In this document: positions 1 through 38,929 of the stretch, in pieces
How the letters are laid out: each line of letters starts with the position of its first letter
How positions within the stretch are numbered: position 1 is the stretch's first letter
UHGV virus genome: UHGV-0094961
Origin: a virus
Length of the DNA: 38,929 bases
Strand: one strand, 5' to 3'
Program-made: the position numbers and the translations under genes
The notes under the pieces: generated by a model
The model's database searches: none
Seen by the model: the letters and a program-made list of their open reading frames with translations, nothing else
What the model was told of the DNA's origin: nothing

Positions 1-963
1 ATCAACGGGGTTGACTTGTCCCAGCTCGGGGAGCAGTTAGCTCCGCAGAACTCTGGGAAGATTCTGCTGTACGACGCGGATTTCACAGTTTATAAATCTG
101 CTGCTACAGTGAAACGTTTGGATACCGCGATACGCCGCTTCTATCAGCTGGTGCTTGAGGACATGTTCCTGGTCGGCTGCTCAGAAGCAGTGGCGTATCT
201 GACGCCTACGGGGTGTGCTAAGTGCCTGCGCTGGCACCTGCCTACGGCTAAGCCGTACCAAGGGAACCGCAATAAGCGTCAGGAGCTGCCACTCAAGGCA
301 CCGTTGAAGCGGCACCTGATTGAGAACCCGGACCAGTATTCTGAGCATGGCATACAAGTGGTAAGCAGTGACTACTTTGAGGCCGACGACCTATTTGTAA
401 TGGATTCGTACAGCTTCGGGGGCCGGGGAATCCTGATGTCACAGGACAAGGATTCTTGGCTCAGCCCTATGGCTCGGTTCGATATCCCTACCGGAACCGT
501 GTGGCCTGCCTTGGATAACCCATTCGGCTGGATTAAGTGGGATGATACCCAGGCTATGCCGGTACGAGCGCATGGCACTAAGTTCTTCTGGTGGCAAATG
601 CTAGCAGGAGATGACGCAGATAACGTCAAAGGCATCACATTGCTTGATGGAAAGCTCTGTGGGAAGCGAACGGCCTTTGATGCTATCAACCCTATTACCT
701 CAGAGCAGGACGCCGCAGAATTCGTTGTAGCGGCCTATGCTCGAAACAACCAAGACGTACTCGCAGAGGCAGAATGCCTGTGGCTGAGGCGCTCCCAATC
801 AGATTCAGCGTACCTGTATCTGATGTCACTGTTGACTACTCCCAGTCTGCGTGACTGGGTGCATTCTCTGCACGAGTACCATAAACAGCACATACAGTGG
901 ATACAGGAGCACCCAGACAATGGCGAAGATGTCTGCGAAGGAGATGAGCCTGCGGGCGATTGA
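1..963 (+). CDS. 5'-3' exonuclease (T7 gp6-like), 5' end possibly truncated by window
   Basis: Frame is open from position 1; track ORF 16..963 starts at TTG. GDDADNVKGI motif and overall length resemble T7 gene 6 exonuclease (GDxTDGYSGI). Position downstream of where DNA polymerase would lie. Confidence 0.65.
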   Translation: MNGVDLSQLGEQLAPQNSGKILLYDADFTVYKSAATVKRLDTAIRRFYQLVLEDMFLVGCSEAVAYLTPTGCAKCLRWHLPTAKPYQGNRNKRQELPLKAPLKRHLIENPDQYSEHGIQVVSSDYFEADDLFVMDSYSFGGRGILMSQDKDSWLSPMARFDIPTGTVWPALDNPFGWIKWDDTQAMPVRAHGTKFFWWQMLAGDDADNVKGITLLDGKLCGKRTAFDAINPITSEQDAAEFVVAAYARNNQDVLAEAECLWLRRSQSDSAYLYLMSLLTTPSLRDWVHSLHEYHKQHIQWIQEHPDNGEDVCEGDEPAGD

Positions 964-1123
964 GTTATACTACGAGGGGAAACACGATGAACTTGAAACT
1001 ATTCTGGATGCGCTGCGTGAACGAGCACCCAAAACACATCGAAGAACGGTTGAGCATTTGGATTCTCTCATTCACGACAATGCTATGCTGGATGTAGTGG
1101 GGGAGATTCAGGTATGGGAGTGA
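920..1123 (+). CDS. hypothetical small protein
   Basis: ATG at 920 with AGGAG about 10 nt upstream; overlaps exonuclease 3' end in another frame; 68 aa. Start chosen inside track ORF 851..1123. Confidence 0.4.
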   Translation: MAKMSAKEMSLRAIELYYEGKHDELETILDALRERAPKTHRRTVEHLDSLIHDNAMLDVVGEIQVWE

Positions 1124-1521
1124 GCACACCTTGTATAGACCACGGGCGAAAGGGGTGGCCAAATACTGGGTTCCTATCCGCGTGGGTTCTTATTGATGGT
1201 AAACGCCAATCTACAACCGCACACAGGAAAGCACACTATGAGCACACAGGGGAGTGGCCTGAGGTAGTACAGCACACCTGTGGAAATCCTCGCTGCATTA
1301 ACCCCGAGCACTTGCAGGGAGGGACCCACAAAAGCAAAGCAGCAAAGGGCTCCGGCAGCGGTCGCTCACGTTTGAACGAAGGTACGGTGCGTTATCTGCG
1401 GCAAATACACATTCCCGGGGACCGGGAATGGGGTAGCAACGATATAGCTAGACGTCTAGGTATGGCCCACAGTGCAGTGTATCGTATGTTAAGAGGGATT
1501 ACATGGCACTGCGTAAAATAA
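1114..1521 (+). CDS. HNH homing endonuclease
   Basis: HTCGNPRCINPEHL motif typical of HNH endonucleases; GGAGA RBS; N-terminal CIDHGR shared with paralog at 36980. Confidence 0.75.
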   Translation: MGVSTPCIDHGRKGWPNTGFLSAWVLIDGKRQSTTAHRKAHYEHTGEWPEVVQHTCGNPRCINPEHLQGGTHKSKAAKGSGSGRSRLNEGTVRYLRQIHIPGDREWGSNDIARRLGMAHSAVYRMLRGITWHCVK

Positions 1522-1925
1522 CCCGCGCACAGATTCGCTCTGTTGCTATTAAGCTTGCCAAAGACCAGGGGGGCATATGCCCCCTTTGTGGCAAACCTTT
1601 GGACTTCACAATCAAGGGGGTAACTGGTGATTCTATTGTCGTTGACCACGATCATATTACTGGGCGTATTCGGGGTGCTCTTCATCGCTCGTGCAATGGA
1701 GGGGAAGGCAAAGTGGCATCTGCCGCTGGGCGCTGGATTGTTGGTAGCATGCAATCTTCTGGGGCTATTGCTGAATCTCTACGCAGGGTCGCCGATTACT
1801 TAGACCGTGAACCCACGGATATGCTATACTATACGCACAAGTCGCCGGAAGAATTGGCACAGGTACAGAAGCTCAAGGCCCGCAAGGCCCGGGCACGACG
1901 CAAAGCACGGGAGACTATTAAATGA
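1503..1925 (+). CDS. endonuclease VII-like (Holliday junction resolvase family)
   Basis: CPLCGKP ... VDHDHITGRIRGALHRSCN, a Cys pair plus DHDH motif as in T4 endonuclease VII family; start overlaps upstream gene. Confidence 0.6.
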   Translation: MALRKITRAQIRSVAIKLAKDQGGICPLCGKPLDFTIKGVTGDSIVVDHDHITGRIRGALHRSCNGGEGKVASAAGRWIVGSMQSSGAIAESLRRVADYLDREPTDMLYYTHKSPEELAQVQKLKARKARARRKARETIK

Positions 1926-2383
1926 GCAAAGTCAAGGTTGGGGATGTGGTGAGGCGTTGGGCACAATACCGCACGCTAGATTGGGCAGAGTTCTGCATGG
2001 GGCTACGTGTGGCTTATGGTGACTCGTTCACCATTACAGCGGTGCTTGATGGGGGCGTAATCCTTGATGGTTGTAACGGCCATCTGTGGGACCCTTGCCA
2101 CTTTGAGGTAGTCAGCATATCAAGCATTCAGGAAAGTACGCCCAAAGCTCCAGACGCAGTAAATTCACCCAAACACTATCAGTTCTTCCCGGGCCTGGAG
2201 GCAATTGAGGTGATTGCACGCAGTATGACGAAAGAGCAGTTCTACGGATACTGCCTGGGGAACCGGCTCAAGTACAGACTGCGCGCCGGGAACAAGGATA
2301 AGCTGGAACAAGACATTGCCAAGTCCGACAAGTACTCAGAACTATACGAGCAACACAGAGGTAAGTGCATTGACGCCAAGTGA
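1922..2383 (+). CDS. DUF3310-like phage protein
   Basis: SPKHYQFFPGLEAIEVI...CLGNRLKYRLRAGNK resembles the conserved core of DUF3310 phage proteins; ATGA overlap with upstream stop. Confidence 0.5.
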   Translation: MSKVKVGDVVRRWAQYRTLDWAEFCMGLRVAYGDSFTITAVLDGGVILDGCNGHLWDPCHFEVVSISSIQESTPKAPDAVNSPKHYQFFPGLEAIEVIARSMTKEQFYGYCLGNRLKYRLRAGNKDKLEQDIAKSDKYSELYEQHRGKCIDAK

Positions 2384-2524
2384 GTGGTGCCACGGGGTGT
2401 GGTAGAAAGCAGTAGAGCGGGGAGACGAACGCGCCGCTAAAGACTACCTGGAGATGTACAATCTCTGGGTAAGTCGCAATCAGTAGTTAGAAGTACCGGA
2501 CATAACCAAGGAGACTAAGCGCCT

Positions 2525-4993
2525 ATGATTAGCGCCCTGAATACGGTTGTAGTACCAGAGGAAGCACTGGTGAAACGCCAGCTGGAGCTCGAAGAGACCT
2601 ATAAGATTCGCGGAATCGAGCGGGCACGTAAGCTGATTACGGACGCATTGCAGAACGGCGGGATTATGAACCTGCCGATGACGCAGCGTATGCTCACCTC
2701 GGCATATGAGGTGGCTGCTGCCGCTATCGACGAGATGCGAAACGTCAAAGTCCCGGGCATTGGTGGTAAGTACCGCCGGTTCCTGCGCTTAGTCCCCTTG
2801 GATGTCCTGACCACACTGAGCCTGTGCACAATGTTTGAAGCGTTTAGCGTCGCCCCCGGCGAGTCTGCTAGTCGCCGCCAGACTGCGCAGGCGGTAATGT
2901 CCGCACTGGGCCGGAACGTGCAGTCAGAGCTACTGGCTCTGCAGTTACGCAACGTAGCCCCAGCGTACATGGACCGAGTATATGAGTATCTCACAGAGCG
3001 CCGTACGAAGTCCCCTACGCACATCCTGCGTACGCTCCGTGCCAGTGCCGAGAATGTGCACTATGGGCACGAGCCTTGGACCAATGCCCAGAACATCTCC
3101 GTAGGGCGTCTGCTGTGTGCCGCGGTGTTTGAGACTGGCTTGTTCCAGTGGAAGACAGGTAGCGGGAACCTGAGCATGCTCTACCCGGCTGATGACGTTA
3201 TGGGGGCCTTCCAGAAACTGGTGGAATCTGCCGACACTGTAACGATGAAGCCGCCTATGCTGGTCCCCCCGGTGCAGCACACCACTATGTGGGATGGTGG
3301 GTACCTTACTCCTATCGACAACCGCGGTACGTACCATAACTCGCACATCGACCGCTCCAGGCTGCGTGAAGTGGCGGAAGCATTTAAGTCCGCGGATGGC
3401 ATCAAGAAGGCGCTTAATAAGGCACAGGAAACCCCATACCGTATTAATAAGCGCATACTGGAACTGGTGCAAGAAGCACGGGCCCTGGGTATTGGGATAG
3501 GTATGCCCCGCTCAATACCGGAGCCGAAGCCTGAGTGGTACTTGGATGGTGTACCAAAAGAGAACTACACCGAAGAAGAACTGGACCGCTTCGGTGAGTG
3601 GAAGACGCGTATGTCCCTGTGGTACAGTGCTGACCGTAAGCGTGTGTCGCAACTACGCAGCCTTCTGACTACGTTGGAGATGGCAGAGGAATTCAAAGAT
3701 GAGAAAGCCCTGTACTTCCCGACTTGTGTGGACTGGCGCTACCGCCTGTACTTCAAGTCCTCGTTGCACCCGCAGGGTTCTGATTTGCAGAAGGCTCTGC
3801 TGGAATTCGGTAGAGGTAAACCTCTTGGAGAGAGAGGGTTGTTCTGGCTTAAAGTGCATGTCGCCACTTGCTTTGGTTATGACAAAACCCTATTCGAAGA
3901 CCGCGCAGATTGGGTGGATAAAAATATGGCAGTTGTCCGCTCAGTTGCAGAGAATCCATTTGATTCGGACGCTTTTAAGCAGGCCGATTCACCGTGGTGT
4001 TTCTTGGCAGCAGTGCTCGACCTGGTGGCTGCTCTGGATTCTCCGTGCCCAGAAGAGTACATCTCCAGAACTCCGGTTGCTATGGACGCCACAAACTCAG
4101 GTGGACAGCACCTCTCAGCGCTCCTGAGAGACCCTGTAGGCGGTCGTCTGACGAACCTGTACTGGGAAGGTAACGACAAGAAAGCGGACCTGTACATGGA
4201 CGTGAAGCGCCGCACGGATGAGAAGGTGATACTGGACCTGGACAAGGAGGATTTCGTTATCCAGAGCACGTACTGGAGAGAGAACGAAATCACCCGCAGC
4301 ATGACCAAGCACCCAAGTATGACCTACTTCTACAGCGCCACGGTGCGTAGCTGCAGCGACTACATCTTTGAAGGCGCTTGCGCTGAGGGATACGAGGGTA
4401 CCGATACTAACAGTCTGTGGAACCTGTCGTGCTACCTGGCACCGCGTATGCGCGCCGCTATAGAGGAGGCAAACCCCGCTGCTGCGGCAGTTATGGGGTA
4501 CTTGCAGAATCTCGCTAGACGCGTACCGGCAAGCCAGCACCTGCAGTGGTATACGCCGCTGGGCGGGCTCGTAATGAACCGTTACACGCAGCGTGAAGAA
4601 GTGCGTGTACGTATTGACTGCATGAACCTGTCAGCGGTACTGGTACACAACCGGGACTTCAAAACTTGTAACAAGCGCAAGGCAGCCTCCGGGATTGCCC
4701 CAAACTTTGTGCATAGCCTGGACAGTACGCACTTGATGATGGTGCTCTGCGCTGCGGAGGGGTTGGACATTGTGCCTATTCACGACTCGCTGGCTACTCA
4801 CGCAGCTGACGTCGACACTATGCATAGGCACATCCGTGAGCAGTTTGTGCGTCTATATGAAGAGAATGACCTGCTTGGCGATATTACTCGGGCAGCGGCA
4901 GCAGCCGGGGCAGACTTGACGGACCTGGACATGCCAGAGGTGGGCACTTTGGACATCCGGCAAGTGCTAGAATCCCCGTTCTTCTTCTGCTAA
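2525..4993 (+). CDS. single-subunit DNA-directed RNA polymerase (T7-like RNAP)
   Basis: 822 aa; PVAMDATNSGGQHLSALLRD (T7 motif DGSCSGIQHFSAMLRD) and PIHDSLATH (T7 HDSFGT); AAGGAG RBS 11 nt upstream. Confidence 0.9.
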   Translation: MISALNTVVVPEEALVKRQLELEETYKIRGIERARKLITDALQNGGIMNLPMTQRMLTSAYEVAAAAIDEMRNVKVPGIGGKYRRFLRLVPLDVLTTLSLCTMFEAFSVAPGESASRRQTAQAVMSALGRNVQSELLALQLRNVAPAYMDRVYEYLTERRTKSPTHILRTLRASAENVHYGHEPWTNAQNISVGRLLCAAVFETGLFQWKTGSGNLSMLYPADDVMGAFQKLVESADTVTMKPPMLVPPVQHTTMWDGGYLTPIDNRGTYHNSHIDRSRLREVAEAFKSADGIKKALNKAQETPYRINKRILELVQEARALGIGIGMPRSIPEPKPEWYLDGVPKENYTEEELDRFGEWKTRMSLWYSADRKRVSQLRSLLTTLEMAEEFKDEKALYFPTCVDWRYRLYFKSSLHPQGSDLQKALLEFGRGKPLGERGLFWLKVHVATCFGYDKTLFEDRADWVDKNMAVVRSVAENPFDSDAFKQADSPWCFLAAVLDLVAALDSPCPEEYISRTPVAMDATNSGGQHLSALLRDPVGGRLTNLYWEGNDKKADLYMDVKRRTDEKVILDLDKEDFVIQSTYWRENEITRSMTKHPSMTYFYSATVRSCSDYIFEGACAEGYEGTDTNSLWNLSCYLAPRMRAAIEEANPAAAAVMGYLQNLARRVPASQHLQWYTPLGGLVMNRYTQREEVRVRIDCMNLSAVLVHNRDFKTCNKRKAASGIAPNFVHSLDSTHLMMVLCAAEGLDIVPIHDSLATHAADVDTMHRHIREQFVRLYEENDLLGDITRAAAAAGADLTDLDMPEVGTLDIRQVLESPFFFC

Positions 4994-4998
4994 AAATT

Positions 4999-5017
4999 TA
5001 ATGTTACAGGAGTAGGA
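4999..5017 (+). promoter_or_regulatory. conserved 19-nt motif TAATGTTACAGGAGTAGGA (copy 1), candidate phage-RNAP promoter
   Basis: Exact 17-nt core ATGTTACAGGAGTAGGA present three times in window; this copy sits immediately after the RNAP gene, before the late module. Confidence 0.4.
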
Positions 5018-5458
5018 ATGAAGTTAAAACACACTAGTAAAACTTCCGACTACACTCTCAAGGTTCTGTATAAATCTGACGACGTTACAGACGCAGTGAA
5101 GCAACTGCACGAACTGGGCCATGGCATTAGTCGGGGCCTGGCTCCAGAGCAGCACTACTGGAGGGTGTTGGGAAGTATACTGGGTAAACAGTATATACTA
5201 GGAGTCTATGACTCCAAAGGCGACTTAGTCGGTGCTGTCAGCTACTACCCAGAGGCTGTAGAGGACTGTCATTACGTAGAGCCTGTGCTGTATACAGACT
5301 TCTTCGTATTGAAACCGGACAACGGCGCGGCAGTGTCTGTGATTATGCAGGGCCTGCACGCAATAGCCAAGTGCATGCGCGCTGGGCGTATCACCATTAG
5401 CCGAAGCACGTCCAGTAACACGTACAAAACAACTTATCATTTAGTGAGGTCAGAATGA
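5018..5458 (+). CDS. hypothetical protein
   Basis: 146 aa ORF directly after RNAP; AGGAGTAGGA immediately 5' of ATG; no recognisable motif. Confidence 0.5.
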   Translation: MKLKHTSKTSDYTLKVLYKSDDVTDAVKQLHELGHGISRGLAPEQHYWRVLGSILGKQYILGVYDSKGDLVGAVSYYPEAVEDCHYVEPVLYTDFFVLKPDNGAAVSVIMQGLHAIAKCMRAGRITISRSTSSNTYKTTYHLVRSE

Positions 5459-5718
5459 GTGGTGGTTTAGGTAGACTGTTAGGCAAGGCCACGGATATGC
5501 TGGGCCTTACTGACAACGCAGGATTAGAGGCGCAGCAGCGCTTGGCAGAGCAACAGGCCAGCGCAGCTAAACAACAGGCTGCCTTAGAGGCTAATAGCGC
5601 CGCAGATAATATTGCTGAGATTGACCCTGCAGGGGCTGCCTCTGCATCTGCAGATGCAATTACGTCTGAGCAGAAGAAACGGCGACAAGCAGGGCAGAGC
5701 AATCCTCTGGGCCTGTAA
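5455..5718 (+). CDS. hypothetical protein (Ala/Gln-rich)
   Basis: 87 aa ORF, ATGA translational coupling with upstream gene; sits just before portal gene. Confidence 0.45.
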   Translation: MSGGLGRLLGKATDMLGLTDNAGLEAQQRLAEQQASAAKQQAALEANSAADNIAEIDPAGAASASADAITSEQKKRRQAGQSNPLGL

Positions 5719-5727
5719 GGGGGTAGC

Positions 5728-7323
5728 TTGGAACAAAAAGCAACATTAGCAGAACTCTTTAAGAAGGACCAGGACGCGGGCGTCTTGGATGCCTCTGAGA
5801 AGTTCGCGCAGTGGACACTCAGCACTATCTTTACCCGGGACGATTCCCTGGACGGTAGACGCAGACCGCTAGAGCGTGACTACCAGAGCACCGGAGCGCA
5901 GCTGGTCAACACTGCAGCCACTAAGATTGTAGGCGCACTGTTCCCGCAAGGCGCTAGCTTCTTCCGGTTCTCCAAGAGTTCGGACCTGGACGAGTTCATT
6001 AGTTCGCTGGGTAGTGCAGCTACAGCAGAATCTAAGCTGGCCGAGGTCGAGAACACAGCGTCACAGAAAGTATTTGAGAAAGACGGTTATGCTGCGAAGT
6101 TGCAAGCTGTGAAGCTGCTGCTGGTTACAGGTAACGCGTTGGAGTATATTGATGAGCGGACAGGTAAATCCATCGTCTACTCAGTCCGTAACTTTACCGT
6201 TCGAAGGGATGGCAGCGGGAACGTCCTGCGACTCATTATCAGAGAGCGCGCAAGCGTCCAGGACCTGCCAGAGAGTTTCCAGAACACCTTCTACCGTGAC
6301 AAAGACCCATACGGCGACGTTGATATCTACACTGCCGCTTGTCGCAAGGTTAAGCGGACAGAGGAAGGCGTAGAGGTAGTAAGCTACGAGGTGTACCAAG
6401 AAGCAGACGGACACCACATTGGGGACAGCAGCACCTATCCTGAGCTGGAGCTTCCATACAACGTGCTGGTGTGGAACCTTGTTAGCGGTGAGCACTACGG
6501 ACGCGGCTTGGTAGAGGACTACGCCGGGGACTTCGCTAGATTATCAGTGCTGTCAGAAGCGTTAACTAACTACGAAGTTGAGTCTGCGCGGTTAATTCCG
6601 CTGGTTGACGCAAGCTCCGGGCTGGACGTGGACGAATTCGCAACGTCGGAGACGGGCGAGGCTGTGCAGGTGGGTGGTGGTGGTTCCAACGGGAACAACA
6701 AGTCCCCAGTCACTGCTTACGAGGGCGGCTCTGCCCAGAAGATTCAGTGGATTGCCAGCAACATTCAGATGCTCGAACAGAAACTGTCTCGTGCGTTTAT
6801 GTACACCGGTAACTCACGGCAAGGTGAGCGTGTCACGGCTTACGAGATTCGCCAGAATGCCAAAGAGGCGGAAGCCGCTATGGGCGGTGGGTTCAGTATC
6901 CTGAGCGACACCTGGCTGCGTAAGCTGGCGTACCTGTATACTGCACTGGTGTATCCTCGCTTTAAGCTTTATCTCAGCGAAGGTGTAGTGAACATCAACG
7001 TTACGGTGGGTACTTCTGCACTGGCTAAAGCCGCGGCGGCGGACAAGCTGTTAGAGGCGGCACAATCCATGCAGCTGGCTATCCCGGTGCTTGAGCAGAT
7101 TACTCCGCGCTTCAACAAAGATGCGTGCGTAGATTGGTACTTCGACGCCTACGGCATCGTCAGCGAGCCGTTCATGTACACCGAAGAGCAGCTGCAGCAG
7201 AAGCAACGGGTTCAGGATGCGTCTGCCGATGTATCCGCGGGTGTGGCGCAGGACCAACTCCAGGGCTTGACAGCAGCAGACCCGACAGTAGCAGGTAAGC
7301 AGCTGGGCTTATTACCAAGTTAA
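5728..7323 (+). CDS. head-tail connector (portal) protein
   Basis: 531 aa; TTG start with AAGGGGG RBS; NSRQGERVTAYEIRQ and LLLVTGNALEYI segments resemble T7 gp8 (QRTGERVTAEEIR, LVVAGNVLLYL). Confidence 0.85.
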   Translation: MEQKATLAELFKKDQDAGVLDASEKFAQWTLSTIFTRDDSLDGRRRPLERDYQSTGAQLVNTAATKIVGALFPQGASFFRFSKSSDLDEFISSLGSAATAESKLAEVENTASQKVFEKDGYAAKLQAVKLLLVTGNALEYIDERTGKSIVYSVRNFTVRRDGSGNVLRLIIRERASVQDLPESFQNTFYRDKDPYGDVDIYTAACRKVKRTEEGVEVVSYEVYQEADGHHIGDSSTYPELELPYNVLVWNLVSGEHYGRGLVEDYAGDFARLSVLSEALTNYEVESARLIPLVDASSGLDVDEFATSETGEAVQVGGGGSNGNNKSPVTAYEGGSAQKIQWIASNIQMLEQKLSRAFMYTGNSRQGERVTAYEIRQNAKEAEAAMGGGFSILSDTWLRKLAYLYTALVYPRFKLYLSEGVVNINVTVGTSALAKAAAADKLLEAAQSMQLAIPVLEQITPRFNKDACVDWYFDAYGIVSEPFMYTEEQLQQKQRVQDASADVSAGVAQDQLQGLTAADPTVAGKQLGLLPS

Positions 7324-7337
7324 CAACAGAGGCATAG

Positions 7338-8180
7338 ATGGATAACGTAGAAAACGGTCAGAACGTAGAAACTACACAGGTAGAGAACCAAGGTGGCCCT
7401 AAGATTCCGGGCCTAGGTGCTCCCCTTAGCGCCCCGAACAATCAAGGCGTGCAGGATGCACAGACCCCTACCCAGCAGCAACAGGGCAAAGACTCCCCTG
7501 ACCCTGCTAAGATTCCTCTGGATATCGAAGCCCTAAAAGCGGCCCCGGATAAGGGTGGCGATAGCGCTAAAGAGCAGCCCCAGGAGCTGGCTAAGACAGG
7601 CAACCCGACGATTGATGCCGGTGTAGCTATGTTGCAGAAAGTCTCTGGGTTAACTGACTCTGATATGGTGCGGGCACTTGGTAAGGCCCTGGAGTATCAG
7701 GACCCTAACCTAATCGATACGGCCTTCATTAAGGAACGTTTCGGAGAGCACGCTGCTTATGCAGAGTTGCTGGCTAAAGCGTACCTGGAAGACCAGGTTG
7801 GTCAAGCCACCAAAGCAGTACAAGAAGCTTACGATATCGTGGGCGGTAAGGAGAACTGGGAGGTAGCAGCGCAGCTGTTTAATTCCAAGGCCCCTGAACC
7901 TCTGCGTAACGCAGCTCGTGTACTCGCTAACTCGGGTGAGCTCAAGCAGGCCGCTGAGTTGGTAGCAAGCTTCTGCCGGGATATGGGTCTTATCAAGACA
8001 CAGAACCCAATGGTACGAGGCGTGGCCAGCAACAATGCACTGTCTGCTGCGGAATTCCGCGCAGAATATACCAAACTCCGTCAGGAAGCGGGCAACCGTA
8101 GCTTGGCGTCTCCACAGTTCAGTCAACGTTATAACGATTTGCTCGCACGCCGTGAAGCTGGTAAGCGCGTAGGTCTTTAA
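7338..8180 (+). CDS. capsid assembly scaffolding protein
   Basis: 280 aa acidic, low-complexity protein between portal and major capsid genes (T7 gp9 position); RBS present. Confidence 0.65.
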   Translation: MDNVENGQNVETTQVENQGGPKIPGLGAPLSAPNNQGVQDAQTPTQQQQGKDSPDPAKIPLDIEALKAAPDKGGDSAKEQPQELAKTGNPTIDAGVAMLQKVSGLTDSDMVRALGKALEYQDPNLIDTAFIKERFGEHAAYAELLAKAYLEDQVGQATKAVQEAYDIVGGKENWEVAAQLFNSKAPEPLRNAARVLANSGELKQAAELVASFCRDMGLIKTQNPMVRGVASNNALSAAEFRAEYTKLRQEAGNRSLASPQFSQRYNDLLARREAGKRVGL

Positions 8181-8205
8181 TTTTATTTATAAAGGAAACT
8201 AAAGC

Positions 8206-9225
8206 ATGGCCAACACTATTTATAATGGCAACCTGACTCGTCCGCACTGGGGCGGCGCAGACTCCGACGTAGACGTTCACCTGGAAGTGTACCAGAACGA
8301 AGTGGATACCCGCTTCCAGTACCGGGCTCTATTCCTGGGCCTCTCCAGCCAGCGCTCTATCAGCGGTTCCAACACCTACCGTATTGACCGACTGAACACC
8401 TCCTCGGTGAAAGGTCGTCGCTCCGGTGAGGCGCTGGATAGCACTCCGGTCCGTAACGATAAGATGATTATCGTGGTGGATACGGTGCTGTATATCCGTA
8501 ACCCGATTGACTATCAGGATGACTGGACCGGTCCGGACTTCCTGACCGAGATGGGTCAGAACAACGGCTCTGAGTTCGCAGAGGTCTTCGACCAGGCGCA
8601 CCTGATTCAGCTCATCAAGGGCCGTTCCTGGGTTGCGCCGGCGCACCTGAAACCGGCGTTCAACGACGGTATCGAGGTAGGCGCAGCTATCCTGGTTCCG
8701 GGTACCACCACCGCCACTCAGCTGACCCAGGCTGAGATGGAGGCGAACGCCATGAACATCAACCTGGCCCACAAGGCTGGTATTGACGAACTCATCAAGC
8801 GTAAGACCCCGCTGGCGGACATGATTACCCTGGTGGACGTCGATACCTATTCGCGTCTGCTGGAGCATCCGAAGCTCCTGAACCTGGACTTCGGCGCGTC
8901 CAACAATGATGGTTACAAAGACCGACGTGTAGTGAAGATGAACGGTGTGCCTGTAGTTGAGTGCACCGAGTTCCCGACCGCTGCTGGTACGCACCCGCTG
9001 GGCTCCGCTTACGCCGTCACCCCTGACGACGCGCTGTGCCGTATGGTGACTTTCAGCAAGTCCAAGACCCTGGTGACTGTTGAGGCTAAGCCGTTCACCT
9101 CCCGTATCTGGGATGATGAGCGAGAGTTCAGCAACGTGCTGGACTGCTACGCAATGTACAACATCGGTCTGCGTCGTCCGGACACCGCTGCAGTGACCAA
9201 GTTCACCTTCACCACCAAGTCCTAA
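8206..9225 (+). CDS. major capsid protein
   Basis: 339 aa; C-terminal CYAMYNIGLRRPDTAAVTKF resembles T7 gp10A AKYAMGHGGLRPEAAGAVVF; position and length canonical. Confidence 0.9.
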   Translation: MANTIYNGNLTRPHWGGADSDVDVHLEVYQNEVDTRFQYRALFLGLSSQRSISGSNTYRIDRLNTSSVKGRRSGEALDSTPVRNDKMIIVVDTVLYIRNPIDYQDDWTGPDFLTEMGQNNGSEFAEVFDQAHLIQLIKGRSWVAPAHLKPAFNDGIEVGAAILVPGTTTATQLTQAEMEANAMNINLAHKAGIDELIKRKTPLADMITLVDVDTYSRLLEHPKLLNLDFGASNNDGYKDRRVVKMNGVPVVECTEFPTAAGTHPLGSAYAVTPDDALCRMVTFSKSKTLVTVEAKPFTSRIWDDEREFSNVLDCYAMYNIGLRRPDTAAVTKFTFTTKS

Positions 9226-9236
9226 TTGGAGGTTCA

Positions 9237-9419
9237 ATGGCAGTAATCGCTACGTTCGGTCTGGAGACTCTCCGGGCCAATGCAGCTCAGCGGGAGGCGG
9301 TTAAGGCCGCCACCGATGTAGCGAAGAACATCCAGGTGGCTTCGGTTGAATCTGGCCGCAAGGCTACCAAGAAAACCCGTAAGGCGGCTGACGCAGCCGC
9401 TGATACTGCGGAAGAGTAA
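9237..9419 (+). CDS. hypothetical small protein
   Basis: 60 aa, GGAGG RBS 6 nt upstream of ATG, directly after capsid gene. Confidence 0.45.
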   Translation: MAVIATFGLETLRANAAQREAVKAATDVAKNIQVASVESGRKATKKTRKAADAAADTAEE

Positions 9420-9468
9420 ACAGTTAACGGCAATTGAACCTGCCTAGTTCCGTTTGATGAGGAAACCT

Positions 9469-9801
9469 ATGAAAGATATCCGTAACATTATAACCGGTAT
9501 GACCCGCATGGAGGCCATAACCCAAGGTGGTGTAGAGTACGGCACAGGGGTGTGGCACAAACGCTGCACTGGGGACAGTACAGCCAATGCTCTGCGCATC
9601 ATCTCAGAGGCCATGTTAAAGCAGGCTGTACCTGTTAGGGTTGAGCAGTACGTAGTAAGCGGCACCCACACCCGGGAACCTAAGCACGTGTTTGATTTGT
9701 GCCGATATCTGGTGGATGTTATGGGTCTTCGGGGTTTTACGTTTAACGCAGCAGCTAGAACTGTTGAGTGTAACGTGTTCGAGCCTGTTAACAAACAGTA
9801 A
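9469..9801 (+). CDS. hypothetical protein
   Basis: Start placed at ATG 9469 (GAGGAAA RBS) inside track ORF 9454..9801; 110 aa. Confidence 0.45.
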   Translation: MKDIRNIITGMTRMEAITQGGVEYGTGVWHKRCTGDSTANALRIISEAMLKQAVPVRVEQYVVSGTHTREPKHVFDLCRYLVDVMGLRGFTFNAAARTVECNVFEPVNKQ

Positions 9802-9877
9802 TACGCGCCCCTGGTGCCTTCGTGCATTCTTATGATTTTTGTTTTCATTTTCTTCTAAGCAAGTGAGGCATACTAGG

Positions 9878-9920
9878 ACCTGGTGCCTTCGGGTGCCCGG
9901 GGCTTTTTTTTTTTTTTTTT
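9878..9920 (+). terminator. putative rho-independent terminator (GC-rich structured segment with UUCG loop candidate, then T17)
   Basis: 17 consecutive T at 9904..9920 after a GC-rich segment; lies downstream of the capsid module where T7-like phages carry their major terminator. Confidence 0.5.
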
Positions 9921-9965
9921 GTCCCTGTCTTAAGGGTCCAAGGGGTCTTTAATAGAGGAACAAAT

Positions 9966-10526
9966 ATGAGAGAATTAGACGCTGTGAACCTGACGCTGGA
10001 AGCCCTGGGGGAGTCCCGCGTTATGGACATCAACACCAGCAACCCAAGCGCTGGGTTAGCTCGCTCTGCGCTTGCGCGCAATCGGCGCGGGCTGCTCAGC
10101 ACAGGGTTCTGGTTTAACGTGGTCGAGCGTGAAGTTGCCCCTACTGCTGACGGCTTTATTAAAGTGCCGTGGAACCAACTGGCCGTGTACGATGCTGGCT
10201 CTGACTCCAAATACGGGGTCCGTGATGGGAACCTGTACGCCCTTATGGAGCAGAACCAGTACTTCGACAGCTCCGTTAAGCTCAAAATAGTCCTGGACTT
10301 GGACTTTGAGGACCTGCCGGAGCATGCGGCTATGTGGGTGGCTAACTACACCACTGCACAGGTGTATCTAAACGACCTGGGCGGCGACAGTAACTACGCT
10401 AATTACGCACAGGAAGCTGAGCGCTACAAGAGCATGGTGCTGCGTGAGCATCTGCGCAACCAGAGATTCAGCACCAGCAAGACCCGCTTTGCTCGTAGAA
10501 TCCGCCGCGCTCGTTTTATGGTTTAA
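9966..10526 (+). CDS. tail tubular protein A (gp11-like)
   Basis: 186 aa ORF at canonical position after capsid module; size matches T7 gp11 (196 aa). Confidence 0.7.
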   Translation: MRELDAVNLTLEALGESRVMDINTSNPSAGLARSALARNRRGLLSTGFWFNVVEREVAPTADGFIKVPWNQLAVYDAGSDSKYGVRDGNLYALMEQNQYFDSSVKLKIVLDLDFEDLPEHAAMWVANYTTAQVYLNDLGGDSNYANYAQEAERYKSMVLREHLRNQRFSTSKTRFARRIRRARFMV

Positions 10527-10535
10527 GGAGAGGTT

Positions 10536-12896
10536 ATGGCGCAATCATTAGAAGGTACTATTCAGAGCTTGCTGCAGGGCGTTTCCCAGCAGGTTCCGAG
10601 AGAGCGCCAACCAGGACAACTGGGGGCGCAGCTGAACATGCTCAGCGACCCGGTTTCCGGTATCCGCCGCAGACCCCCGGGTGAGATTGTCTGGGAAAGC
10701 ACGATTGATAATCCAGGGCTTGATTCCCTGTTCACTGAATACGTAGAGCGTGGAACTGACGGCAGGCACCTGCTGATTAACACCAGCAACGGTAACTGGT
10801 GGTTACTGGCTAAGAATGGAAAGACCATCCTTAACTCCGGAAAAGACCCGTACTTTATTACCACCGTGGGTCAGACCTCTTTGCAGACCGCGAGTATTGC
10901 TGGACTGACTTATATCCTGAATACGGAGATGGCCCCGAACACAACCGTGGACAATACGGGGCGTATTGACCCAGGCACCACTGGGTTCTTCTACGTTAAA
11001 TCTGCAGCATTCCAGAAACGCTGGAACATCACTGTTACATCTGCCGGGGTAGATTACTCCGGGGACTACACCGCCCCAGCTGCTGGCAGTACCAGTGGTA
11101 ACGCTGAGGAGGTATCAGGTGCCTACGTTGCTCAGCAGCTGCGAGACTCTCTTGTAGCGAATGGATTGCCAGCTGGGAACGTTAGCGTACGCGGCGCATA
11201 CTTGTTCTTCTATGGGTTGAGCAACTGTGTGGTATCCTCCGACGCTGGCGATACTTATGCTGGGGTATCCAACCAGTCTCGTGTAGACCAGGAGCAGGAC
11301 CTACCTGCACAGCTCCCAGCGCAAGCTGACGGGGCGATGTGTCGTGTAGGTACAGCCTCGTCTGAGACAGCGTGGTACCAGTTCAGCTACAGCACCCGCA
11401 CCTGGTCTGAGGTGGGAGCGTACGGCAGCATCACCAAGATTACGAACATGCCCCGAGAGCTTGCTGCAGATGACAACATTATTGCGCGGGATTGGGAGGG
11501 GCGTTTAGCTGGTAACGACGACAATAACAGCGACCCCGGATTCGTGGAGAATGGATACATCACCGGCATTGCAGCTTTCCAGGGCCGCTTGGTTCTGCTT
11601 AGTGGTAGCTCCGTGGATATGTCTGCCTCAGGTCTGTACCAGCGCTTCTACCGCTCCACTGTGACGTCTCTGCTGGATACGGACCGTATCAGCATTAGCT
11701 CTGCGTCTGCACAGGATTCTGTGTATCGTACCGCTGTGCAGTTCAACCGGGACTTGGTCCTGTTTGCTAACAGCATGCAGGCGGTTGTGCCGGGTTCAGC
11801 GGTACTCACCCCCACTAACGCAAGTATTAGCATCACCAGCACCTACGAGTGTGATAGCCGTGTGACTCCGGTAATGGCGGGGCAGACGGTAATCTACCCG
11901 AATAAGCGCAACAACAGCTACGCGGGTATACTGGAGCTAATCCCATCACCTTACACCGCGGCACAGTACACTACACAGGATGCCACGGTGCACCTACCCC
12001 GGTATATCCCAGGCAGGGTATTGCAGATGCAAAACTCCAGTGTCACCAATATGGCCTTCTCGCGCATGTCTGGAGAGCGTAATAGCCTGCTGGTCTATGA
12101 GTTTATGTGGGGTGGGAGTGATGGTGCTAAGATGCAAGCGTCGTGGCATAAATGGACGTTCCCATATCCAATCCTGAGCGTGCAGGCGCTGGAGGATGAG
12201 GTGTTCTTGTATATACAAGGGCCCAGTCCCAGCAACAAGCTTTTGATTGTGTCTATGGACCCGCGTGAAGGTTATCAGCTGGGTTCGGAGTACCGCGAAG
12301 CCTACTCGGATTTGCAGAAGCAAGTTCAAGTGCAGGATGGGGTGTTTACTGTTCCGGCGGTACTGCGCCCCGTCGGGTGGGCTGACCGTTACAAGGAAGA
12401 GCTTATCTTAACGTACCTACCCAGCAACCCTATGGGGCCTACTGAGGTTGGCATCAAGGAGATTGCCGGGGAGAACACCCTGCGGGTTGTGCGTGGTGTA
12501 CCTGATGGCGCCTACGTAATTGGGAGACGCTACCGCAGTACGTTCACTCTAACTACGCCTATTCTACGGGACCAGAATGACAAGCTAGTGGGAAGTGGGC
12601 ACGTGCGCCTGCTGCGCCTGGACGTAGCAGTACGTAACTCTGGGCACTTCGGTGTACAGGTACTAGACACCCCACGGGACGTCAACTGGGGTGGGGAACT
12701 AACCGGTATCTTGATGAACTCAAAGGAGCTAACGCTTGGGCAGGCCCTGCGTATGGACTTGGCTACGATTACCGTGCCGTGCCGTACTAACGCAGACACA
12801 ACCGAGGTGACGTTATTTACTGAGGGTTCTATGGAACTGAACGTGCTGGATATCTCGTATACCCTGCGCTACAACCAACGCAGACGGAGAATTTAA
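10536..12896 (+). CDS. tail tubular protein B (gp12-like)
   Basis: 786 aa ORF after tubular A; size matches T7 gp12 (794 aa); RBS AAGGAGAGG. Confidence 0.75.
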   Translation: MAQSLEGTIQSLLQGVSQQVPRERQPGQLGAQLNMLSDPVSGIRRRPPGEIVWESTIDNPGLDSLFTEYVERGTDGRHLLINTSNGNWWLLAKNGKTILNSGKDPYFITTVGQTSLQTASIAGLTYILNTEMAPNTTVDNTGRIDPGTTGFFYVKSAAFQKRWNITVTSAGVDYSGDYTAPAAGSTSGNAEEVSGAYVAQQLRDSLVANGLPAGNVSVRGAYLFFYGLSNCVVSSDAGDTYAGVSNQSRVDQEQDLPAQLPAQADGAMCRVGTASSETAWYQFSYSTRTWSEVGAYGSITKITNMPRELAADDNIIARDWEGRLAGNDDNNSDPGFVENGYITGIAAFQGRLVLLSGSSVDMSASGLYQRFYRSTVTSLLDTDRISISSASAQDSVYRTAVQFNRDLVLFANSMQAVVPGSAVLTPTNASISITSTYECDSRVTPVMAGQTVIYPNKRNNSYAGILELIPSPYTAAQYTTQDATVHLPRYIPGRVLQMQNSSVTNMAFSRMSGERNSLLVYEFMWGGSDGAKMQASWHKWTFPYPILSVQALEDEVFLYIQGPSPSNKLLIVSMDPREGYQLGSEYREAYSDLQKQVQVQDGVFTVPAVLRPVGWADRYKEELILTYLPSNPMGPTEVGIKEIAGENTLRVVRGVPDGAYVIGRRYRSTFTLTTPILRDQNDKLVGSGHVRLLRLDVAVRNSGHFGVQVLDTPRDVNWGGELTGILMNSKELTLGQALRMDLATITVPCRTNADTTEVTLFTEGSMELNVLDISYTLRYNQRRRRI

Positions 12897-12897
12897 T

Positions 12898-13485
12898 ATG
12901 TGGTGGATGGTTGCGGCCGTGGCCGCTAAGGCCGTTCTGGGGCAGAGTGCTCAGATTGAAGTGTCCAAGGCCAGGAACAAGGCTGTGATTCAACAGACAG
13001 CCAAACAGTTAAACGATATAGCGCTGCAGCGTGCACAGTCCAGGGACAGGACTGAGGTATCCCTGTTTAACATCCAGCAGCAGAAACTGCAGGCGCAGAG
13101 CCAAGTAGGACTGCAGGCAGCAGCCTCTGGCACTATGGGGGCCTCTGTTAAAGACGCCGTAGCCACCGTGAACACAGTAGCAGGGCGACAAGAGGCTAGC
13201 GTACGGGACCAGCAGGCAACCCAGGAAGAGGGCTTCCGGCTAATGACGGACAAGGCTGTGGATAGTGGTCTGGCTAACATGGACATGGAGGACCCGTACG
13301 ATAACATGTTTAACTCGTTGCTAAGTGTTGGGGCATCTGCCGTTGGGCAGTACGCCGGTAACGCTGCGTCATCTTCTGACTCTGGCGGCTCATCCCCTGG
13401 TAGCGGTGCGTCGGCTACACAGAACACGGCATCCTCCTATGACTTATGGGGGAGTAAGGGTAACAGCTCAGTTCATACCTGGTAA
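12898..13485 (+). CDS. internal virion protein (gp14-like)
   Basis: 195 aa; hydrophobic N-terminus; position between tail tubular B and large internal core proteins. Confidence 0.55.
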   Translation: MWWMVAAVAAKAVLGQSAQIEVSKARNKAVIQQTAKQLNDIALQRAQSRDRTEVSLFNIQQQKLQAQSQVGLQAAASGTMGASVKDAVATVNTVAGRQEASVRDQQATQEEGFRLMTDKAVDSGLANMDMEDPYDNMFNSLLSVGASAVGQYAGNAASSSDSGGSSPGSGASATQNTASSYDLWGSKGNSSVHTW

Positions 13486-13502
13486 CTTAAGAGGAATATT
13501 AA

Positions 13503-16187
13503 ATGCCTGTGATTCAACCCAATAGACAGGGGCTAAATGTCGGTGGCGTACAATTGCAGGCCAACGATGTTAGCTTGCCGTCAACGGTGAGTGAGGTATC
13601 TGTTGATACCTCCAAAGCAAAACGTCTAGCCGCCCTGTCTGGGTTTGTGCAGGACTTCGGCGTAGGCTTTGACGAGGCAGTAAAAGAGAACGCCGCAGCC
13701 GCCACAGTGCGCGGCGCGATGGATGCTCAGGGTGCGGTGGACGCGATGGCCTCCAAGGACGAGGCTGTACAGAAGCAGAACATCTTCGTACGTGAAGCTT
13801 ACCAGGATGGTTATGTATCCGCCGCAGCGTACGACTCGCTAGCCAAGTGGCGCACAGATAGTATCGCGCGGGCGAAGAAAGCTGCCGAGGCTGGGCTGAC
13901 TGACGAGGAGTTCCAGCAGCAGGAGCAAGAGCACGTCCAATCTATGTCGGACAAGCTCGGTATGTATCTCCCAGAGATGTCCAAGCAGTCTGCTACGGCC
14001 GTGCTGCAACAGCTCCGTGCTACGAGCATGGCGAACTATACAGCCTTCCAGAAAGGGCGCGCGGCGTTTGCCGTGGCTCAGGCTGACCGCGCACTTGACC
14101 GTGGCCTCAGCTCGTCCAGTGATGAGTTCTATCAGCGTCTACAGGCAGGACAGGGTGCCGCCGCGCAGATGTCTATCAAGACCGGCTTAGACAGCATCCT
14201 GGCTGCTGAGCACCTGGACAAGAGCAAGAAGCTGGACCGGGCCAAGCAGTATCTGGTCAGCGTAGCGCAGCAGACCCAGGACCCGCTGGTAATCAACCAG
14301 CTGCAAGGACTGGCTACCAAGGAACTCGGGGTTAACTCAGTGGACGTCAACGCGGCTCTGTATCAGGAGTTCAAGCGCGCTGGTGCTCAGATTGAGACGC
14401 AGGCCCGTTTTGAAATCTCTGACGCAATCTCTTCCTTAGAGGGGCAGACTCCTGAGCAGCAGGAACAGACTATGGCGCGCATTCGTAGTCGTGTCATTGA
14501 GCTGTCGGCATCGGACGTGCTCAGCGCTGGAGCCAGCATGGAGTTCTGGAACAAGGCCCAGACCATTCGTGAGAAGGCAGCGGACACCCAGGCATTGCGC
14601 ACAGCGATTACCGGGAACATGCCAAGCTCCACCCTGGCGGGGATGTACAAGGGGGACCTGGGTAAGGCTCGCAGCGAGCTGCTCAAGAGCTTTCCGGATA
14701 CCCCGGAAGGGAACCTGCAGCTGCTGGCATACGGAAGCAACAGCAAGGATGCGTGGGCCGTCAACGAGGCGCACAAGCGTATGTCTTCGGACATGGCACG
14801 TACACTGACTACGCTGGACCAGCTCGGTGAGGACGGTGAGGTTTCCCGTGAGAACGTCAGCAGCATCAACTTGTGGGCACAGGCTTATAGTACCAGTACG
14901 GACTTAGGTAAGATGGCGCTGCTGTCTGAGGTACCGTCTGAGTGGCAGGGGGTGGTGCAGAAAGCTATCGCACAAAACCCGAGCAATGCCAGCGATACTA
15001 TTTTGGATGACCTGCGCCGCCAGGCACGTAACAAGGCCAGTGGGCGCTACAGCAATATCCAGAGTAACCCAACTGACAAGATGGTGGACCCTAGTGGCAC
15101 CAGCAACTGGTTCAGTTTCTTCGGTGATGCCGACGCTCAGCGCCAGGAAGCGCGCGCTGCTATGGAAGAGGAGTATCGTTATACGTACAGCCGCAATCCG
15201 GAATCTCTGGTAGGTAAGGATGCTGAGGACATCAACACGATGCTCAAAGGCAACATCCAAGCCCGTAAGCTGGAGCTGGAGATTGCAGGCACACCGAGGC
15301 ACGTGTATCTGCCTGCAGGTACCTCTCTGCAGTCTATCATGGGCGACTACAAGGGCGACCAGGAGCAGTTCAAGGCTACTCTGCAACAGCAGATTCAAAA
15401 CCAAGTCCAGGCCATCACCGACCCCAGCAACATGGAACGTGTAGTGGTGCAGGCTGCCACAGCAGGCAACGCGGGTCAGAACATGACCGTAACCGTGTTC
15501 GACAAGAAGGGCACATTCCAGACTATGTCTGTGAACCTCCGTGACGTTCAGGCTACTGCGCAGGCTGCGTACGATTCGGCACTGGCTGGGGATATGAAGA
15601 TTGGCAGCGAGCAAGTGGGCGTACGTCCTGCCACCTTCTACGACCACGACAATGGGCGCGCTGTCAGCGTACAGGTCAACGGTCGTAACGCGGCGGGGCT
15701 GGAACCATCGCTGTTTAGTGACATCCTCGCCACCACTATGAAGTTCGAAGGGTTCCGAGAAGGCAAGGGCAGGGGTAGCGTAGGCTTCGGTCTGCACGTT
15801 AACTCGGGCATGCCTGTCCCTCAGAAAGTAACCATTGACGACGGTATCAGTATCCTTAAATCCTCTATGGAGAGGCAGTACGTTCCGAACGTGCAGAAGC
15901 AACTCAAGGGGCAGGGTTTGAATGCCTCCGATGAGGCGTTAAAGGTTATGGTGGACCTGAACTATCACGGTGGTAACGGTAGCTCTGGTCCTGTAGCAGA
16001 GGCGATGGCACAGGTACGTAAGGCTGCCAAGTCCCCGGTGGGGGCGTATCAGTATCCTGTATCTGAGGCCCAGGGTAGGGCTTGGCAAGCGCTGAGGAAT
16101 ACCCCGGCGTACAAGCAGGCCCAACCTGAGCGTAAGAAGTACCTGGAACAAAACCTACGTGATTGGCTCTTTGAGGCAACACACTAA
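13503..16187 (+). CDS. internal virion/core protein (gp15-like)
   Basis: 894 aa, Ala/Gln-rich, largely helical-looking; canonical position. Confidence 0.6.
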   Translation: MPVIQPNRQGLNVGGVQLQANDVSLPSTVSEVSVDTSKAKRLAALSGFVQDFGVGFDEAVKENAAAATVRGAMDAQGAVDAMASKDEAVQKQNIFVREAYQDGYVSAAAYDSLAKWRTDSIARAKKAAEAGLTDEEFQQQEQEHVQSMSDKLGMYLPEMSKQSATAVLQQLRATSMANYTAFQKGRAAFAVAQADRALDRGLSSSSDEFYQRLQAGQGAAAQMSIKTGLDSILAAEHLDKSKKLDRAKQYLVSVAQQTQDPLVINQLQGLATKELGVNSVDVNAALYQEFKRAGAQIETQARFEISDAISSLEGQTPEQQEQTMARIRSRVIELSASDVLSAGASMEFWNKAQTIREKAADTQALRTAITGNMPSSTLAGMYKGDLGKARSELLKSFPDTPEGNLQLLAYGSNSKDAWAVNEAHKRMSSDMARTLTTLDQLGEDGEVSRENVSSINLWAQAYSTSTDLGKMALLSEVPSEWQGVVQKAIAQNPSNASDTILDDLRRQARNKASGRYSNIQSNPTDKMVDPSGTSNWFSFFGDADAQRQEARAAMEEEYRYTYSRNPESLVGKDAEDINTMLKGNIQARKLELEIAGTPRHVYLPAGTSLQSIMGDYKGDQEQFKATLQQQIQNQVQAITDPSNMERVVVQAATAGNAGQNMTVTVFDKKGTFQTMSVNLRDVQATAQAAYDSALAGDMKIGSEQVGVRPATFYDHDNGRAVSVQVNGRNAAGLEPSLFSDILATTMKFEGFREGKGRGSVGFGLHVNSGMPVPQKVTIDDGISILKSSMERQYVPNVQKQLKGQGLNASDEALKVMVDLNYHGGNGSSGPVAEAMAQVRKAAKSPVGAYQYPVSEAQGRAWQALRNTPAYKQAQPERKKYLEQNLRDWLFEATH

Positions 16188-16190
16188 CTA

Positions 16191-16208
16191 GAGGCCCTCC
16201 GGGGCCTC
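16191..16208 (+). other. perfect GC-rich hairpin (GAGGCCC-TCCG-GGGCCTC) in intergenic gap
   Basis: 7-bp perfect inverted repeat with 4-nt loop between gp15-like stop and gp16-like start; no adjacent T tract. Confidence 0.35.
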
Positions 16209-16237
16209 CCCTTATCAAAATTCTTTTAGGAGATATT

Positions 16238-19200
16238 ATGGCTCAGTTTCTGAACCAAGAACCGAATCCACAGGAAAAGGATTCTGCTAAGGGCGCAACA
16301 CTTAAACCTGCGCCTGAGCGCGTAGATTGGAACGATGCCGGAGACAACGGCTTAAACGCACTGGAGCGTGCCTCCTTACTGGCGCAGGCCAAGACCCCAG
16401 CTACTACAGCCGGGGAGAGCTTTGCGTCTGGTATGGGTAACAGCATCATCGCCGCAGCTATCCGTAAGGCCTCTGCCCCGGCATTTGACCGGGACCAGAA
16501 CTTTAACGCCAAGCAGACTCTGAGCAGCGATACCAGGGCTAAGCTGTATGCTCCGAATCAGGAAGAGATTGAGTACCTGCACGACTCTGTATCGGTCGAG
16601 GATTACAACTACCGCATGCAGCAGATGCTTGAGCAACGCAACCGTGACCGCTTAATGGCTGACAACACGGTAGCCGGGTTCGCGGGTATGTTGGTGGGTG
16701 ATTCTCCGTTCATCCTGGCCCCGATGTCTGCCGCTGGTATTGCTGGCCGCGCAGGCTTAGCTGCACGGACTGCTATCCGCGCTGCTGACGTAGGCTCCGC
16801 ATTCTATGCGCAGGACCAACTGGGCCAGTCTGCTGCGGTAACTGCACTGGTAGCGGGCGTAGCTGGGTTGGACCAGCTCTGGGATATGTCTAGGGCTGCT
16901 AAAGCTGCTGCTAAGGCCCGTACTGGGCGTGAGCCTATGTTCGACCCAGAAGCGCCTACAACTCGTACAGCGAGGGACGCTAATGTTACAGGAGTAGGAG
17001 AGGGAGAGGAAATCCTTACTAAGACACTGGATGAAAGCATCCAAGTATCTAGAAACAATACCGCCTCCGTGAACATGAAAGCACAGCACGTAGTTCAGTT
17101 CTTGAAGAAGTCCGAACACTTAACAGCAGGCCAGAAGGCTATTCTGGACACGCTGGGCGATGCTGTAAATGACATTGATTTTAAACTGGTAGCAGGCTCC
17201 GCAAACCGCAGCCGCTACACTTACGCACAGCAAGATTTAGCTAAGCGTGGAGAGGTGTCTCTACGCGCACCTACGCGAGCTAATGGCAGCACATGGACTA
17301 CAGCAGGGGACGCACTGCGTGCTATGGATGCAGACACAAGCAGGGTAGCCGTGCACGAACTGATTCATGCCGCCACTGCGCGCGCCGTTGACAGTAACCC
17401 AGAGATTGCTAAGCGCCTGGATGAAGTGCGCGCTGTTATTGCAGCGGACTCCACCTTGACGCCGCGTATGCGGTATTACGCTAGTAATGTGCACGAGATG
17501 CTGGCAGGCTTAGGTGACAGCCCTGAGTGGGTTGAGCATCTGGCGCGGACGAAATCCCCAACCGGTAAGAGCATGCTCCGCCAACTGGGCGAGTACATCA
17601 TGAATGCCCTGGGCATCAAGGCCAAAGGTTCTGCCTTGGAAGATGTCTTGGATGCGTACGAGGACGCCGTTAAGTGGACAGCTAAGGATTATGCAGACCA
17701 AGCCCAGAGCTTCCGTAGTGAAGCCTTCCAGGACCTGGCGGGCAGCACTACCCTAAACGAGGCTAAGGGTGCCCAAGCTATGCTGGATGGCGCTAAGAAG
17801 AAGCTCTCTACTATGTTTGCCCTGTACGATAACATCGCTCAAGGCAATGAAGACTTGGCTAAACTGCTAGTGTCGGATGCGTCCGCAGTAGGCGGCCGTC
17901 GCCCGTCTGTAGTGGACTTCAAGCGCAACCTCACTTTGGAGATGGACGCCAGCGCTAGCGTAGTGGAAGACGCTATCCTGGGCGCGTTGAAGGATAAGGG
18001 TGTAGGTTTCTCTGAGCGCTTCTTCCATCGGAGCAAGTTCCGCGCTGAGCGGGCTGCACTGGAAGACCGCCTGAGCAAGTACCTGGATGCTGCCTACAGT
18101 GCTGATGTAAACGGCCGAGCTGTTCCCGTACCGGATGTAGAGATTGCCCCACTGGTTGACGCCTATCGCCGCTCTGGCTGGGCAGGCAAGTGGCACGAGC
18201 ATATGCTCAATGCTGGTCTGGTGGATGATGGTGCGTTGGTTAAATCCGATTACTACTTCCCGCGTCAGTACAGCTACGACAAGATGCGCCAAGGTATTGC
18301 GCAGGGTAACACTCTGGACGACTACCGCGCCCTGTTCAGGTCCGCCCTGCGGGACGTGTACCCGAGCATGGAGTCAGAGGTAGTGCAGCGTGTTGCAAAG
18401 GAGATGGTTGACGGTATCTACAACGGCCGTGCAGGGCAGTCCGGCCCGATGTGGAAGCAGCTGATTAACGGCATGGGTAACGACGAGGTCGTTATGGCTA
18501 TGCGTAGCGCTGGTGTAGATGAATCTGCAATCCAGAGTTTCCTGGCTGGTAACGTACGCGAATCCGGTAGCACGTCCCCTGCGCGGAACCTGCGTCAGCG
18601 TACTCGGTTCAACATGGACAAAGAGTATCTGGTGAACGGTAAGAGCATGCGCATGCAGGACCTGATGGATACTGATGTAGCCAAGGTTATGCACGGGTAC
18701 ACTAACCGTATGTCTGGGCGTGTAGGCATGGCCTATGCAGGCGTACAGGGCCTGGGCCAGCTAGCTAAGATGATTGATGAGTCTAAGCACGCACTGGCGG
18801 ATTCCGCTAAGTGGGAGAAGACAGTCAATGACACCATCGACTTTATCCTGGGTGGGGCGCCTGCTGACGCCGGACAGCTTCCGGATTTGCTGCGTGCAGC
18901 CGGGAACATGGCTAACGCCACCATGCTTAAGAACTCCGGCCTGTATCAGCTGACTGACACTGCCCTGGCTATGAAGGAGTTCGGTATGGCTAGAGTGCTG
19001 CGTAGTATGCGCGACCAGCCTTGGTTCAAGGAAGGTGCCGTAGCTATCAAGACTCCGGATATGGCTACCCGTCTAGACACTGTACTGCGAGGTAATATCC
19101 AGAAGGAGATGCGCTTCCGCTGGTTGAATACGTACGCCGACGATAACCTGGACCTGACCCGTCAGGCCTCTTGGTTCAATGTAACCCAGAACGTTGGGCA

Positions 19201-19936
19201 GGCTGCGCGTCACGTCAACGGTATGAGCATGGTGCACCGGCTGCAGGTTAACCTGAACTCCGGCATTGTGGCGGATGAGCTTACCCAGATGTTCAAGGGT
19301 GATGCTGCGGCGTTTAAGCGTCTGGAGCGTTTCGGGCTTACCCGCGACATTGCTGACCGTGCCGTCGCTGCCAACAAAGCCAACCCGGGCGCCATGTTCC
19401 AGCCGGACCTGCAAATGCAAGTTGAGGTTGTAGGGACGCGTATGATGGACTACCTGGTACAGCAGGTTCGTACTGGAGAGACCTCACACTTTGCACAGTT
19501 CAACCCTATCGGCAAAGTCATTGTAGGGTACCAGAGCTTCGCACTGGCCGCCACTAACAAGATTCTGCGTAGGGAGCTGAACGACGCTGGGTGGATTGGC
19601 GTAGCCCATATTATGGCGTATCAATTCCCGCTGATGCTACTGGCTACTATGGCTAAGCACGGTATGGATGGGGGGGACGTAGACACCCAGAAACTCATCG
19701 GTGAGTCCGTGATGGGTATGAGTGCCATTGGCGGTGTATCCTTACTACAGGATATCTTCCTGGGGGATTCTCCCCGTCACTCATTGGCATCTATGGGTTA
19801 CGTCACAGGACTACTTGGGGCTGTGCAGGACCTGGCTACCGGTAATATGGATATCAAGACCTTCACTAAGCAGGTGCCGTTAATCCAGGAATTCGCACCT
19901 ACGCGAGCTATCATCAATAACTTCGGAGACGATTAA
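16238..19936 (+). CDS. large internal virion/core protein (gp16-like)
   Basis: 1232 aa ORF preceding tail fibre gene, as for T7 gp16; no lytic transglycosylase motif confidently seen by eye. Confidence 0.6.
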   Translation: MAQFLNQEPNPQEKDSAKGATLKPAPERVDWNDAGDNGLNALERASLLAQAKTPATTAGESFASGMGNSIIAAAIRKASAPAFDRDQNFNAKQTLSSDTRAKLYAPNQEEIEYLHDSVSVEDYNYRMQQMLEQRNRDRLMADNTVAGFAGMLVGDSPFILAPMSAAGIAGRAGLAARTAIRAADVGSAFYAQDQLGQSAAVTALVAGVAGLDQLWDMSRAAKAAAKARTGREPMFDPEAPTTRTARDANVTGVGEGEEILTKTLDESIQVSRNNTASVNMKAQHVVQFLKKSEHLTAGQKAILDTLGDAVNDIDFKLVAGSANRSRYTYAQQDLAKRGEVSLRAPTRANGSTWTTAGDALRAMDADTSRVAVHELIHAATARAVDSNPEIAKRLDEVRAVIAADSTLTPRMRYYASNVHEMLAGLGDSPEWVEHLARTKSPTGKSMLRQLGEYIMNALGIKAKGSALEDVLDAYEDAVKWTAKDYADQAQSFRSEAFQDLAGSTTLNEAKGAQAMLDGAKKKLSTMFALYDNIAQGNEDLAKLLVSDASAVGGRRPSVVDFKRNLTLEMDASASVVEDAILGALKDKGVGFSERFFHRSKFRAERAALEDRLSKYLDAAYSADVNGRAVPVPDVEIAPLVDAYRRSGWAGKWHEHMLNAGLVDDGALVKSDYYFPRQYSYDKMRQGIAQGNTLDDYRALFRSALRDVYPSMESEVVQRVAKEMVDGIYNGRAGQSGPMWKQLINGMGNDEVVMAMRSAGVDESAIQSFLAGNVRESGSTSPARNLRQRTRFNMDKEYLVNGKSMRMQDLMDTDVAKVMHGYTNRMSGRVGMAYAGVQGLGQLAKMIDESKHALADSAKWEKTVNDTIDFILGGAPADAGQLPDLLRAAGNMANATMLKNSGLYQLTDTALAMKEFGMARVLRSMRDQPWFKEGAVAIKTPDMATRLDTVLRGNIQKEMRFRWLNTYADDNLDLTRQASWFNVTQNVGQAARHVNGMSMVHRLQVNLNSGIVADELTQMFKGDAAAFKRLERFGLTRDIADRAVAANKANPGAMFQPDLQMQVEVVGTRMMDYLVQQVRTGETSHFAQFNPIGKVIVGYQSFALAATNKILRRELNDAGWIGVAHIMAYQFPLMLLATMAKHGMDGGDVDTQKLIGESVMGMSAIGGVSLLQDIFLGDSPRHSLASMGYVTGLLGAVQDLATGNMDIKTFTKQVPLIQEFAPTRAIINNFGDD
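16981..16999 (+). promoter_or_regulatory. conserved 19-nt motif TAATGTTACAGGAGTAGGA (copy 2), candidate phage-RNAP promoter inside gp16-like gene
   Basis: Identical 19-mer to copy at 4999; embedded in coding sequence. Confidence 0.35.
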
Positions 19937-19937
19937 T

Positions 19938-20894
19938 ATGGCATACAGCTGGCAAGAACAAATCAAGCCAGCTGGTACCCAGGATATCCAGTGCGATATT
20001 GAATATTTGGACAAGTCCTATATTCATGTATACCTAGACGGTGTGGAAACCACTGGGTACACCTGGACCAGCTCTACTAATATCAGGCTCAATTCGGCCT
20101 TAGCGGCAAGCACTACTGTGCTACTAATCCGTAAGACAGAGCGAGAGTATCTGTACATTGAGTTCGCCAGTGGTTCTCCGTTCATTGAGGTAAACGTAGA
20201 CTCCCAAAACACGCAGTTCCTGCACCTTGCGCAGGAACTAGTGGAGGGCCGGGCTATACCCGGATTCTATGGCGCTATCAGCATGAACGGGTACCGGATA
20301 ACCAACTTAGCCAACCCAATCAGTGCCCAAGATGCCGCCACTAAGGCTTATGTAGATGCCGCCGATGCCTTACTAGGACAGCGCATTGACGCAGAGCATT
20401 CGGGGTGGGTATCCGCTGTACAGGCCGAAGCCGTTACACGGAAGGCAGCAGATGACGCGCTGAGTGCCCGTACCTCCGCCTTGGAGAACACCTTTATAAG
20501 CGGTGTAGAGACGGTAAGCTACCCGTGGAGCACGGTCCTGGCCACTGATACGGACGAAGTAACTCCAGGCTTAGCCTTCACTAAGGCTGTAGTAGAGGTT
20601 AACGGGGTTGGGCAGATTCGTGGCTACAGTTTCGATATTGTAGATAATACCATACTGTTTGCAGAGACCTTACCTGCAGGCACTATTGTAGCCGCTCGGC
20701 TGGGGGTTGATGTAACTGCGGGGGACGGTTTTGCTACGCAAGCATCCCTAGATTACTTAGCCGACTCTTTGGGAGATTTGGCGTATCTGGACAAGGCTGC
20801 AGCTGTATCCAACGCAACCGGCACCGGGGATGTAGTGGCTAAATTTAACGCACTGCTGGCAGCGCTACGCACCAGTGGGGTGCTGACTACATGA
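19938..20894 (+). CDS. tail fibre protein with T7 gp17-like N-terminal anchor domain
   Basis: 318 aa; start overlaps upstream stop; N-terminal region has the general character of the T7 tail-fibre N-terminal domain; position before terminase genes. Confidence 0.6.
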   Translation: MAYSWQEQIKPAGTQDIQCDIEYLDKSYIHVYLDGVETTGYTWTSSTNIRLNSALAASTTVLLIRKTEREYLYIEFASGSPFIEVNVDSQNTQFLHLAQELVEGRAIPGFYGAISMNGYRITNLANPISAQDAATKAYVDAADALLGQRIDAEHSGWVSAVQAEAVTRKAADDALSARTSALENTFISGVETVSYPWSTVLATDTDEVTPGLAFTKAVVEVNGVGQIRGYSFDIVDNTILFAETLPAGTIVAARLGVDVTAGDGFATQASLDYLADSLGDLAYLDKAAAVSNATGTGDVVAKFNALLAALRTSGVLTT

Positions 20895-20906
20895 TAGGAG
20901 AAGAGC

Positions 20907-21209
20907 ATGGCAGGGGCAGCTAAACGCAGTCGCCTCTCGGAGCTGCACCGTATGTTCACCGAGGCCTTGCTTGAAGAAATCAAGCAGTCTAAGGAAGATG
21001 AGGTGCCGCTCCCCGCAGCAGATAAATCGGTCATTGCTAAGTTCTTGAAGGATAACGACATCACCGCGGACGCAGATTCCGAGGAGATGCAGGACCTTCG
21101 TGACGAATTCGATGACGAGCTAGTGGCGCGCAGAGAGGCGCGTAAGCAAGAGATTCTAAATAAAGTTGGTGGTTCAGACTCTGAGGACTTACTAGAAGGA
21201 ATTGTCTAA
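20907..21209 (+). CDS. terminase small subunit (DNA maturase A-like)
   Basis: 100 aa acidic protein immediately upstream of, and start/stop-overlapping with, the large terminase gene. Confidence 0.55.
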   Translation: MAGAAKRSRLSELHRMFTEALLEEIKQSKEDEVPLPAADKSVIAKFLKDNDITADADSEEMQDLRDEFDDELVARREARKQEILNKVGGSDSEDLLEGIV

Positions 21210-23065
21210 TGGTATCGGTGAAGACTGCGCGAAGACTGCGCATGCTCAACCAGAAACTTACTGGTTATAGTGCGAATCCGCGCAGTATTCCCAAAGAGGA
21301 GCGCGAGGATATCGCGGTGATGATGGCCGCGGCACTAAGCGACTTCCGGGAATTCGCGTACATCGGTATGCGGTTCCTGGGCTTTACGCTCACGGACATG
21401 CAGGCCGACATTGCAGAGTACATGCAGAAGGGCCCCCGGAAGCGCATGGTGGCCGCGCAGCGTGGTGAGGCTAAGTCTACACTAGCTGCACTGTACGCCG
21501 TCTGGAGGCTCATCCAGGACCAATCCTGCCGTATCCTGATTGTGTCCGGTGCAGAGAAGCAGGCGTCCGACGTAGCGAACTTAATCATTCGTATGATTGA
21601 GACATGGCCGCTGCTGTGCTATTTGAAGGCTGATCCTACTCGTGGGGACCGTACTTCATTCGAAGGTTATGACGTACACTGTGACCTTAAGCCGCTGGAG
21701 AAATCCGCCAGCGTAGCCTGTGTAGGTATCACTGCATCCCTGCAGGGTAAGCGCGCGGACCTGCTGATTCCGGATGATATCGAGACCACCAAGAATGGTT
21801 TAACGCAAACCCAGCGTGAGCAGCTGCTGATGATTTCTAAAGACTTCGCGGCTATCTGTACGCACGGGGATACGCTGTACCTGGGTACACCACAGACCAA
21901 GGACAGTATCTATAAAACCCTGCCGGGACGTGGCTTCGAGGTCCGCGTGTGGCCCGGGCGCGTTCCGTCTGTTGAAATGGAAGAGCGATATGGAAGTACA
22001 CTTGCTCCTTATATCCTGGAGCTTATTGAGCGCGGCTATAAACGCACCGGCTTCGGAGTCGACGGGACGCTAGGCGAGAGCACGGACACCGGGCGCTATG
22101 ACGAGGATGCGCTGATTGAGAAGGAGCTGGACTTTGGTCCGGAAGGCTTCCAGCTGCAGTACATGCTCGACACCACCCTGTCCGACCAAATGCGTACGCG
22201 CATCAAGCTATCGGATGTGCTGGTTTACTCTGGCAGCCAGGATTCCTCCCCGGAGACGTTCTCCTACATCGCGGACCGCCGGTATCTGTACCAGCACGAG
22301 CATGAAGGGATTATGGGCCAGCAGATGTACTTCCCGGCATTCTACGGGGATATGCACCTTCCGTACCAGCATAAGGTACTGGTAGTGGACCCGGCTGGTT
22401 GTGGTGGGGACGAAGTGTCCTACGCTGCTGGAGGCGCTGCGAACTCGTACATTCACCTATTCTCCGTAGGCGGATTCCAAGGAGGTATCAGCGAAGAGAA
22501 CATTGATAAACTGATTGACCTGTGTGTAGAGTTGGACATCCCGGATATGGTGGTGGAGAGCAATATGGGGCACGGTACCGTGTCTATGCTTATCCTGAAC
22601 CGATTACGTGAGCGGCGTCTCGCCGGTATCGGTGTAAGGGACCTGAATAACTGCACGCAGAAAGAGCGTCGTATCATCGACACAATCAGCCCAGTTACTC
22701 GTCGCCATCGCCTGGTAGTGCATGAGCGTGCTATTCACGACGATATCAGTACCTGTATGGCATATTCCCGCGATAGGCGTTGGCTGTACTCTGCGTTCGC
22801 GCAGTTGTCCGGTATCACGTACGACCGCGGTAGCCTTGCGAAGGATGACCGGGCAGACGCAATCGCCATGATGGTGGCTACGCTGAATGGGCATCTGGTG
22901 GAAGATGAGAAAGTGGTGGCGGAGCGTGAGTCTGAGAAGATGGCTCGGGCCTTCATTGAGAACCCACTGGATTGGGCACAGAGCAAAGTGTCTAAGGGCT
23001 TTCGTGGTGTAGCTGCTCGGCTACATAACCGGGGCAGAGGTAAACAACATAGAGGAAGAAGATAA
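21209..23065 (+). CDS. terminase large subunit
   Basis: 618 aa ORF at the T7 gp19 position; size and position consistent, nuclease and ATPase motifs not verified by eye. Confidence 0.8.
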   Translation: MVSVKTARRLRMLNQKLTGYSANPRSIPKEEREDIAVMMAAALSDFREFAYIGMRFLGFTLTDMQADIAEYMQKGPRKRMVAAQRGEAKSTLAALYAVWRLIQDQSCRILIVSGAEKQASDVANLIIRMIETWPLLCYLKADPTRGDRTSFEGYDVHCDLKPLEKSASVACVGITASLQGKRADLLIPDDIETTKNGLTQTQREQLLMISKDFAAICTHGDTLYLGTPQTKDSIYKTLPGRGFEVRVWPGRVPSVEMEERYGSTLAPYILELIERGYKRTGFGVDGTLGESTDTGRYDEDALIEKELDFGPEGFQLQYMLDTTLSDQMRTRIKLSDVLVYSGSQDSSPETFSYIADRRYLYQHEHEGIMGQQMYFPAFYGDMHLPYQHKVLVVDPAGCGGDEVSYAAGGAANSYIHLFSVGGFQGGISEENIDKLIDLCVELDIPDMVVESNMGHGTVSMLILNRLRERRLAGIGVRDLNNCTQKERRIIDTISPVTRRHRLVVHERAIHDDISTCMAYSRDRRWLYSAFAQLSGITYDRGSLAKDDRADAIAMMVATLNGHLVEDEKVVAERESEKMARAFIENPLDWAQSKVSKGFRGVAARLHNRGRGKQHRGRR

Positions 23066-23439
23066 TGGCATCAATCATCGCAGCTAAAACTGCGGACGTC
23101 CAGTACGCCATTGTGGGCACGTGCCAGAACCTGGAGAAGCAGGTGCAGCCGGACTACAACGTAGGCTTCGTAGGTACGACTGCCCTGACTAAGCTGAACG
23201 CGTTCTTCACGTACATGCAGTCCCAGGGCTATACGGCTACCCGTGCCGGTACAGCCTTTAAGGATGACGGTACGCTGCAGGCGCGCCTGTTCAGCATGCT
23301 GTCACAGCTCTCTAAGACCGGCTACGTTGCCCCTACAGGTACAGGTATGCCGCTCGGTGAGGGCTCCGGTACAGCGTTTGATGATTCGTTCACTGCACTG
23401 CAGAGTGCATTCGTAGCCGCCACTGATGCGGCAGAATAA
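23065..23439 (+). CDS. hypothetical protein
   Basis: 124 aa ORF, ATG overlapping terminase stop, AGAGGAAGAAG RBS. Confidence 0.45.
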   Translation: MASIIAAKTADVQYAIVGTCQNLEKQVQPDYNVGFVGTTALTKLNAFFTYMQSQGYTATRAGTAFKDDGTLQARLFSMLSQLSKTGYVAPTGTGMPLGEGSGTAFDDSFTALQSAFVAATDAAE

Positions 23440-23450
23440 GGAGAGTACAC

Positions 23451-23633
23451 ATGGCAATTGCAAAAGCAACCTCAGCGCAACAGCAGGAGCTGTTGCGTCA
23501 GCTGAACATTCTCGGTAAGGACCTGTATGCTATCCTTACGCAGCCGCAGAACGTGGCCCAGACTGGTGCTGCCTTCGATACCAAGATTGCTGCGCTTGAA
23601 GCCGCGGTGGCCGCAGTGAAGGCTGCTAGCTAA
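23451..23633 (+). CDS. hypothetical small protein
   Basis: 60 aa; TAAGGAG RBS; Ala-rich helical-looking. Confidence 0.4.
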   Translation: MAIAKATSAQQQELLRQLNILGKDLYAILTQPQNVAQTGAAFDTKIAALEAAVAAVKAAS

Positions 23634-24037
23634 TGCGTAAACTGGTCGCTGGGTTGCTGCTCGCGGTTACTCTGACTGGTTGCTCGGCGACCTCTGCACT
23701 CACCGGATTAGTTGGTTCTAAGCCGGATGTATCTGCTCAGGTTGGTGCCGAGAACACCAAACAAACCGTTGGCTTGAATAACAAGGTGGACTCCAGCACC
23801 ACCAACAAAACTGATGTACAGGATTCTAACGTAGGCACTTTGGACACGTCCAGTAAGAAGCAGGTGCAAACTATTAGCACCGGGACAATCCAGGCAGAAC
23901 GCCTGCAGGTGGTTAACAATGATAGTTACAGTCTTATCCTCGCCGGATTAGCTGGGGCCAGCATTCCTCTGGTCTTCCTAGTGGTCATTCTGGTGATTCG
24001 TAAGCTGTTCAGGAAGAAGGGGCAGCAGGATGATTAA
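23633..24037 (+). CDS. lipoprotein with C-terminal transmembrane segment; candidate unimolecular spanin
   Basis: N-terminal signal with lipobox LTGC (MRKLVAGLLLAVTLTGC), polar Thr/Ser/Asn-rich middle, C-terminal TMD SLILAGLAGASIPLVFLVVILVI followed by RKLFRKK; adjacent to holin and endolysin. Confidence 0.5.
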   Translation: MRKLVAGLLLAVTLTGCSATSALTGLVGSKPDVSAQVGAENTKQTVGLNNKVDSSTTNKTDVQDSNVGTLDTSSKKQVQTISTGTIQAERLQVVNNDSYSLILAGLAGASIPLVFLVVILVIRKLFRKKGQQDD

Positions 24038-24281
24038 GGTGGGAGACATGGTTGGAGCAGACCTCGCTACCCGGGCAGGTGCAGCAGTTACCGGTGCTAC
24101 GGTATCAGGAGGTTGGTTGGCAGAGTTAATGAGCTGGAACTGGAGCACTATCAGCTTCATCACTGCGACTGTGTGCGCAGTGCTAACCCTGGCGTGGAAT
24201 GCGTATTACAAGCGACGTACATTCAAGCTCCTAGAAGAGCAGGCGCGTAAGGGGACTATTAAATATGAGTTTAAGGACTAA
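24030..24281 (+). CDS. holin, pinholin-like (start possibly ATG 24048)
   Basis: Small protein with a Gly/Ala-rich weakly hydrophobic first segment and a second TMD (WSTISFITATVCAVLTLAW), charged C-terminus; AAGGTGGGAG RBS before ATG 24048; immediately upstream of SAR endolysin. Confidence 0.55.
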   Translation: MIKVGDMVGADLATRAGAAVTGATVSGGWLAELMSWNWSTISFITATVCAVLTLAWNAYYKRRTFKLLEEQARKGTIKYEFKD

Positions 24282-24873
24282 GGTTATTGCGGCCCTCACG
24301 GGGGCCACTATGCTGGGTGGTGCTATTACTGGGGTGGTTCAGCACAACGAGGGATTGAGCCTTACCGCCTATAAGGATAGTGCCGGTGTCCCTACAATCT
24401 GCTACGGGGAGACAAAGGGCGTCAAGATGGGCCAGAGAGCCACGCTGAGCGATTGTCAGAAGCAACTGATAGAATCAGCAGGGGCACATGCAAAGGCCCT
24501 TGACGGGCTTCCTATGCAGCTCTCTGACGTAGCTCTGGTTGGGTCTGTAGACTTCATTTATAACGTAGGCGTAGCTGGCTTCAACGGCAGTGCTGTGAAG
24601 CGGCACCTCAAAAGCCTGAATTACGCAGAAGCTGGAAAGGCCGTACTGGACTGGCGCTATATTAGCAAGTATCAGCAGAAATCCCCGGGCATCGGTTGGG
24701 TGTACAAGGGCAGCAACCGCTGGACCTTCGACTGCTCTCAGTATATTAACGGGCAGCGCAATAAAGTGTGCTGGGGCCTATGGGAGCGCAGACAGTGGCA
24801 GAGCAAGGCCGTTGGGAATCAGTATAAGAATGTAAATGCTGCAGTGGCAGCTCTTACTAAGACCGGAGGATAA
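24265..24873 (+). CDS. endolysin, GH24 lysozyme with N-terminal SAR (signal-arrest-release) domain
   Basis: NEGLSLTAYKDSAGVPTICYGE aligns with T4-lysozyme catalytic region (E...D...T); N-terminal VIAALTGATMLGGAITGVV is a Gly/Ala-rich hydrophobic segment like P21/phiKMV SAR endolysins. Confidence 0.8.
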   Translation: MSLRTKVIAALTGATMLGGAITGVVQHNEGLSLTAYKDSAGVPTICYGETKGVKMGQRATLSDCQKQLIESAGAHAKALDGLPMQLSDVALVGSVDFIYNVGVAGFNGSAVKRHLKSLNYAEAGKAVLDWRYISKYQQKSPGIGWVYKGSNRWTFDCSQYINGQRNKVCWGLWERRQWQSKAVGNQYKNVNAAVAALTKTGG

Positions 24874-26829
24874 ATGGCGTTAATTAGATTAGTAGCTCCA
24901 GAGCGGGTATTCTCCGACTTGGCGAGCATGGTAGCATATCCAAACTTTCAGGTACGGGACAAGATTAGCCTGCTGGGCAGCGCCGGTGGGGACTTCACCT
25001 TTACTACTGCCGCGTCGGTAGTGGATAACGGAACTGTGTTTGCTGTACCTGGTGGGTATCTACTCCGTAAATTCGTGGGTCCGGCATACAGCTCCTGGTT
25101 CAGCAATTGGGCGGGCATAGTAACGTTCATGAGCGCACCTAATAGGCACCTGGTTGTGGACACGGTCCTGCAGGCCACGAGTGTGCTCAACATCAAAAGC
25201 AACTCTACGCTAGAGTTTACCGATACCGGAAGAATCCTACCGGATGCTGCGGTTGCACGTCAAGTGCTTAATATTATCGGCTCGGCACCCTCGGTGTTCG
25301 TACCGTTAGCAGCGGATGCCGCGGCGGGCAGCAAAGTCATTACGGTGGCTGCCGGGGCTTTGTCTGCGGTAAAAGGTACGTACTTGTATCTTCGCTCTAA
25401 CAAGCTGTGTGATGGTGGTCCTAACACGTACGGTGTAAAGATTTCCCAGATTAGGAAAGTGGTTGGGGTTAGCACCTCCGGTGGCGTCACCAGTATTCGG
25501 CTGGATAAAGCGCTGCACTATAACTACTACCTGTCTGATGCCGCGGAAGTAGGTATCCCGACAATGGTGGAGAACGTAACCTTAGTATCCCCGTACATCA
25601 ACGAGTTCGGCTACGACGATTTGAACCGGTTCTTTACTATCGGTATCTCTGCCAACTTTGCCGCGGACTTGCACATCCAGGACGGGGTTATTATTGGCAA
25701 CAAACGCCCCGGGGCTTCTGATATAGAAGGGCGTAGTGCTATCAAGTTCAATAACTGCGTAGATAGTACTGTTAAGGGTACGTACTTCTACAACATCGGA
25801 TGGTATGGGGTAGAAGTGCTCGGCTGCTCAGAGGACACGGAAGTACACGATATCCACGCCATGGACGTACGCCACGCAATCTCTCTGAACTGGCAGAGCA
25901 CCGCAGACGGGGACAAGTGGGGAGAGCCTATCGAGTTCTTAGGCGTTAACTGCGAAGCCTACAACACAACCCAAGCTGGGTTTGATACTCATGACATTGG
26001 TAAGCGTGTGAAGTTCGTTCGATGCGTTTCGTACGACAGTGCTGACGATGGGTTCCAAGCGCGCACTAACGGGGTAGAGTACTTGAACTGTCGAGCTTAC
26101 CGTGCAGCTATGGACGGGTTCGCCTCCAACACCGGTGTAGCCTTCCCTATCTATAGGGAGTGCCTAGCTTATGACAACGTACGCTCTGGCTTTAACTGCT
26201 CGTACGGCGGTGGCTACGTTTATGACTGCGAGGCTCACGGTAGCCAGAATGGTGTGCGAATCAACGGGGGCCGTGTTAAGGGTGGTCGGTACACCCGCAA
26301 CTCCAGCTCTCACATCTTCGTTACTAAGGACGTAGCTGAGACAGCGCAGACATCCCTGGAGATTGATGGCGTGAGCATGCGCTACGACGGTACCGGGAGA
26401 GCTGTGTACTTCCACGGGACTATGGGCATTGACCCTACCCTGGTATCTATGTCCAATAACGACATGACCGGTCACGGCTTGTTCTGGGCATTGCTGAGCG
26501 GCTACGCCGTTCAACCTACGCCCCCGCGCATGTCCATGAACTTACTGGATGACACGGGTATCCGTGGAGTGGCAACCCTGGTGGCTGGTGAGGCTACAGT
26601 CAACGCCCGTGTACGCGGAAACTTTGGCAGCGTAGCTAACTCCTTCAAGTGGGTGTCTGAGGTTAAGTTGACGCGGTTGACCTTTCCCTCTAGTGCTGGG
26701 GCCTTGACGGTTACTGGCGTAGCTCAGAACCAGGATGTGCCTACACCTAATCCGGACCTAAACAGCTTCGTGATTAGGAGCAGTAACGCAGCGGACGTAT
26801 CCCAGGTAGCCTGGGAGGTGTATCTCTAA
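24874..26829 (+). CDS. tailspike protein, probable right-handed beta-helix (candidate polysaccharide depolymerase)
   Basis: 651 aa; repeated short beta-strand-like segments rich in G/N/V/T/D (NCVDSTVKGTYFYNIGWYGVEV, FVRCVSYDSADDGF, LNCRAYRAAMDGF) suggest parallel beta-helix; lacks T7 gp17 N-terminal anchor; last late gene. Confidence 0.6.
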   Translation: MALIRLVAPERVFSDLASMVAYPNFQVRDKISLLGSAGGDFTFTTAASVVDNGTVFAVPGGYLLRKFVGPAYSSWFSNWAGIVTFMSAPNRHLVVDTVLQATSVLNIKSNSTLEFTDTGRILPDAAVARQVLNIIGSAPSVFVPLAADAAAGSKVITVAAGALSAVKGTYLYLRSNKLCDGGPNTYGVKISQIRKVVGVSTSGGVTSIRLDKALHYNYYLSDAAEVGIPTMVENVTLVSPYINEFGYDDLNRFFTIGISANFAADLHIQDGVIIGNKRPGASDIEGRSAIKFNNCVDSTVKGTYFYNIGWYGVEVLGCSEDTEVHDIHAMDVRHAISLNWQSTADGDKWGEPIEFLGVNCEAYNTTQAGFDTHDIGKRVKFVRCVSYDSADDGFQARTNGVEYLNCRAYRAAMDGFASNTGVAFPIYRECLAYDNVRSGFNCSYGGGYVYDCEAHGSQNGVRINGGRVKGGRYTRNSSSHIFVTKDVAETAQTSLEIDGVSMRYDGTGRAVYFHGTMGIDPTLVSMSNNDMTGHGLFWALLSGYAVQPTPPRMSMNLLDDTGIRGVATLVAGEATVNARVRGNFGSVANSFKWVSEVKLTRLTFPSSAGALTVTGVAQNQDVPTPNPDLNSFVIRSSNAADVSQVAWEVYL

Positions 26830-27126
26830 GTAGCTCTAGAGCTTCCCTGGGGTATCTCTACGGTATCCCGGGGCACTGCTGGGGTGCTGCTGGGGTGCGC
26901 GTCTATACCTGGACCTGAAATTTATTAGACTCACGCGAGCCCCTCCCTCACCCTCAACGCGCCCAATTGCCCCCATAGGGGGGTGCCTAGCGTCAATTTA
27001 GGGGGGGGGGCACTGGTGGGGCCTGCTAGTGCGCACTAGAGCGCCTCAGCGGGCCTGTGCTGCGCTCTAAGGCTATTGCCAGTGCTACCCTATGGCTATC
27101 ACTGTGCGTTCACTAGGGCGCTTCCT

Positions 27127-27151
27127 GTGCGCTCTCTGTGCGCTCTCTGTG
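27127..27151. repeat. tandem direct repeat GTGCGCTCTCT x2.3
   Basis: Direct reading of sequence. Confidence 0.8.
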
Positions 27152-27384
27152 GGCCATAGGGGCGTGCTCTGCCTTGCTTATTTTGTGCGCCTCAGTGGGT
27201 CTGCCTAGTGCCTGTCTAGTGCCCGCGCAGTGGGGCCATAGGGTATGCCTGGTGCTATCCCGAGTGTGCACTAGGCTATCCACTGGCTATCCTTAGTGCT
27301 TTACATTGTGCTAATTATGTGCTACGCTGCGCGCTCCCCACTAGGGCGCACATCCACCACACCGCACTATCCAGCGCTATCCCT

Positions 27385-27414
27385 TTGCTCTTACTTTCAT
27401 TCGAAAGCTATTAT
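27385..27414 (+). promoter_or_regulatory. candidate sigma70-type promoter (TTGCTC-18-TATTAT)
   Basis: -35-like and -10-like hexamers with 18-bp spacer in the non-coding left-end region; host-RNAP early promoters are expected here. Confidence 0.3.
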
Positions 27415-27418
27415 GAAA

Positions 27419-27437
27419 TGATGTTACAGGAGTAGGA
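27419..27437 (+). promoter_or_regulatory. conserved motif TGATGTTACAGGAGTAGGA (copy 3), candidate phage-RNAP promoter near genome left end
   Basis: Same 17-nt core in the non-coding terminal region; no start codon follows. Confidence 0.35.
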
Positions 27438-27705
27438 GGGTTTTAGGGCACTATATACACTACTTAATACTAGTCCTTACTAGTCCCTACTAGGCACTCA
27501 CTAGTATGGCCCTGTGCCTACGTAGTAGGCTGCCATAACTACATAGTCACCGCATCACTACGTTCCTTCACTTACGTTACGTCACTACGTTCTGCTTTAT
27601 GTAGTATTAGATAGTATTGGCTAGACGTGGCTAGTATTGGCTACAGCCAGTGTCAGCACAGTGCTATCCCTAGTGGCTATCCCTATAATATATAAGGAGT
27701 TATAC

Positions 27706-28260
27706 ATGTTACCATCTAGTCGGGCTACGGCTAAAGCCACTGGTAGTACATACTACTACACAGGGAAGCACTGTAAGTACCAGCACACGGCAAAGCGCCT
27801 CACCAGTTCAGGGGAGTGCTCCGAGTGCTTTAAGATTAGGAGTACCAGCCCAGCTACTAAGGAGCGTATGCGGGGGTACCATAAGGTTTATCAGGTACGT
27901 AAGGCAGAGGCCTTGAGAGAGTACCGTAAGACACGCCGACCTAAGCACATTATGACAGAGGAGCAATTACAGCGTAAGGTTCGCCACAATGCGCGATACC
28001 GTGCTGCGCGTACTCAATCCGTACCCTCATGGTATGGCGAGTGGGGTGAGTTTGTTATGTTGGAGGCTATCGCTTTAGCAGCCGAGAGGGCGGAGTGTAC
28101 TGGCATAGCGTGGCATATTGACCATATGCTACCGCTAAAGGCTAAAGAGGTGTGCGGCTTACACTGTGCGGGGAACATTCAGGTGATACCCGCAACGCTT
28201 AATACACATAAGTGTAACAGGCTGCTATTCACGGAGCCGTTGGGGTGGCTAAAGGCATAA
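27706..28260 (+). CDS. HNH endonuclease with N-terminal Cys-rich motif
   Basis: Start set at ATG 27706 (AAGGAG RBS 6 nt upstream) inside track ORF 27637..28260; C-terminal WHIDHMLPL...GLHCAGNIQVIPATLNTHKCN is an HNH-type motif; N-terminal YYYTGKHCKYQH...GECSECF looks like a zinc-binding motif. Confidence 0.6.
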   Translation: MLPSSRATAKATGSTYYYTGKHCKYQHTAKRLTSSGECSECFKIRSTSPATKERMRGYHKVYQVRKAEALREYRKTRRPKHIMTEEQLQRKVRHNARYRAARTQSVPSWYGEWGEFVMLEAIALAAERAECTGIAWHIDHMLPLKAKEVCGLHCAGNIQVIPATLNTHKCNRLLFTEPLGWLKA

Positions 28261-28266
28261 ACTTGA

Positions 28267-28309
28267 GGTAATACAGTACTATAAATGCTGTATTACCTTT
28301 TTTTTTTTT
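28267..28309 (+). terminator. rho-independent terminator
   Basis: Perfect 10-bp stem GGTAATACAG / CTGTATTACC with 11-nt loop followed by 12 T, directly after the HNH stop codon. Confidence 0.75.
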
Positions 28310-28446
28310 ATAAAAAGTGCTTGCTTTTTTAAATCTGCTAGGTGTATATTTATCCCATCGAAAGCGATACGGTCTACCGGGTAGCTCTAGATTCCAGAGT
28401 CAACTGGATAAGTAGACAGCCTGATAAGTCATATGAAAAACAGGTA

Positions 28447-28475
28447 TTGACAATAGCAGTAAACGCTTTTATAGT
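28447..28475 (+). promoter_or_regulatory. near-consensus sigma70 promoter (TTGACA-17-TATAGT)
   Basis: Consensus -35, 17-bp spacer, -10 with one mismatch to TATAAT; in ORF-poor early region. Confidence 0.45.
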
Positions 28476-28724
28476 TTGAACCATGTTGCGGAGCAGTGTA
28501 GCGCCTAAAGGTGCTCTGACCACTAACCCTAGATACATGATAGTAGTAAGCGTGCCGGACGTTATCACCGGGGTTCTGAGACAAACCACACTGTCGAGGC
28601 GAGAGCAGCTCGCTCCTCTGAATCGAGGGAACAAGGCGCGGAGTGTATCCCGCAAAGAGCATATAACATAGCGTAGCAGTAACAAGGCTGCGCTAGATTA
28701 TGTTCTCTGAGAGGTAAGAAGATT

Positions 28725-28922
28725 ATGCGCAAAGCAAAGCGTTTAGCTTTACGGCGGAATATGCAGTTATCACTGAATCCCACCGACAACGTGCCACTCA
28801 CTGTGAAGCCAAGTAAACAAGGCCTGAGCTGTGAGCACAGGGTGAGAGGTAAGCAAAAGCAACGTGCTGGCAGTAAACAACCTTCGGGGTGGTCTACTAT
28901 GAATGCACAGTTCGGACACTAA
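28725..28922 (+). CDS. hypothetical small basic protein
   Basis: 65 aa, Lys/Arg-rich; GAGAGGTAAGAAG upstream of ATG; only RBS-supported ORF in the island. Confidence 0.3.
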   Translation: MRKAKRLALRRNMQLSLNPTDNVPLTVKPSKQGLSCEHRVRGKQKQRAGSKQPSGWSTMNAQFGH

Positions 28923-28927
28923 TTACA

Positions 28928-28959
28928 GCCTATAGCATCCTATGGGGTGCTATGTGAAG
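28928..28959 (+). promoter_or_regulatory. conserved hairpin motif copy A (GCCTATAGCATCC-TATG-GGGTGCTATGTGAAG)
   Basis: 9-bp stem (one G-U wobble) with 4-nt loop, followed by GTGAA; 39 nt upstream of ATG 28998; covaries with copy B. Confidence 0.4.
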
Positions 28960-28997
28960 TAATTCGTAAAGTAAACAACCAATCAAAGGGGTGCATT

Positions 28998-29582
28998 ATG
29001 ACTAATTCCACCAATTCAACAGGTAAAGTATTCAAGCTCACCGCTGCTGGCAGCATTCGTAAAGCGCTGGGCGACGTAGTGGAAGCAAAGCGTAACATCA
29101 CTATCAGCGCGCTCTTCCACGGCCTGATTAGCAGCAACGTATCATGGGCTACGGATATGCAGCGTAGCGATGCCGCTGACTTCGATATGGTGCTGCGTAC
29201 GCTGTTGCCTATCAAGCTCAACAAGGAGTCCGGCAAATATGGGTTCAACGCTAAGAAGTGCTATGTGTCGGCTGAAAAGCTGGGTATCGAACTGGACACT
29301 ATGCGTCTGGACTACAAACAAGCTGACAAGCAAGGCCGCGAAGTAATCGTAGCGAGGTTTTATAGCTCCTGTATGGCCCTGTACGCCGCCGAAGCAGAGC
29401 AGGTGAAGAATGACGCACTGGATGCCGATGCAGTGCGCCTGCAAGCGCTGGGGCGCGTTAAAAACGCTATTAAGAAGGCTAAAGAGACTGGCGTAAGCGA
29501 TGCTGACCTCGTGTCTATGCTGGTATCGCAAGGCGTGGACGTACGCGCTGTACTGGACGCAACTTTGAAGGCAGCGGCATGA
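28998..29582 (+). CDS. hypothetical early protein
   Basis: Start at ATG 28998 (AAAGGGG RBS) within track ORF 28947..29582; 194 aa; no recognisable motif. Confidence 0.5.
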   Translation: MTNSTNSTGKVFKLTAAGSIRKALGDVVEAKRNITISALFHGLISSNVSWATDMQRSDAADFDMVLRTLLPIKLNKESGKYGFNAKKCYVSAEKLGIELDTMRLDYKQADKQGREVIVARFYSSCMALYAAEAEQVKNDALDADAVRLQALGRVKNAIKKAKETGVSDADLVSMLVSQGVDVRAVLDATLKAAA

Positions 29583-29710
29583 TTTATAAAGTTCCGGTTA
29601 TCAAGTGGTGGGCCTTGTGCCCTGCGGCCAACGATGCCGACGCTTTCGATATCCCTGTGCGGGCAATAGCTCAAAAATGGGTGTACGAGGGATTGGGCGA
29701 GTATCTCTAG
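29579..29710 (+). CDS. hypothetical small protein (43 aa), not in supplied ORF track
   Basis: ATG overlaps upstream stop (ATGA coupling); reads MIYKVPVIKWWALCPAANDADAFDIPVRAIAQKWVYEGLGEYL. Confidence 0.3.
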   Translation: MIYKVPVIKWWALCPAANDADAFDIPVRAIAQKWVYEGLGEYL

Positions 29711-29716
29711 TGGCAA

Positions 29717-29747
29717 GCCTATAGCGTCCTACGGGACGCTATGTGAA
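29717..29747 (+). promoter_or_regulatory. conserved hairpin motif copy B (GCCTATAGCGTCC-TACG-GGACGCTATGTGAAT)
   Basis: Perfect 9-bp stem, 4-nt loop; 25 nt upstream of ATG 29772; two compensatory substitutions relative to copy A. Confidence 0.4.
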
Positions 29748-29771
29748 TGCAACTGGCGTATGAGGTGGCAT

Positions 29772-29993
29772 ATGAAAGCAATACTGGTTTATCCGGGTCA
29801 TGAACCCTGGCCCGTGTGGTGCAATCGCAAGTACGACGAATACAACTACACTGTGGTTATATTCTCTGACAAAGACACCAATCAGGAATCCCCATTCGAA
29901 TTTGTGGATACCTACACCGAAATGGCTGCCCGCACTGTGCTGGACGCCGTTAATCTTGGCATCATCGCCGATTGGAGACAACTATATGGTTAA
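29772..29993 (+). CDS. hypothetical early protein
   Basis: Start at ATG 29772 (GAGGTGG RBS) within track ORF 29760..29993; 73 aa. Confidence 0.45.
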   Translation: MKAILVYPGHEPWPVWCNRKYDEYNYTVVIFSDKDTNQESPFEFVDTYTEMAARTVLDAVNLGIIADWRQLYG

Positions 29994-30249
29994 TGTATTC
30001 AACATCATTGTGACCAGCGCTATGCTGGTGCTGGGCAACGACGTAAACAACCCAATCCCATACTGCACAGTGCAGTTGCAGCAACCCGCAACGCAGGAAC
30101 CGCAGCCGCGCCCTGAGTATGACCTCTTTGAAGACCCCGAGGGCGGCTGCAAAGAGCTAGGCGCGCGTATTCTTGCCGCGGTGCAGGAGCAGTACCCGGA
30201 CGCCGCCGTTACGCTTACGGTGGACAGTAAGAGCAACAGCGATATTTGA
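29986..30249 (+). CDS. hypothetical small protein with hydrophobic N-terminus
   Basis: ATG 29986 with GGAGA RBS inside track ORF 29800..30249; N-terminal MVNVFNIIVTSAMLVLG may be a signal peptide or TMD. Confidence 0.4.
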   Translation: MVNVFNIIVTSAMLVLGNDVNNPIPYCTVQLQQPATQEPQPRPEYDLFEDPEGGCKELGARILAAVQEQYPDAAVTLTVDSKSNSDI

Positions 30250-30257
30250 GGTTGGGC

Positions 30258-30437
30258 ATGCACGGAAAGAATCCTGAGACGCTGCTAATGCGTAGGCAGC
30301 AACCAACAATCGAAGGGCTGGCGCGGGAGTACAACGCGAAGGCAGCACTGCGCCAGCACTATGAGAAACAAGCAAAGCGCCTGGGTATGACTCTGCGCGG
30401 TTACTGCTTACGGTTTAATGTAAGGGGTGTAGTATGA
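30258..30437 (+). CDS. hypothetical small protein
   Basis: ATG 30258 with GAGGTTGGG RBS, inside track ORF 30246..30437. Confidence 0.4.
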   Translation: MHGKNPETLLMRRQQPTIEGLAREYNAKAALRQHYEKQAKRLGMTLRGYCLRFNVRGVV

Positions 30438-30643
30438 TTAAGTATGACGTGTACAAGCGCCCGAACGGGCTGTTCTACCGAGTGGCGATACACGACATGT
30501 TCCATACTCGGGCGGAACTCTTTGCTCCCCATAGCAATGTGTGGGTTAAGTCTGCGCTAAAGGTGGGGGATCTGGTGTCCAGTCCCAAGTCGTCCCTGCT
30601 GGCCCGCAACGTGGTATTCAAGGACAGCGTATGCTCACAGTAG
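30434..30643 (+). CDS. hypothetical small protein
   Basis: 69 aa; AAGGGG RBS; ATGA coupling with upstream gene. Confidence 0.45.
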   Translation: MIKYDVYKRPNGLFYRVAIHDMFHTRAELFAPHSNVWVKSALKVGDLVSSPKSSLLARNVVFKDSVCSQ

Positions 30644-31119
30644 ACGAAACAGCGCTGCTGTGCTTGATTCAGGAATATCTCTACGTCGACGCCACCTCGA
30701 CCACTGGTTTGCGTTGGAAGAAAGCACCTAGAGCACGCACACCGGTTGGAGCGGAAGCGTTCACAAGCAAGAGTAACGGGGGCTACTACCACGGAATGCT
30801 TCGGGGCCGGGACTTAAAAGCTCATAGGGTGGTTTTCGCCCTTACCAACGGGTACTTTCCACCAGTAGTTGACCATATCAACGGGCAGCGGGATGATAAT
30901 CGTCCTGAAAACCTCCGCGCGACCACTGCCCTAATCAATAACCACAACCGAGAGGCGAAGGGGTATTACCCATTTCGAGGAGGATACATGGCCCGCATAG
31001 CAGCAAACGGGAAGCAGATGTATCTTGGGGTGTACCCCACAGAAAATGAAGCCCGCGAAGCATACTTAGCGGCTAAAGCTAGGCTGCACCCAACCACTCC
31101 TACTGGGAGGCTCACATGA
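30631..31119 (+). CDS. HNH endonuclease with AP2-like DNA-binding domain
   Basis: VDHINGQRDDNRPENLR (HNH motif) followed by GYYPFRGGYMARIAANGKQMYLGVYPTENEAREAY (AP2-like). Confidence 0.7.
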   Translation: MLTVDETALLCLIQEYLYVDATSTTGLRWKKAPRARTPVGAEAFTSKSNGGYYHGMLRGRDLKAHRVVFALTNGYFPPVVDHINGQRDDNRPENLRATTALINNHNREAKGYYPFRGGYMARIAANGKQMYLGVYPTENEAREAYLAAKARLHPTTPTGRLT

Positions 31120-31460
31120 TGACGGTAGATGAAGCTGCTGTTTTCATGTGGAAGCTGCTGGAAACGCAGGGCAAGTGCGGGTGCCCTTGGGGAACATTCA
31201 AAGAGGTTCCTAATGAACTCAAGCAAATCATACCGGTCGAGCGCAGACTCCTCCGTGTTCGTAGGCAGGACTCTACGGTGGTGCTCACAACCTATCGCGA
31301 GTATACAGAATCTGCCGCGCGGCAGTTGCAAGAGCACATTCAGTTCGATGTGGTTGCAGCACTGCTACGGTACGGGTATCGTGGAGCATATACAAGATTT
31401 AGGGCGGCAGTACGGGCATATTATAAGCAAGCGCAGATCGCTGCATGGTACGCACGCTGA
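31116..31460 (+). CDS. hypothetical protein
   Basis: 114 aa; GGGAGG RBS; protein-like composition, unlike the overlapping frame. Confidence 0.5.
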   Translation: MMTVDEAAVFMWKLLETQGKCGCPWGTFKEVPNELKQIIPVERRLLRVRRQDSTVVLTTYREYTESAARQLQEHIQFDVVAALLRYGYRGAYTRFRAAVRAYYKQAQIAAWYAR

Positions 31461-31509
31461 CTTAGTGGTTGGCGATGAACTCAAAGAACCTATTCAGGGG
31501 CAAACTAAA

Positions 31510-33186
31510 ATGCAAGAGACTAACACAGCACCTATCGAATGGAAAATCGTATTACCGGAAGGTGCAAACGCACTGCCGATTAAAGAATCAATGTATTCCA
31601 GCGGTGATTACTGGACCCCGTTCCAGGACTTGCAAATGCAAGGGGAGGACCATCCCCACACTGAGGGTCCGCTGCAGGTGCTTATGGGTCTCCGCACTGT
31701 CAGTGCGCACACTCCAGGCTTAGAGGTGACTATAGGCGGGGCACTGCACCCAGAGTATCGCGAATCAACGATGACGCTCGGCCCGTTGCAAAAGGTGGAC
31801 CTGTACCGGTCCGGAACTTTCTGCGAACTCTTTGAACCGGTGCGAATCACCATAGACAGCAAGTTCTGGGAACGCCGCCGCGACTTCTATGAGGGCGAGG
31901 ATGTAGTGGTTGAGCGCGTAGTTGCTTGCGTCGAAGAATTCACAGGTTACAAGGTGCACAAGCAGGCCGTGCAGTTATTTGAGCGCATCATGCTTGCACC
32001 AGAAGAGCAGCAGCGCCGCTTATGCACTGGCTACGATTACGGCCGCCACGCCCGCGATGGCAACTTAGCTGCGCTGCTCATGAAGTTGCACGGATTCATA
32101 GTATCTAGATTCGCCGTGCCATTGGGCTTTGGTTTCCGCAACGGTGAGCCTATCGTGATGCTGGGGCAGCCGCGGATGCACAAGGACTTCGCCGCAGTTA
32201 CCGAGTACCGTTGTGTGGAGATGCGCGTAGGTAAGTGGCTCGCTAACTACTACGGCAATGGCGTAGACTTCCGCGATGCTATCGAAGACCTCAAGGCTAT
32301 GAACGTAGAGCCTACAACGTACCTGTGCAAGACCGAGCAGGAATGGTACGACTCCTACGAGAATGGCCCGGGTAGCTGCATGAGTGGATACTCATTTGAG
32401 CATAGCCCGGTGCGGGTGTATGCTACTACCAGCCACGGGCTGCCGGACAACGGGCTGCGCCTGTTCATCCAGTACACCGGGGAACTGTTCGGGGATGACT
32501 TCGAAGTGCAGGCACGGGCAATCGTTAACACAGAAACTAACGAGTACGTCCGCGCTTACGGCGACGCTGCGGATGCAATCCTGCGGGGGCATGGGTACAC
32601 CAAAAACATTGAGTGTCTCGAAGGGGTAATGCTGGCGCGAATACCGCACCCAACATACAACGGCGCAGTGCTGATGCCATACCTAGATAGCAGCCAGTGC
32701 GGCGTAGATGAGTATGGGGATGATGCCTTTGTAATCCGTGATGCTTATGAGTACGAGGCACAAGACTCAGAAGGATACATCTACGTAGGCACTGAGTCTG
32801 CTGGGTGCTGCTGCTGTGAATGTCGCTACTCTGTAGATGACATGCAGGAGACCGCAGATGGTGATATGGTCTGCGACGGCTGCGTAGAAGAAGGGGATTT
32901 TGTGTACGTAGTTGGGCGTGATGGTCTGCATAATCGCTGGAGCTGCACCTGGTCTGATTACCACGACGCCTATGTATACGACGAGGACATAGAGCGCTGC
33001 GAAGTAGAGGGTGTAGTGCACGACCAAGAGGAACTGGTGTTTGCACAGGACCGGCAAGTGCTTATTGAACACGCAGAAGAACACCCAGTGCACGGGTTAA
33101 TTCTCACTGAGCATGCAGCTGATTGCTTGGGAGAGAAGTACCTGGGAAACGATGAAGATGAAGAAGAAGCAGAGGAGGCAGCTTAA
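31510..33186 (+). CDS. large acidic early protein with Cys cluster, unknown function
   Basis: Long ORF (track 31129..33186); first about 380 nt in this frame is Ser/Arg/Cys-rich and overlaps a better ORF, so start placed at ATG 31510 (uncertain); contains SAGCCCCECRYS...MVCDGC and acidic tail DEDEEEAEEAA. Confidence 0.45.
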   Translation: MQETNTAPIEWKIVLPEGANALPIKESMYSSGDYWTPFQDLQMQGEDHPHTEGPLQVLMGLRTVSAHTPGLEVTIGGALHPEYRESTMTLGPLQKVDLYRSGTFCELFEPVRITIDSKFWERRRDFYEGEDVVVERVVACVEEFTGYKVHKQAVQLFERIMLAPEEQQRRLCTGYDYGRHARDGNLAALLMKLHGFIVSRFAVPLGFGFRNGEPIVMLGQPRMHKDFAAVTEYRCVEMRVGKWLANYYGNGVDFRDAIEDLKAMNVEPTTYLCKTEQEWYDSYENGPGSCMSGYSFEHSPVRVYATTSHGLPDNGLRLFIQYTGELFGDDFEVQARAIVNTETNEYVRAYGDAADAILRGHGYTKNIECLEGVMLARIPHPTYNGAVLMPYLDSSQCGVDEYGDDAFVIRDAYEYEAQDSEGYIYVGTESAGCCCCECRYSVDDMQETADGDMVCDGCVEEGDFVYVVGRDGLHNRWSCTWSDYHDAYVYDEDIERCEVEGVVHDQEELVFAQDRQVLIEHAEEHPVHGLILTEHAADCLGEKYLGNDEDEEEAEEAA

Positions 33187-34232
33187 TGTTCTTGAATCCG
33201 CATGGGATTGATATGCAGCTGCTCTTGCAGATACTGCGAACGCACCGGCCTAGCTGGGCAAGCACTAAGTGGTTCGATCCGCTGCTTATGCAGGCGCTGG
33301 GTAGTGGTATGCACTACGTAAAGGATAAGCACGGGAACTACTTCGTGCTGGTGGGGGACTCAGAGCAAAGTGATGTAGCGTTTACGTCTCATCTCGATAC
33401 GGTGGCCCGCCCAACCAGCGCTGCACCGGACGTCGGTTGCACTAACAAGGGCGTGCTGTTCGTAAAGAATCCGCAACAAGCTGACTGCTTGGGGGCGGAC
33501 TGCGGTGCCGGTGTCTACCTGATGCTGGAGATGCTGCGGCGGGGTGTGCACGGACGCTACTGCTTCTTCGTGGATGAGGAGGTTGGCTGCGAAGGCAGCG
33601 CTGCATCGGTCAAGGATGACACTGGATTTTGGACTGGTGTCAAGGCGATGATTAGCTTTGACCGCCGCGGAGATGGTATCATTACGCACCAGCGGTACAT
33701 GCGCTGCTGCTCTGATACCTTTGCCAAGACTCTGGCAGAGCGCCTAGGACGCACGGAGCAGCACTTACAAAAGGGTGTGTATACTGACTCAGCCGAGTTC
33801 GTCGGCATCATCCCTGAGTGCACCAACGTCGGTGTAGGGTACATGCACGAGCACACTCCGGATGAGGTGCTGGACCTGAACATCCTGGGGAAAGTGCTTG
33901 AGCGGGTACTGCAAGATGGTACGTTCTCGCACCTTCCGATTGAGCGGGACCCGAAGGTAGTAGAGCCGGACCAATGGCTCTCAGCATCGACGCTCAGTTT
34001 ACGGCAGCCATGGGATATGCCGCCAGACGAGGACCCGCAATTGCTGGCAGCGTTCCGTGTAGTGTCGCAGCTTTCTAAACAACAACTGGTTAGCTGGGTG
34101 CAGGAGAATCCAGAGAAGGCGGCGGAGTACATAATGGTGTTCTCCGATTACGGCTTTAAAGAAGAACTGATTGAATTAGGCACCCGAGTCGTAGAAGACT
34201 GGGGTGGATACGATAATATTGTGGAGGGTTAA
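33186..34232 (+). CDS. putative dinuclear-zinc metallopeptidase-like protein (MH-clan, M20/M28/M42-like)
   Basis: Motifs HLDTV (His69), GADCGAG (Asp105), VDEEVG (Glu131-132), later YMHEHTPDE, with spacing very similar to the metal ligands of DapE/ArgE-type peptidases; AGGAGG RBS. Confidence 0.45.
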   Translation: MFLNPHGIDMQLLLQILRTHRPSWASTKWFDPLLMQALGSGMHYVKDKHGNYFVLVGDSEQSDVAFTSHLDTVARPTSAAPDVGCTNKGVLFVKNPQQADCLGADCGAGVYLMLEMLRRGVHGRYCFFVDEEVGCEGSAASVKDDTGFWTGVKAMISFDRRGDGIITHQRYMRCCSDTFAKTLAERLGRTEQHLQKGVYTDSAEFVGIIPECTNVGVGYMHEHTPDEVLDLNILGKVLERVLQDGTFSHLPIERDPKVVEPDQWLSASTLSLRQPWDMPPDEDPQLLAAFRVVSQLSKQQLVSWVQENPEKAAEYIMVFSDYGFKEELIELGTRVVEDWGGYDNIVEG

Positions 34233-34234
34233 TT

Positions 34235-34693
34235 ATGCCTAATTTTAAAGTTGGTGATAAAGTTGTGCGTACAGTTGAGAGCAAAACGTTCTGGCTCATT
34301 CAAGGCGTTAAGAATTATTACATTGTAACGGATGTTGGCGCAGGTGGTTACTGGTTACAGTTGGATGGGGTGCGAGATAAGGAGGACCCCCGTCCGTGGT
34401 ACGCGCCAAACTTCGAACTGTACCAAGAGCCCGAGGACGAGGAGCTGCCGCCGGTTCCAGCCAGTGTAACCTACGTGAACTCCAAGCGCGATTCTGGAAA
34501 TGACCAGCGCCTAGTCCTTGATAAGGACAACGGTGAAGGGGAAGGATTAATGTACATCGGAGTAATCCCTCGCAAGGGAAGTACTCGAGCACAGATGGAG
34601 ATTGGGATTAACATCGACCCTGATTCAGCCCTGCAGTTGGCGCACGACCTGCGCCGCATGGCTATGGATATCAAACGTAAGGAGAAAGCATAA
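34235..34693 (+). CDS. hypothetical protein
   Basis: 152 aa; GGAGGG RBS; N-terminal KVGDKVVR motif also seen at start of ORF 1922. Confidence 0.5.
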   Translation: MPNFKVGDKVVRTVESKTFWLIQGVKNYYIVTDVGAGGYWLQLDGVRDKEDPRPWYAPNFELYQEPEDEELPPVPASVTYVNSKRDSGNDQRLVLDKDNGEGEGLMYIGVIPRKGSTRAQMEIGINIDPDSALQLAHDLRRMAMDIKRKEKA

Positions 34694-34881
34694 TGAAAGT
34701 AAAAGCTCTAGAAAATAGCCCAGAGAACTTTCTGTTCACGGACAGAACCTATACCTTAATTAACGTAAAGGATGGTCGCGCCACTATAAAAGATGATTTA
34801 ACCAATTTAACTACGGTGGTTAAAGTGGAGCGAATTTTACTCACAGAGGGTAACGCTACCGATGGACCAGCCCTGGCTTAG
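34693..34881 (+). CDS. hypothetical small protein
   Basis: 62 aa; start ATG overlaps upstream stop codon (translational coupling). Confidence 0.4.
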   Translation: MKVKALENSPENFLFTDRTYTLINVKDGRATIKDDLTNLTTVVKVERILLTEGNATDGPALA

Positions 34882-35662
34882 AGCGTGCAAGCGCCTGGCC
34901 GTGGGGCAGAGGGCACGCTTTCGGTGCTGCGGCAGGGACGCCGCCGGGGTGCTCTACAATAACCCGGATGCCTGGGAATACTATTGCCACCGCTGCAAAC
35001 AGGTGGGCAAGGAGCACAAGCAGTACCAGCGCATACGGTTACAGGAAGAGCCGAGGGTGCAGCCCTCTGCACCTGCAGATGCAATTTGCATTAGCCAAGC
35101 GCCTGCGGAAACGCAGAGTTTTATTTACGGATTCCTGACCACAAAGGGAATCATGCCTGAAATGGTGGAGGATGCAGAATGGAGCAAAGAGAAACAGCGG
35201 ATAATCTTCCGTGTCGGAAGCGCTGCCCTAGGCCGTGCAGTGCATGCTCGGCAGCAACCGAAGTGGGTAATGTACGGCCAGCCAATAGCTTTCGCTGTCG
35301 CGGCACCTGCCGTAGCACCAGCTGTAGCTGCGGCCGCACCTCTAAAGGTCGTGCTCACCGAGGACTTACTCTCAGCCCGGAAGATACAGCACGCAGTTAC
35401 GAGCTACAGTGCGTTGAACGTGCAGGCTATAGCTATGCTGGGTACACGCTTGCCCACGCCGCTGAGGGCTTGGCTGATACAGAATCGCCCGGAAGTGATT
35501 CTGATGCTGGACAATGACCCAGCAGGGCACGCTGGAGTAGCGGCGGCGCGCCGCGCACTGCGTCCGTTCATGCAGTGTCGTGAGCATTACTTCGCTGCGG
35601 ACCCGAAGGATGCAGAAATCAAAGAGATTCTGGAGGCTATAATTGGACCTAATAGTTGTTAA
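34862..35662 (+). CDS. DNA primase (zinc-ribbon plus TOPRIM)
   Basis: N-terminal Cys motif FRCCGRD...YYCHRCKQ and TOPRIM-like VILMLDNDPAGHAG, as in the T7 gp4 primase domain. Confidence 0.7.
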   Translation: MDQPWLRACKRLAVGQRARFRCCGRDAAGVLYNNPDAWEYYCHRCKQVGKEHKQYQRIRLQEEPRVQPSAPADAICISQAPAETQSFIYGFLTTKGIMPEMVEDAEWSKEKQRIIFRVGSAALGRAVHARQQPKWVMYGQPIAFAVAAPAVAPAVAAAAPLKVVLTEDLLSARKIQHAVTSYSALNVQAIAMLGTRLPTPLRAWLIQNRPEVILMLDNDPAGHAGVAAARRALRPFMQCREHYFAADPKDAEIKEILEAIIGPNSC

Positions 35663-35666
35663 GGCA

Positions 35667-36923
35667 ATGTGCACGCAGAAGGTTTGGAACCGACTGCGAG
35701 AGCAGATTCCTAAGTCGATGCTTGCGCCGGATACGTCGAACCTTCTGGACTGGGTGGGGCTGTACTGGAACACGTACCCGGAGCACCAGGAGGTGCGATG
35801 GGATGCGATGCAGAGCATGCTCAACCTCCGGGCGGGGCACCTATCCCGGGAAGAGCGGGTAATCATGGACGAGCTTATGCGGGGAGTACAAGCCGTGCCG
35901 CAGGATTCTGTGGTGGGGATTGTCCAGACCCTGAATGAGCTGGCCTACAGCGGGGAGGTAGCAGCGCTGACGCAGCGCTACCAAGACGGTGAGGAGATTG
36001 ATTACCTGCTGGAAATGAAGCACCTACAGCGCAAGTACGGTGACGGCGCTGCGGTGCATGATTCGCTGCTTGAATGGGAGAGCGGTAGTGTTGACGAAAT
36101 ACTTGCCGCGACTGACGAGAGCGGCGGTCTTAAACTGGGCGTGTTCGAGCAACTCTCTAGCAACATCCGGGGCCTACGCGGCGGGGACTGCATCGCAGTG
36201 GCTGCCCCTGTGGACTCTGGTAAAACTAGCCTGCTTGCTGCTATTGCTGTGGACTTTGCTGAGCAGATGCAGCAGCAGCCGGAAGTATACGGGGGCCGCC
36301 CGATTCTCTGGCTGGTTAACGAGGGTCCGGCGACGCGTACGGTGCCGAGGGTATATCAAGCGGCGCTGCACTGGACTCTGGCAGAGATTAAGGACAGGCA
36401 CAGTAAGCAAGAGTTCGTGCCAGCCTACCTCAAGAAAGTAGGCAGGGCTGACCGGATTCGTGTTAAGGCTGCGCACTCCTTGACGATGGCGCAGATATCC
36501 ACGCTCATGGAGGAGATGCGCCCTGCGGTAATCATCATCGACATGGTGGCGAACATCCGTGGCGGCACTATGGAGACCGAGCACCAGAACCTCGAGGCGA
36601 AATGGCAGGAGCTGCGCATACTTGGGTGCGAGAACGACTGCGCTATTGTAGGCACTATGCAGCTTTCACTCGAAGGTTACAACATGCTGTTCCCGCCGCT
36701 CACCGCTATGAAGCAGAGCAAGATTGGCGTACAGGGTGCCCTGGACTTGGCTATTATGATGGGATGCTTGGACAGAAACGAGCAGCCGCACATGCAAAAC
36801 GTCCGTGGTATCAGTACTCCGAAGAACAAGATGGCACTGTCTGGTAAAGAGTCGCTACTGCAATTCGAGGTGGGATTCGAGCCGGGTCGTTGCCGCTTTG
36901 ACGAGGGCCAGATTAACCGGTGA
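35667..36923 (+). CDS. replicative DNA helicase (DnaB/T7 gp4 helicase-like)
   Basis: Walker A AAPVDSGKTSLL, later VIIIDMVANI (Walker B-like); first ATG at 35667 after primase stop (track ORF starts at TTG 35643). Confidence 0.8.
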   Translation: MCTQKVWNRLREQIPKSMLAPDTSNLLDWVGLYWNTYPEHQEVRWDAMQSMLNLRAGHLSREERVIMDELMRGVQAVPQDSVVGIVQTLNELAYSGEVAALTQRYQDGEEIDYLLEMKHLQRKYGDGAAVHDSLLEWESGSVDEILAATDESGGLKLGVFEQLSSNIRGLRGGDCIAVAAPVDSGKTSLLAAIAVDFAEQMQQQPEVYGGRPILWLVNEGPATRTVPRVYQAALHWTLAEIKDRHSKQEFVPAYLKKVGRADRIRVKAAHSLTMAQISTLMEEMRPAVIIIDMVANIRGGTMETEHQNLEAKWQELRILGCENDCAIVGTMQLSLEGYNMLFPPLTAMKQSKIGVQGALDLAIMMGCLDRNEQPHMQNVRGISTPKNKMALSGKESLLQFEVGFEPGRCRFDEGQINR

Positions 36924-36928
36924 CTTCC

Positions 36929-36958
36929 CTAGCGCCTTCTCTGAGGGCGCTATGTAGG
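36929..36958 (+). promoter_or_regulatory. hairpin motif copy C (TAGCGCC-9 nt loop-GGCGCTATGTAGG)
   Basis: 7-bp perfect stem followed by ATGT, 20 nt upstream of ATG 36980; shares stem-GCTATGT architecture with copies A and B. Confidence 0.3.
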
Positions 36959-36979
36959 TACATGGTATAGGAGGGCTAA

Positions 36980-37420
36980 ATGGAAATGAGTGAGTGTATC
37001 GACCACGGACGTTCGCGCAGCCTATCCCCAGAAGGCTACGCCTTGGTAGCTAAACCCGGAGTTCGCAGTCGTTGCGTACACCTGCACAGGCTGGTGCTGG
37101 CGGAGAAGTTAGGGGTGCCGCTTAAAGCTCTAGATGGAGTAGTTGTCAGGCACACTTGCGACAACCCACGGTGCATCAACCCAGAGCACCTAATACCTGG
37201 AACCCTAGCAGATAACAACAAGGACCGAGCAGAGCGCGGCCGTAGTGCTAAGCGGGTGCCTAGCCGCCAACGCCTAACTCCTAAAGACTGTGAAGATATC
37301 TGTGCCAAGCATACGCCGAGGATTTATGGCGTTACCCATCTGGCCCGCGAGTACGGCGTAGACACTAACGTCATATACAAAGTGCTAAGAGGAGAGTACC
37401 CTTGTCAACAACCAGTATAA
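36980..37420 (+). CDS. HNH homing endonuclease (paralog of 1114..1521)
   Basis: HTCDNPRCINPEHL and N-terminal CIDHGR shared with ORF 1114; GGAGGG RBS; sits between helicase and DNA polymerase genes. Confidence 0.75.
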   Translation: MEMSECIDHGRSRSLSPEGYALVAKPGVRSRCVHLHRLVLAEKLGVPLKALDGVVVRHTCDNPRCINPEHLIPGTLADNNKDRAERGRSAKRVPSRQRLTPKDCEDICAKHTPRIYGVTHLAREYGVDTNVIYKVLRGEYPCQQPV

Positions 37421-38929
37421 TGCACATAGATTTAGAGGTTCAAAACCATGAATATTACGGCTCTAAAGCAAGCCCATACTGCCCTGACAACTATGTTGTT
37501 GAGTCCGCATGGCGTATCGACACGACACAGGCTGACGGTACTACCACTGTTGGCGCGACTCAATCGGTGCGCTTCAATTCAAGAGCTGATTTCTTGGCGG
37601 GAAACAGTGCAGCAGAAGGCTGCCGGTGGTTTCATATCCCAGAGGATTGCTGGCTTATTGTTGCGCACAACGCAGCCTATGAGATTTCTTGGTTTCTCAC
37701 GTACCAGCGGCAGCAGTTTGAGGCCTTCCTCAAGCGCGGCGGCAGGGTGTTCTGCACAATGCATGGGGAATACATCGCCTCGGACTTTCAGAGCATGTAT
37801 CCGTCGCTGGACGAGACGGCTCCTAAGTACGGTGGTACGCACAAAGTAGACGGGGTTAAGCTTCTGTGGGAGCAGGGTGTGCTAACTTCCCAGATTGACC
37901 CGATGCTGCTGCATGACTACCTGGTTAACGGGGACATCCCGAACACGGCCCTGTGCTTCTACGGCCAGTGCGCTACGTTCGCCCAGCGCAATCAGATGCA
38001 GTACGTGTGGGAGCGTATGGATGCCTTGCTGGCTTGGGCGTACTGCGAATGGTTCGGCCTGTTCGTTAATATGCCAATTGCACGCAAGAACCAGGAGGAG
38101 CAGGAGCAGCGCATCCGTGAGATTAAGCAGGAACTGCAGCAGTACATCCCGAAGGACTTACCAGAGACGCTAGATTTCAACTTCGGGTCGGACTTCCATA
38201 TGTCAGCACTGGTGTACGGCGGGCCTATCAAGTACCGCAAGAAGGTGCCATATGACCCGCCGCAGTACGTCAAGGCCGACTTCTATAAGTACGAGGACGG
38301 AGAGGGTGCGCACACCTATATACCTGTACACGACACGCACATGCAAGAACTTCAAACGGAAGGCGGATGGTGGCGTGTAGTGACATATCGTGCGGGTAAG
38401 AACAAGGGGCTACCCAAAGTATTCCGCCTAGACACCGAGGAGGAGAAGCTAAGGTGGGAAGATGACCTTTACTTCTGCCCGGGCCTAGTGAACATACAGG
38501 AGCTGCCGGAAGTTATCCGGGAGAAGTATGCAGAGCGTGGAGAGTTCCGACAGGCGCGCACCATGCAGGACGGTACGCCAGTATACAGCACCAGCACTGA
38601 CGCAATGGAGGCGCTAGCCCGCCAAGGGTTCGAGTTCTGTAAGTTGGTGAATGAGCTGGCGGCGCTGGAGAAGGACACTGGAACTTACTACTTGCGTGAA
38701 GTTCTGGACGCAGAGGGTAAAGTCAAAGAGCGGAAGGGTATGTTACAGTACGTAATCCCTGAGCGTCCTGATGGTTCTGGCATCATACACCACCGACTGA
38801 ATACATGCGCCACCGTAACCGGGCGCCTGAGTAGCTCTAACCCGAACCTGCAGAACCTACCCCGACCGGATGAAGACGGGGATGGGGTAGCTAAATCCAA
38901 GGTGAAGCAGGTATTCACCAGCCGATTCG
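37420..38929 (+). CDS. DNA polymerase (family A, T7 gp5-like), 3' end beyond window; not in supplied ORF track
   Basis: Frame-1 ORF from ATG 37420 (overlaps HNH stop as TAATG) with no stop to window end; N-terminal 3'-5' exo-like motifs (MHIDLEV, IVAHNAAYE) and Pol I-type HHRLNTCATVTGRLSSSNPNLQNLP near 38790..38860. Confidence 0.8.
   Translation, partial: MHIDLEVQNHEYYGSKASPYCPDNYVVESAWRIDTTQADGTTTVGATQSVRFNSRADFLAGNSAAEGCRWFHIPEDCWLIVAHNAAYEISWFLTYQRQQFEAFLKRGGRVFCTMHGEYIASDFQSMYPSLDETAPKYGGTHKVDGVKLLWEQGVLTSQIDPMLLHDYLVNGDIPNTALCFYGQCATFAQRNQMQYVWERMDALLAWAYCEWFGLFVNMPIARKNQEEQEQRIREIKQELQQYIPKDLPETLDFNFGSDFHMSALVYGGPIKYRKKVPYDPPQYVKADFYKYEDGEGAHTYIPVHDTHMQELQTEGGWWRVVTYRAGKNKGLPKVFRLDTEEEKLRWEDDLYFCPGLVNIQELPEVIREKYAERGEFRQARTMQDGTPVYSTSTDAMEALARQGFEFCKLVNELAALEKDTGTYYLREVLDAEGKVKERKGMLQYVIPERPDGSGIIHHRLNTCATVTGRLSSSNPNLQNLPRPDEDGDGVAKSKVKQVFTSRF

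Follow-up and report, generated by a model that had tools for sequence, protein, structure and literature searches.

Patchy free-standing HNH genes as probable intron-less homing genes, beside a core endonuclease VII gene, in a Drulisvirus Klebsiella phage genome

The stretch of DNA analyzed here (38,929 nt, virus genome UHGV-0094961; hereafter the window) is, as judged from its sequence, most of a permuted genome of a Drulisvirus (KP34-like, Autographiviridae) Klebsiella phage; many Drulisvirus genomes match it at 91–93% nucleotide identity, and the taxonomy of KpV71 and KP34 was consulted. A sequence-only reading had reported four free-standing HNH endonuclease genes plus an endonuclease VII-like gene in this one small genome, and both parts of that count held up. 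Five open reading frames, all on the plus strand, are unbroken at 1114–1521 (HNH1), 27706–28260 (HNH2), 30631–31119 (HNH3), 36980–37420 (HNH4) and 1503–1925 (endonuclease VII). HNH1, HNH3 and HNH4 exceed the gathering threshold of the Pfam HNH_3 model (PF13392, 24.8 bits), HNH2 has a probable motif (PHROG 1035, invariant signature), and the frame at 1503–1925 passes Pfam Endonuclease_7. A search of the window for additional HNH_3-like frames found none. A load of four is normal for Drulisvirus, whose genomes hold from 0 to 8 HNH genes (zero in Cap62), and four annotated HNH genes along with endonuclease VII were already known in the type phage KP34 (PMC3082699).

At the exonuclease/endonuclease VII junction, HNH1 (1114–1521, plus strand, 135 aa; inserted DNA ~1118–1502 relative to empty sites) is a free-standing HNH_3 gene with a C-terminal HTH (Pfam E = 3.9e-10, 39.6 bits, cut-off 24.8). 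It is found in three of the 13 relatives with full genomes that formed our close comparison set, KP34, pKp11, Cap62 and SAA231 show a clean empty site of 19 nt, and the HNH1 protein is matched at ≥80% amino acid identity by only 12 database records. About 15 residues have been deleted, and K75 stands in place of a conserved Asn: HNH1 and its 135-aa orthologues read GTHKSK, the eight other homologues all GTHK(S/T)N or equivalent. Thus, HNH1 keeps its HNH_3 sequence membership, yet a catalytically competent site is doubtful, as the protein lacks both the metal-binding Asn and the helix that follows it in the beta-beta-alpha motif. We therefore regard HNH1 as a deletion derivative, a decayed and probably defunct copy for which activity should not be assumed. 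With a dN/dS of 0.23, it has probably persisted by linkage or by acquiring another role. The sequence-only reading called HNH1 and HNH4 clear paralogs. Their homology is confirmed (36% identity, E = 1e-17, CIDHG and NPRCINPEHL in common), but each is closer to genes of other phages (48–52% for HNH1, 47–50% for HNH4), and the two are best described, on sequence, as members of one family rather than recent in-genome duplicates.

The neighboring endonuclease VII gene (1503–1925, plus strand; PHROG 423; PF02945, E = 1.1e-11, 44.9 bits vs. a cut-off of 23.6) translates into the motif series CPLC...DHDH...R...HRSCN. Present in 13/13 relatives with a dN/dS of ~0.1, it is a conserved core gene, not a mobile one, and does not count toward the mobile nuclease load; it is probably the phage's own Holliday-junction resolvase. 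Its first 27 nt (1503–1529) are synonymously recoded in HNH1-bearing genomes. Against KP34, mismatches number 8/27 at the 5' end vs. 17/396 further in, and across comparisons 8–9/27 vs. 15–21/396 (p ~1e-5, for windows picked after viewing the alignments and relatives that are non-independent samples). The recoded patch is common to HNH1-bearing genomes, and the other allele occurs in 9/9 compared genomes without any HNH gene there. Kp_Pokalde_001 has a different HNH gene at this site together with ~340 nt of endonuclease VII at ~53% identity, followed by a return to 95–97%; this divergent stretch is, on its sequence pattern, a long co-conversion tract.

HNH4 (36980–37420, plus strand) is a free-standing HNH_3/zinc His-Me gene with a C-terminal HTH (Pfam E = 1e-6, 28.7 bits; PHROG 59) and a complete His-Me catalytic set (RH...NPEHL...ADN, aligned with family members). 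On its left lies a DnaB-like helicase gene (35643–36923, plus strand, by profile matches) with a conserved hairpin 3' of it (~36930–36952), and on its right the 5' part of the DNA polymerase gene (37420–38929, plus strand), which runs off the window. The segment at 36970–36989 (plus strand) combines the 3'-end remnant of a gp18-like ORF with the ribosome site and ATG(A) that originally served the polymerase and are now used by HNH4, whose true start is likely the ATG at 36986; GGAGGGCTAAATGGAAATGA aligns both to the gp18 end of KpV71, OU509534 and SAA231 and to the polymerase start. The inserted DNA, relative to empty sites, spans ~36990–37408 (plus strand). HNH4 occurs in 5/13 relatives, Cap62 has a 40-nt empty site, and database copies fall into two groups by amino acid identity (≥90% in 8 records, 60–80% in 10), with a dN/dS of 0.09–0.21. 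The first 30 nt of the polymerase gene (37420–37449) are an alternative recoded allele, with 9/30 mismatches vs. 13–23/701 further in when compared with KpV71, RCIP0106, phiK2044 and Cap62 (p ~1e-7, under the same limits as above); three relatives that lack HNH4 also have this allele (Pokalde, RCIP0036, PWKp3). An in-frame TTG at 37402, after AGGAG inside HNH4, may be the real polymerase start, and the relatives' polymerase is annotated from an ATG 15 nt upstream. The overlap of the HNH4 stop with the polymerase start (TAATG), which the sequence-only reading took as typical of a homing insertion, is in the sequence at 37416–37422, but ACAACCAGTATAATG is conserved in relatives without HNH4, and the overlap therefore belongs to the junction and not to the insert. 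The wider claim of a homing-type insertion between helicase and polymerase is supported by the Cap62 empty site, the start capture and the recoded 5' patch.

HNH3 (30631–31119, plus strand) is an I-HmuI-like HNH_3 gene (Pfam E = 1.3e-13, 50.8 bits; PHROG 99 E = 1.4e-44) with a putative AP2 DNA-binding tail. It aligns to I-HmuI (PDB 1U3E, E = 7e-4) with D-H...N...N kept, the aligned VVDH...ENL...INN giving a complete His-Me catalytic set (general-base His, structural Asn, metal-binding Asn). For the AP2-like domain attributed to it earlier, weak similarity is seen both to Pfam AP2 (PF00847, E = 0.023) and to the PDB AP2 protein WRI1 (E = 0.009), and PHROG 99 covers the region, but the Pfam score is sub-threshold (15.4 bits vs. 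a cut-off of 33.3). The first 34 nt of HNH3 (30631–30664, plus strand) are the captured start of a gp09-like gene, 33/34 identical to KP34; junction sequences place the inserted DNA at ~30665–31154 (plus strand), and the gp09-like target gene (31116–31460, plus strand, PHROG 6167) resumes downstream of HNH3, its 5'-most 39 nt recoded (31116–31154; 16/39 nt differ from the KP34 gp09 5' end). In BUCT-H1, an HNH4 relative is joined to the initial 11 codons of the polymerase, an arrangement matching that of HNH3 and gp09. HNH3 is present in 4/13 relatives with the site empty in 9/13, and 22 records match it at ≥80% amino acid identity.

The distribution of the four genes was assessed at the DNA level by megablast of flanked queries against 50,697 phage records, a record being counted as occupied when at least 80% of the flanked query was covered. 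Most of the ~250 matching Drulisvirus records keep both flanks and have the ORF absent: occupied records number 11/249 at the exonuclease/endonuclease VII junction (HNH1), 11/263 at the helicase/polymerase junction (HNH4), 21/246 at the 30631 junction (HNH3) and 3/388 in the 27706 region (HNH2). Close protein copies (12, 14, 22 and 18 records for HNH1 to HNH4, respectively) set against ~250 related genomes indicate that ~5–9% carry any given HNH gene, and among the 13 full genomes the phyletic pattern differs for each of the four. Sporadic presence at a fixed site, coupled with precise empty sites of 19 nt (HNH1), 41–53 nt (HNH3) and 40 nt (HNH4), was found for three of the genes; HNH2 is sporadic too, but has no clean empty site. 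This comparison indicates that the four ORFs are not core genes conserved in place across all relatives, and the expectation that the insertions may mark sites polymorphic between related phages is supported. The same data make it extremely improbable that the HNH proteins are conserved parts of DNA metabolism or packaging, e.g., a terminase partner or a replication/repair nuclease. In some cos phages HNH proteins encoded beside terminase genes do assist packaging, and the HNH genes here sit among replication genes; nevertheless, none adjoins the terminase genes (20907–23065), each is missing from >90% of close relatives, and only endonuclease VII is core-like.

HNH2 (27706–28260, plus strand, 184 aa) has a Cys/His cluster near its N terminus, a central helical part and, toward its C terminus, an HNH-type signature (W-H-x-D-H...G-L-H-C..N.Q..P...N..K.N) that is invariant across 14 homologues. 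It matched PHROG 1035 (annotated "endonuclease VII", E = 6.5e-21) and found no match in Pfam, NCBIfam or PDB sequences; its AlphaFold model has a pLDDT of 41–65 over the motif, and Foldseek returned no match. Despite the PHROG label, HNH2 lacks the DHDH/invariant-R pattern and has no profile similarity to the window's endonuclease VII. An HNH motif is probable, and HNH2 looks like a classical HNH protein from a family for which Pfam has no model. At ≥60% amino acid identity it is found in only 14 phage records, and distant homologues are scattered across unrelated phage groups. The gene lies in a variable early-region cassette (27644–28544, plus strand, by BLAST breakpoints) that is absent in 11/13 relatives, with other sequence in its place. 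It is the first gene past the terminal repeat, with AAGGAG 7 nt ahead of its ATG and, directly 3', an intrinsic terminator (28265–28310, plus strand; 14-bp stem, then a T10 run); the cassette also holds a sigma-70 promoter (28447–28475, plus strand, TTGACA-17-TATAGT), whose -35 box with ~50 nt upstream (28397–28453) is homologous to E. coli promoter A2 of phage T7. Its dN/dS is 0.09–0.10. Most likely HNH2 belongs with the mobile nuclease genes as well, less certainly so than HNH1, HNH3 and HNH4, and its reading as a homing gene is plausible on sequence features.

This placement bears on the view that the nucleases chiefly serve the phage as weapons against co-infecting relatives (marker exclusion, superinfection interference), with self-propagation secondary. 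Expressed first from the genome end, HNH2 could have host or competitor DNA as its target; its position and its own ribosome site and terminator favor this view, as does purifying selection, similar to that on core genes, on all of the HNH genes except HNH1, and PMC12654880 and PMC12724721 discuss homing nucleases as phage–phage interference factors. Against it, most relatives lack each HNH gene and Cap62 lacks all, and therefore none is needed for growth; moreover, the view is compatible with homing and predicts the same sequence patterns. As the primary explanation we consider it rather unlikely.

Intron-less homing, proposed in the sequence-only reading, is supported by the patchy distribution, the exact junctions and the recoded 5' patches. 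Quite likely, HNH1, HNH3 and HNH4 are free-standing homing genes, HNH1 being decayed, with HNH2 likely mobile and endonuclease VII a core gene. HNH1, HNH3 and HNH4 are oriented as their neighbors; the conserved genes they precede are endonuclease VII, a gp09-like early gene and DNA polymerase, respectively, and each insertion falls either on the start of that gene or slightly within it. Each has taken over the downstream gene's ribosome-binding site and ATG, each insert's 3' end supplies the displaced gene with a substitute ribosome site and start, and that gene's first 27–39 nt are recoded. The start takeover together with the recoding fits intron-less homing with a protected target, and flanking target-site differences linked to the element are found in the endonuclease VII, gp09 and polymerase patches as well as in the Pokalde endonuclease VII tract. 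Upon co-infection with an element-free relative, the nuclease would nick or cut the unoccupied allele near the downstream gene's 5' end, and recombinational repair off the element-bearing genome would copy the nuclease gene along with adjacent donor sequence (co-conversion). The carrier genome would be protected twice, as the target is split by the insert and the downstream gene's first 27–39 nt are recoded. That homing is "active", including cleavage, target sites and current activity, is what we infer from these patterns.

Homing need not account for everything. The exonuclease/endonuclease VII and helicase/polymerase junctions hold small non-nuclease ORFs in further relatives (a 245-bp insert encoding the CPCGSGRKAKNC peptide; gp17/gp18-type ORFs), and the genome is a mosaic of 0.5–4 kb blocks that are 99–100% identical to differing relatives by BLAST, also far from HNH genes; thus, part of the pattern can be put down to insertion hotspots and general recombination. 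Taken further, these observations, along with the persistence of the probably catalytically dead HNH1 in ~12 genomes, would make the HNH ORFs passive cargo, exchanged at intergenic hotspots through ordinary recombination, homologous or illegitimate, with their own nuclease uninvolved. We find this decidedly unlikely, given that three independent HNH genes have the start-capture architecture in common with recoded patches exactly at the insert edge, that several distinct HNH lineages occur at the same sites (unrelated HNH genes occupy these two junctions in KP34, gp19, and in Kp_Pokalde_001, Pokalde_029), and that purifying selection on HNH2, HNH3 and HNH4 (dN/dS 0.09–0.21) is unexpected in inert cargo. 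An unlikely extension of the homing reading would have start-codon capture as a general rule for drulisvirus HNH_3 homing genes and the Asn-less HNH1 as a domesticated DNA-binding protein. If this were true, the elements would have as their target the region where translation of essential replication genes is initiated, would use the host gene's ribosome site and would give that gene a new, recoded start, and HNH1 (dN/dS ~0.2, ~12 genomes) would serve in immunity or regulation, or be mobilized in trans by other nucleases, rather than dying.

Overall, the four HNH genes are real, rightly interpreted and ordinary, and leave knowledge of homing endonucleases unchanged. We found no study of HNH_3 homing in Drulisvirus in the searched literature. 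HNH elements contribute to the mosaicism of therapeutic Klebsiella phage genomes, and phages combined in a cocktail are likely to exchange DNA at the junctions marked by these elements. The paired occupied and empty 5' alleles (gp09, endonuclease VII, polymerase) are ready substrates for HNH_3 homing tests, with Cap62 as an element-free reference.

Among known systems, the nearest within the genus are the KP34 HNH genes gp19, gp24, gp31 and gp36; gp19 lies in the same helicase/polymerase junction, but these genes belong to other lineages (17–26% identity to HNH1) and are mostly at other positions. Kp_Pokalde_001 carries an annotated orthologue of HNH3; GenBank orthologues of HNH1, HNH2 and HNH4 are mostly labeled "hypothetical protein" or unannotated. 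HNH4 is 33% identical to T7 gp7.7. The endonuclease VII frame (1503–1925) resembles the T4 endonuclease VII resolvase clade in its N-terminal CxxC...DHDH...R...C-N motif, a clade proposed to supply the junction resolvase of podoviruses without T7 endonuclease I (PMC6083498), and differs from the F-CphI "DHHRN" endonuclease clade in not being a homing gene. HNH3 resembles I-HmuI and the HNH-AP2 ("IPA-HNH") proteins in its alignment to 1U3E and its order of HNH followed by a putative AP2-like region; HNH-AP2 homing genes cluster by DNA polymerase and other essential genes, with variable presence and in-frame deletions (PMC10448857). However, I-HmuI is encoded within an intron, whereas HNH3 is a free-standing gene to which 11 codons of the target gene are fused, and its AP2 domain is only sub-threshold. 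In T4-type phages, intron-less homing of free-standing endonuclease genes is established (PMC2988022, PMC2790892), and mobE, segB and others share with the genes described here a location at or between conserved genes, patchy presence, co-conversion and protection by target differences (PMC2988022, PMC2790892, PMC2330249); I-TevIII illustrates that a defunct copy can persist (PMC2790892), as HNH1 may have done. Unlike the T4-type genes, each a separate intergenic unit, the Drulisvirus inserts of the window capture the downstream start codon and ribosome site.

The sequence-only reading had proposed that the HNH genes of this virus may mark junctions polymorphic between related phages, and comparison with a broad range of phage genomes bears this out. 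Queries comprising each ORF together with ~700 nt on either side, searched against 50,697 phage records, matched by their flanks in 246–388 records, full coverage being rare: 11 of 249 records with flanks for HNH1 (1114–1521), 3 of 388 for the HNH2 region (27706–28260), 21 of 246 for HNH3 (30631–31119) and 11 of 263 for HNH4 (36980–37420). Protein searches of the phage database agree with these results, yielding close copies of HNH1 in 12 records (at least 80% amino acid identity), of HNH2 in 14 (at least 60% identity), of HNH3 in 22 (at least 80% identity) and of HNH4 in 8 (at least 90%) plus 10 more at 60–80%; the other homologues are all below 60% identity and scattered over Acinetobacter, Pectobacterium, Salmonella, Xanthomonas, T7-like and other phages.

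Among 13 Drulisvirus relatives analyzed in full, with flanking anchors projected onto each, HNH1 is carried by RCIP0106, OU509534 and PWKp3, and a clean empty site is present in KP34, pKp11, Cap62 and SAA231. HNH2 is found only in KpV71 and RCIP0036; HNH3 occurs in Kp_Pokalde_001, BUCT-H1, PTF1 and phiK2044, being absent in 9 of the 13; and HNH4 is carried by pKp11, PTF1, OU509534 and SAA231, with a diverged form in BUCT-H1 and an empty site of 40 nt at the Cap62 junction. The presence patterns of the four genes are uncorrelated across this set, and the number of HNH-like loci per relative ranges from 0 (Cap62) to 6–8 (OU509534, PWKp3). The original KP34 publication listed two putative HNH genes (PMC3082699), and the RefSeq record of this phage now annotates four, plus endonuclease VII; the HNH load of the window is typical. 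Public annotation under-counts these genes, as intact HNH4 orthologues are either unannotated in GenBank (SAA231, 9760–10197) or labelled “hypothetical protein” (pKp11, 13433–13873).

By megablast and the taxonomy of its relatives, the window belongs to a KP34-like Klebsiella podovirus (genus Drulisvirus, Autographiviridae, Slopekvirinae), with 91–93% identity to KpV71, KpV41, OU509534 and many others across >94% of its length and all long ORFs on the plus strand. It is a permuted, incomplete genome copy (38.9 kb of ~44 kb, terminal repeat and genome end at ~26946), and the missing ~5 kb spans the remainder of the DNA polymerase gene and the region beyond it, up to a point shortly before the exonuclease gene; thus, the nuclease gene count is a lower bound. 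Within the window, tblastn with 19 HNH protein queries, taken from the window itself and its relatives, revealed no additional HNH gene. Comparison of positions 1–38929 with the 13 relatives reveals a mosaic of 0.5–4 kb blocks 99–100% identical to different relatives on a background of 85–95%, as exemplified by RCIP0106 (1–3000, 10001–11500, 31501–33000), pKp11 (4001–8500), OU509534 (1501–3000, 29501–30000) and BUCT-H1 (23001–24000). In some relatives, unrelated small ORFs occupy both best-defined junctions, which, together with the mosaic blocks, indicates that general recombination at hotspots contributes to the observed pattern. A separate ORF at 9454–9801, between a small post-capsid gene and tail tubular protein A, is shared only with RCIP0106 and Kp_Pokalde_001 among the 13 relatives and matches PHROG 6703 (unknown function), without a Pfam match; in another drulisvirus, vB_KpnP_B1, this junction holds an HNH gene, and it is apparently a further insertion hotspot.

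The proposed set of four HNH genes and an endonuclease VII-like gene was confirmed for most (but not all) members: HNH1, HNH3 and HNH4 exceed the gathering score of Pfam HNH_3 and endoVII (ORF 1503–1925, 3' of HNH1) that of Endonuclease_7, with agreeing PHROG matches, but HNH2 rests on PHROG 1035 and its motif. NCBIfam gave no match for any of the four HNH ORFs, and a PDB sequence search with HNH4 gave no meaningful one. HNH3 keeps the D-H...N...N pattern when aligned to the solved homing endonuclease I-HmuI; its suggested AP2-like tail yielded only a sub-threshold match. The suggested paralogy of HNH1 and HNH4 holds as homology (36% identity, E 1e-17, the same C-terminal helix-turn-helix), but a recent in-genome duplication was rejected, given this identity and the closer homologues of each found in other phages. 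A packaging-associated HNH role was rejected as well, since no HNH gene adjoins the terminase genes.

HNH3 interrupts the gp09-like gene (31116–31460, PHROG 6167) directly 3' of codon 11, generating an in-frame fusion (MLTVDETALLC/LIQEY...), with the gp09-like gene restarting at 31116 in overlap with the HNH3 stop. The first 39 nt of the restarted gene show 16 differences from KP34, and the insertion/fusion structure is common to all five carriers.

At the helicase/polymerase junction, the polymerase ATG annotated in relatives is located 15 nt upstream of the window ATG at 37420 (ATGACAACCAGTATAATG). The HNH4 element of OU509534 and SAA231 enters immediately 3' of this upstream ATG(A), and thus the HNH4 Met at 36986 corresponds to the polymerase start, now captured. 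Of the gp18-like ORF usually found ahead of the polymerase start, 20 nt are left in the window, and an in-frame TTG at 37402, 3' of an AGGAG site, may now serve as the polymerase start. The TAATG stop/start overlap highlighted in the sequence-only reading does exist, but the sequence in which it lies is conserved across all relatives. The first 30 nt from 37420 have 9 differences from KpV71, RCIP0106, phiK2044 and Cap62 (further in, 13–23 of 701), and this polymerase allele is also present in three genomes lacking HNH4 (a close variant in Pokalde). On the minus strand of BUCT-H1 (~4931–5400), a 71%-identical HNH4 relative is inserted 33 nt deeper in the DNA polymerase gene, as an in-frame fusion with the first 11 polymerase codons, repeating the HNH3 architecture. 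Directly after the helicase stop, a hairpin with a 7-bp stem (36930–36952) is conserved in all relatives and marks the invariant left edge of this variable junction; the Kp_Pokalde_001 record annotates it as a terminator.

Start-codon capture is also seen at the exonuclease/endoVII junction. The endoVII start in element-free genomes reads ...GAGATTGAGCTATGGCCCTAAGAAAG; in the window, HNH1 starts from that endoVII ribosome site plus ATGG, and endoVII restarts 389 nt downstream, behind an AAGAGGG site inside the HNH1 end. All HNH1-bearing genomes have codons 2–8 of endoVII recoded, with almost only synonymous changes, the 5' patch differing from KP34 at 8 of 27 nt vs. 17 of 396 in the remaining gene. 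Clustering tests for recoded patches, with windows picked after inspection and genomes that are related, serve as illustration of the pattern and not as proof. Its presence in all 13 relatives and a dN/dS of ~0.1 mark endoVII as a core gene, and endonuclease VII is the proposed resolvase of podoviruses without T7 endonuclease I (PMC6083498). In Kp_Pokalde_001 (18002–18855), this junction is occupied by another HNH gene, 52% identical to HNH1, and the first ~340 nt of the adjoining endoVII are only ~53% identical to other drulisviruses vs. 95–97% for the last 65 nt; the divergent stretch appears to have come in as one long tract together with the nuclease gene. Alternative inserts of 219–245 bp at the same junction were considered as decayed HNH genes and rejected, as they share no similarity and encode unrelated small ORFs.

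In HNH1 and its 135-aa orthologues, Lys replaces the metal-binding His-Me Asn kept by every other homologue (N62 in T4 endonuclease VII; PMC6083498), and the next ~15 residues are missing, features by which HNH1 is probably catalytically inactive. Its dN/dS is 0.23 vs. PWKp3, and the two closest comparisons give 8 non-synonymous to 1 synonymous changes. HNH1 may be a decaying element of the I-TevIII type known from T4 (PMC2790892); alternatively, it may have been domesticated as a DNA-binding protein.

HNH2 gave no Pfam, NCBIfam or PDB match (the latter tried with both single sequence and profile), and its role is less certain than that of the other HNH genes. An alignment of 14 homologues reveals an invariant block, WHxDH...GLHC..N.Q..P...N..K.N, corresponding to the classical HNH site pattern. 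An AlphaFold2 model from this 14-sequence alignment (mean pLDDT 72) reaches only 41–65 over the HNH motif, too uncertain for a fold test, and a Foldseek search of PDB with this model found nothing below E 2.5. As hhalign detected no similarity between the HNH2 family and the window endonuclease VII, the PHROG label “endonuclease VII” should not be taken to mean resolvase. A strong intrinsic terminator (28265–28310; 14-bp stem, T10) directly 3' of HNH2 makes this gene an early transcription unit of its own, lying between the terminal repeat and an A2-like promoter. The latter is an early sigma-70 promoter (TTGACA-17-TATAGT, within 28397–28475) whose -35 box and preceding ~50 nt are shared, at ~93% identity, with the T7 E. 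coli promoter A2 and with numerous T7/T3-like phages; the only drulisviruses to have it are the few with the HNH2 cassette, which suggests a promoter module exchanged between phage subfamilies.

HNH2, HNH3 and HNH4 are under purifying selection (dN/dS 0.09–0.21; 0.02–0.2 for neighbouring core genes). Overall, the comparative sequence evidence upholds the reading of these loci as free-standing, mobile HNH nuclease genes located where relatives differ in gene content, with HNH1 probably defunct, HNH2 less certain in its role and endoVII set apart as a core resolvase. Start-codon capture and recoded target patches are clear details offering direct experimental handles. In the literature on Drulisvirus/KP34-like phages, we found homing mentioned at the annotation level only and no dedicated analysis. 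Such biology is already known: in published surveys, HNH-AP2 homing genes cluster next to essential genes, DNA polymerase among them, are variably present and show in-frame deletions (PMC10448857), and for T4-type phages the intron-less homing of free-standing nuclease genes is textbook knowledge (PMC2988022).

Follow-up and report, generated by a model that had tools for sequence, protein, structure and literature searches.

KP34-type promoters for a phage-encoded single-subunit RNA polymerase at three sites of a Drulisvirus genome

The window, a 38,929-nucleotide stretch of viral DNA (UHGV-0094961) that was analysed as a whole, is a KP34-like Klebsiella phage of the genus Drulisvirus, with approximately 90% nucleotide identity to KP34 over the aligned parts; its promoter system differs from that of KP34 in nothing essential. 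Features relevant to its transcription (Table 1) include the gene for a single-subunit RNA polymerase (RNAP), the first gene of the late unit (a gp38 homologue), an intrinsic terminator whose KP34 homologue is annotated at 26623-26660 (and listed in PMC4411677), and a gp16-like gene whose matching family, phrog_342, is labeled 'internal virion protein with endolysin domain'. The equivalent of the KP34 direct terminal repeat occurs singly in this permuted window and marks the physical genome end upstream of the third of three promoter copies (P1, P2 and P3). Departures from KP34 are an endonuclease VII-like gene past P3 and an extra ORF ahead of the terminator.

Table 1. Promoters, genes and other elements of the window discussed in the text
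Feature	Position	Strand	Evidence
Single-subunit (T7-type) RNAP gene, 822 aa	2525..4993	+	Pfam RNA_pol, 4.5e-92
Specificity-loop codons, EEVRVRIDCMNLSAVLVHNRDFKTC, SAVL class	4595..4669	+	Translation; identical to KP34
Weak-promoter homologue, ACTTTGGACATCCGGCAAGT	4946..4965	+	Within RNAP gene 3′ end; 1 mismatch to KP34 ACTTTGGACATCCGTCAAGT
Strong promoter P1, TAATGTTACAGGAGTA, KP34 type S1	4999..5014	+	Exact match; KP34 22197-22212, flanks 99% identical
gp38 homologue, first late-unit gene	5018..5458	+	phrog_5167, 2.8e-60
Intrinsic terminator, hairpin and 17-T run	9880..9920	+	Scan match 9887-9902; past capsid module, between P1 and P2
Internal virion protein gene, gp16-like, 1232 aa, hosts P2	16238..19936	+	phrog_342, 1.7e-240; syntenic with KP34 gp48
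Strong promoter P2, TAATGTTACAGGAGTA, type S1	16981..16996	+	Exact match; aligned to KP34 33721-33736
KP34 direct terminal repeat equivalent	26945..27169		Aligned to KP34 1-216 and beyond, and to KP34 43510-43809
Strong promoter P3, TGATGTTACAGGAGTA, type S2	27419..27434	+	Exact KP34 S2; aligned to KP34 475-490

The 17-nt word ATGTTACAGGAGTAGGA occurs exactly three times on the plus strand, at 5001-5017, 16983-16999 and 27421-27437, as the original prediction had it. The locations given there also proved correct, namely past the RNAP gene (copy 1 lies 5 nt past the stop of the 822-aa gene), within the gp16-like gene, and at the non-coding left end. When up to three mismatches were allowed, four matches were found (three of them exact), a count reached in none of 100 dinucleotide-preserving shuffles, which bears out the claim that the repetition is not a chance one. 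Apart from a poly-T run, this is the only word of at least 12 bases with three or more copies in the window. Copies 1 and 2 share the 19 nt TAATGTTACAGGAGTAGGA, as had been proposed for two copies, and copies 2 and 3 are identical over 18 nt; past these 18-19 nt, the flanks of the three copies are unrelated and without extended homology, so the motif lies outside any larger duplication. A three-mismatch match at 436-452 (ATGTCACAGGACAAGGA), within the exonuclease gene, has four mismatches to the 16-mer described below and was set aside as chance, as was another exact 17-mer repeat, CGCACCTACGCGAGCTA, at 17266 and 19894, the first copy of which is not conserved in KP34, RCIP0094 or SFN6B. Promoter scans returned no sigma-70-like site (TTGACA, 16-18 nt spacer, TATAAT) at the three positions, and no Rfam family was found in the window. 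RNA structure was likewise absent at the three promoters (z from -1.0 to +0.85), as expected of a duplex DNA signal.

The motif corresponds to a published element. In KP34, Lu et al. (2019; PMC6834552) defined in vitro a strong promoter, T(A/G)ATGTTACAGGAGTA, with the next G as +1, using PCR and oligonucleotide templates and 5′-RACE on in vitro RNA. Variants S1 and S2 each supported transcription by KP34 RNAP, whereas the 14-mer core common to both was far less active by itself; 5′-RACE on in vitro transcripts placed +1 at 22213, the first G past the 16-mer, and the three KP34 copies are located past the RNAP gene, within the gp16-like gene, and at the left end (PMC6834552). The window carries these 16-nt sequences letter for letter (S1 twice, beginning TAATG, and S2 once, beginning TGATG), each directly followed by GGA, oriented with the genes, and in syntenic placement with KP34. 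Because the experimentally defined 16-mer starts 2 nt upstream of the 17-mer, the latter spans -14 to +3; the inferred +1 is G5015 at P1, G16997 at P2 and G27435 at P3. Conservation at syntenic positions, suggested earlier as a check, was found not only in KP34 but also in RCIP0094, Shigella phage SFN6B, and relatives in IMG/VR, and the three sites were absent from the one Koutsourovirus (a different genus) in which they were looked for. In Koutsourovirus KKP 3828, a search for a repeated promoter of this kind gave only an 11-mer with non-matching flanks, which was unconvincing.

The KP34 weak promoter, at which initiation in vitro was weak and imprecise (PMC6834552), also has its counterpart in the 3′ end of the RNAP gene of the window, with a G in place of the T of KP34; most relatives carry the G. 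An invariant non-consensus site, TAATGTGATACGAGTAGGAACAAC, is present at KP34 12983, outside the window. Another conserved repeated motif of the genus, AGCCTATAGCGTCCTACGGGGCGCTATGTGAA, was described by Eriksson et al. (2015) as the 'putative phage promoter' of Kp34likevirus. It occurs in the window at 28927-28958 and 29716-29747 but is not the RNAP promoter: KP34 RNAP made no RNA from a template with this motif (PMC6834552), and the strong hairpin into which it folds marks it as a different element.

The RNAP of the window is 95% identical to KP34 gp37 (822 aa, no gaps) and aligns to T7 RNAP from the PDB (E = 6.5e-66), residues 701-706 corresponding to T7 R756-I761. Its specificity loop is that of KP34 and K2044 (Table 5 of PMC4411677), and the genome that carries the promoters therefore also encodes a cognate polymerase with the matching loop. 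The 37 residues that differ from KP34 include V76, beside the AT-rich recognition loop; this difference would probably be of no consequence. The KpnP RNAP (PMC12272871), a T7-like enzyme of 907 aa, is not relevant here. Taken together, the identical promoters, syntenic sites, and 95% identical RNAP support the original reading of the motif as a promoter for the phage polymerase. The accompanying claim of a distinct specificity was right in that the motif differs from T7, T3, and SP6 promoters, but this specificity is not new, having been published for KP34 in 2019 (PMC6834552).

Relatives were retrieved from IMG/VR by protein-anchored and flank-anchored searches, which replaced a bare 14-mer scan that had yielded mostly chance matches in unrelated contigs. 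Position -7 is occupied by A or C in these relatives, with the same base at P1, P2, and P3 of a given genome, and this base covaries with the RNAP loop: A occurs with SAVL and C with TIMR at all 62 P1 loci. Loop, P1, and P2 agree in 49 of 49 cases, and the -7 bases of P1 and P3 in 33 of 33. In class A, which includes the window and KP34, a loop of the form ...NLSAVLVHN... accompanies A in all three promoters, and in class C, ...NLTI(M/L/V)RVHN... accompanies C in all three; at P2 the switch is synonymous (ACA/ACC). The pairing holds in every genome examined despite recombination-shuffled surrounding genes. By a rough test (neighbor-joining trees with Fitch counts), the -7 allele changed at least eight times on the tree of gp48 flanks and seven times on the gp38 tree, but twice on the RNAP tree, and a small number of evolutionary events may account for the covariation. 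These comparisons lend indirect support to RNAP-dependent initiation at the promoters, and suggest that a four-residue loop change retargets the polymerase by one base pair, the Arg introduced at position 706 possibly reading the G on the template strand. It is quite possible, if still short of probable, that polymerase and promoter in Drulisvirus fall naturally into two classes of specificity. Both kinds of loop had been recorded in 2015, ahead of the discovery of the promoter. The literature searched contained neither the pairing of loop and -7 base nor a paper with the C-type promoter sequence, the promoter logos of PMC11880802 lying outside that search; this pairing is the sole mildly new point of the analysis.

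The three sites differ in their surroundings. P1 is located 19 nt ahead of the gp38 ATG in 62 of 62 related loci, and the ATG of this first late gene, at 5018, is +4 of the P1 transcript (in KP34, gene 38 begins at 22216, with +1 at 22213). The leader of that transcript would thus be 3 nt, which would be odd for efficient translation, and AGGAG at 5008-5012, within P1, would act as the gp38 Shine-Dalgarno sequence only on read-through RNA. P2, upstream of the tail fibre, terminase, and lysis genes, codes for part of ANVTGVGEGE. Four of its six third-codon positions are invariant among 51 unique relatives, as against 431 of 500 (86%) that vary in the surrounding 1500 nt, and these invariant positions point to selection at the DNA level. 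P3 lies approximately 250 nt past the terminal-repeat equivalent in non-coding DNA corresponding, by alignment, to the left end of KP34, which has no CDS; its conserved 3′ part and downstream flank were matched in 35 related IMG/VR stretches.

Other functions of the motif were considered. It could mark a single-strand nick, as in phiKMV-like phages, or be a replication or packaging signal, instead of or besides a role in transcription, although this is very unlikely. T7 phiOL, which is linked to DNA processing, lies near a genome end, as does copy 3. Nicks in phiKMV-like Pseudomonas phages are tied to CGACNNNNNCCTACTCCGG (PMC4482731), and direct sequence comparison shows that CCGGAGTAGG, the complement of the 3′ half of this consensus, equals -7 to +3 of the C-type promoter and matches that of the window at nine of 10 bases. 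However, the CGAC half of CGACNNNNNCCTACTCCGG is missing at all three sites, nicks are not known from Drulisvirus, and RNAP is indicated as the reader both by the in vitro results and by the covariation of the motif with its specificity loop. The sole near-match to the nick consensus, at 17883-17901 on the minus strand (one mismatch), is not conserved in relatives, where its synonymous sites vary freely, and is attributable to chance.

Still more improbable is that the motif is a translation signal, composed of a Shine-Dalgarno AGGAG and a spacer, rather than a promoter. At copy 1, the AGGAG within the motif does lie 5 nt ahead of the gp38 start codon, where it could be used for ribosome binding on read-through RNA, and the constant promoter-to-ATG distance in the 62 loci fits such a role, but copies 2 and 3 have no downstream start codon, the former being in frame in the middle of a 1232-aa gene and the latter non-coding. 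Moreover, a ribosome-binding site needs neither 16 invariant bases nor the segment from -16 to -8, covariation with the RNAP specificity loop is not expected of one, and the identical sequence is directly active as a promoter in vitro (PMC6834552). At most, a role in translation would be secondary and limited to copy 1. Although the raw sequence alone offers three copies of one short word, the notion that they arose by chance or are what is left of a longer segment, duplicated or mobile, can practically be dismissed in view of the unrelated flanks, the absence of any other triplicated word of 12 bases or more, the shuffles, and the retention of each copy, at the syntenic site, in dozens of relatives whose flanking sequences have diverged, no loss of copies being seen in close relatives.

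Accordingly, the three motifs are almost certainly strong promoters of the phage's own single-subunit RNAP, of the KP34 type found in Drulisvirus. Promoter activity and start site are established in vitro for identical sequences with the 95% identical KP34 enzyme, to which this analysis adds that the sequences are identical, syntenic, and conserved, and that they covary with the polymerase loop. We infer that the promoters are used in vivo in this phage and that labor is divided among P1, P2, and P3; any role of P3 in replication or packaging would likewise be putative. In the proposed mechanism, host RNA polymerase would transcribe the early genes and those for DNA metabolism, as far as the RNAP gene. 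The newly made RNAP would then bind the double-stranded 16-bp promoter, its specificity loop (residues ~691-715) contacting the central bases, melt the GTA/G region, and initiate at the adjacent downstream G (5015, 16997, and 27435), giving transcripts that start with GGA. P1 would drive the late operon from gp38 through the portal, scaffold, and capsid genes to the terminator, with read-through to the tail genes, and P2 would re-initiate within the gp16-like gene for the tail fibre, terminase, lysis cassette, and K1-lyase tail spike. P3, just within the left genome end and comparable to T7 phiOL, would direct the polymerase to the early region.

This arrangement resembles that of the T7 group: promoters of approximately 17 bp serve a homologous single-subunit RNAP, whose specificity loop reads the central bases, and some of them lie within genes and one close to the left end (phiOL in T7). 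The T7 class III consensus TAATACGACTCACTATAG and the window promoter have in common a TAAT 5′ end and the TA before the G start, but the central 10 bases are unrelated (GTTACAGGAG in T7 versus ACGACTCACT in the window), such that the architecture is alike and the specificity different. In addition, three strong copies in the window compare with 18 T7 promoter copies, by the count in PMC11880802, and the RNAP gene comes at the close of the middle region instead of among the early genes. The phage-specific promoters of LUZ19 and phiKMV (GgtTATGTCACacACAnnGG), those of LUZ19 having been mapped in vivo (Putzeys et al. 2024, PMC10914365), are likewise few, are laid out in parallel, and share an ATGTYAC core with the window. 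In contrast, the 3′ halves differ (ACACANNGG in LUZ19, AGGAGTAGG in the window), and LUZ19 has an antisense copy in its early region, whereas the copies in the window are all on the coding strand.

The element in the window is already known, its sequence, copy number, and positions being as in Lu et al. (2019), and, the side observation on loop and -7 base apart, nothing is added to the biology beyond that work. For annotation, transcription start sites in the window can be assigned precisely at the three late and left-end promoters, with one weak site in addition. Most deposited Drulisvirus records leave KP34-type start sites unmarked. The joint switch of one promoter base, at all three sites, and four loop residues holds modest practical interest: if the two specificity classes are real, they would constitute a ready-made pair of near-orthogonal RNAP-promoter systems.

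The 17-mer ATGTTACAGGAGTAGGA occurs without mismatch at three plus-strand positions in a pattern scan of the window (starts 5001, 16983 and 27421), confirming the exact triplicate reported in the original prediction. With up to three mismatches allowed, four matches were found, a count reached in 0 of 100 dinucleotide-preserving shuffles, and a k-mer census of the window returned it as the only word of at least 12 bases, a poly-T run aside, with three or more copies. In an alignment of 140 nt around each copy, identity ended at 18–19 nt, with a TAATG... start common to copies 1 and 2 and a ...GGAG end common to copies 2 and 3. Since the flanks beyond are unrelated, a larger duplicated segment, which the original prediction had named as evidence against a promoter, is ruled out as the source of the motif. 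Folding analysis of the promoter regions showed no unusual RNA structure.

A megablast search with the RNAP region returned 254 phage records, almost all from KP34-group Klebsiella phages (Drulisvirus) at 90–97% identity, and the gene order of KP34 is that of the window (see table). Relative to KP34, the window is circularly permuted and incomplete: position 1 lies inside the exonuclease gene (KP34 ~17471) and position 38929 inside the DNA polymerase gene (KP34 ~11711), so that ~4.6 kb of the genome is absent, while the KP34 terminal repeat has a single placement at ~26945–27169. Because its tail spike carries K1 capsule-specific lyase domains, the phage probably targets K1-capsule Klebsiella, as does NTUH-K2044-K1-1.

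Features of the window, with the basis of each assignment
Feature	Coordinates	Strand	Basis
RNA polymerase	2525-4993		Pfam/PHROGs
Weak promoter homologue	4946-4965		1 mismatch to KP34 ACTTTGGACATCCGTCAAGT
Strong promoters P1 and P2, TAATG... 16-mer	4999-5014 and 16981-16996	+	exact match to KP34
Portal	5728-7323		Pfam/PHROGs
Major head protein	8206-9225		Pfam/PHROGs
Hairpin + T17 terminator	~9880-9920
Internal virion proteins (two genes)	13503-16187 and 16238-19936		Pfam/PHROGs
T7-type tail fibre	19938-20894		Pfam/PHROGs
Terminase large subunit	21209-23065		Pfam/PHROGs
Spanin, holin, endolysin	23633-24873		Pfam/PHROGs; holin by synteny with KP34
K1-lyase tail spike	24874-26829		Pfam K1-lyase_N, Rider and C domains
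Strong promoter P3, TGATG... 16-mer	27419-27434	+	exact match to KP34

A full-text search with the motif string led to Lu et al. 2019 (PMC6834552), where the promoter element itself is already described. In that work, a template spanning the end of the KP34 RNAP gene was transcribed in vitro by KP34 RNAP, and 5′-RACE on the transcripts placed the start at nt 22213. KP34 carries the 16-mer TAATGTTACAGGAGTA at 22197–22212 and 33721–33736 and TGATGTTACAGGAGTA at 475–490, which were equally active in vitro, their common 14-mer being far weaker; the 3′ end of its RNAP gene also holds a weak, imprecise promoter, ACTTTGGACATCCGTCAAGT (PMC6834552). Each of the three window sites (P1 after the RNAP gene, P2 inside the gp16-like gene, P3 at the left end) aligns with its KP34 counterpart, and the window RNAP has the same length (822 aa), is 95% identical without gaps, and has an identical specificity loop. 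Its "recognition loop" is MRNVKVPGIGGKY, with V at the sixth residue (RNAP residue 76; window 2750–2752) where the five phages in Table 5 of Eriksson et al. all have A. Because sequences, sites, RNAP and specificity loop all match, the proposal that the 17-mer is a promoter of the phage-encoded RNAP proves correct, and the copies are identified by homology as KP34-type promoters, the functional evidence for which is all in vitro and from KP34. A 2025 survey reports 467 predicted KP34-like promoters in 135 genomes (PMC11880802); a motif scan of Koutsourovirus KKP 3828, a phage of another genus, found none.

The sites are conserved at syntenic positions, as had been suggested for checking, in KP34 and in IMG/VR loci anchored on gp38 (P1, n=62), the internal virion protein (P2, n=52), or the conserved 3′ part of P3 plus its downstream flank (P3, n=35). 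P2 lies in coding sequence for ANVTGVGEGE. In 51 unique sequences, variation is seen at 431 of 500 surrounding third-codon positions; of the six within the promoter, four never vary, another differs in just one sequence, and the remaining one, at −7 from the predicted +1 G directly after the 16-mer, is split between A and C (25 to 26). Relatives also tolerate A/G at −15 and T/A at −13. At P1, the distance from promoter to gp38 ATG is 19 nt in 62/62 relatives, even in those with an inserted ORF downstream of the RNAP gene. G5015 precedes this ATG by 3 bases, and a P1 transcript would begin GGA-AUG (window 5008–5020). The AGGAG inside P1 could serve as the gp38 Shine-Dalgarno sequence on RNA read through from upstream, but only there, since RNA initiated at P1 has just 3 nt before the start codon; a ribosome-binding role fits copy 1 only. 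A reading of the copies as phiKMV-type nick sites fails, as that consensus is absent at all three and its sole near-match, elsewhere in the window, is not conserved.

With the copies taken as promoters, host polymerase would transcribe from the left before phage RNAP exists; a sigma-70-like site with 11/12 consensus matches lies at 28447–28475. Once made, phage RNAP would initiate at G5015, G16997 and G27435, starts predicted by homology. Transcription from G5015 would run through the head genes as far as the hairpin + T17 terminator, and that from G16997 would reinforce the tail fibre, terminase, lysis and tail spike genes. G27435 lies ~250 nt inside the left end, reminiscent of T7 phiOL; we infer these in vivo roles for P2 and P3.

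Several other elements were observed. The missing 4.6 kb holds a fourth site that resembles the promoters, TAATGTGATACGAGTA and then GGAACAAC, in intergenic DNA downstream of the DNA polymerase gene (KP34 12983–12998; RCIP0094 18481–18496; SFN6B 12368–12383). It matches the strong promoter at 13/16 bases, is also followed by GGA, and is invariant in 56/56 IMG/VR contigs of both loop classes, with a variable upstream flank and no base change at −7 between the classes. Such a site may be a promoter, weak or alternative, or may carry some other signal. The promoter motif proposed by Eriksson et al. 2015, from which Lu et al. 2019 (PMC6834552) found no transcription, has two copies (28927–28958 and 29716–29747). 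Both form long hairpins with interrupted stems (z −3.8 and −4.9), with compensating changes between copies in the inner stem and outer helices that pair despite differing sequence, and look like RNA processing or termination hairpins of the early region. Relative to KP34, an extra 110-aa ORF (9469–9801; PHROGs families of unknown function) lies between gp43 and the capsid-module terminator (region 9420–9925). Because a partial copy of the terminator 5′ arm, GCCCCTGGTGCCTTCG at ~9808–9823, precedes the true terminator (~9880–9920, then 17 T), an insertion at the terminator is suggested. Downstream of P3, the otherwise non-coding left end holds an endonuclease VII-like ORF (phrog_1035, 6.5e-21; region 27706–28309), absent from KP34 and annotated as HNH endonuclease in some relatives, followed by a strong hairpin terminator (14-bp stem + T10, 28265–28309). 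The non-coding left-end region 26830–27420 is rich in short repeats, including CTGTGCGCTCTCTGTG at 27125 and 27136 and recurring GCTATCC and CACTAG words, and has a G10 run at ~27001–27010.

The A/C split at −7 recurs at P1 and P3 and is concerted within genomes: the −7 base is concordant between P1 and P3 in 33/33, and the specificity loop, P1 and P2 agree in 49/49 genomes. Across 62/62 P1 loci, the loop NLSAVLVHN accompanies A and NLTI(M/L/V)RVHN accompanies C. The loop (codons at window 4625–4651) includes variable positions 703–706, which align to T7 Q758–I761, within the specificity-loop segment that makes the promoter base contacts in the T7 RNAP–promoter structure. In a rough test on neighbour-joining trees, the −7 allele required at least 8 changes on the gp48-flank tree and 7 on the gp38 tree but 2 on the RNAP-flank tree, against ~17 for shuffled states. 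Thus, the promoter copies track the polymerase rather than the local genetic background, as predicted for a polymerase recognition site. The covariation may reflect few events. Both loop classes were already tabulated in 2015 (Eriksson et al. 2015, PMC4411677), and a full-text string search of the searchable literature did not return the C-type promoter; the co-switch of loop and −7 base is a modest new lead.

Follow-up and report, generated by a model that had tools for sequence, protein, structure and literature searches.

The three genes considered here lie close together on the plus strand of the window, i.e., the whole stretch of DNA that was analysed (38.9 kb of a genome of ~44 kb), and encode proteins of 134, 83 and 202 amino acids (Table 1). 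Their boundaries in the ORF list agree exactly with those given for the cassette in a preliminary description (23633-24873). The first and second genes overlap by 8 nt and the second and third by 17 nt, and a further ORF located directly upstream, coding for 60 aa, has one base in common with the start of the 134-aa gene (TAATG). A large terminase gene is found upstream of the cassette and a tailspike gene of the K1-capsule lyase type downstream. All three products match PHROG families (6e-52 for Rz-like spanin, 5e-17 for holin and 6e-35 for endolysin), and the region is shared at 90-98% DNA identity by more than 200 phage genomes; the three ORFs are therefore not chance reading frames. In scans of the surrounding region, sigma-70 promoters and terminators were no more numerous than in shuffled sequence, and a scan for tRNA genes found none.

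In database comparison, the DNA of the window proved to be 95-98% identical to many GenBank phages including Drulisvirus genomes. In those Drulisvirus records the orthologues of the cassette genes carry the labels U-spanin or Rz-like spanin, holin and endolysin. Judged by its sequence, the source phage is a Klebsiella Drulisvirus, i.e., a podophage of the KP34-like Autographiviridae.

Table 1. Genes and protein features of the cassette, with positions in the window.
Feature	Position	Strand	Basis
Predicted u-spanin gene, 134 aa, T1 gp11 family	23633..24037	+	ORF list; PHROG 1804 'Rz-like spanin' (6e-52); T1 gp11 identity; GenBank labels
Predicted lipoprotein signal peptide with lipobox LTGC at its end (residues 14-17 = 23672-23683)	23633..23683	+	Pfam LPAM_1; lipobox scan; conservation
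Periplasmic motif with the highest conservation in the family, PDVSAQVGAENTKQ, residues 31-44	23723..23764	+	P31 and A35-Q44 invariant in T1 and four Autographiviridae homologues
Predicted C-terminal TM helix L101-I122, then basic cytoplasmic tail RKLFRKKGQQDD	23933..23998	+	Hydropathy; AF2
Holin gene, 83 aa, phage 21 S-like (putative pinholin)	24030..24281	+	Pfam PF04971; PHROG 20; S21 and T1 gp13 similarity
Weakly hydrophobic Gly/Ala/Thr-rich segment A16-M34, candidate SAR-like TMD1 (inferred)	24075..24131	+	KD mean 0.98; 63% G/A/S/T
Strong TM helix, about W38-A58, then basic C-terminal tail	24141..24203	+	KD19 peak 1.55; aligns with S21 TMD2
Endolysin gene, 202 aa, GH24 lysozyme, SAR-type N-terminus	24265..24873	+	Pfam PF00959; 3HDE match; T1 gp12 30% identity
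Putative signal-arrest-release segment V7-V25, preceded by R4 and K6	24283..24339	+	KD 1.82; 58% G/A/S/T; aligns with R21 SAR segment; no cysteine
Catalytic motif E29-x8-D38-x5-T44	24349..24396	+	Regular-expression match; aligns with EG...KD...T of R21

With regard to the 134-aa protein, the preliminary description had proposed a lipoprotein with a single C-terminal transmembrane domain (TMD) resembling T1 gp11, and every element of this proposal was recovered. The N-terminus reads MRKLVAGLLLAVTLTGC, with Ser18 following the lipobox at position +2. The checking of the lipobox that had been suggested there was carried out: LTGC passes Pfam LPAM_1 (20.3 bits vs. a cut-off of 20) as well as the lipobox scan, and six homologues all retain L14, G16, C17 and S18 unchanged. 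As +2 is occupied by Ser and not by Asp, sorting to the outer membrane is predicted. C17 is the sole cysteine of the protein and a periplasmic cysteine is absent, just as in 58/58 surveyed u-spanins (PMC6139136). The single C-terminal hydrophobic helix attains a KD19 maximum (KD19 being the mean Kyte-Doolittle hydropathy over 19 residues) of 2.66, is directly followed by RKLFRKK and is conserved.

A single-sequence AF2 prediction places a helix at residues 97-129, has a mean pLDDT of 57.5 and carries some confidence only for the two membrane helices; in the periplasmic domain it gives nothing but a short helix at residues 34-40, residues 41-96 being without assigned structure at a pLDDT of about 47-53, where the model is uninformative. 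The periplasmic domain of T1 gp11-type u-spanins has been predicted to consist mainly of beta-strands, without coiled coils. A PDB sequence search with the protein returned no match, and the NCBIfam model 'spanin2_3' was rejected as far sub-threshold (22 bits vs. 80), with aligned residues 8-80 that start inside the signal peptide.

The 134-aa protein shares 42% identity with T1 gp11 over 125 of its 134 residues (E 3e-26) and thereby falls within the T1 gp11 family as delimited by Kongari et al. (2018), who require a minimum of 40% identity to a member across 40% or more of the length. More than 1,000 homologues of the protein occur in phages. The orthologues from KP34, F19 and NTUH-K2044-K1-1 have been placed in the same u-spanin family (Kongari et al. 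2018, PMC6139136). T1 gp11 itself complements a lambda Rz/Rz1 defect (PMC6139136), and its localisation (Kongari et al. 2018, J Virol) is summarised in PMC9636201. The 134-aa protein is a homologue of T1 gp11 and a predicted u-spanin, the mode of action of which is drawn entirely from T1 gp11, since no u-spanin of the genus was found to have been tested.

The 83-aa protein had been described as a pinholin with two TMDs. Of this claim the family membership stood, if marginally, as the protein reaches 26.6 bits with Pfam PF04971 (Phage_holin_2_1), whose gathering score is 26. Similarity to S21 is weak (31% identity over 35 aa, E 4e-5; the S21 query sequence was verified against phage 21 record OL657228), and T1 gp13 is 34% identical over 35 aa of the C-terminal half. 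An assignment to the phage 21 S (pinholin) family is thus marginal. The two TMDs, on the other hand, were not directly visible: only one segment, about W38-A58, lies above a KD19 of 1.5, and one TMD has likewise been predicted for the orthologues (PMC4411677, PMC10194101). The hydropathy profiles of the protein and of S21 are alike in shape, the TMD1 stretch of S21 lying even lower (KD 0.21) than segment A16-M34; we infer the second TM helix from homology with S21 and not from hydropathy. Because the S21-family score is marginal and both hydropathy and published predictions yield one TMD, the label 'pinholin' derives mostly from the pairing with a SAR-type endolysin. There are two candidate translation starts, M1 and M7, of which M7 has the better Shine-Dalgarno sequence, and a good one. 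A dual-start holin/antiholin motif was rejected as a conserved feature, since the TPH09 and EhYP homologues have Val at position 7, whereas the MIK/MIR start is conserved.

For the 202-aa protein, the reading as a GH24 endolysin with a Gly/Ala-rich, SAR-type N-terminus was corroborated by a match to Pfam PF00959 (Phage_lysozyme, 1.1e-20), by the E-x8-D-x5-T motif and by the best PDB match, 3HDE, which represents full-length R21 (E 2.3e-9, residues 2-137 aligned). We regard the protein as a predicted GH24 enzyme whose SAR-type N-terminus is homologous to that of R21. Since the SAR segment contains no cysteine, refolding of the R21 type would be expected rather than disulfide caging of the P1 Lyz type. 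A possible signal-peptidase site is present between GGA and the following I.

The cassette could also be read in another manner, with an endolysin that is secreted by Sec and cleaved by signal peptidase instead of being of the SAR type, and with the 83-aa protein as a one-TMD, class III-like holin that serves timing and depolarisation only. The N-terminus of the endolysin would be compatible with cleavage: an n-region and a short h-region can be discerned, and the small residues G18-G19-A20 conform to the -3/-1 rule; moreover, signal peptides have been predicted for the orthologous endolysin together with one TM helix for the holin (PMC10194101), and one TMD is also given for the holin in PMC4411677. 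We nevertheless consider this reading unlikely: in alignments, the N-terminal segment is matched by the SAR segment of R21, the structurally characterised SAR endolysin, and also by T1 gp12, its richness in Gly, Ala and Thr is typical of SAR domains, and SAR domains are commonly called signal peptides by signal-peptide predictors.

Different alternatives concern the spanin. The preliminary description had favoured a u-spanin over an Rz/Rz1 pair, and a six-frame lipobox and hydropathy scan of the window indeed revealed neither such a pair nor an i-spanin candidate, nor any further plausible lipoprotein. The window contains no second lipobox ORF on the plus strand in any frame or with any start codon, and no protein that combines an N-terminal TMD with a periplasmic domain. 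A lipobox-like ORF on the minus strand (35084-34878) was dismissed, as it runs antisense within a plus-strand gene and its signal peptide was judged not credible. A search for an embedded Rz1-like frame, also suggested in the preliminary description, found no plus-strand ORF of at least 30 aa within 23633-24037. Yet the orthologues in Klebsiella phage KPPK108.1 are labelled 'putative lysis Rz protein' and 'putative lysis Rz1 protein', and an upstream ORF of PP16 'putative Rz-like lysis protein', which together with the translational coupling of the 60-aa and 134-aa ORFs would speak for a two-component spanin made up of the 60-aa protein (23451-23633) as Rz-like i-spanin and the 134-aa lipoprotein as Rz1-like o-spanin. 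Such a pair is highly improbable. Neither the 60-aa protein nor a 124-aa protein encoded further upstream contains any hydrophobic segment (none at a KD19 of at least 1.5), so that neither can be an integral inner-membrane i-spanin, and neither matches any spanin family in Pfam, PHROG or NCBIfam, while the 134-aa protein has a C-terminal TMD of its own and is homologous to T1 gp11 from end to end. For want of a TMD, the 60-aa ORF was rejected as 'Rz'. Some GenBank records carry incorrect or incomplete labels, e.g., 'Rz/Rz1' or 'hypothetical protein'. The 124-aa (23065-23439) and 60-aa ORFs are conserved and unannotated, the latter coding for an Ala/Gln-rich, helical protein, and PP16 and Kc261 carry small ORFs of similar size at the matching position. 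That they represent lysis-associated factors, e.g., cytoplasmic regulators of holin or spanin timing, has a slim chance of being correct; if so, the overlapping spanin-first order would be a coupled expression unit that is absent from T1. Small superinfection-exclusion or receptor-blocking lipoproteins such as Cor and Llp are known from T1/T5-type phages, and the 134-aa lipoprotein could in principle be a protein of that role that merely adjoins the holin. This is extremely improbable, given that the 42% identity to T1 gp11, which complements lambda Rz/Rz1 (PMC6139136), spans both membrane anchors, that the C-terminal TMD is conserved, that the gene, part of a late operon, shares bases with that of the holin and that no other spanin was found in the window.

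With a probability of about 0.9, we therefore read the cassette as the late three-gene lysis module of a KP34-like phage, predicted to consist of a u-spanin, a small holin and a membrane-tethered lysozyme, and at the same level of confidence regard each of its genes as a homologue of its counterpart in the system of pinholin, SAR endolysin and spanin known from T1 and phage 21, here with the spanin gene first. While the sequence features and homologies stem from the present analysis, the mechanism outlined in the following is that of the literature on T1 gp11, R21 and S21. The 202-aa GH24 endolysin would be exported by Sec, and its weakly hydrophobic N-terminal segment would hold it, still inactive, at the inner membrane, while the 83-aa S21-like holin would build up in the same membrane until its timed triggering collapses the proton-motive force. 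Depolarisation would free the N-terminal segment of the endolysin, and the enzyme, like R21, would then become active by refolding and degrade the murein. The 134-aa u-spanin would meanwhile be waiting with its lipid anchor at Cys17 in the outer and its C-terminal helix in the inner membrane and, being anchored in both, would have its periplasmic domain of ~83 residues threaded through the murein. Once the murein is gone, the spanins would cluster and collapse, and fusion of the inner and outer membranes would release the virions.

This interpretation is not new. In KP34 and the other members of 'Kp34likevirus'/Drulisvirus, u-spanin, 83-aa holin and SAR-type endolysin genes likewise follow one another in this order, between the genes for the large terminase and the tailspike (PMC4411677). 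DNA identity to many members is 90-98%; their cassette proteins are 97-100% identical to those studied here, without any substantive difference in the cassette, and the downstream tailspike alone differs. The reading as a lysis module has been published for the KP34-like genus (PMC4411677) and for Phimunavirus (PMC6115819). The cassette is thus real but ordinary, as gene order and predicted roles were published in 2015; the preliminary observation is confirmed, and its interpretation from sequence was essentially right, if already described. An experimental test of any component of a KP34-like cassette was not found in the literature, and the functions are accordingly assigned by homology.

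Comparison with better known systems indicates which parts of the cassette are shared. All three proteins are homologous to those of T1 (gp13, gp12 and gp11, the last being the prototype u-spanin; Summer et al. 2007, Kongari et al. 2018) and each has the same architecture. T1, however, is a siphophage (Drexlerviridae), whereas the source phage is a podophage of the T7 supergroup; its order is holin-endolysin-spanin, whereas the cassette starts with the spanin, and the endolysin studied here exceeds T1 gp12 by 40 residues at the C-terminus. Phage 21 is represented by the holin, which reaches the S21 Pfam threshold, and by the endolysin, which among solved structures is best matched by full-length R21 (3HDE), SAR segment included, but phage 21 has a two-component Rz/Rz1 spanin, and the dual-start (antiholin) motif of S21 lacks conservation in the present holin. 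Within the same supergroup, phiKMV (pinholin KMV44, SAR endolysin KMV45, Rz and Rz1; Briers et al. 2011) shares the position after the terminase and the pinholin/SAR logic; its spanin, in contrast, has two components located after the endolysin. A similarity of about 30% over 22% coverage has been reported between the KP34 cassette and phiKMV (PMC4411677).

The position of the spanin gene ahead of the holin gene had been called unusual. This is true relative to T1, lambda and phiKMV but not within the group to which the phage belongs, as spanin-first is the documented norm in KP34-like phages, for which it served as an argument for the genus (Eriksson et al. 2015, PMC4411677), and in the related Phimunavirus (PMC6115819). 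The order is also present in PP16 and Kc261, other members of the Autographiviridae. As the cassette shows, the T1-type module of pinholin, SAR endolysin and u-spanin is common to Drexlerviridae siphophages and several subfamilies of T7-like podophages, with genes that can be reordered. In Kc261, the u-spanin is found together with an unrelated holin and an unrelated endolysin. These observations agree with published surveys and are of little importance beyond correct annotation.

The preliminary description had placed three lysis genes at 23633-24873, and the list of open reading frames puts all of them exactly there on the plus strand. The genes are tightly packed, with an overlap of 8 nt between spanin stop and holin start (ATGATTAA), a 17-nt overlap between the holin and endolysin genes and a 651-aa ORF that begins directly after the endolysin stop. 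A 124-aa ORF and then a 60-aa ORF, neither with a Pfam or NCBIfam match or a TMD, separate the large terminase gene from the spanin gene, whose ATG shares one base with the stop of the 60-aa ORF; ORFs of similar size, likewise Ala-rich, occupy the equivalent place in PP16 and Kc261. Megablast of 23000-25000 returned 250 phage records (234 from Klebsiella phages), the best of which (BUCT-H1, BUCT631, KpV41 and the RCIP series) are 95-98% identical across the whole query. KpV41 belongs to the genus Drulisvirus (Autographiviridae; Slopekvirinae), and the matching records label the genes 'U-spanin' or 'Rz-like spanin', 'holin' and 'endolysin'. Based on this identity and annotation, the window is assigned by sequence to a KP34-like Klebsiella podophage. 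The lysis cassette is real and its interpretation correct in essentials; published work and database records already describe it.

Features of the lysis region and its surroundings
Feature	Position	Strand	Remarks
Large terminase gene	21209-23065		Upstream of lysis genes
Conserved 124-aa ORF	23065-23439	+	PHROG 7128, 2e-80
Conserved 60-aa ORF	23451-23633	+	PHROG 7375, 4e-39
u-spanin gene	23633-24037	+	134 aa; ORF list for 22.5-26.5 kb
Holin gene	24030-24281	+	83 aa; ORF list for 22.5-26.5 kb
Endolysin gene	24265-24873	+	202 aa; ORF list for 22.5-26.5 kb
Tailspike or depolymerase, 651-aa ORF	24874-26829	+	Three K1 capsule-specific polysaccharide lyase Pfam domains and beta-helix

The proposed lipobox and single C-terminal TMD of the spanin are both recovered. 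Its N-terminus, MRKLVAGLLLAVTLTGC, reaches the threshold of Pfam LPAM_1, the lipoprotein lipid-attachment site (20.3 bits vs. 20), and the sole further hydrophobic stretch is L101-I122 (19-residue Kyte-Doolittle mean 2.66), followed by a basic tail. Outer-membrane sorting of lipoproteins is governed by the Asp+2 rule, under which Ser following Cys17 predicts that the protein is sorted to the outer membrane. PHROG 1804 'Rz-like spanin' matches at 6e-52. In comparison with T1 gp11 (gene 11 from NC_005833), identity amounts to 42% over 125 residues, from the lipobox to the C-terminal helix (E 3e-26), such that the assignment as a gp11-type unimolecular spanin agrees with the criterion by which Kongari et al. 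(2018) define a family, namely 40% identity across 40% of the length. Table 5 of that paper places KP34, F19 and NTUH-K2044-K1-1 in the T1 gp11 family, which has 28 members (PMC6139136). The authors also report complementation of a lambda Rz/Rz1 defect by T1 gp11 and find a periplasmic cysteine in none of 58 u-spanins (PMC6139136); Cys17 is the only cysteine here. By tblastn, 1,167 phage records contain a homologue, most of them from T1-like Klebsiella and Escherichia siphophages and from Pectobacterium podophages, and the L-x-G-C-S lipobox region and an AQVGAENTKQ motif are invariant in an alignment with T1, PP16, Kc261, EhYP and TPH09. The mature periplasmic part comprises ~83 residues and would have to be largely extended if it bridges the envelope; a single-sequence AF2 model gave no useful information on this domain, and no homologous solved structure was found. 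Residues 8-80 weakly match NCBIfam NF037952 'bacteriophage spanin2' (22 bits, far below the cut-off of 80), the aligned stretch starting inside the signal peptide; according to Kongari et al., u-spanins have no detectable similarity to o-spanins.

An Rz/Rz1 pair in place of a u-spanin found no support in the window. When all six frames were searched, beginning at each possible start codon, for the combination of basic n-region, hydrophobic h-region and lipobox, the 134-aa ORF was the only candidate on the plus strand, no plus-strand ORF of at least 30 aa is embedded in the spanin gene, and hydropathy of all plus-strand ORFs revealed no protein combining an N-terminal TMD with a periplasmic domain, i.e., no i-spanin candidate. 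Since the window covers 38.9 kb of a ~44 kb genome, absence of such a pair beyond it rests on published complete-genome analyses (PMC4411677). In GenBank, KPPK108.1 labels the orthologues of the 60-aa and 134-aa proteins 'Rz' and 'Rz1'; the 'Rz' label fails on its defining feature, as neither the 60-aa nor the 124-aa protein has a hydrophobic segment by hydropathy.

The position of the spanin gene, regarded as unusual in the preliminary description, does differ from the holin-endolysin-spanin order of T1, but the order 'spanin-holin-endolysin' with u-spanin, pinholin and SAR endolysin has been published and served as one argument for creating the KP34-like genus (Eriksson et al., 2015; PMC4411677), and it recurs in Phimunavirus (Buttimer et al., 2018; PMC6115819). 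PP16 (Corkvirinae) and Kc261 (Bonnellvirus) are likewise spanin-first, their cassettes being separated from the large terminase gene by one or two small ORFs. In the Kosakonia virus Kc261 locus (2441-3817, own coordinates), a u-spanin homologue with 34% identity to that of the window precedes a 127-aa protein with its sole hydrophobic segment near the C-terminus and a 178-aa protein without similarity to the GH24 endolysin; holin and endolysin are unrelated to those of the window. The arrangement suggests that holin and endolysin have been swapped as modules beside a conserved spanin and is consistent with the published view that u-spanins function with either lysis type (PMC6139136). In Klebsiella phage vB_VIPKPNTPH09, the u-spanin gene is separated from the holin gene by the insertion of an extra 121-aa hypothetical ORF (1127-1492, own coordinates), so that the two do not overlap as they do in the window.

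The holin matches PHROG 20 'holin' at 5e-17 and Pfam Phage_holin_2_1 (phage 21 holin S) barely above threshold (26.6 bits vs. 26). The S21 query agrees with the phage 21 genome record, which lists it as antiholin/class II holin; the two proteins align over 35 residues (31% identity, E 4e-5), a stretch that takes in the last part of TMD1 and the whole of TMD2. Of the two claimed TMDs, the TMD2-like helix stands out clearly (~W38-A58), while A16-M34 reaches a Kyte-Doolittle mean of only 0.98, and a single TMD was predicted in published work on orthologues (PMC4411677, PMC10194101). The corresponding TMD1 stretch of S21 is even lower (0.21) and both hydropathy profiles have the same shape, such that two TMDs are reasonably inferred rather than observed. 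The dual-start motif (M1/M7) of the holin is not conserved.

For the endolysin, a GH24 domain with SAR-type N-terminus had been proposed. The protein carries the motif E29-x8-D38-x5-T44, matches Pfam Phage_lysozyme (1.1e-20) and is 30% identical to T1 gp12. V7-V25, located after R4 and K6, is moderately hydrophobic (Kyte-Doolittle mean 1.82) and 58% Gly/Ala/Ser/Thr. From sequence alone, such an N-terminus could possibly be a cleavable signal peptide, as published predictions for the orthologous endolysin have it (PMC10194101). The SAR assignment is favored by the closest solved structure, full-length phage 21 lysozyme R21 (3HDE), to which the alignment begins at residue 2, indicating homology of the N-terminal segment to the SAR segment of R21. 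As V7-V25 lacks cysteine, a P1 Lyz-type disulfide switch is not expected, and by analogy with established work on R21 this endolysin is likely regulated by an R21-type refolding switch.

The lysis steps would be those established for S21/R21 together with those proposed for T1 gp11: the u-spanin would accumulate as a periplasm-spanning molecule restrained by murein and afterwards fuse inner to outer membrane (PMC6139136; PMC9636201, which summarises the gp11 study by Kongari et al., 2018, J Virol).

Downstream, the 651-aa ORF matches Pfam K1-lyase_N (7e-39), Rider (6e-38) and C (2e-16) domains, from which the phage probably targets Klebsiella capsule type K1. The adjoining ~0.8 kb (26830-27640) contains no long plus-strand ORF, yet a ~10-G run, many CACTAG/CTAGTG-like motifs and a tandem GTGCGCTCTCT(G) repeat near 27128-27150. 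The right terminal direct repeat annotated in KpV41 maps by coordinate offset to ~26936-27149; the window therefore continues past the end of the genome and into the early region, a pattern pointing to a circularly permuted assembly in which the terminal repeat was collapsed. G+C of the window is lowest at 28001-29000 (0.465 vs. ~0.54 elsewhere), within the presumed early-gene region.

Follow-up and report, generated by a model that had tools for sequence, protein, structure and literature searches.

A predicted genome-end junction with a collapsed terminal repeat in the assembled genome of a KP34-like Klebsiella phage

Both the terminal repeats of the genus Drulisvirus and the promoters of phage KP34 have already been described, and little of the biology considered here is new. 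For fHe-Kpn01 (MN380459), blunt termini and a 222-bp repeat have been mapped by PhageTerm, restriction digests, and ligation combined with Sanger sequencing (PMC7291057). In KP34 (GQ413938), a promoter at nt 475-490 drives the KP34 RNA polymerase (RNAP) in vitro, and in the KP34 group the RNAP gene is expressed later than the replication genes (PMC6834552). The phage promoters of LUZ19 and phiKMV are situated downstream of the RNAP gene, within the structural region, and close to the left end (PMC10914365). The T7 genome begins with a 160-bp repeat that is packed with, and trailed by, short repeats on one strand (11 copies of CCTAAAG within nt 1-340), and its phiOL promoter is found at nt 405 (nt 366-388 in T3), ahead of sigma70 early promoters (A1-A3 in T7). 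In T7, a replication origin is made up of a phage promoter with AT-rich DNA behind it.

We analyzed a stretch of viral DNA of 38,929 nucleotides (UHGV-0094961; hereafter, the window), which sequence comparison identifies as the genome of a Drulisvirus, a KP34-like Klebsiella phage of the Autographiviridae. Wider comparisons found its nearest relatives to be about 91% identical to the window, and more than 240 Drulisvirus records match the junction region with identities of 80-87%. All genes lie on one strand, and their order leads from the last late gene across the junction into the early region. The relevant layout is as follows.

2525-4993: phage RNAP gene
20907-21209: terminase small subunit (PF11123 DNA_Packaging_2, E 5e-19)
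21209-23065: terminase large subunit (PF22530 Terminase-T7 RNaseH-like, E 5e-30; phrog_38)
24874-26829, plus strand: last late gene, a K1-capsule lyase-type tailspike, at the right end of the coding genome
26830-26945: right-end unique tail
26946-27169, plus strand: predicted direct terminal repeat (DTR), a single collapsed copy of 224 bp with 63.8% GC, placed by homology to the boundaries of relatives
27170-27685: left-end unique non-coding arm
27686-28310, plus strand: optional insertion, consisting of an EndoVII/HNH-type endonuclease gene (27706-28260) and an intrinsic terminator (28265-28299 and T-run)

The Pfam and PHROG matches of the two terminase subunits (gp18-like small, gp19-like large) mark the enzyme as T7-type. 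The tailspike matches the Pfam K1-lyase_N, Rider, and C domains (E 7e-39 to 2e-16) as well as the phrog_18512 tail fiber across its full length, and ends with a TAA stop codon at 26827-26829. The initial annotation had described a repeat-rich, non-coding gap between this gene and a coding region that begins at 27706, and both flanks were found where it had put them. We consider it very likely that 26830-27705 is the junction of two genome ends that were joined in assembly, with the DTR collapsed to one copy.

The right flank of this gap calls for a different description. The ORF at 27706-28260, whose ATG at 27706 is preceded by a ribosome-binding site (AAGGAG, 27694-27699), matches phrog_1035 (E 6.5e-21), and BUCT631 and BUCT86 carry homologues whose annotation reads putative HNH endonuclease. 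Alignments to KP34, fHe-Kpn01, and phiKpS2 break off at about 27675-27685 and pick up again near 28905, these three phages being without the endonuclease insert, which P1010 and KX1 have in common with the window phage. On this comparative evidence, the ORF is an optional endonuclease insertion and not a canonical early gene. An ORF does start at 27706, as had been reported, but the statement that the early genes begin there needs to be revised; likewise, the gap is non-coding but does not end at 27705, since the non-coding leader resumes past the endonuclease gene and reaches about 28724.

That the gap itself holds no credible ORF is borne out by our analysis. The longest ORFs in 26830-27705 comprise 56 amino acids on the minus strand and 52 amino acids on the plus strand, and neither indels nor substitutions follow a codon-like pattern. 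Among 22 diverged homologues of the junction region, only 25% of the indels are divisible by three, with indel lengths peaking at 1 nt and at 9-12 nt, and divergence lacks a 3-nt periodicity (0.198, 0.214, and 0.198 per phase). It is thus highly improbable that the region codes for small proteins or for a structured non-coding RNA. ORFs of 38-56 amino acids are present, and some database records annotate three to five 'hypothetical proteins' under the homologous stretch, but the curated records of KP34, fHe-Kpn01, and phiKpS2 have no genes there, and we rejected the small-ORF reading on the grounds of ORF sizes, indel lengths, and the lack of codon periodicity. Against a structured RNA stand an Rfam search of 26500-28000, which returned zero matches at E<=1, and local folds of 26960-26995, 27140-27190, and 26890-26950 that were no better than those of shuffled sequences (z -0.7 to -1.7; z -0.7 for the left-end element). 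Since the folds do not exceed the shuffles, hairpins are not claimed as a signal either.

The predicted physical ends of the genome can be placed to the base, and with high confidence, at 26946 (left) and 27169 (right). The left boundary falls between 26945 and 26946 (CCCCTC/CCTCACCC, also given as CCCCTC/CCTCACCCT; the slash marks the boundary), and the right boundary between 27169 and 27170 (GTGCTC/TGCCTTGC, also given as GTGCGCTC/TGCCTTGCTTATTTTG). For this comparison we used KP34, fHe-Kpn01, KpV475, SAA231, phiKDA1, and IMG isolate genomes, among them a second record of the 42,201-bp KpV475 genome. Both boundaries are common to nine relatives with annotated or evident DTRs, phiKDA1 sharing the left boundary only, and the right boundary recurs, in two cases shifted by 2 nt, in the Drulisvirus records that bear a DTR. 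The experimentally mapped genome of fHe-Kpn01 aligns with its nt 1 to 26946, and its last repeat base corresponds to 27169 by boundary-sequence homology, so that the positions predicted here are supported by homology to an experiment. The annotated 216-bp repeat of KP34 maps to 26945-27169, 'redundant region in virion DNA' is noted in the SAA231 record, and the left boundary is also where the KX1 and Cronobacter phage Peggy records end, with that of KpV2883 ending within 2 nt of it. Overall, the junction sequence is orthologous to, and 76-87% identical with, that of KP34 and fHe-Kpn01; the order of tailspike, short unique tail, repeat, non-coding arm, and early genes is the same, the left and right repeat boundaries are identical, the CCCCCATAGGGGG element lies at nt 25-38, and the promoter TGATGTTACAGGAGTA at about nt 475. 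Repeat length differs through unit indels (224 bp in the window phage versus 216 bp in KP34 and 222 bp in fHe-Kpn01); among the relatives it ranges from 192 to 307 bp, with the boundaries fixed.

Database record ends are not uniformly reliable, as the following two cases illustrate. The 141-bp end overlap of KP1-1 was rejected as a DTR; its position is upstream of the junction, and it has the look of an overlap left by assembly. In the oddly arranged record of NER40, the deposited 255-bp 'repeat' is 1 nt off at each end and was taken as weak support. We also set aside phiKpS2 as an end reference, its record simply beginning right after the tailspike stop codon.

The window contains the DTR sequence once, whereas KP34 and fHe-Kpn01 carry one copy per end. 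The collapse of a terminal repeat together with its placement in the middle of a contig is a documented behavior of assemblies (PMC10438801), and an assembly that has been collapsed and artificially linearized is expected to show a single copy at just this place, flanked by the last late gene and the early region; in this respect, the proposal of a permuted or concatemer-type join across the termini agrees with our findings. One could argue instead that 26830-27705 is an ordinary internal regulatory intergenic region, with the ends of the genome lying elsewhere, or that the phage packages by the headful mechanism and possesses circularly permuted virion DNA. The window shows no visible duplication, and the termini of the present phage are placed by homology, which leaves some room for this view. 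We nevertheless regard it as very improbable, since both boundaries agree with the measured or annotated termini of relatives, the terminase is T7-type rather than P22/T4-type, relatives have fixed blunt ends, the last late gene gives way to the early region at this point, and the repeat opens with a T7-like left-end signature. These same features sustain the assignment of the locus as the genome-end junction of a T7-like phage. Given this junction, the genome can be re-oriented to start at 26946, with 26946-27169 appended at the right end after 27169; upon completion, the true genome length rises by 224 bp.

Column conservation, computed over the 22 diverged homologues, reveals near-invariant blocks that span both DTR boundaries and the promoter region. 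The features around the repeat are listed here.

26830-26895, plus strand: variable spacer at the right end, containing the palindrome AGCTCTAGAGCT and a tandem 11-mer, GGGGYRCTGCT (26870-26898)
26896-26945, plus strand: unique, near-invariant right-end block TGCGCGTCTATACCTGGACCTGAAATTTATTAGACTCACGCGAGCCCCTC, adjoining the predicted left cut on its upstream side (conservation 0.88-0.90)
26946-26990, plus strand: left-end signature CCTCAC-N18-CCCCCATAGGGGGGTGCCTAG, with a C5-ATA-G5/6 element at 26970-26983
27099-27151, plus strand: tandem 11-mer array inside the DTR (TCACTGTGCGC family, 4.7 copies; exact CTGTGCGCTCT twice)
27146-27185, plus strand: near-invariant block over the right boundary (GGGCCATAGGGGCGTGCTC/TGCCTTGCTTATTTTG; conservation 0.85-0.97)

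The spacer is poorly conserved (0.43-0.55 identity per column among the 22 homologues). The adjoining block at 26896-26945, by contrast near-invariant, is also recognizable just ahead of the annotated repeats of Koutsourovirus phiKDA1 and Limelightvirus LIMElight; we consider it a candidate terminase recognition site, which presumably occupies the position of pacB of T3 and T7. The block at 27146-27185 is likewise a candidate for the right cleavage signal, and binding and cutting by the terminase at these conserved blocks may constitute their pac function. Between them, the DTR is variable in length because indels among the homologues peak at 9-12 nt. The modest additions of our study to what is known are this variation of the repeat interior in units of 9-12 nt between invariant boundary blocks, and a likeness to T7 over about 45 bp that points to an old, conserved terminase signal.

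This likeness rests on the first 45 bp of the DTR, which are identical to T7 nt 1-45 at 27 of the 45 positions, a value that none of 20,000 shuffles reached. In both phages, YCTCAC stands at the very end and CCCCCATAGGGGGTRCCTA at nt 25-43, and the form common to the two is YCTCAC-N18-CCCCCATAGGGGG. The signature at 26946-26990 is 100% conserved in drulisviruses, and CCCC(C)RTAG is found at the same offset in SP6, T3, and phiKMV, although these three versions are weaker than the T7 match. The resemblance to the left end of T7 that had been noticed earlier therefore goes beyond analogy, the more so as a phage-RNAP promoter occupies the phiOL position (see below). T7 and the window also share a T7-type terminase and a repeat rich in short units, but the units themselves are unrelated (CCTAAAG in T7; CACTAG, GCTATCC, and CCATAGGG in the window), and the right boundary reads TGTGTCCCT/ATCTGTTA in T7 and T3, which we take to be a class II pause signal, versus GTGCTC/TGCCTTGC in the window. 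In phiKMV (Krylovirinae), the DTR opens with TCCC...-N-CCCCCGTAGG at the same offset and is followed by CCTTGCC, similar to TGCCTTGC in the window; its repeat of 414 bp is nearly twice as long, and extended nucleotide similarity to phiKMV and LUZ19 is absent.

To the right of the repeat, the left arm and leader contain the following elements.

27253-27350, plus strand: near-invariant block with three GCTATCC copies (27254, 27275, 27286; conservation 0.83-0.99)
27300-27328, plus strand: candidate sigma70-like element TTTACA-N17-TGcTACGCT, 100% conserved
27419-27434, plus strand: strong phage-RNAP promoter TGATGTTACAGGAGTA with predicted start G27435, the counterpart of T7/T3 phiOL
28447-28475, plus strand: predicted sigma70 promoter TTGACA-N17-TATAGT with 11 of 12 consensus matches, the only strong one by consensus

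The sequence at 27419-27434 matches KP34 nt 475-490 exactly, and its assignment as a promoter is supported by homology to the KP34 experiment. It is the predicted target of the cognate RNAP, reads rightward, and is situated between the repeat and the early genes, as expected of a phiOL-type promoter whose in-vitro basis comes from KP34. Lying 474 nt from the predicted left end, it corresponds in position to phiOL of T7 and T3 (phage-RNAP promoter about 400-470 nt from the end, then sigma70 early promoters), whereas its specificity is that of the KP34 RNAP. The only other copies of this sequence in the window are found at 4999 (immediately past the RNAP gene) and at 16981. Promoter position 10 (A or C) agrees with that of the internal promoters in all ten genomes compared, and near-invariance extends beyond the 16-nt element by about 45 nt on its upstream and 30 nt on its downstream side. 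LUZ19 P001 is leftward and antisense across the junction (PMC10914365), whereas the left-end promoter of the window is rightward; phiKMV and LUZ19 possess a host promoter cluster near the left end, to which the candidate sigma70 elements of the window would correspond.

The initial annotation had also likened the gap to the left-end repeat arrays of T7-like genomes, early promoters included. A sigma70 consensus scan of 26500-28400 found no plus-strand promoter within 26830-27705, and a terminator scan of the same interval yielded nothing beyond one weak terminator-like site, located at the right boundary; the counts of both scans were at the shuffle level. The one strong consensus match (28447-28475) is located outside of the gap and ahead of the first conserved early genes, which occupy 28725 onward, while the element at 27300-27328 lies inside but below the scan threshold (3 of 6 matches in its -10 hexamer) and may be active as a promoter. 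Comparable host promoters have been predicted about 900-1200 nt from the left end of KP34-like phages (PMC4411677; also the KP34 record). In contrast to T7, the sigma70 scan found no leftward A0-type promoter in the window repeat. A literature search on Drulisvirus transcriptomics found nothing useful.

From these elements, a course of events can be proposed. A T7-type terminase would act on replicative concatemers that hold one repeat per junction, presumably by recognizing the conserved blocks that straddle both repeat boundaries, and would cut bluntly at 26946, thereby creating the left end of one genome, and after 27169, where the genome before it would end. Repair synthesis would then duplicate the repeat, so that both ends of every virion DNA would carry one, as in T7. 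After injection, the host RNA polymerase would begin early transcription at sigma70 promoters of the left arm, for which 27300-27328 (weak by consensus) and 28447-28475 (strong) are the candidates; later, the phage RNAP would fire from 27419-27434 and transcribe the phased arrays (units of 10-14 nt) as well as the early region. For annotation and for the engineering of therapeutic Klebsiella phages, the left-end phage promoter and the flagged endonuclease insertion are the points that matter.

The short repeats that had drawn attention to the gap are real and unusually dense. In 26830-27705, the excess of 8-mer copies amounts to 58 (76 in T7), compared with 11.9±5.4 (maximum 39) in other 876-bp windows and 14.9±5.3 (maximum 32) among 1000 first-order Markov simulations. 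Relative to the rest of the window, CACTAG/CTAGTG is enriched 35-fold, GCTATCC 37-fold (six copies on the plus strand, none on the minus strand), CCATAGGG 87-fold, and CTAG 10-fold. Not one but four 11-mer arrays were located, alongside other tandem arrays.

26870-26898, 27099-27151, 27201-27223, and 27269-27292: tandem 11-mers
27468-27505: tandem 10-mer, TACTAGTCCT, 3.7 copies
27555-27592: tandem 14-mer, 2.8 copies
27602-27643: tandem 10-mer, TAGTATTGGC, 4.2 copies
27468-27643, plus strand: lower-GC segment (38-53% in 60-nt windows) with helically phased arrays, downstream of the phage promoter

Outside of the boundary blocks and promoters, these repeats could be products of slippage or unequal recombination, tolerated as spacer without sequence-specific function. 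The 9-12-nt peak of the homologue indels equals whole repeat units, repeat length varies while the boundaries stay fixed, and the array interiors show the lowest conservation of the region (0.47-0.73); slippage seems to account for most of the evolution of the interior 11-mer arrays. As an account of the short repeats in general, however, we find this explanation doubtful. Many single motif copies are 90-100% conserved among homologues that are only 69-84% identical overall, namely GCTATCC at 27254, 27275, 27286, and 27376, CACTAG at 27339, and CCATAGGG at 26973, 27154, and 27236. Moreover, GCTATCC is strictly strand-specific, with copies spaced 10-13 nt apart (about one helical turn) just upstream of promoter-like elements, and CTAG-containing words, avoided in the rest of the genome (1.9 per kb), reach 18.3 per kb in the junction. 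Our best guess is that the short repeats are phased protein-binding or DNA-bending sites that may aid junction processing or promoter use. TrpR-like operators, considered as a model for the ACTAGT array, were dropped; the spacing is 10 nt rather than 8.

As a function in addition to, and not in place of, that of a genome-end junction, the phage promoter (27419-27434) and the lower-GC array segment (27435-27650) might form a transcription-activated replication origin like the secondary origin associated with phiOL of T7. The promoter is validated in KP34, the GC content falls to 38-45% at 27360-27510 and 27570-27660, the array periods of 10-11 nt match the helical repeat of DNA, and the near-invariant flanks of the promoter exceed its own need. 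Iteron-type features are partly represented by a segment of 38-45% GC and by phased arrays with units of 10-14 nt, but column conservation across the arrays at 27468-27643, a segment predicted to be transcribed, is low (0.47-0.73 among the 22 homologues), and an initiator gene was not identified. The number of units also differs in fHe-Kpn01, which visibly has more of the TAGTATT type. Late expression of the RNAP gene in the KP34 group fits poorly with RNAP-primed first rounds of replication, GC-skew gives no signal, and experimental origin mapping was not found in the literature for any phiKMV- or KP34-like phage. An origin role of the junction region is therefore conceivable but, in our estimation, unlikely. 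Equally speculative is the joint proposal that the promoter, some 75 nt of unusually invariant flanking sequence, and the phased arrays in the lower-GC DNA downstream constitute the transcription-activated replication origin of KP34- and phiKMV-like phages and that YCTCAC-N18-C4-5ATAG3-5 is a terminase cleavage determinant across the family, from T7 to Drulisvirus.

Two minor features of the junction that had been pointed out beforehand were recovered as well. The C-rich and then G-rich blocks correspond to a switch in GC skew from -0.39 at 26910-26969 to +0.32 at 26970-27059, with a run of ten G residues at 27001-27010. Where one palindrome had been reported, there are two perfect ones, AGCTCTAGAGCT at 26832-26843 and CTAGTGCGCACTAG at 27026-27039.

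BLAST searches of a database of 50,697 phage records matched the window to more than 240 Drulisvirus records (KP34-like, Slopekvirinae, Autographiviridae), with an identity of ~91% over the surrounding 25 kb and of 80-87% in the region 26830-27705 itself. All substantial ORFs are located on the + strand, in the order RNA polymerase, structural genes, terminases, lysis cassette, tailspike, gap, small early genes, and replication genes. Since the linear genomes of these phages do not run late-to-early in the virion as the window does, the source sequence is permuted or joined across its ends.

Genes ordering the window
2525-4993, + strand, RNA polymerase gene
20907-21209, + strand, T7-type small terminase gene
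21209-23065, + strand, T7-type large terminase gene
24874-26829, + strand, K1-lyase-type tailspike gene (stop codon 26827-26829)

The initial annotation had described the sequence between the end of the late genes at 26829 and the next ORF at 27706 as non-coding and packed with short repeats, and our data agree: the tailspike gene stops at this position, the ORF at 27706 possesses a good ribosome-binding site, and the longest ORF in the gap comprises at most 56 aa. We aligned the region with 22 homologues (69-84% identical) for coding and conservation analysis. In this alignment, the three codon phases diverge equally, and of the 405 indel events, only 25% have a length divisible by three; the length distribution has peaks at 1 nt and 9-12 nt. 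An Rfam search of the region gave no match. Excess 8-mer copies amount to 58, compared to 11.9±5.4 in other windows of equal size and 14.9±5.3 in Markov simulations, and CACTAG/CTAGTG, GCTATCC (+ strand only), and CCATAGGG are enriched 35-, 37-, and 87-fold, respectively. The tandem 11-mers and the C-rich then G-rich blocks were recovered as well, together with tandem 10-mers and 14-mers and two perfect palindromes where one had been claimed.

The genome of phage fHe-Kpn01 is blunt-ended with a direct terminal repeat of 222 bp, as determined by PhageTerm, restriction mapping, and ligation with Sanger sequencing (PMC7291057). Its nt 1 (CCTCACCCTGAACG...) aligns to window position 26946 (CCTCACCCTCAACG...), and its repeat (...GGGCGCTC) ends on the base that corresponds to 27169 (...GCGTGCTC); the annotated 216-bp repeat of KP34 maps to 26945-27169. 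End repeats are likewise present in IMG isolate genomes (exact, 192-282 bp; one is the same 42,201-bp genome as KpV475), KpV475 (243 bp), SAA231 (268 bp; redundant in virion DNA according to its annotation), and the Koutsourovirus phiKDA1 (267 bp). They have the repeat start ...CCCTC/CCTCACCCT in common (the slash marks the boundary), and the repeat of the drulisviruses ends with ...TGCGCTC/TGCCTTGCTTATTTTG, offset by 2 nt in two of these records. The KX1 and Peggy records break at the left boundary, and that of KpV2883 at most 2 nt from it. Because each boundary sequence occurs once in the window, one collapsed 224-bp repeat can be placed at 26946-27169; such collapse and mid-contig placement is documented for short-read assemblies of T7-like phages (PMC10438801). 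The late-to-early order and the boundaries shared with relatives support the proposal that the window is joined or permuted across a genome-end junction, and the region is orthologous to a feature known from the KP34 annotation and from measurements in fHe-Kpn01. Homology to these experiments in relatives now places the predicted termini to the base; the main value lies in correct orientation and annotation of the genome, and the general interest is low.

In the metagenomic contig IMGVR_UViG_3300045988_019900, the last 240 nt comprise long poly-G/poly-C junk and then the repeat start in inverted orientation, which halts exactly at the left terminus (…GAGGGTGAGG). This arrangement probably arose as an artefact of assembly or sequencing at the physical end of a DNA molecule and incidentally supports the terminus position. 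NER40 (L007, MZ602146) carries an attached 255-bp repeat within nt 1-1244, with the junction region present again at 450-1244, and the 141-bp end overlap of KP1-1 (L008, PQ571298) maps upstream of the true junction. The deposited ends of NER40 and KP1-1 look unreliable.

Against the background identity of 69-84%, the alignment contains four near-invariant blocks.

Conserved elements of the gap
26896-26985, near-invariant block spanning the left boundary
27146-27185, near-invariant block spanning the right boundary
27253-27350, near-invariant block
27300-27328, candidate sigma70-like element TTTACA-N17-TGcTACGCT, fully conserved
27376-27465, near-invariant block

In phiKDA1 and Pantoea phage LIMElight, the upstream half of the first block (...CCTGAAATTTATTAGACTCAC...) is still recognisable immediately ahead of the annotated repeat. 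Least conserved are the arrays at 27466-27650 and the interior of the repeat. Between fixed boundaries, relatives have repeats of 192 to 307 bp, and the indel sizes suggest that the length changes mostly by single 9-12-nt units. The GCTATCC copies, which are conserved and strand-specific and lie about one helical turn apart upstream of promoter-like elements, suggest protein binding, whereas the variable arrays more closely resemble products of slippage.

The likeness to the left end of T7 proposed in the initial annotation is real and extends to architecture, terminase type, and, in part, sequence. Aligned ungapped, the 45-nt start of the repeat and T7 nt 1-45 agree at 27 positions, which none of 20,000 shuffles achieved; both possess YCTCAC at the terminus as well as CCCCCATAGGGGGTRCCTA at nt 25-43. 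In T3, SP6, and phiKMV, CCCC(C)RTAG occupies the same offset, and phiKMV carries CCTTGCC after its repeat (compare TGCCTTGC in the window). Although its repeat-unit sequences are unrelated, the left 876 bp of T7 are equally repeat-dense (8-mer excess 76; 11 one-strand CCTAAAG copies).

Concatemers, terminase cutting, repeat duplication, and left-end-first entry are established T7 biology. By analogy and homology, replication would most likely yield concatemers in which each junction holds a single repeat; the terminase, which is of the T7 type, would recognise the conserved blocks around both boundaries and cut at 26945/26946 and 27169/27170, and the repeat would be duplicated so that each packaged genome has a copy at both ends. 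Upon infection, the left end would enter first, host polymerase would initiate at left-arm promoters, and the phage polymerase would later use a promoter at 27419.

KP34 RNA polymerase uses T(A/G)ATGTTACAGGAGTA, found in KP34 after the RNA polymerase gene, in the structural region, and as a TGATG variant at nt 475-490; both variants are active with it in vitro (Lu et al., PMC6834552). The window contains exactly three copies (4999-5014, 16981-16996, and 27419-27434); the last, located 474 nt from the predicted left end, has the TGATG variant and is a putative promoter by homology to the KP34 experiments. Its positional counterparts are phiOL of T7 (nt 405) and of T3 (366-388); the left-end phage promoter of LUZ19 is oriented oppositely (PMC10914365). 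Position 10 is either A or C, depending on the drulisvirus, and left-end and internal copies agree in 10/10 genomes with both copies readable, a small set of related genomes (among them the window and loci L007, L008, L013/L029, L022/L034, L024/L052, L025, L047/L058, and L050/L064). This fits promoter-polymerase co-evolution, and the split may track two noted groups of RNA polymerase specificity loops (PMC4411677). A transcription-activated origin formed by this promoter and the lower-GC arrays is possible but unsupported. The KP34 'weak' promoter also occurs inside the RNA polymerase gene (4946-4965, one mismatch).

The initial annotation had let the early genes begin at 27706 and had likened the gap to T7 arrays that carry early promoters; both points need refinement. 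A sigma70 consensus scan found no + strand promoter within 26830-27705, where the conserved element at 27300-27328 is a candidate; a near-perfect sequence lies outside, where host promoters of KP34-like phages are predicted (PMC4411677). An ORF does begin at 27706, but the conserved early genes start at 28725.

Features downstream of the gap
27706-28260, EndoVII/HNH-type endonuclease ORF (phrog_1035 match, E 6.5e-21)
28265-28299, strong terminator after this ORF, followed by a T-run
28447-28475, near-perfect sigma70 promoter sequence TTGACA-N17-TATAGT

Homology to KP34, fHe-Kpn01, and phiKpS2 ends at ~27675-27685 and restarts near 28905, while the insert (27686-28310) is common to P1010 and KX1; the endonuclease is also found in BUCT631 and BUCT86. 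The ORF is therefore an optional and probably mobile insertion in the non-coding left arm. In SAA231 and KpV71, an HNH gene instead lies between the tailspike gene and the repeat, on the opposite side of the latter; thus, homing endonucleases seem to land preferentially in the genome-end region.

Two early intergenic positions (28927-28958 and 29716-29747) hold copies of a 32-nt element, AGCCTATAGCRTCCTAYGGGRYGCTATGTGAA. This element was predicted as a phage promoter (PMC4411677) and failed to drive KP34 RNA polymerase in vitro (PMC6834552). Each copy folds into a hairpin with a stem of 10 bp and a loop of 4 nt (z -3.9 and -4.9), and the two differ by compensatory changes (GCAUCC/GGGUGC versus GCGUCC/GGACGC), which points to an RNA-level element, e.g., an RNase III-type processing or stabilising hairpin. 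In the structural region, a T17 homopolymer at 9904-9920 lies downstream of the capsid gene; it probably represents the T-tail of the Rho-independent terminator reported as conserved between the structural genes (PMC4411677).

Follow-up and report, generated by a model that had tools for sequence, protein, structure and literature searches.

A conserved leader RNA with a predicted pseudoknot domain heads the early transcription unit of KP34-like Klebsiella phages

Positions 28,261 to 28,997 of the 38,929-nt stretch of viral DNA that we analyzed (hereafter the window) hold few open reading frames, and an earlier note made from the sequence had read them as an early island encoding either a non-coding RNA or a small basic protein. 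We asked what this island contains and what it might do for the phage. The source genome is that of a KP34-like Klebsiella phage (Drulisvirus, subfamily Slopekvirinae), circularly permuted within the window, and the island is the head of its early transcription unit. Along it follow the terminator of an HNH cassette, two tandem host sigma70 promoters, a 242-nt leader, a 65-aa gene (ORF65) and an intercistronic hairpin. The scarcity of ORFs was confirmed, in that no frame across the leader stays open on either strand in diverse relatives, and all features listed earlier were present, at exactly the positions given or at most 2 bases away. To our knowledge, early-gene expression in KP34-like phages is essentially unstudied, and our literature searches found no transcript map and no description of this leader.

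Upstream of the early promoters lie three features:

27419..27434, + strand: sequence identical to S2, a strong promoter of the KP34 phage RNAP (TGATGTTACAGGAGTA), preceding the HNH ORF
27706..28260, + strand: HNH-type endonuclease ORF, 184 aa from its ATG, a mobile insertion in 4 of 42 loci
28265..28309, + strand: intrinsic terminator, with a 14-bp stem (28265-28299), a 7-nt loop and a T-run (28300-28309)

The promoter at 27419 is identical to promoter S2 and differs from promoter S1 by a single mismatch (both sequences from PMC6834552). The ORF behind it had been taken for the first early gene, a reading that did not hold: it matches an HNH / endonuclease VII family profile (phrog_1035, E 1.4e-20; no Pfam match at E up to 0.01) and occurs patchily among close relatives, as expected of an HNH homing-endonuclease insertion. 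The terminator described after this ORF is there, as a stable stem-loop followed by a U-run of at least 10. Across the 42 loci compared, it accompanies the HNH ORF in all four HNH-bearing loci and is found in none of the loci without one, and because of this co-occurrence we assign the predicted terminator to the mobile HNH cassette and not to the early unit.

Two tandem promoters follow:

28321..28350, + strand: weak sigma70 promoter TTGCTT-18-TATATT, homologue of T7/T3 A1, with a predicted +1 near 28357
28447..28475, + strand: near-consensus sigma70 promoter TTGACA-17-TATAGT, homologue of T7/T3 A2, with its predicted +1 at A28483

The second of these, proposed in the earlier note, matches the consensus at 11 of 12 positions, and nowhere else in the 38.9-kb window, on either strand, does a match reach 11/12. 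Because a first-order Markov model predicts 0.22 such matches per window by chance, the match alone is weak evidence; what makes the promoter convincing is its homology and positional conservation. A1 and A2 are E. coli RNA polymerase promoters at the left end of Studiervirinae genomes, and the nucleotide similarity of our phage to T7 is confined to this promoter region. The A2 homology covers 28389-28466 (about 60 nt of upstream sequence plus the -35 hexamer) at about 89% identity, and hundreds of T7-like genomes match at about that level over 65-78 nt. In alignment with T7M, the -35 hexamer falls on the annotated A2 -35, and the hexamers of the TTGCTT-18-TATATT promoter, which had been overlooked, fall on the annotated A1 hexamers. 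As in T7 and T3, the hexamers of the two promoters, near-consensus in the A2 homologue and weaker in the A1 homologue, stand at the 16-18 nt spacing of the T7 group, with the same 18-nt (A1) and 17-nt (A2) spacers, and the promoters lie near the left genome end ahead of the first early gene; unlike T7, the window has no A3 homologue, and the sequence downstream of the -35 is unrelated. Host RNA polymerase is predicted to start at A28483 and near 28357. In the equivalent interval, 37 of 42 related loci have one sigma70 match of at least 10/12 and the other 5 have none at that threshold; the A1/A2-type cassette itself is present in only 7 of the 42, and most carry TTGACAccgcgaagaacataagcTAGATT instead. 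The cassette in common with T7 shows an exchange of regulatory modules between phage subfamilies.

The transcript predicted to start at A28483 opens with a leader for which we propose the following parts:

28483..28724, + strand: untranslated 5' leader of the early mRNA, 242 nt, without a conserved ORF
28500..28515, + strand: hairpin P0 (AGCGCC-UAAA-GGUGCU), read from sequence only
28555..28571, + strand: hairpin P1 (CCGG/CCGG, 9-nt loop), where the LIMElight/L095 group shows a compensatory exchange of G-C for C-G
28572..28595, + strand: H-type pseudoknot, made of helices S1 and S2
28572-75 with 28584-87, + strand: pseudoknot helix S1, GGUU paired with AACC
28580-83 with 28592-95, + strand: pseudoknot helix S2, GACA paired with UGUC
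28598..28614, + strand: hairpin P3 (GGCGAG-AGCAG-CUCGCU), 5 of 6 pairs covarying
28615..28628, + strand: hairpin P4 (CCUC-UGAAUC-GAGG), directly abutting P3, with 2 of 4 pairs covarying and 100% of cells paired
28630..28636, + strand: single-stranded AACAAGG, kept in nearly all leader types
28638..28653, + strand: hairpin P5 (GCGG/CCGC), in type I leaders only
28656..28708, + strand: long interrupted hairpin P6, ending right before the Shine-Dalgarno sequence, a candidate RNase III-type site
28709..28718, + strand: Shine-Dalgarno region GAGAGGUAAG of ORF65

This leader RNA is a new result: it recurs, conserved, in some 240 genome records of related phages and is missing from Rfam. All of 60 related loci carry it once, on the + strand ahead of the first early ORF, and the phage collection has 69 records with type I and 174 with type II, in which the leader is hardly ever annotated. 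Among 13 relatives, 28558-28707 is 95-100% identical, compared with 74-97% for their flanking coding sequences. Rfam 15 gave no match at gathering score in the window, none to the leader at E up to 10 and none to type II and distant loci at E up to 1; the leader was also negative in a tRNA/tmRNA scan, and no similarity to known sRNA families was found. Pattern scans of metagenomes and of 185,579 bacterial genomes returned almost exclusively chance matches, as judged by an nhmmer filter, and confirmed no bacterial homologue.

To the 3' side of P0, the block CUGACCACUAACCCUAGAUACA is conserved across leader types. Within the pseudoknot, the segments CUGAG (28576-80) and CGAG (28595-98) are near-invariant; type II leaders have an A-rich third loop (UAAAAGAAUA), for which type I leaders, such as that of the window, have ACAC or AUAUAA. 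One relative (L093) carries an additional hairpin inserted in the P5 loop, and in the minimum-free-energy fold an alternative long-range helix competes with P1 and P5. P6 consists of 4+6+9 bp with internal loops (-26.1 kcal/mol, z = -4.98; 7 of 18 pairs covary), one internal loop being invariant (5' UAACA / 3' GAUUA). Its architecture is the same in Zoomie and LIMElight, and a similar hairpin occurs in a type IIb locus (L012). At about 20 bp, interrupted and adjoining the RBS, P6 has the shape of a T7-type RNase III site, with cleavage as a candidate activity.

The earlier note had suggested covariation against homologous regions as a check on a non-coding RNA, and compensatory changes were indeed found, in support of every helix examined in this way. 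In alignment A3, 96.6% of cells are paired and 13 of 39 pairs changed on both sides, versus 5.2 in shuffles and 0-2 in slid controls; in alignment A5 this was the case for 15 of 21 pairs, both pseudoknot helices among them; and in alignment A7, which includes three sequences unused in defining the structure, for 14 of 17, with helix S2 100% paired. None of 500 shuffles reached these values (13/39, 15/21, 14/17), although, because most sequences come from a few clades, the independent compensatory events are fewer than the cell counts suggest. For helix S2, 4 of 5 pairs covary, and 5 of 5 in the later alignment A7; for helix S1, 4 of 6 do so in type II and distant members, and its register in type I has just two consistent variants, read by eye. 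G-U cells far exceed A-C cells (47 vs 3 and 34 vs 2), which makes the structure one of the + strand, as RNA, and the fold is retained between sequence types that are merely about 60-80% identical. Together, these comparisons indicate that the leader folds into a conserved RNA domain composed of the pseudoknot, two abutting hairpins, AACAAGG, a type-specific hairpin and the RBS-side hairpin.

The proposal of a non-coding RNA is thereby partly upheld: the transcript of the promoter does open with a covariation-supported structured RNA, but as the 5' leader of ORF65 and the early operon, not as a discrete sRNA gene. No terminator-like site was found between 28483 and ORF65 or the next gene; the transcript has its own promoter and runs into an RBS-bearing ORF, and since nothing, terminator or otherwise, defines a 3' end ahead of ORF65 we do not consider the leader a stand-alone sRNA gene. 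Three coding candidates within it were rejected. A leaderless ORF from the ATG at +1 (28483) is 62, 44 or 24 aa long depending on the relative; a 103-aa minus-strand ORF meets stops in every minus-strand frame in seven type I leaders; and a short uORF (GUG near 28644, after AACAAGG, type I only) is read as RNA structure, since its length is not constant and its substitutions compensate one another within P5. Every leader frame is interrupted in six to seven diverse type I members, by 2-5 stops per frame on the + strand and at least one per frame on the - strand.

Downstream of the leader, the island continues as follows:

28725..28922, + strand: ORF65, a Lys/Arg-rich early protein of 65 aa (phrog_32970; homologue of KpV41 gp01)
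28927..28958, + strand: conserved 32-nt motif AGCCTATAGCATCCTATGGGGTGCTATGTGAA, with a second copy at 29716..29747
28998..29582, + strand: next early gene, 194 aa (phrog_5277), conserved in all relatives

Both the RBS-supported 65-aa ORF, with Shine-Dalgarno GAGAGG, and its reading as a small basic protein have stood up. ORF65 is under purifying selection (dN/dS 0.06-0.16 at dS 1-2.8), keeps its full 65 aa in 12 of 12 relatives with this leader type, and matches phrog_32970 over residues 1-65 of a 65-position profile (E 4.2e-45). Its C-terminal half also matches phrog_6352 more weakly, and the C-terminal motif VRGKxKxKGSSKxPxGW is common to ORF65 and an alternative 71-aa allele (phrog_6352); no relatives were found in Pfam or PDB. 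Judged by its conservation, ORF65 is a genuine gene, one already catalogued as a hypothetical protein. The 32-nt motif at 28927..28958 folds as an intercistronic hairpin with extended outer stems (about 28921-28964). It was formerly termed a putative phage promoter (PMC4411677), and the KP34 RNA polymerase gave no in vitro transcription from it (PMC6834552).

What, then, might the leader domain do? We tentatively favor, at a little short of even confidence, a reading in which it acts in cis on early transcripts by promoting processivity or antitermination. By binding host RNA polymerase during elongation, or else a host factor, the domain would make early transcription processive and termination-resistant, so that the polymerase could read on over the roughly 17-20 kb to the gene of the phage RNA polymerase. 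The RBS-side hairpin and the 32-nt hairpins would be sites of RNase III-type processing or of stabilisation, like those of T7 early mRNA. The genome layout bears on this: the phage RNA polymerase gene (2525-4993) lies about 17-20 kb downstream of the early promoters, and KP34-type strong promoters match only at 4999, 16981 and 27419, so that none was found between the early promoters and that gene and one inside the leader is ruled out. No convincing + strand intrinsic terminator was found from the leader to the RNA polymerase gene, and antitermination would therefore need to oppose Rho or pausing. The element lies mostly 84-140 nt beyond the nearest predicted start site (with a median of 117 nt from the last one) and 49 to 179 nt from the first ATG, with variable inserts between, and because both spacings vary an argument from distance is weak. 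The long hairpin, which invariably adjoins the RBS of the first cistron, suits translational or processing control just as well as it does this reading.

The closest parallels in position are HK022 put and Bacillus EAR, cis-acting RNAs that make RNA polymerase termination-resistant, with which lambda nut and rrn boxA may likewise be compared. Like put and EAR, the leader is a single promoter-proximal, cis-placed structured RNA with abutting stem-loops that would head a long unit read by host RNA polymerase, and by this analogy it may have read-through activity; it differs in its pseudoknot and its size, and the likeness is one of position and logic only. A nut/boxA antitermination site in the leader was rejected, as no match to the boxA consensus (U/C)GCUCUUUAACAA was found at up to 3 mismatches in 28300-29000. 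A boxA-like CGCTCTTTAACAA does stand at the corresponding point of the T7M early leader (779-791). The type II P4 loop CGGTAGTGCA resembles the RfaH ops sequence GGCGGTAGnnTG, a candidate rejected by eye, as the A varies and the UGAAUC of type I is without it. A bolder version of the processivity reading, possible but doubtful, is that the leader represents an undescribed class of phage cis-acting RNA that reprograms host RNA polymerase, put-like directly or via a recruited factor, to transcribe and help pull in about 20 kb of DNA, as the KP34-group counterpart of the T7-group boxA.

KP34-like phages (Drulisvirus and relatives on Pectobacterium, Pantoea, Erwinia, Shigella and E. coli) are widely isolated, with many records from clinical Klebsiella pneumoniae hosts, and one RNA domain that is better conserved than the adjacent genes and would stand on every early transcript is an obvious control point of early infection. 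If the domain governs polymerase processivity, it would explain how phiKMV/KP34-type phages express an RNA polymerase gene that lies far from the early promoters. For phage engineering, the leader element should stay intact, and its alignment is a ready seed for a new RNA family.

Almost as probable as an effect of the leader on processivity is one on translation or on RNA stability. Spelled out, with the pseudoknot binding a host or phage protein and the RBS-side hairpin either cut by RNase III or masking and unmasking the Shine-Dalgarno sequence to control the first cistron, it becomes somewhat unlikely, though still a serious contender. Every leader type has a long hairpin directly 5' of the Shine-Dalgarno sequence, with differing sequence, and P6 combines its low z with covariation; ORF65, small and very basic, is like many RNA-binding autoregulators. 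The cases likened here are the lambda N leader, T7 R0.3, the T4 gene 32 pseudoknot and the S15 and S4 leaders. In the lambda N leader, nutL and a hairpin sensitive to RNase III precede the gene for the small basic N protein. By analogy our leader would resemble it in its length of more than 200 nt, its early promoter, its small structured elements, its large RBS-side hairpin and its small Arg/Lys-rich first protein; it differs in that no boxA was found and no boxB identified, it has no sequence similarity to the lambda leader, and its first cistron is not always the basic protein. The T7 RNase III sites (R0.3, R0.5 and others) are also interrupted hairpins of about 20 bp near an RBS in untranslated or intercistronic early mRNA, and the 32-nt motif likewise recurs in the genome with a shared consensus, but there is no sequence similarity, and the hairpins of the window are candidate sites only. 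Against translational control of this kind, the conserved core lies at a variable 49-179 nt from the start codon, and its loop sequences are kept well past the needs of a stabilising hairpin. Moreover, the related loci have members of four or more unrelated protein families as the first cistron 3' of the element, which disfavors autoregulation by ORF65.

We see a small chance that the pseudoknot is instead a riboswitch aptamer for a host metabolite or ion, with the RBS-side hairpin as its expression platform. The H-type pseudoknot has near-invariant unpaired nucleotides and (in type II) an A-rich third loop, small riboswitches typically share its size (about 75-90 nt) and its place in a 5' UTR, and the competition of P1 and P5 with a long-range helix would suit a switch. 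The preQ1 and SAM-II riboswitches and the T4 gene 32 and rpsO pseudoknots similarly combine an H-type pseudoknot and an A-rich crossing strand in a 5' UTR, but none gave a covariance-model match, and the leader adds two obligatory hairpins and AACAAGG. Type I, moreover, has ACAC or AUAUAA in place of the A-rich loop, no Rfam riboswitch model matched even at E up to 10, the distance from element to expression platform varies, and the bacterial genomes scanned yielded no confirmed homologue. Slim, too, is the chance that processing at P6 frees a stable leader fragment of about 200-230 nt which works in trans, as a decoy, as a sponge or against defence, and which would be the regulatory or anti-host RNA of the earlier note: its sequence is very highly conserved, and T7, according to its annotation, also frees its early leader via RNase III at R0.3, but ours has no terminator or defined 3' end, and no complementarity, target or similar known sRNA family was identified. 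Finally, that there is no functional RNA here, and that conservation reflects a DNA-level element, a coding frame (the 62-aa +1 ORF or the 103-aa minus-strand ORF) or recent recombination of one block, is very improbable: the region is clearly mosaic and an ATG coincides with the predicted +1, so that a leaderless mRNA is conceivable, but the +1 ORF varies in length, stops occur in every leader frame of both strands, the compensatory changes and the excess of G-U over A-C require + strand RNA structure, and the fold is kept across the divergent leader types.

The window is the genome, in circularly permuted form, of a KP34-like Klebsiella phage (Drulisvirus, Autographiviridae). Its + strand carries all long ORFs, and hundreds of Klebsiella phage records match bases 27600-29600. 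Because the homologous region of KpV41 is only 1.3-1.7 kb away from that phage's left terminal repeat, the findings below concern the very start of the early region. We found that every predicted early transcript carries a conserved, + strand-specific RNA fold. The earlier note had proposed a non-coding RNA or a small basic protein in an ORF-poor stretch; the stretch indeed holds only short overlapping ORFs, and both a structured RNA and a real small protein (ORF65) are present, but the RNA is the leader of ORF65 and not a small RNA gene. The features are:

27419..27434, exact copy of the KP34 RNA polymerase strong promoter S2, TGATGTTACAGGAGTA
27706..28260, upstream ORF, profile match to phrog_1035 ('endonuclease VII')
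28265-28299, intrinsic terminator, 14-bp stem followed by a T-run
28321..28350, weaker promoter TTGCTT-18-TATATT, both hexamers aligned with A1 in a three-way alignment
28447..28475, promoter TTGACA-17-TATAGT, by consensus match
28656-28708, long leader hairpin P6 (z = -4.98), ending immediately 5' of the Shine-Dalgarno sequence
28725..28922 (+), ORF65, with a GAGAGG ribosome-binding site
28927..28958, 32-nt motif AGCCTATAGCATCCTATGGGGTGCTATGTGAA just 3' of ORF65, with a second copy at 29716..29747

The transcript predicted for the A2-like promoter would begin at A28483, with 242 nt ahead of ORF65. Among 13 genomes with the window's own leader type (type I), 28558-28707 is 95-100% identical, compared with 74-90% for ORF65 and 76-97% for the next gene in the same sliding windows, and no open frame crosses the leader on either strand in the type I members checked. 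More divergent copies lie upstream of ORF65 homologues in Erwinia phage Zoomie, Pantoea phage LIMElight, and related contigs. In an alignment of 16 type I leaders (alignment A3, unrelated to promoter A3), 96.6% of cells are paired under a six-helix model, and both-side changes occur in 13/39 pairs (shuffles 5.2 ± 1.4, with 0/500 reaching this value; slid controls 0-2). Each helix has at least one compensatory pair, and RNAalifold independently found 14/38 pairs to be compensatory, although helix S1 shows only two consistent variants in the window's own type I register. A covariance model from this alignment gave weak full-length matches in the 'other' Drulisvirus leader type, and inspection revealed a core common to the leader types: an H-type pseudoknot in which S1 crosses S2, with CUGAG and CGAG near-invariant, followed by abutting hairpins P3 and P4 and then (U)AACAAGG. 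Across leader types (29 distinct core sequences), 95.5% of cells are paired and both-side changes occur in 15/21 pairs (S1 4/6, S2 4/5; shuffles 9.9 ± 1.4, with 0/500 reaching 15/21; slid controls 2-5), although the sequences fall in few clades and independent compensatory events are therefore fewer than the cell counts suggest. Covariation among relatives, which the earlier note had named as a check, is thus evident both within and across types. All helices are retained, with further compensatory pairs, in a third sequence type and in three divergent contigs found later; once these contigs are included, helix S2 is 100% paired and 5/5 of its pairs covary. G-U cells exceed A-C cells (47:3 and 34:2), and the fold therefore belongs to the + strand RNA. 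We regard the anatomy described here as very probably correct.

Several smaller observations concern the leader's edges and loops. A further conserved block, (U)UGACGACCAANCCUAGAYA (28519-28540), follows a hairpin at 28500-28515 and precedes the pseudoknot core in every leader type, so the structured leader may, on sequence conservation, extend further 5' than this core. One relative (L093, 1255-1272) has an extra small hairpin, GGC-GUAACA-GCC, within the P5 loop; variable hairpin insertions of this kind are typical of structured RNAs. In Drulisvirus type I leaders, AACAAGG (28630-28636) recurs in the P6 apical loop at 28681-28687 (GUAACAAGGC), a repeat that is absent from Zoomie and LIMElight.

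A profile of the core located a single + strand copy, ahead of the first early ORF, in each of 60/60 related loci and no copy in T7M. Within the phage collection, 69 records have the type I leader and 174 have the type II core; the latter include KP34 and phages of Pectobacterium, Escherichia, Shigella, Erwinia, and others. Nearly all of these matches have no annotated feature beneath them. No Rfam 15 family matches any leader type, the scanned metagenomes and bacterial genomes yielded no confirmed homologue outside these phages, and the literature searched held no description of the element. The leader is a well-supported RNA family, found neither in Rfam nor in that literature, and is clearly of interest for the control of early genes in phages. 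The promoter, terminator, and ORF65 are ordinary or already catalogued.

We tentatively propose, at less than even odds, that the leader fold would act in cis on early transcription, in processivity or antitermination. An operon-level, transcription-linked role is favoured because the element is followed by first cistrons from at least four unrelated protein families, and because its distance from the last predicted start site is mostly 84-140 nt, whereas that to the first ATG spans 49-179 nt. It is also favoured by the distance to the phage RNA polymerase gene (2525-4993), ~17-20 kb downstream of the element. Copies of the KP34 RNA polymerase strong promoter in the whole window lie at 4999..5014 and 16981..16996 besides 27419..27434, one of them directly 3' of the polymerase gene; the stretch from the early promoters to that gene has none, and the host polymerase must therefore cover it. 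Finally, the T7M early leader contains a 12/13 match to the rrn boxA (779-791, CGCTCTTTAACAA) between promoter A3 and RNase III site R0.3, whereas no boxA was found at the equivalent place in this phage's leader. Against a processivity role, we found no clear intrinsic terminators for the leader to overcome, and P6, the hairpin adjoining the ribosome-binding site, fits translation or processing control. Its internal loop UAACA/GAUUA is invariant, and the other leader types likewise have a long hairpin directly 5' of the first ribosome-binding site. Control of translation or stability by the fold is in our estimate only somewhat less likely than the processivity role, a riboswitch is improbable, and a released trans-acting RNA slightly more so. 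That there is no functional RNA here at all is very hard to credit.

ORF65, the RBS-supported ORF that the earlier note had singled out, is intact and exactly 65 aa long in 12/12 relatives with a type I leader, at nucleotide identities down to 70%. Its dN/dS is 0.06-0.16 (with dS saturated at 1-2.8), and differences by codon position number 646/388/1557. It is matched from end to end by phrog_32970 (E 4e-45), corresponds to annotated gp01 of KpV41 (198 nt, 65 aa; named only 'hypothetical protein'), and has homologues in LIMElight, Zoomie, and more distant contigs; no Pfam or PDB relative was found. Judged by these comparisons, ORF65 is a real and already catalogued gene. In relatives without it there is a 71-aa allele (phrog_6352), which has the C-terminal motif VRGKxKxKGSSKxPxGW..QFGH in common with it. 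The N-terminal halves of the two alleles (MRKAKR... and MKYREKL...; window versus L003 and other loci) are unrelated, and each allele is paired with its own leader subtype. In L003, L011, and other type II leaders, the gp1 ATG is directly preceded by a ribosome-binding region, UUAACUUUGAGAGG, that is very similar to the 'epsilon' translational enhancer of T7 gene 10 (UUAACUUUAAGAAGGAG). The 32-nt motif 3' of ORF65 was described as a putative phage promoter (Eriksson et al., PMC4411677), and KP34 RNA polymerase does not use it in vitro (Lu et al., 2019, PMC6834552). Each copy folds into an extended hairpin, and the differences between the two in the inner and outer stems are compensating. We interpret them as RNA hairpins between cistrons that may be RNase III sites of the kind known from T7 early mRNA.

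Apart from the near-consensus sigma70 promoter of the earlier note, no site in the whole window matches at 11/12 or better, but with a chance expectation of 0.22 the match alone proves little. The promoter's credibility comes from homology and positional conservation: 28389-28466 is ~89% identical to the A2 upstream region and -35 hexamer in T7, T3, and >200 relatives, and the -35 hexamers coincide with annotated A2 of the T7M record. We compared 42 loci (including 40 IMG/VR relatives and phage RCIP0036), in which the interval that runs from the genome-end block to the conserved early gene (28998..29582) is mosaic. Seven carry the A1-A2-like cassette; of the remaining 35, 30 have a single TTGACAccgcgaagaacataagcTAGATT match and 5 lack any match of at least 10/12. 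The TAGATT promoter and the following TTGACAagttc...TTAGAT are sigma70 promoters predicted for the group by Eriksson et al., 2015 (PMC4411677). Since the ~170-bp cassette (window 28311-28482; T7M 425-615) is common to Studiervirinae and these 7/42 Drulisvirus loci, the alignments imply that such regulatory modules have been exchanged between phage subfamilies. The conserved piece upstream of A2 also contains a direct repeat, GATAAGT...GATAAGT.

The textbook terminator noted earlier proved real, and it co-occurs with the upstream ORF in only four of the 42 loci (window, L001, L013, and L033); in L012 the same site holds a different HNH gene. Most simply, the terminator closes transcription of a mobile endonuclease cassette, and it would thereby insulate the early promoters. 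The promoter S2 copy (sequence from PMC6834552) precedes the HNH ORF at the left end, resembling T7 phiOL. We also observed two hot spots of homing-endonuclease insertion: one upstream of the early promoters, with at least two unrelated HNH genes (window 27706..28260; L012 interval 25-416), and one inside the gp1 3' end (L018 and L039), where a 117-aa HNH/AP2-like ORF ends in gp1's last codons (GQFGR).

Follow-up and report, generated by a model that had tools for sequence, protein, structure and literature searches.

Two-tier hairpins at the stop codons of upstream genes in a KP34-like Klebsiella phage as candidate T7-type processing signals for RNase III

What are the short stem-loops that recur between the genes of this phage? 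The window, i.e., the whole stretch of 38,929 nucleotides analyzed here (UHGV-0094961), is the genome of a KP34-like Klebsiella podovirus (Drulisvirus). A first-pass annotation of its sequence had described a covarying stem-loop in three copies (A, B, and C) and had offered an RNase III-type processing site, a stabilizing 5′ hairpin, and a protein-binding operator as candidates. The motif is real, but that annotation had missed both a prior publication of the motif as a "putative phage promoter" and a negative test of this assignment in 2019. Indeed, copies A and B are a 32-nt motif that is already in print at the same two early-region positions; namely, Eriksson et al. (2015; PMC4411677) named it the "putative phage-specific promoter" of Kp34likevirus and proposed a promoter or a nick site, and their consensus, AGCCTATAGCGTCCTACGGGGCGCTATGTGAA, equals copies A and B. 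The promoter assignment, however, failed in in vitro transcription, where KP34 RNA polymerase produced no RNA from a linear PCR fragment carrying the motif (Lu et al. 2019; PMC6834552). Also, the 2015 description was made without the lower stem, the covariation, copy C, and the spread outside the genus, all of which are described below. Taken as a class, the three copies are most likely of a kind already known, namely, candidate RNase III-type processing signals, and form a new sequence family within it.

Computational folding, which had been suggested along with the motif, gave stable structures for A (-18.6 kcal/mol, z -3.45), B (-26.6 kcal/mol, z -5.98), and C (-20.5 kcal/mol, z -2.73), and the three share a two-tier plan on the + strand: a lower stem of 7–9 bp, an internal loop (C×U, C-G, and a mismatch), an upper stem of 10 bp in which U·G wobbles are conserved, and a variable loop (Table 1). 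Copies A (28928–28959) and B (29717–29747) were found where they had been placed, as hairpins with a 4-nt loop and the common AGCC-UAUAGC...GCUAUG-UGAA. Their stem, once given as 9 bp, has 10 bp, the basal pair being a conserved U·G; the core had thus been recognized correctly, while the internal loop and the lower stem, and hence the full span of each element, had been overlooked. Copy C also lies where it was reported (36929–36958), but its stem is the 10-bp UAGCGCCUUC/GAGGGCGCUA with a 3-nt loop rather than a GC stem of 7 bp.

Table 1. Coordinates of the hairpins, promoters, and neighboring genes in the window
Feature	Position	Strand	Remarks
KP34 RNA polymerase strong promoter	27419..27434	+	exact match to experimentally defined TGATGTTACAGGAGTA
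Sigma-70-type promoter	28447..28475	+	TTGACA-17-TATAGT, 11/12; consensus match only
65-aa early ORF	28725..28922	+	phrog_32970, no assigned function; stop in hairpin A
Hairpin A	28918..28967	+	fold, covariance model, T7 comparison
Hairpin A, lower stem	28918-28926/28959-28967	+	holds stop TAA (28920-22) of 65-aa ORF
Hairpin A, internal loop	28927-28930/28955-28958	+	A×A, G×A, C-G, C×U
Hairpin A, upper stem	28931-28940/28945-28954	+	loop UAUG 28941-28944
Hairpin A, predicted cut	after A28957	+	
194-aa early gene between A and B	28998..29582	+	phrog_5277, no assigned function
43-aa ORF after 194-aa gene	29579-29710	+	stop in hairpin B
Hairpin B	29707..29756	+	fold, covariance model, T7 comparison
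Hairpin B, lower stem	29707-29715/29748-29756	+	holds stop TAG (29708-10) of 43-aa ORF
Hairpin B, internal loop	29716-29719/29744-29747	+	
Hairpin B, upper stem	29720-29729/29734-29743	+	loop UACG 29730-29733
Hairpin B, predicted cut	after A29746	+	
73-aa early gene downstream of B	29772..29993	+	phrog_7657, no assigned function
DNA helicase gene	35643..36923	+	stop codon in hairpin C
Hairpin C	36920..36963	+	fold, T7 comparison, descriptor
Hairpin C, lower stem	36920-36926/36956-36963	+	one bulged A; holds helicase stop TGA (36921-23)
Hairpin C, internal loop	36927-36929/36953-36955	+	C×U, C-G, C×U
Hairpin C, upper stem	36930-36939/36943-36952	+	U-A, U·G at pairs 2, 3; loop UCU
Hairpin C, predicted cut	after U36955	+	
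HNH homing endonuclease gene downstream of C	36980..37420	+	

In all three copies, the 5′ arm of the lower stem contains the stop codon of the upstream gene. This abutment, the more telling position, had gone unnoticed; only the distance to the next start codon had been given as 20–40 nt, and it amounts to 38 nt for A, 24 nt for B (counted to the true start codon at 29772), and 21 nt for C. The downstream genes are early ones at A and B as had been supposed, but the gene after C is the HNH endonuclease gene, which belongs to the replication module. As had also been remarked, no T tract follows A, B, or C, so that an intrinsic terminator was rejected; when 26800–30000 was scanned for terminators, terminator-like sites were found only at 28265–28299 and 27159–27175. 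The sigma-70-type promoter, judged from its consensus match, probably starts a host-polymerase transcript through hairpins A and B.

Copies A and B greatly exceed what chance would produce: a covariance model scored them at 77.2 bits (E ~1e-21) and 72.2 bits (E ~1e-20), respectively, and found nothing else in the whole window at E<0.01 except for the reverse strands of the same two copies (13–16 bits). Copy C had no match to the model even at E<=10. The arrangement of a stem with GCTATGT, on which its relation to A and B had been based, is no better than chance as a sequence, given that GCTATGTR occurs 5 times in the window (3.9 expected) and CGCTATGT 3 times (1.4 expected). Copy C is therefore tied to A and B by its architecture, and its sequence similarity to them is not above chance. 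A descriptor built from the features common to the hairpins and the T7 sites matched, in the window, only A, B, C, and one intergenic site at 9920, all on the + strand, where the recovery of A–C is partly circular because the descriptor was written after both sets had been seen. In bases 1–8000 of T7, it matched only R0.5 and R1.1, and shuffles of the window gave 0.25 matches on average and 2 at most.

In relatives, the motif was both conserved and covarying in 59–67 distinct sequences, which span four subfamilies of Autographiviridae and unplaced genera. Among the 67 distinct Drulisvirus sequences, 91.6% of the cells were paired (25–47% in slid controls), and 12 of the 20 pairs showed changes on both sides; the observed pairing and covariation score were reached in none of 500 shuffles, and two count measures in 2/500 and 5/500. 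In the 59 distinct cross-genus sequences, 90.9% were paired with both-sided changes in 17 of the 20 pairs, and no shuffle out of 500 reached the observed values on any of the five measures. Selection on the structure, for which the first-pass annotation had argued from two stem differences between A and B, is hence strongly supported. Both differences are real, i.e., A-U versus G-C (pair 4, counted from the loop) and U·G versus U-A (pair 3), while the U-A of copy B is a singleton of this genome with U·G in 64 of the 67 relatives. The lower stem occurs in at least six unrelated yet self-complementary sequence versions, and those of the window copies are wholly different in sequence with their complementarity kept. 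In the upper stem, the length is constant across the family, several pairs are invariant, the U·G wobble is conserved at pair 3 as well as at pair 10, and pair 9 from the loop is A-U in all sequences of both sets (67/67 and 59/59). Position 11, by single-column counts, has a 5′ C in 56/59 and a 3′ U in 57/59. The loop is the least conserved part (UAUG, UACG, UGCG, UUCG, CACG, ACA, and a 9-nt insertion). Of 58 sequences, 54 folded more stably on the + strand, with a mean difference of 4.9 kcal/mol; together with the conserved U·G wobbles and the scores of 72–77 versus 13–16 bits, this means that the sense (+) strand is the functional one.

Given such anatomy, we consider it probable that A, B, and C are T7-type processing signals for host RNase III. 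Position by position, all three agree with T7 R0.5/R1.1 in a loop of 3–5 nt, a 10-bp upper stem with 5′-U·G-3′ wobbles, C×U at position 11, a Watson–Crick pair at 12, and a mismatch at 13, followed by the lower stem. The T7 sites are likewise intergenic in a host-transcribed early operon and present in several copies per genome with a conserved core and differing lower stems. They differ in that pair 2 is C-G in hairpins A and B but U-A in T7, and that A, B, and C begin inside the upstream stop codon. No sequence homology to the T7 sites was detectable, with local alignments of A, B, and C to five T7 sites giving z of -1.0 to 2.0 against shuffles; membership of the T7 class is thus functional and architectural and not by descent.

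The published determinants of RNase III mostly point in the same direction. The size of an irregular hairpin of about two turns (~20–22 bp equivalents) is attained by the 10-bp upper stem, 3–4 internal-loop positions, and the 7–9 bp lower stem. The minimal helix between the loop and the cut is 11 bp (PMC1540722), and, up to the predicted cut site, 10 pairs plus C×U at position 11 are found as in natural R1.1. A stringent U·G is required at the second position of the distal box, whose canonical form is UA/UG (PMC1540722), and every distal-box substitution tested in R1.1 lowered reactivity about 5-fold or more. This U·G occurs at pair 3 in A, C, and 64/67 and 51/59 of the relatives, with U-A in copy B; pair 2 is C-G and not the optimal U-A in A and B, and C has the full UA/UG. 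These departures in A and B weigh against the assignment and may affect reactivity. In the proximal box, G-C at position 2 blocks binding and G-C at position 4 blocks catalysis, with natural R1.1 having a U·C pair at the latter (PMC1540722). Both antideterminants are absent here as in the R1.1 class: in the register of a 34-nt minimal substrate, position 2 is A-U in every sequence and position 4, by single-column counts, is C×U. RNase III is indifferent to the loop sequence (PMC1540722), in line with the free variation of the loop in the motif. Also, mismatches at the target site lead to single-strand cleavage and a stabilizing 3′ hairpin (PMC3867540), and A, B, and C have the mismatch, Watson–Crick pair, and mismatch at positions 11–13.

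From the computed structure, strand, conservation, covariation, and positional match to the T7 sites and published determinants, we infer RNase III as the factor, the cut positions, and an effect on mRNA stability or expression. A, B, and C would act at the RNA level, on the polycistronic sense-strand transcripts that cover the early and replication regions, and each would fold into an irregular hairpin spanning about two turns of the helix. RNase III would bind the 10-bp upper stem with the distal-box-like U·G three pairs from the loop and make a single 3′-side cut inside the internal loop. T7 R0.5 and R1.1 are reportedly cut 13 nt past the loop (attributed to Dunn and Studier, 1983), and this register places the cuts in Table 1, each 13 nt past the loop. 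The upstream message would then be left with a stable terminal hairpin, just past its stop codon, as a block to 3′ exonucleases, and the downstream message would begin 24–41 nt ahead of its start codon. The RNase III-type site is thereby the earlier candidate that the anatomy supports. The stabilizing 5′ hairpin is not favored, as no promoter lies directly upstream and the hairpin starts within the stop codon of the upstream gene; cleavage as in T7 would leave it at the 3′ end of the upstream RNA.

Another protein might instead recognize the RNA in a sequence-specific manner, such as a translational regulator, a phage-encoded processing enzyme, or a nut/put-like antitermination factor of phage or host. 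The invariant pairs of the upper stem speak for such a protein, as does the 32-nt core, which is 87–100% identical across Slopekvirinae, Corkvirinae, Bonnellvirus, Waewaevirus, and Wanjuvirus where the adjoining protein is ~50% identical or non-homologous. We nonetheless regard this as unlikely: the loop, the usual contact in boxB-type and coat-protein-type sites, varies freely; the hairpins are clear of the Shine–Dalgarno sequence and start codon of the next gene and lie 0.4–8 kb from the promoter; no single neighbor gene is common to all genomes carrying the motif; and copy C and the 9920 site share the architecture but not the sequence. A boxB/nut-type antitermination hairpin was rejected for the same loop and promoter distance and for stems of 10 plus 7–9 bp.

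A passive intercistronic hairpin, which would block 3′–5′ exonucleases after cuts elsewhere (e.g., by RNase E) or keep neighboring cistrons apart in folding and translation, in either case without RNase III, appears rather improbable. Every hairpin is directly 3′ of a stop codon and folds stably, stable tetraloops such as UACG are frequent in the family, and no RNA-end or cleavage results for any KP34-like phage were found in the searched literature, all of which would suit a mere barrier. Such a barrier, however, needs just a stable stem and leaves unexplained the fixed 10-bp upper stem, the conserved C×U/pair/mismatch internal loop, the pair-3 U·G and invariant pair-9 A-U, and the separate covarying lower stem; it is disfavored because these are all features of RNase III substrates.

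An element acting as DNA, be it the phage promoter or strand-specific nick site along the lines of 2015, a replication origin, a cruciform, or a dimeric-protein operator, is very improbable, even though the sequence is near-palindromic, the copies serve as natural recombination points, and the 2019 test used a linear PCR fragment only. The real phage promoter, T(A/G)ATGTTACAGGAGTA, which is present in exact copies at 4999–5014, 16981–16996, and 27419–27434, bears no relation to the hairpin motif, and no copy of the motif precedes the late genes; a single-subunit phage RNA polymerase promoter was rejected on this dissimilarity and the lack of RNA in the published test. The U·G wobbles, A×C on the other strand, and the C×U mismatch break the dyad there, the loop is variable, and the lower stems differ yet stay complementary, which a DNA-binding protein does not need; the operator once proposed is disfavored on these grounds.

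Returning to processing by RNase III, the RNA polymerase gene of KP34-like phages lies late in the replication module, unlike in T7, so that a larger part of the genome is transcribed by host polymerase. Our results suggest that mRNA processing by RNase III, for which T7 is the best-known case, also occurs in podovirus lineages that organize their transcription differently. The wrong label of a putative phage promoter, still present in literature and annotations, would give way to an RNA-level function. Furthermore, mRNA processing is predicted here at single-nucleotide resolution for KP34-like phages, which are widely used therapeutic candidates against Klebsiella, and the compact, highly conserved motif might serve as an mRNA insulator or stabilizer part.

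The 32-nt core is more conserved than the adjoining genes, even where the flanks are non-homologous.

This conservation is perhaps above the needs of RNase III and structure, so that an extra sequence-specific factor may be involved. T4-type phages are said to carry promoter-early stem-loop (PeSL) cassettes (Arbiol and colleagues, 2010), in which repeated regulatory stem-loops at the cassette borders are recombination points for the gain and loss of small genes. In our case, the cassette between A and B (194-aa plus 43-aa) is deleted in some natural relatives, and the slot of the HNH endonuclease is variable, with homology to most relatives stopping just past hairpin C; PeSLs hold a promoter, but A, B, and C do not. 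Since the core is near-identical across subfamilies of Autographiviridae while its flanks diverge or get replaced, it is conceivable, if doubtful, that the core is recognized by a further conserved factor beyond RNase III and is a portable border for the gain, loss, and exchange of small early genes between genera, i.e., a podovirus analogue of the T4 PeSL. Recombination at the hairpins is apparently a side effect of having repeats and not a demonstrated function. The recombination points that the motif marks are relevant to the engineering of KP34-like phages because the A–B cassette is dispensable in nature. In the natural deletion variants, the hairpin is chimeric and its lower stem has lost pairing; the lower stem is hence dispensable, at least in the short term, which counts against the RNase III reading.

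The early region of Pantoea phage LIMEzero has intergenic two-tier hairpins of the same architecture and position type. In its first spacer lies a KP34-type copy in which two pairs are flipped (UAUAGC to UAAUGC) and the opposite arm has the compensating changes, and the hairpin of its second spacer is similar in sequence to the T7 sites (z 3.7–5.2). This series supports the RNase III reading. LIMEzero has about ten such unannotated hairpins of diverse sequences, compared with three and the one at 9920 in the window.

When the three regions were folded, hairpins A, B, and C, each at the end of a gene in the early and replication region, all took the same two-tier shape (see the table). Copies A and B lie where the first-pass annotation had placed them, and their 4-nt loop is retained, but the stem extends further than described: an upper stem of 10 bp is followed by an internal loop and a lower stem of 7-9 bp. 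Copy C, formerly drawn as a 7-bp stem, is instead folded with a 10-bp upper stem and a 3-nt loop. Also, the short strings by which C had been tied to A and B show no enrichment in the window: GCTATGTR has 5 occurrences (3.9 expected), CCTATAGC with at most one mismatch has 28 (37.8 expected), and CGCTATGT has 3 (1.4 expected). In all three hairpins, the upstream gene ends within the lower stem, with its stop codon in the 5' arm. No T tract follows A, B, or C, as had been noticed before, and the reading as intrinsic terminators was hence rejected. A sliding-window scan of minimum free energy could not discriminate hairpins in this G+C-rich genome, which folds throughout; the window had no match in Rfam, but neither did the T7 sites, so that Rfam is uninformative here.

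Features of the window, in order of position
Feature	Coordinates	Strand	Remarks
RNA polymerase gene	2525-4993	+	
KP34-type promoter, weak	4946		
KP34-type promoters, intact	4999; 16981; 27419		
Rho-independent terminator	9879-9919		T19
Fourth hairpin	9920-9963	+	T7-type architecture; 3-nt loop, 10-bp upper stem
Structural genes	up to about 26.8 kb	+	
Left genome end	near 27.0 kb		window sequence permuted
Early and replication genes	27.4-38.9 kb	+	
Two HNH endonucleases and one endonuclease VII-like protein	27707-28260; 30631-31119; 36980-37420	+	
Intrinsic terminator, very strong	28265-28309		14-bp stem and T10; 3' of the endonuclease VII-like gene
Sigma-70-type promoter	28447-28475		11/12 matches
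Hairpin A, full element	28918-28967	+	-18.6 kcal/mol, z -3.45
Hairpin B, full element	29707-29756	+	-26.6 kcal/mol, z -5.98
Hairpin C, full element	36920-36963	+	-20.5 kcal/mol, z -2.73

The motif is an RNA structure under strong selection, as the first-pass annotation had proposed from A and B; pairing and covariation exceed those of shuffles both within the genus and beyond it. In Drulisvirus, 67 distinct copies came from 40 IMG/VR loci that surround the 194-aa gene between A and B, and in these copies the two-tier structure has standard pairs in 91.6% of cells and both-sided changes in 12 of its 20 pairs. The observed pairing or covariation score was reached in none of 500 shuffles, and two count measures in 2 and 5 of the 500; when the 3' partner was slid by 1-3 columns as a control, pairing fell to 25-47%. 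RNAalifold independently returned the identical structure. The covariation is located mostly in the lower stem, of which there are three versions unrelated to each other but each self-complementary: UAAUUAC/GUAAUUA in A, UAGUAGCA/UGCAACUA in B, and GGUUAAU/AUUAACC in A', an additional copy in some genomes. Most of the upper-stem sequence is constant; A-U is exchanged for G-C, U-A for C-G, and U·G for either C-G or U-A, and two U·G wobbles are kept in 66 and 64 of the 67 sequences. As for the two compensatory differences previously seen between A and B, an A-U/G-C exchange is among those listed here for the genus, and the change of U·G to U-A is a singleton of B in the window.

The motif is also spread beyond the genus. 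A BLAST search with the 32-nt consensus hit 298 phage records (among them Klebsiella 211, Pectobacterium 53, and Escherichia 20, plus Cronobacter, Enterobacter, Pantoea, and Dickeya), and a covariance model derived from the alignment of the genus recovered examples outside Drulisvirus at 31-65 bits, namely in Corkvirinae (Gaspode, BF25/12, and PPWS2), Melnykvirinae (PP2), Bonnellvirus (mellemsur), Waewaevirus (LIMEzero), and an unclassified Cronobacter phage. In this wider set of 59 distinct sequences, whose alignment was fitted to the model and thus somewhat favours the structure, 90.9% of cells are paired, 17 of the 20 pairs have both-sided changes, and none of 500 shuffles matches any of five measures. 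The lower stem differs by lineage and is complementary in each, and two pairs of the upper stem are flipped in LIMEzero (UAUAGC/GCUAUG to UAAUGC/GCAUUG). A loose pattern for IMG/VR, CCTATAGC N10-18 GCTATGT, was set aside because the matches listed appeared to be mostly due to chance. A tighter one found 49 stretches in IMG/VR, every one on contigs of 21-48 kb, and only 7 in 596 Gb of bacterial genomes, in unrelated taxa and at or below chance.

For comparison, the five T7 early intergenic regions with RNase III sites were folded, and all hairpins were compared base pair by base pair, counting from the loop. While the motif has no sequence homology to the T7 sites (z about 0), the architecture of R0.5 and R1.1, two of these sites, recurs in A, B, and C. 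The loop is 4-5 nt in R0.5/R1.1, 4 nt in A and B, and 3 nt in C; in every case, the upper stem has 10 bp, and position 11 is a C×U mismatch. Position 12 is U-A in R0.5/R1.1 and C-G in A, B, and C, and position 13 is C×U in R0.5/R1.1 and C but G×A in A and B. Beyond it, R0.5/R1.1 have an irregular region, A and B have A×A and then the lower stem, and C has the lower stem directly. Dunn and Studier (1983) reportedly placed the RNase III cuts after 1468 in R0.5 and after 5887 in R1.1, in each case directly past the position-13 nucleotide of the 3' arm. An 11-bp plus 2-nt geometry is given by Pertzev and Nicholson, with which these T7 coordinates agree.

The determinants of E. coli RNase III can be followed along these hairpins. 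The minimal helix from loop to cut is 11 bp, and the distal box reads UA/UG, where the U·G at the second position is stringent (PMC1540722). When we mapped the R1.1 sequence, the distal box fell on the second and third pairs from the loop; pair 3 is U·G in A and in the family consensus, and the whole UA/UG is present in C. In the proximal box, G-C at position 2 blocks binding, and G-C at position 4, which is U·C in natural R1.1, blocks catalysis (PMC1540722); the hairpins carry an invariant A-U at the former and C×U at the latter. The enzyme is indifferent to the tetraloop sequence (PMC1540722), and the loop of the hairpins indeed varies. A first descriptor of this architecture demanded U·G as well as a lower stem without gaps; B, C, and every T7 site escaped it, and a simpler one took its place (loop of 3-5 nt, 10 pairs, C/U at 11, a Watson-Crick pair at 12, and a non-pair at 13). 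The latter was composed after both sets of sites had been seen and is partly circular for A-C, and it finds exactly four sites in the window (A, B, C, and 9927-9955), all on the + strand and intergenic. In T7 bases 1-8000, it finds R0.5 and R1.1 and nothing else; 60 dinucleotide shuffles of the window gave a mean of 0.25 sites with a maximum of 2, and unrelated viral loci about 1 site per 39 kb.

The most plausible reading of the motif is a new sequence family among T7-type RNase III processing signals, and A, B, and C are probably processed by the host enzyme. What the analysis shows is the structure, the strand it is made from, its conservation, and its fit to the RNase III determinants; which enzyme acts, where it cuts, and what this does in the cell are inferred. 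Host RNase III would bind each hairpin within the polycistronic transcript and make a single cut, placed in the 3' side of the internal loop, with predicted cuts after A28957, A29746, and U36955. The upstream RNA would then retain a 3' hairpin immediately past its stop codon, and the downstream RNA would start 24-41 nt ahead of its start codon. Mismatches in target sites have been described to restrict cutting to one strand and thereby leave a stabilising 3' hairpin (PMC3867540). Some features nonetheless cast doubt on this reading: pair 2 is C-G in A and B, pair 3 is U-A in B of the window, and conservation of the core seems to go beyond what the rules of RNase III alone would need. The hairpins might instead be the site for another sequence-specific RNA-binding factor, which would suit so conserved a core but appears unlikely; the neighbouring small genes, whose protein families are all of unknown function, gave no clue to a binding partner. 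Slightly less likely again is a passive stabiliser, for which the place at the stop codons would be fitting and the T7-like C×U would not be called for.

A role at the DNA level is very improbable. In 54 of 58 sequences, the fold of the + strand is more stable than that of the complement, by a mean of 4.9 kcal/mol, and the covariance model reaches only 13-16 bits on the reverse strand. The C×U mismatch is conserved (5' C in 56 and 3' U in 57 of 59 sequences), and the loop sequence varies freely. The conserved wobbles and C×U, the free loop, and the lower stems that differ yet remain paired point to a sense-strand RNA rather than a DNA operator, cruciform, or promoter; these four features count against the protein-binding operator entertained in the first-pass annotation, and the wobbles, the C×U, and the lower stems led us to reject the operator and cruciform readings. 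A nut-type site was rejected on the freely variable loop. In terms of sequence, the motif is already known, but under a refuted label: the A/B sequence was described as a "putative phage promoter" in five KP34-like phages, with the consensus AGCCTATAGCGTCCTACGGGGCGCTATGTGAA and two early-region sites, and a nick site was offered as an alternative (Eriksson et al. 2015, PMC4411677). Purified KP34 RNA polymerase, however, gave no transcript from a PCR fragment of the motif region, and the real KP34 promoter is T(A/G)ATGTTACAGGAGTA (Lu et al. 2019, PMC6834552); the promoter reading was rejected on that test. Our literature search found no other function assigned to the motif.

Copy C is placed with A and B in one functional class by its architecture and position, and is possibly a diverged paralogue; it is too invariant for a covariation test, and weaker, intermediate copies are present in other genomes. 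The hairpin is directly 3' of the helicase stop codon and is kept in most Drulisvirus relatives whichever gene comes next; in more than 200 records, homology to the window stops a few bases past C. The slot behind it (36962 onward) is occupied by different genes in different phages, and such variable slots coincide with hairpin borders. In the Pantoea phage LIMEzero (2281-6313), a two-tier hairpin is found in nearly all early intergenic spacers of 60-70 nt. Of these, the first belongs to the KP34 type (40.7 bits), and the second (2957-3018) resembles T7 R0.3, R0.5, and R1.1 in sequence (z 3.7-5.2); the KP34-type element thus sits in a slot of the kind that T7-type sites fill. Many of these spacer hairpins, which carry no annotation in the LIMEzero record, have lower stems of a GUGAUU/AAUCAC-like sequence.

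The window has an identity of about 90% to Klebsiella phages KpV41 and KpV71 and their relatives, the "KP34-like" podoviruses (Drulisvirus, Slopekvirinae, Autographiviridae), and all of its genes are on the + strand. An intrinsic terminator precedes the sigma-70-type promoter by about 150 nt; from this order (terminator here taken as 28265-28299), A and B would lie within the presumed early transcript of the host polymerase, and transcripts from the phage promoter at 27419 may largely stop before the early genes. The left genome end, 5' of that first phage promoter (27000-27300), is non-coding, has many short repeats (e.g., GCGCTCTCTGTG twice and CCATAGG/CTAGTG motifs), and also folds into very stable local hairpins.

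The fourth hairpin has U·G at pair 3, followed past the upper stem by C×U, U-A, and G×G. It is immediately 3' of a rho-independent terminator, and its lower stem carries, in the 3' arm, the Shine-Dalgarno sequence for the gene that begins at 9966. Relatives supplied 15 distinct upstream sequences, in which three stem substitutions occur, and pairing survives each of them. Natural deletion variants were found in three IMG/VR relatives (L076 9127-9187, L186 202-262, and L194 9954-10014), where one chimeric hairpin, with the 5' arm of A and the 3' arm of B, separates the 65-aa gene from the 73-aa gene downstream, and the 194-aa and 43-aa genes are absent. The repeated core thus acts as a recombination point, and the 194-aa and 43-aa cassette is dispensable. 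Also, we noticed tandem hairpins A and A', the latter with its own complementary lower stem, in three other loci (L129 1516-1665, L143, and L147); between them lies no more than a mini-ORF of 7 codons (MVGYGEG), which has a good Shine-Dalgarno sequence and whose stop codon is again within the lower stem.
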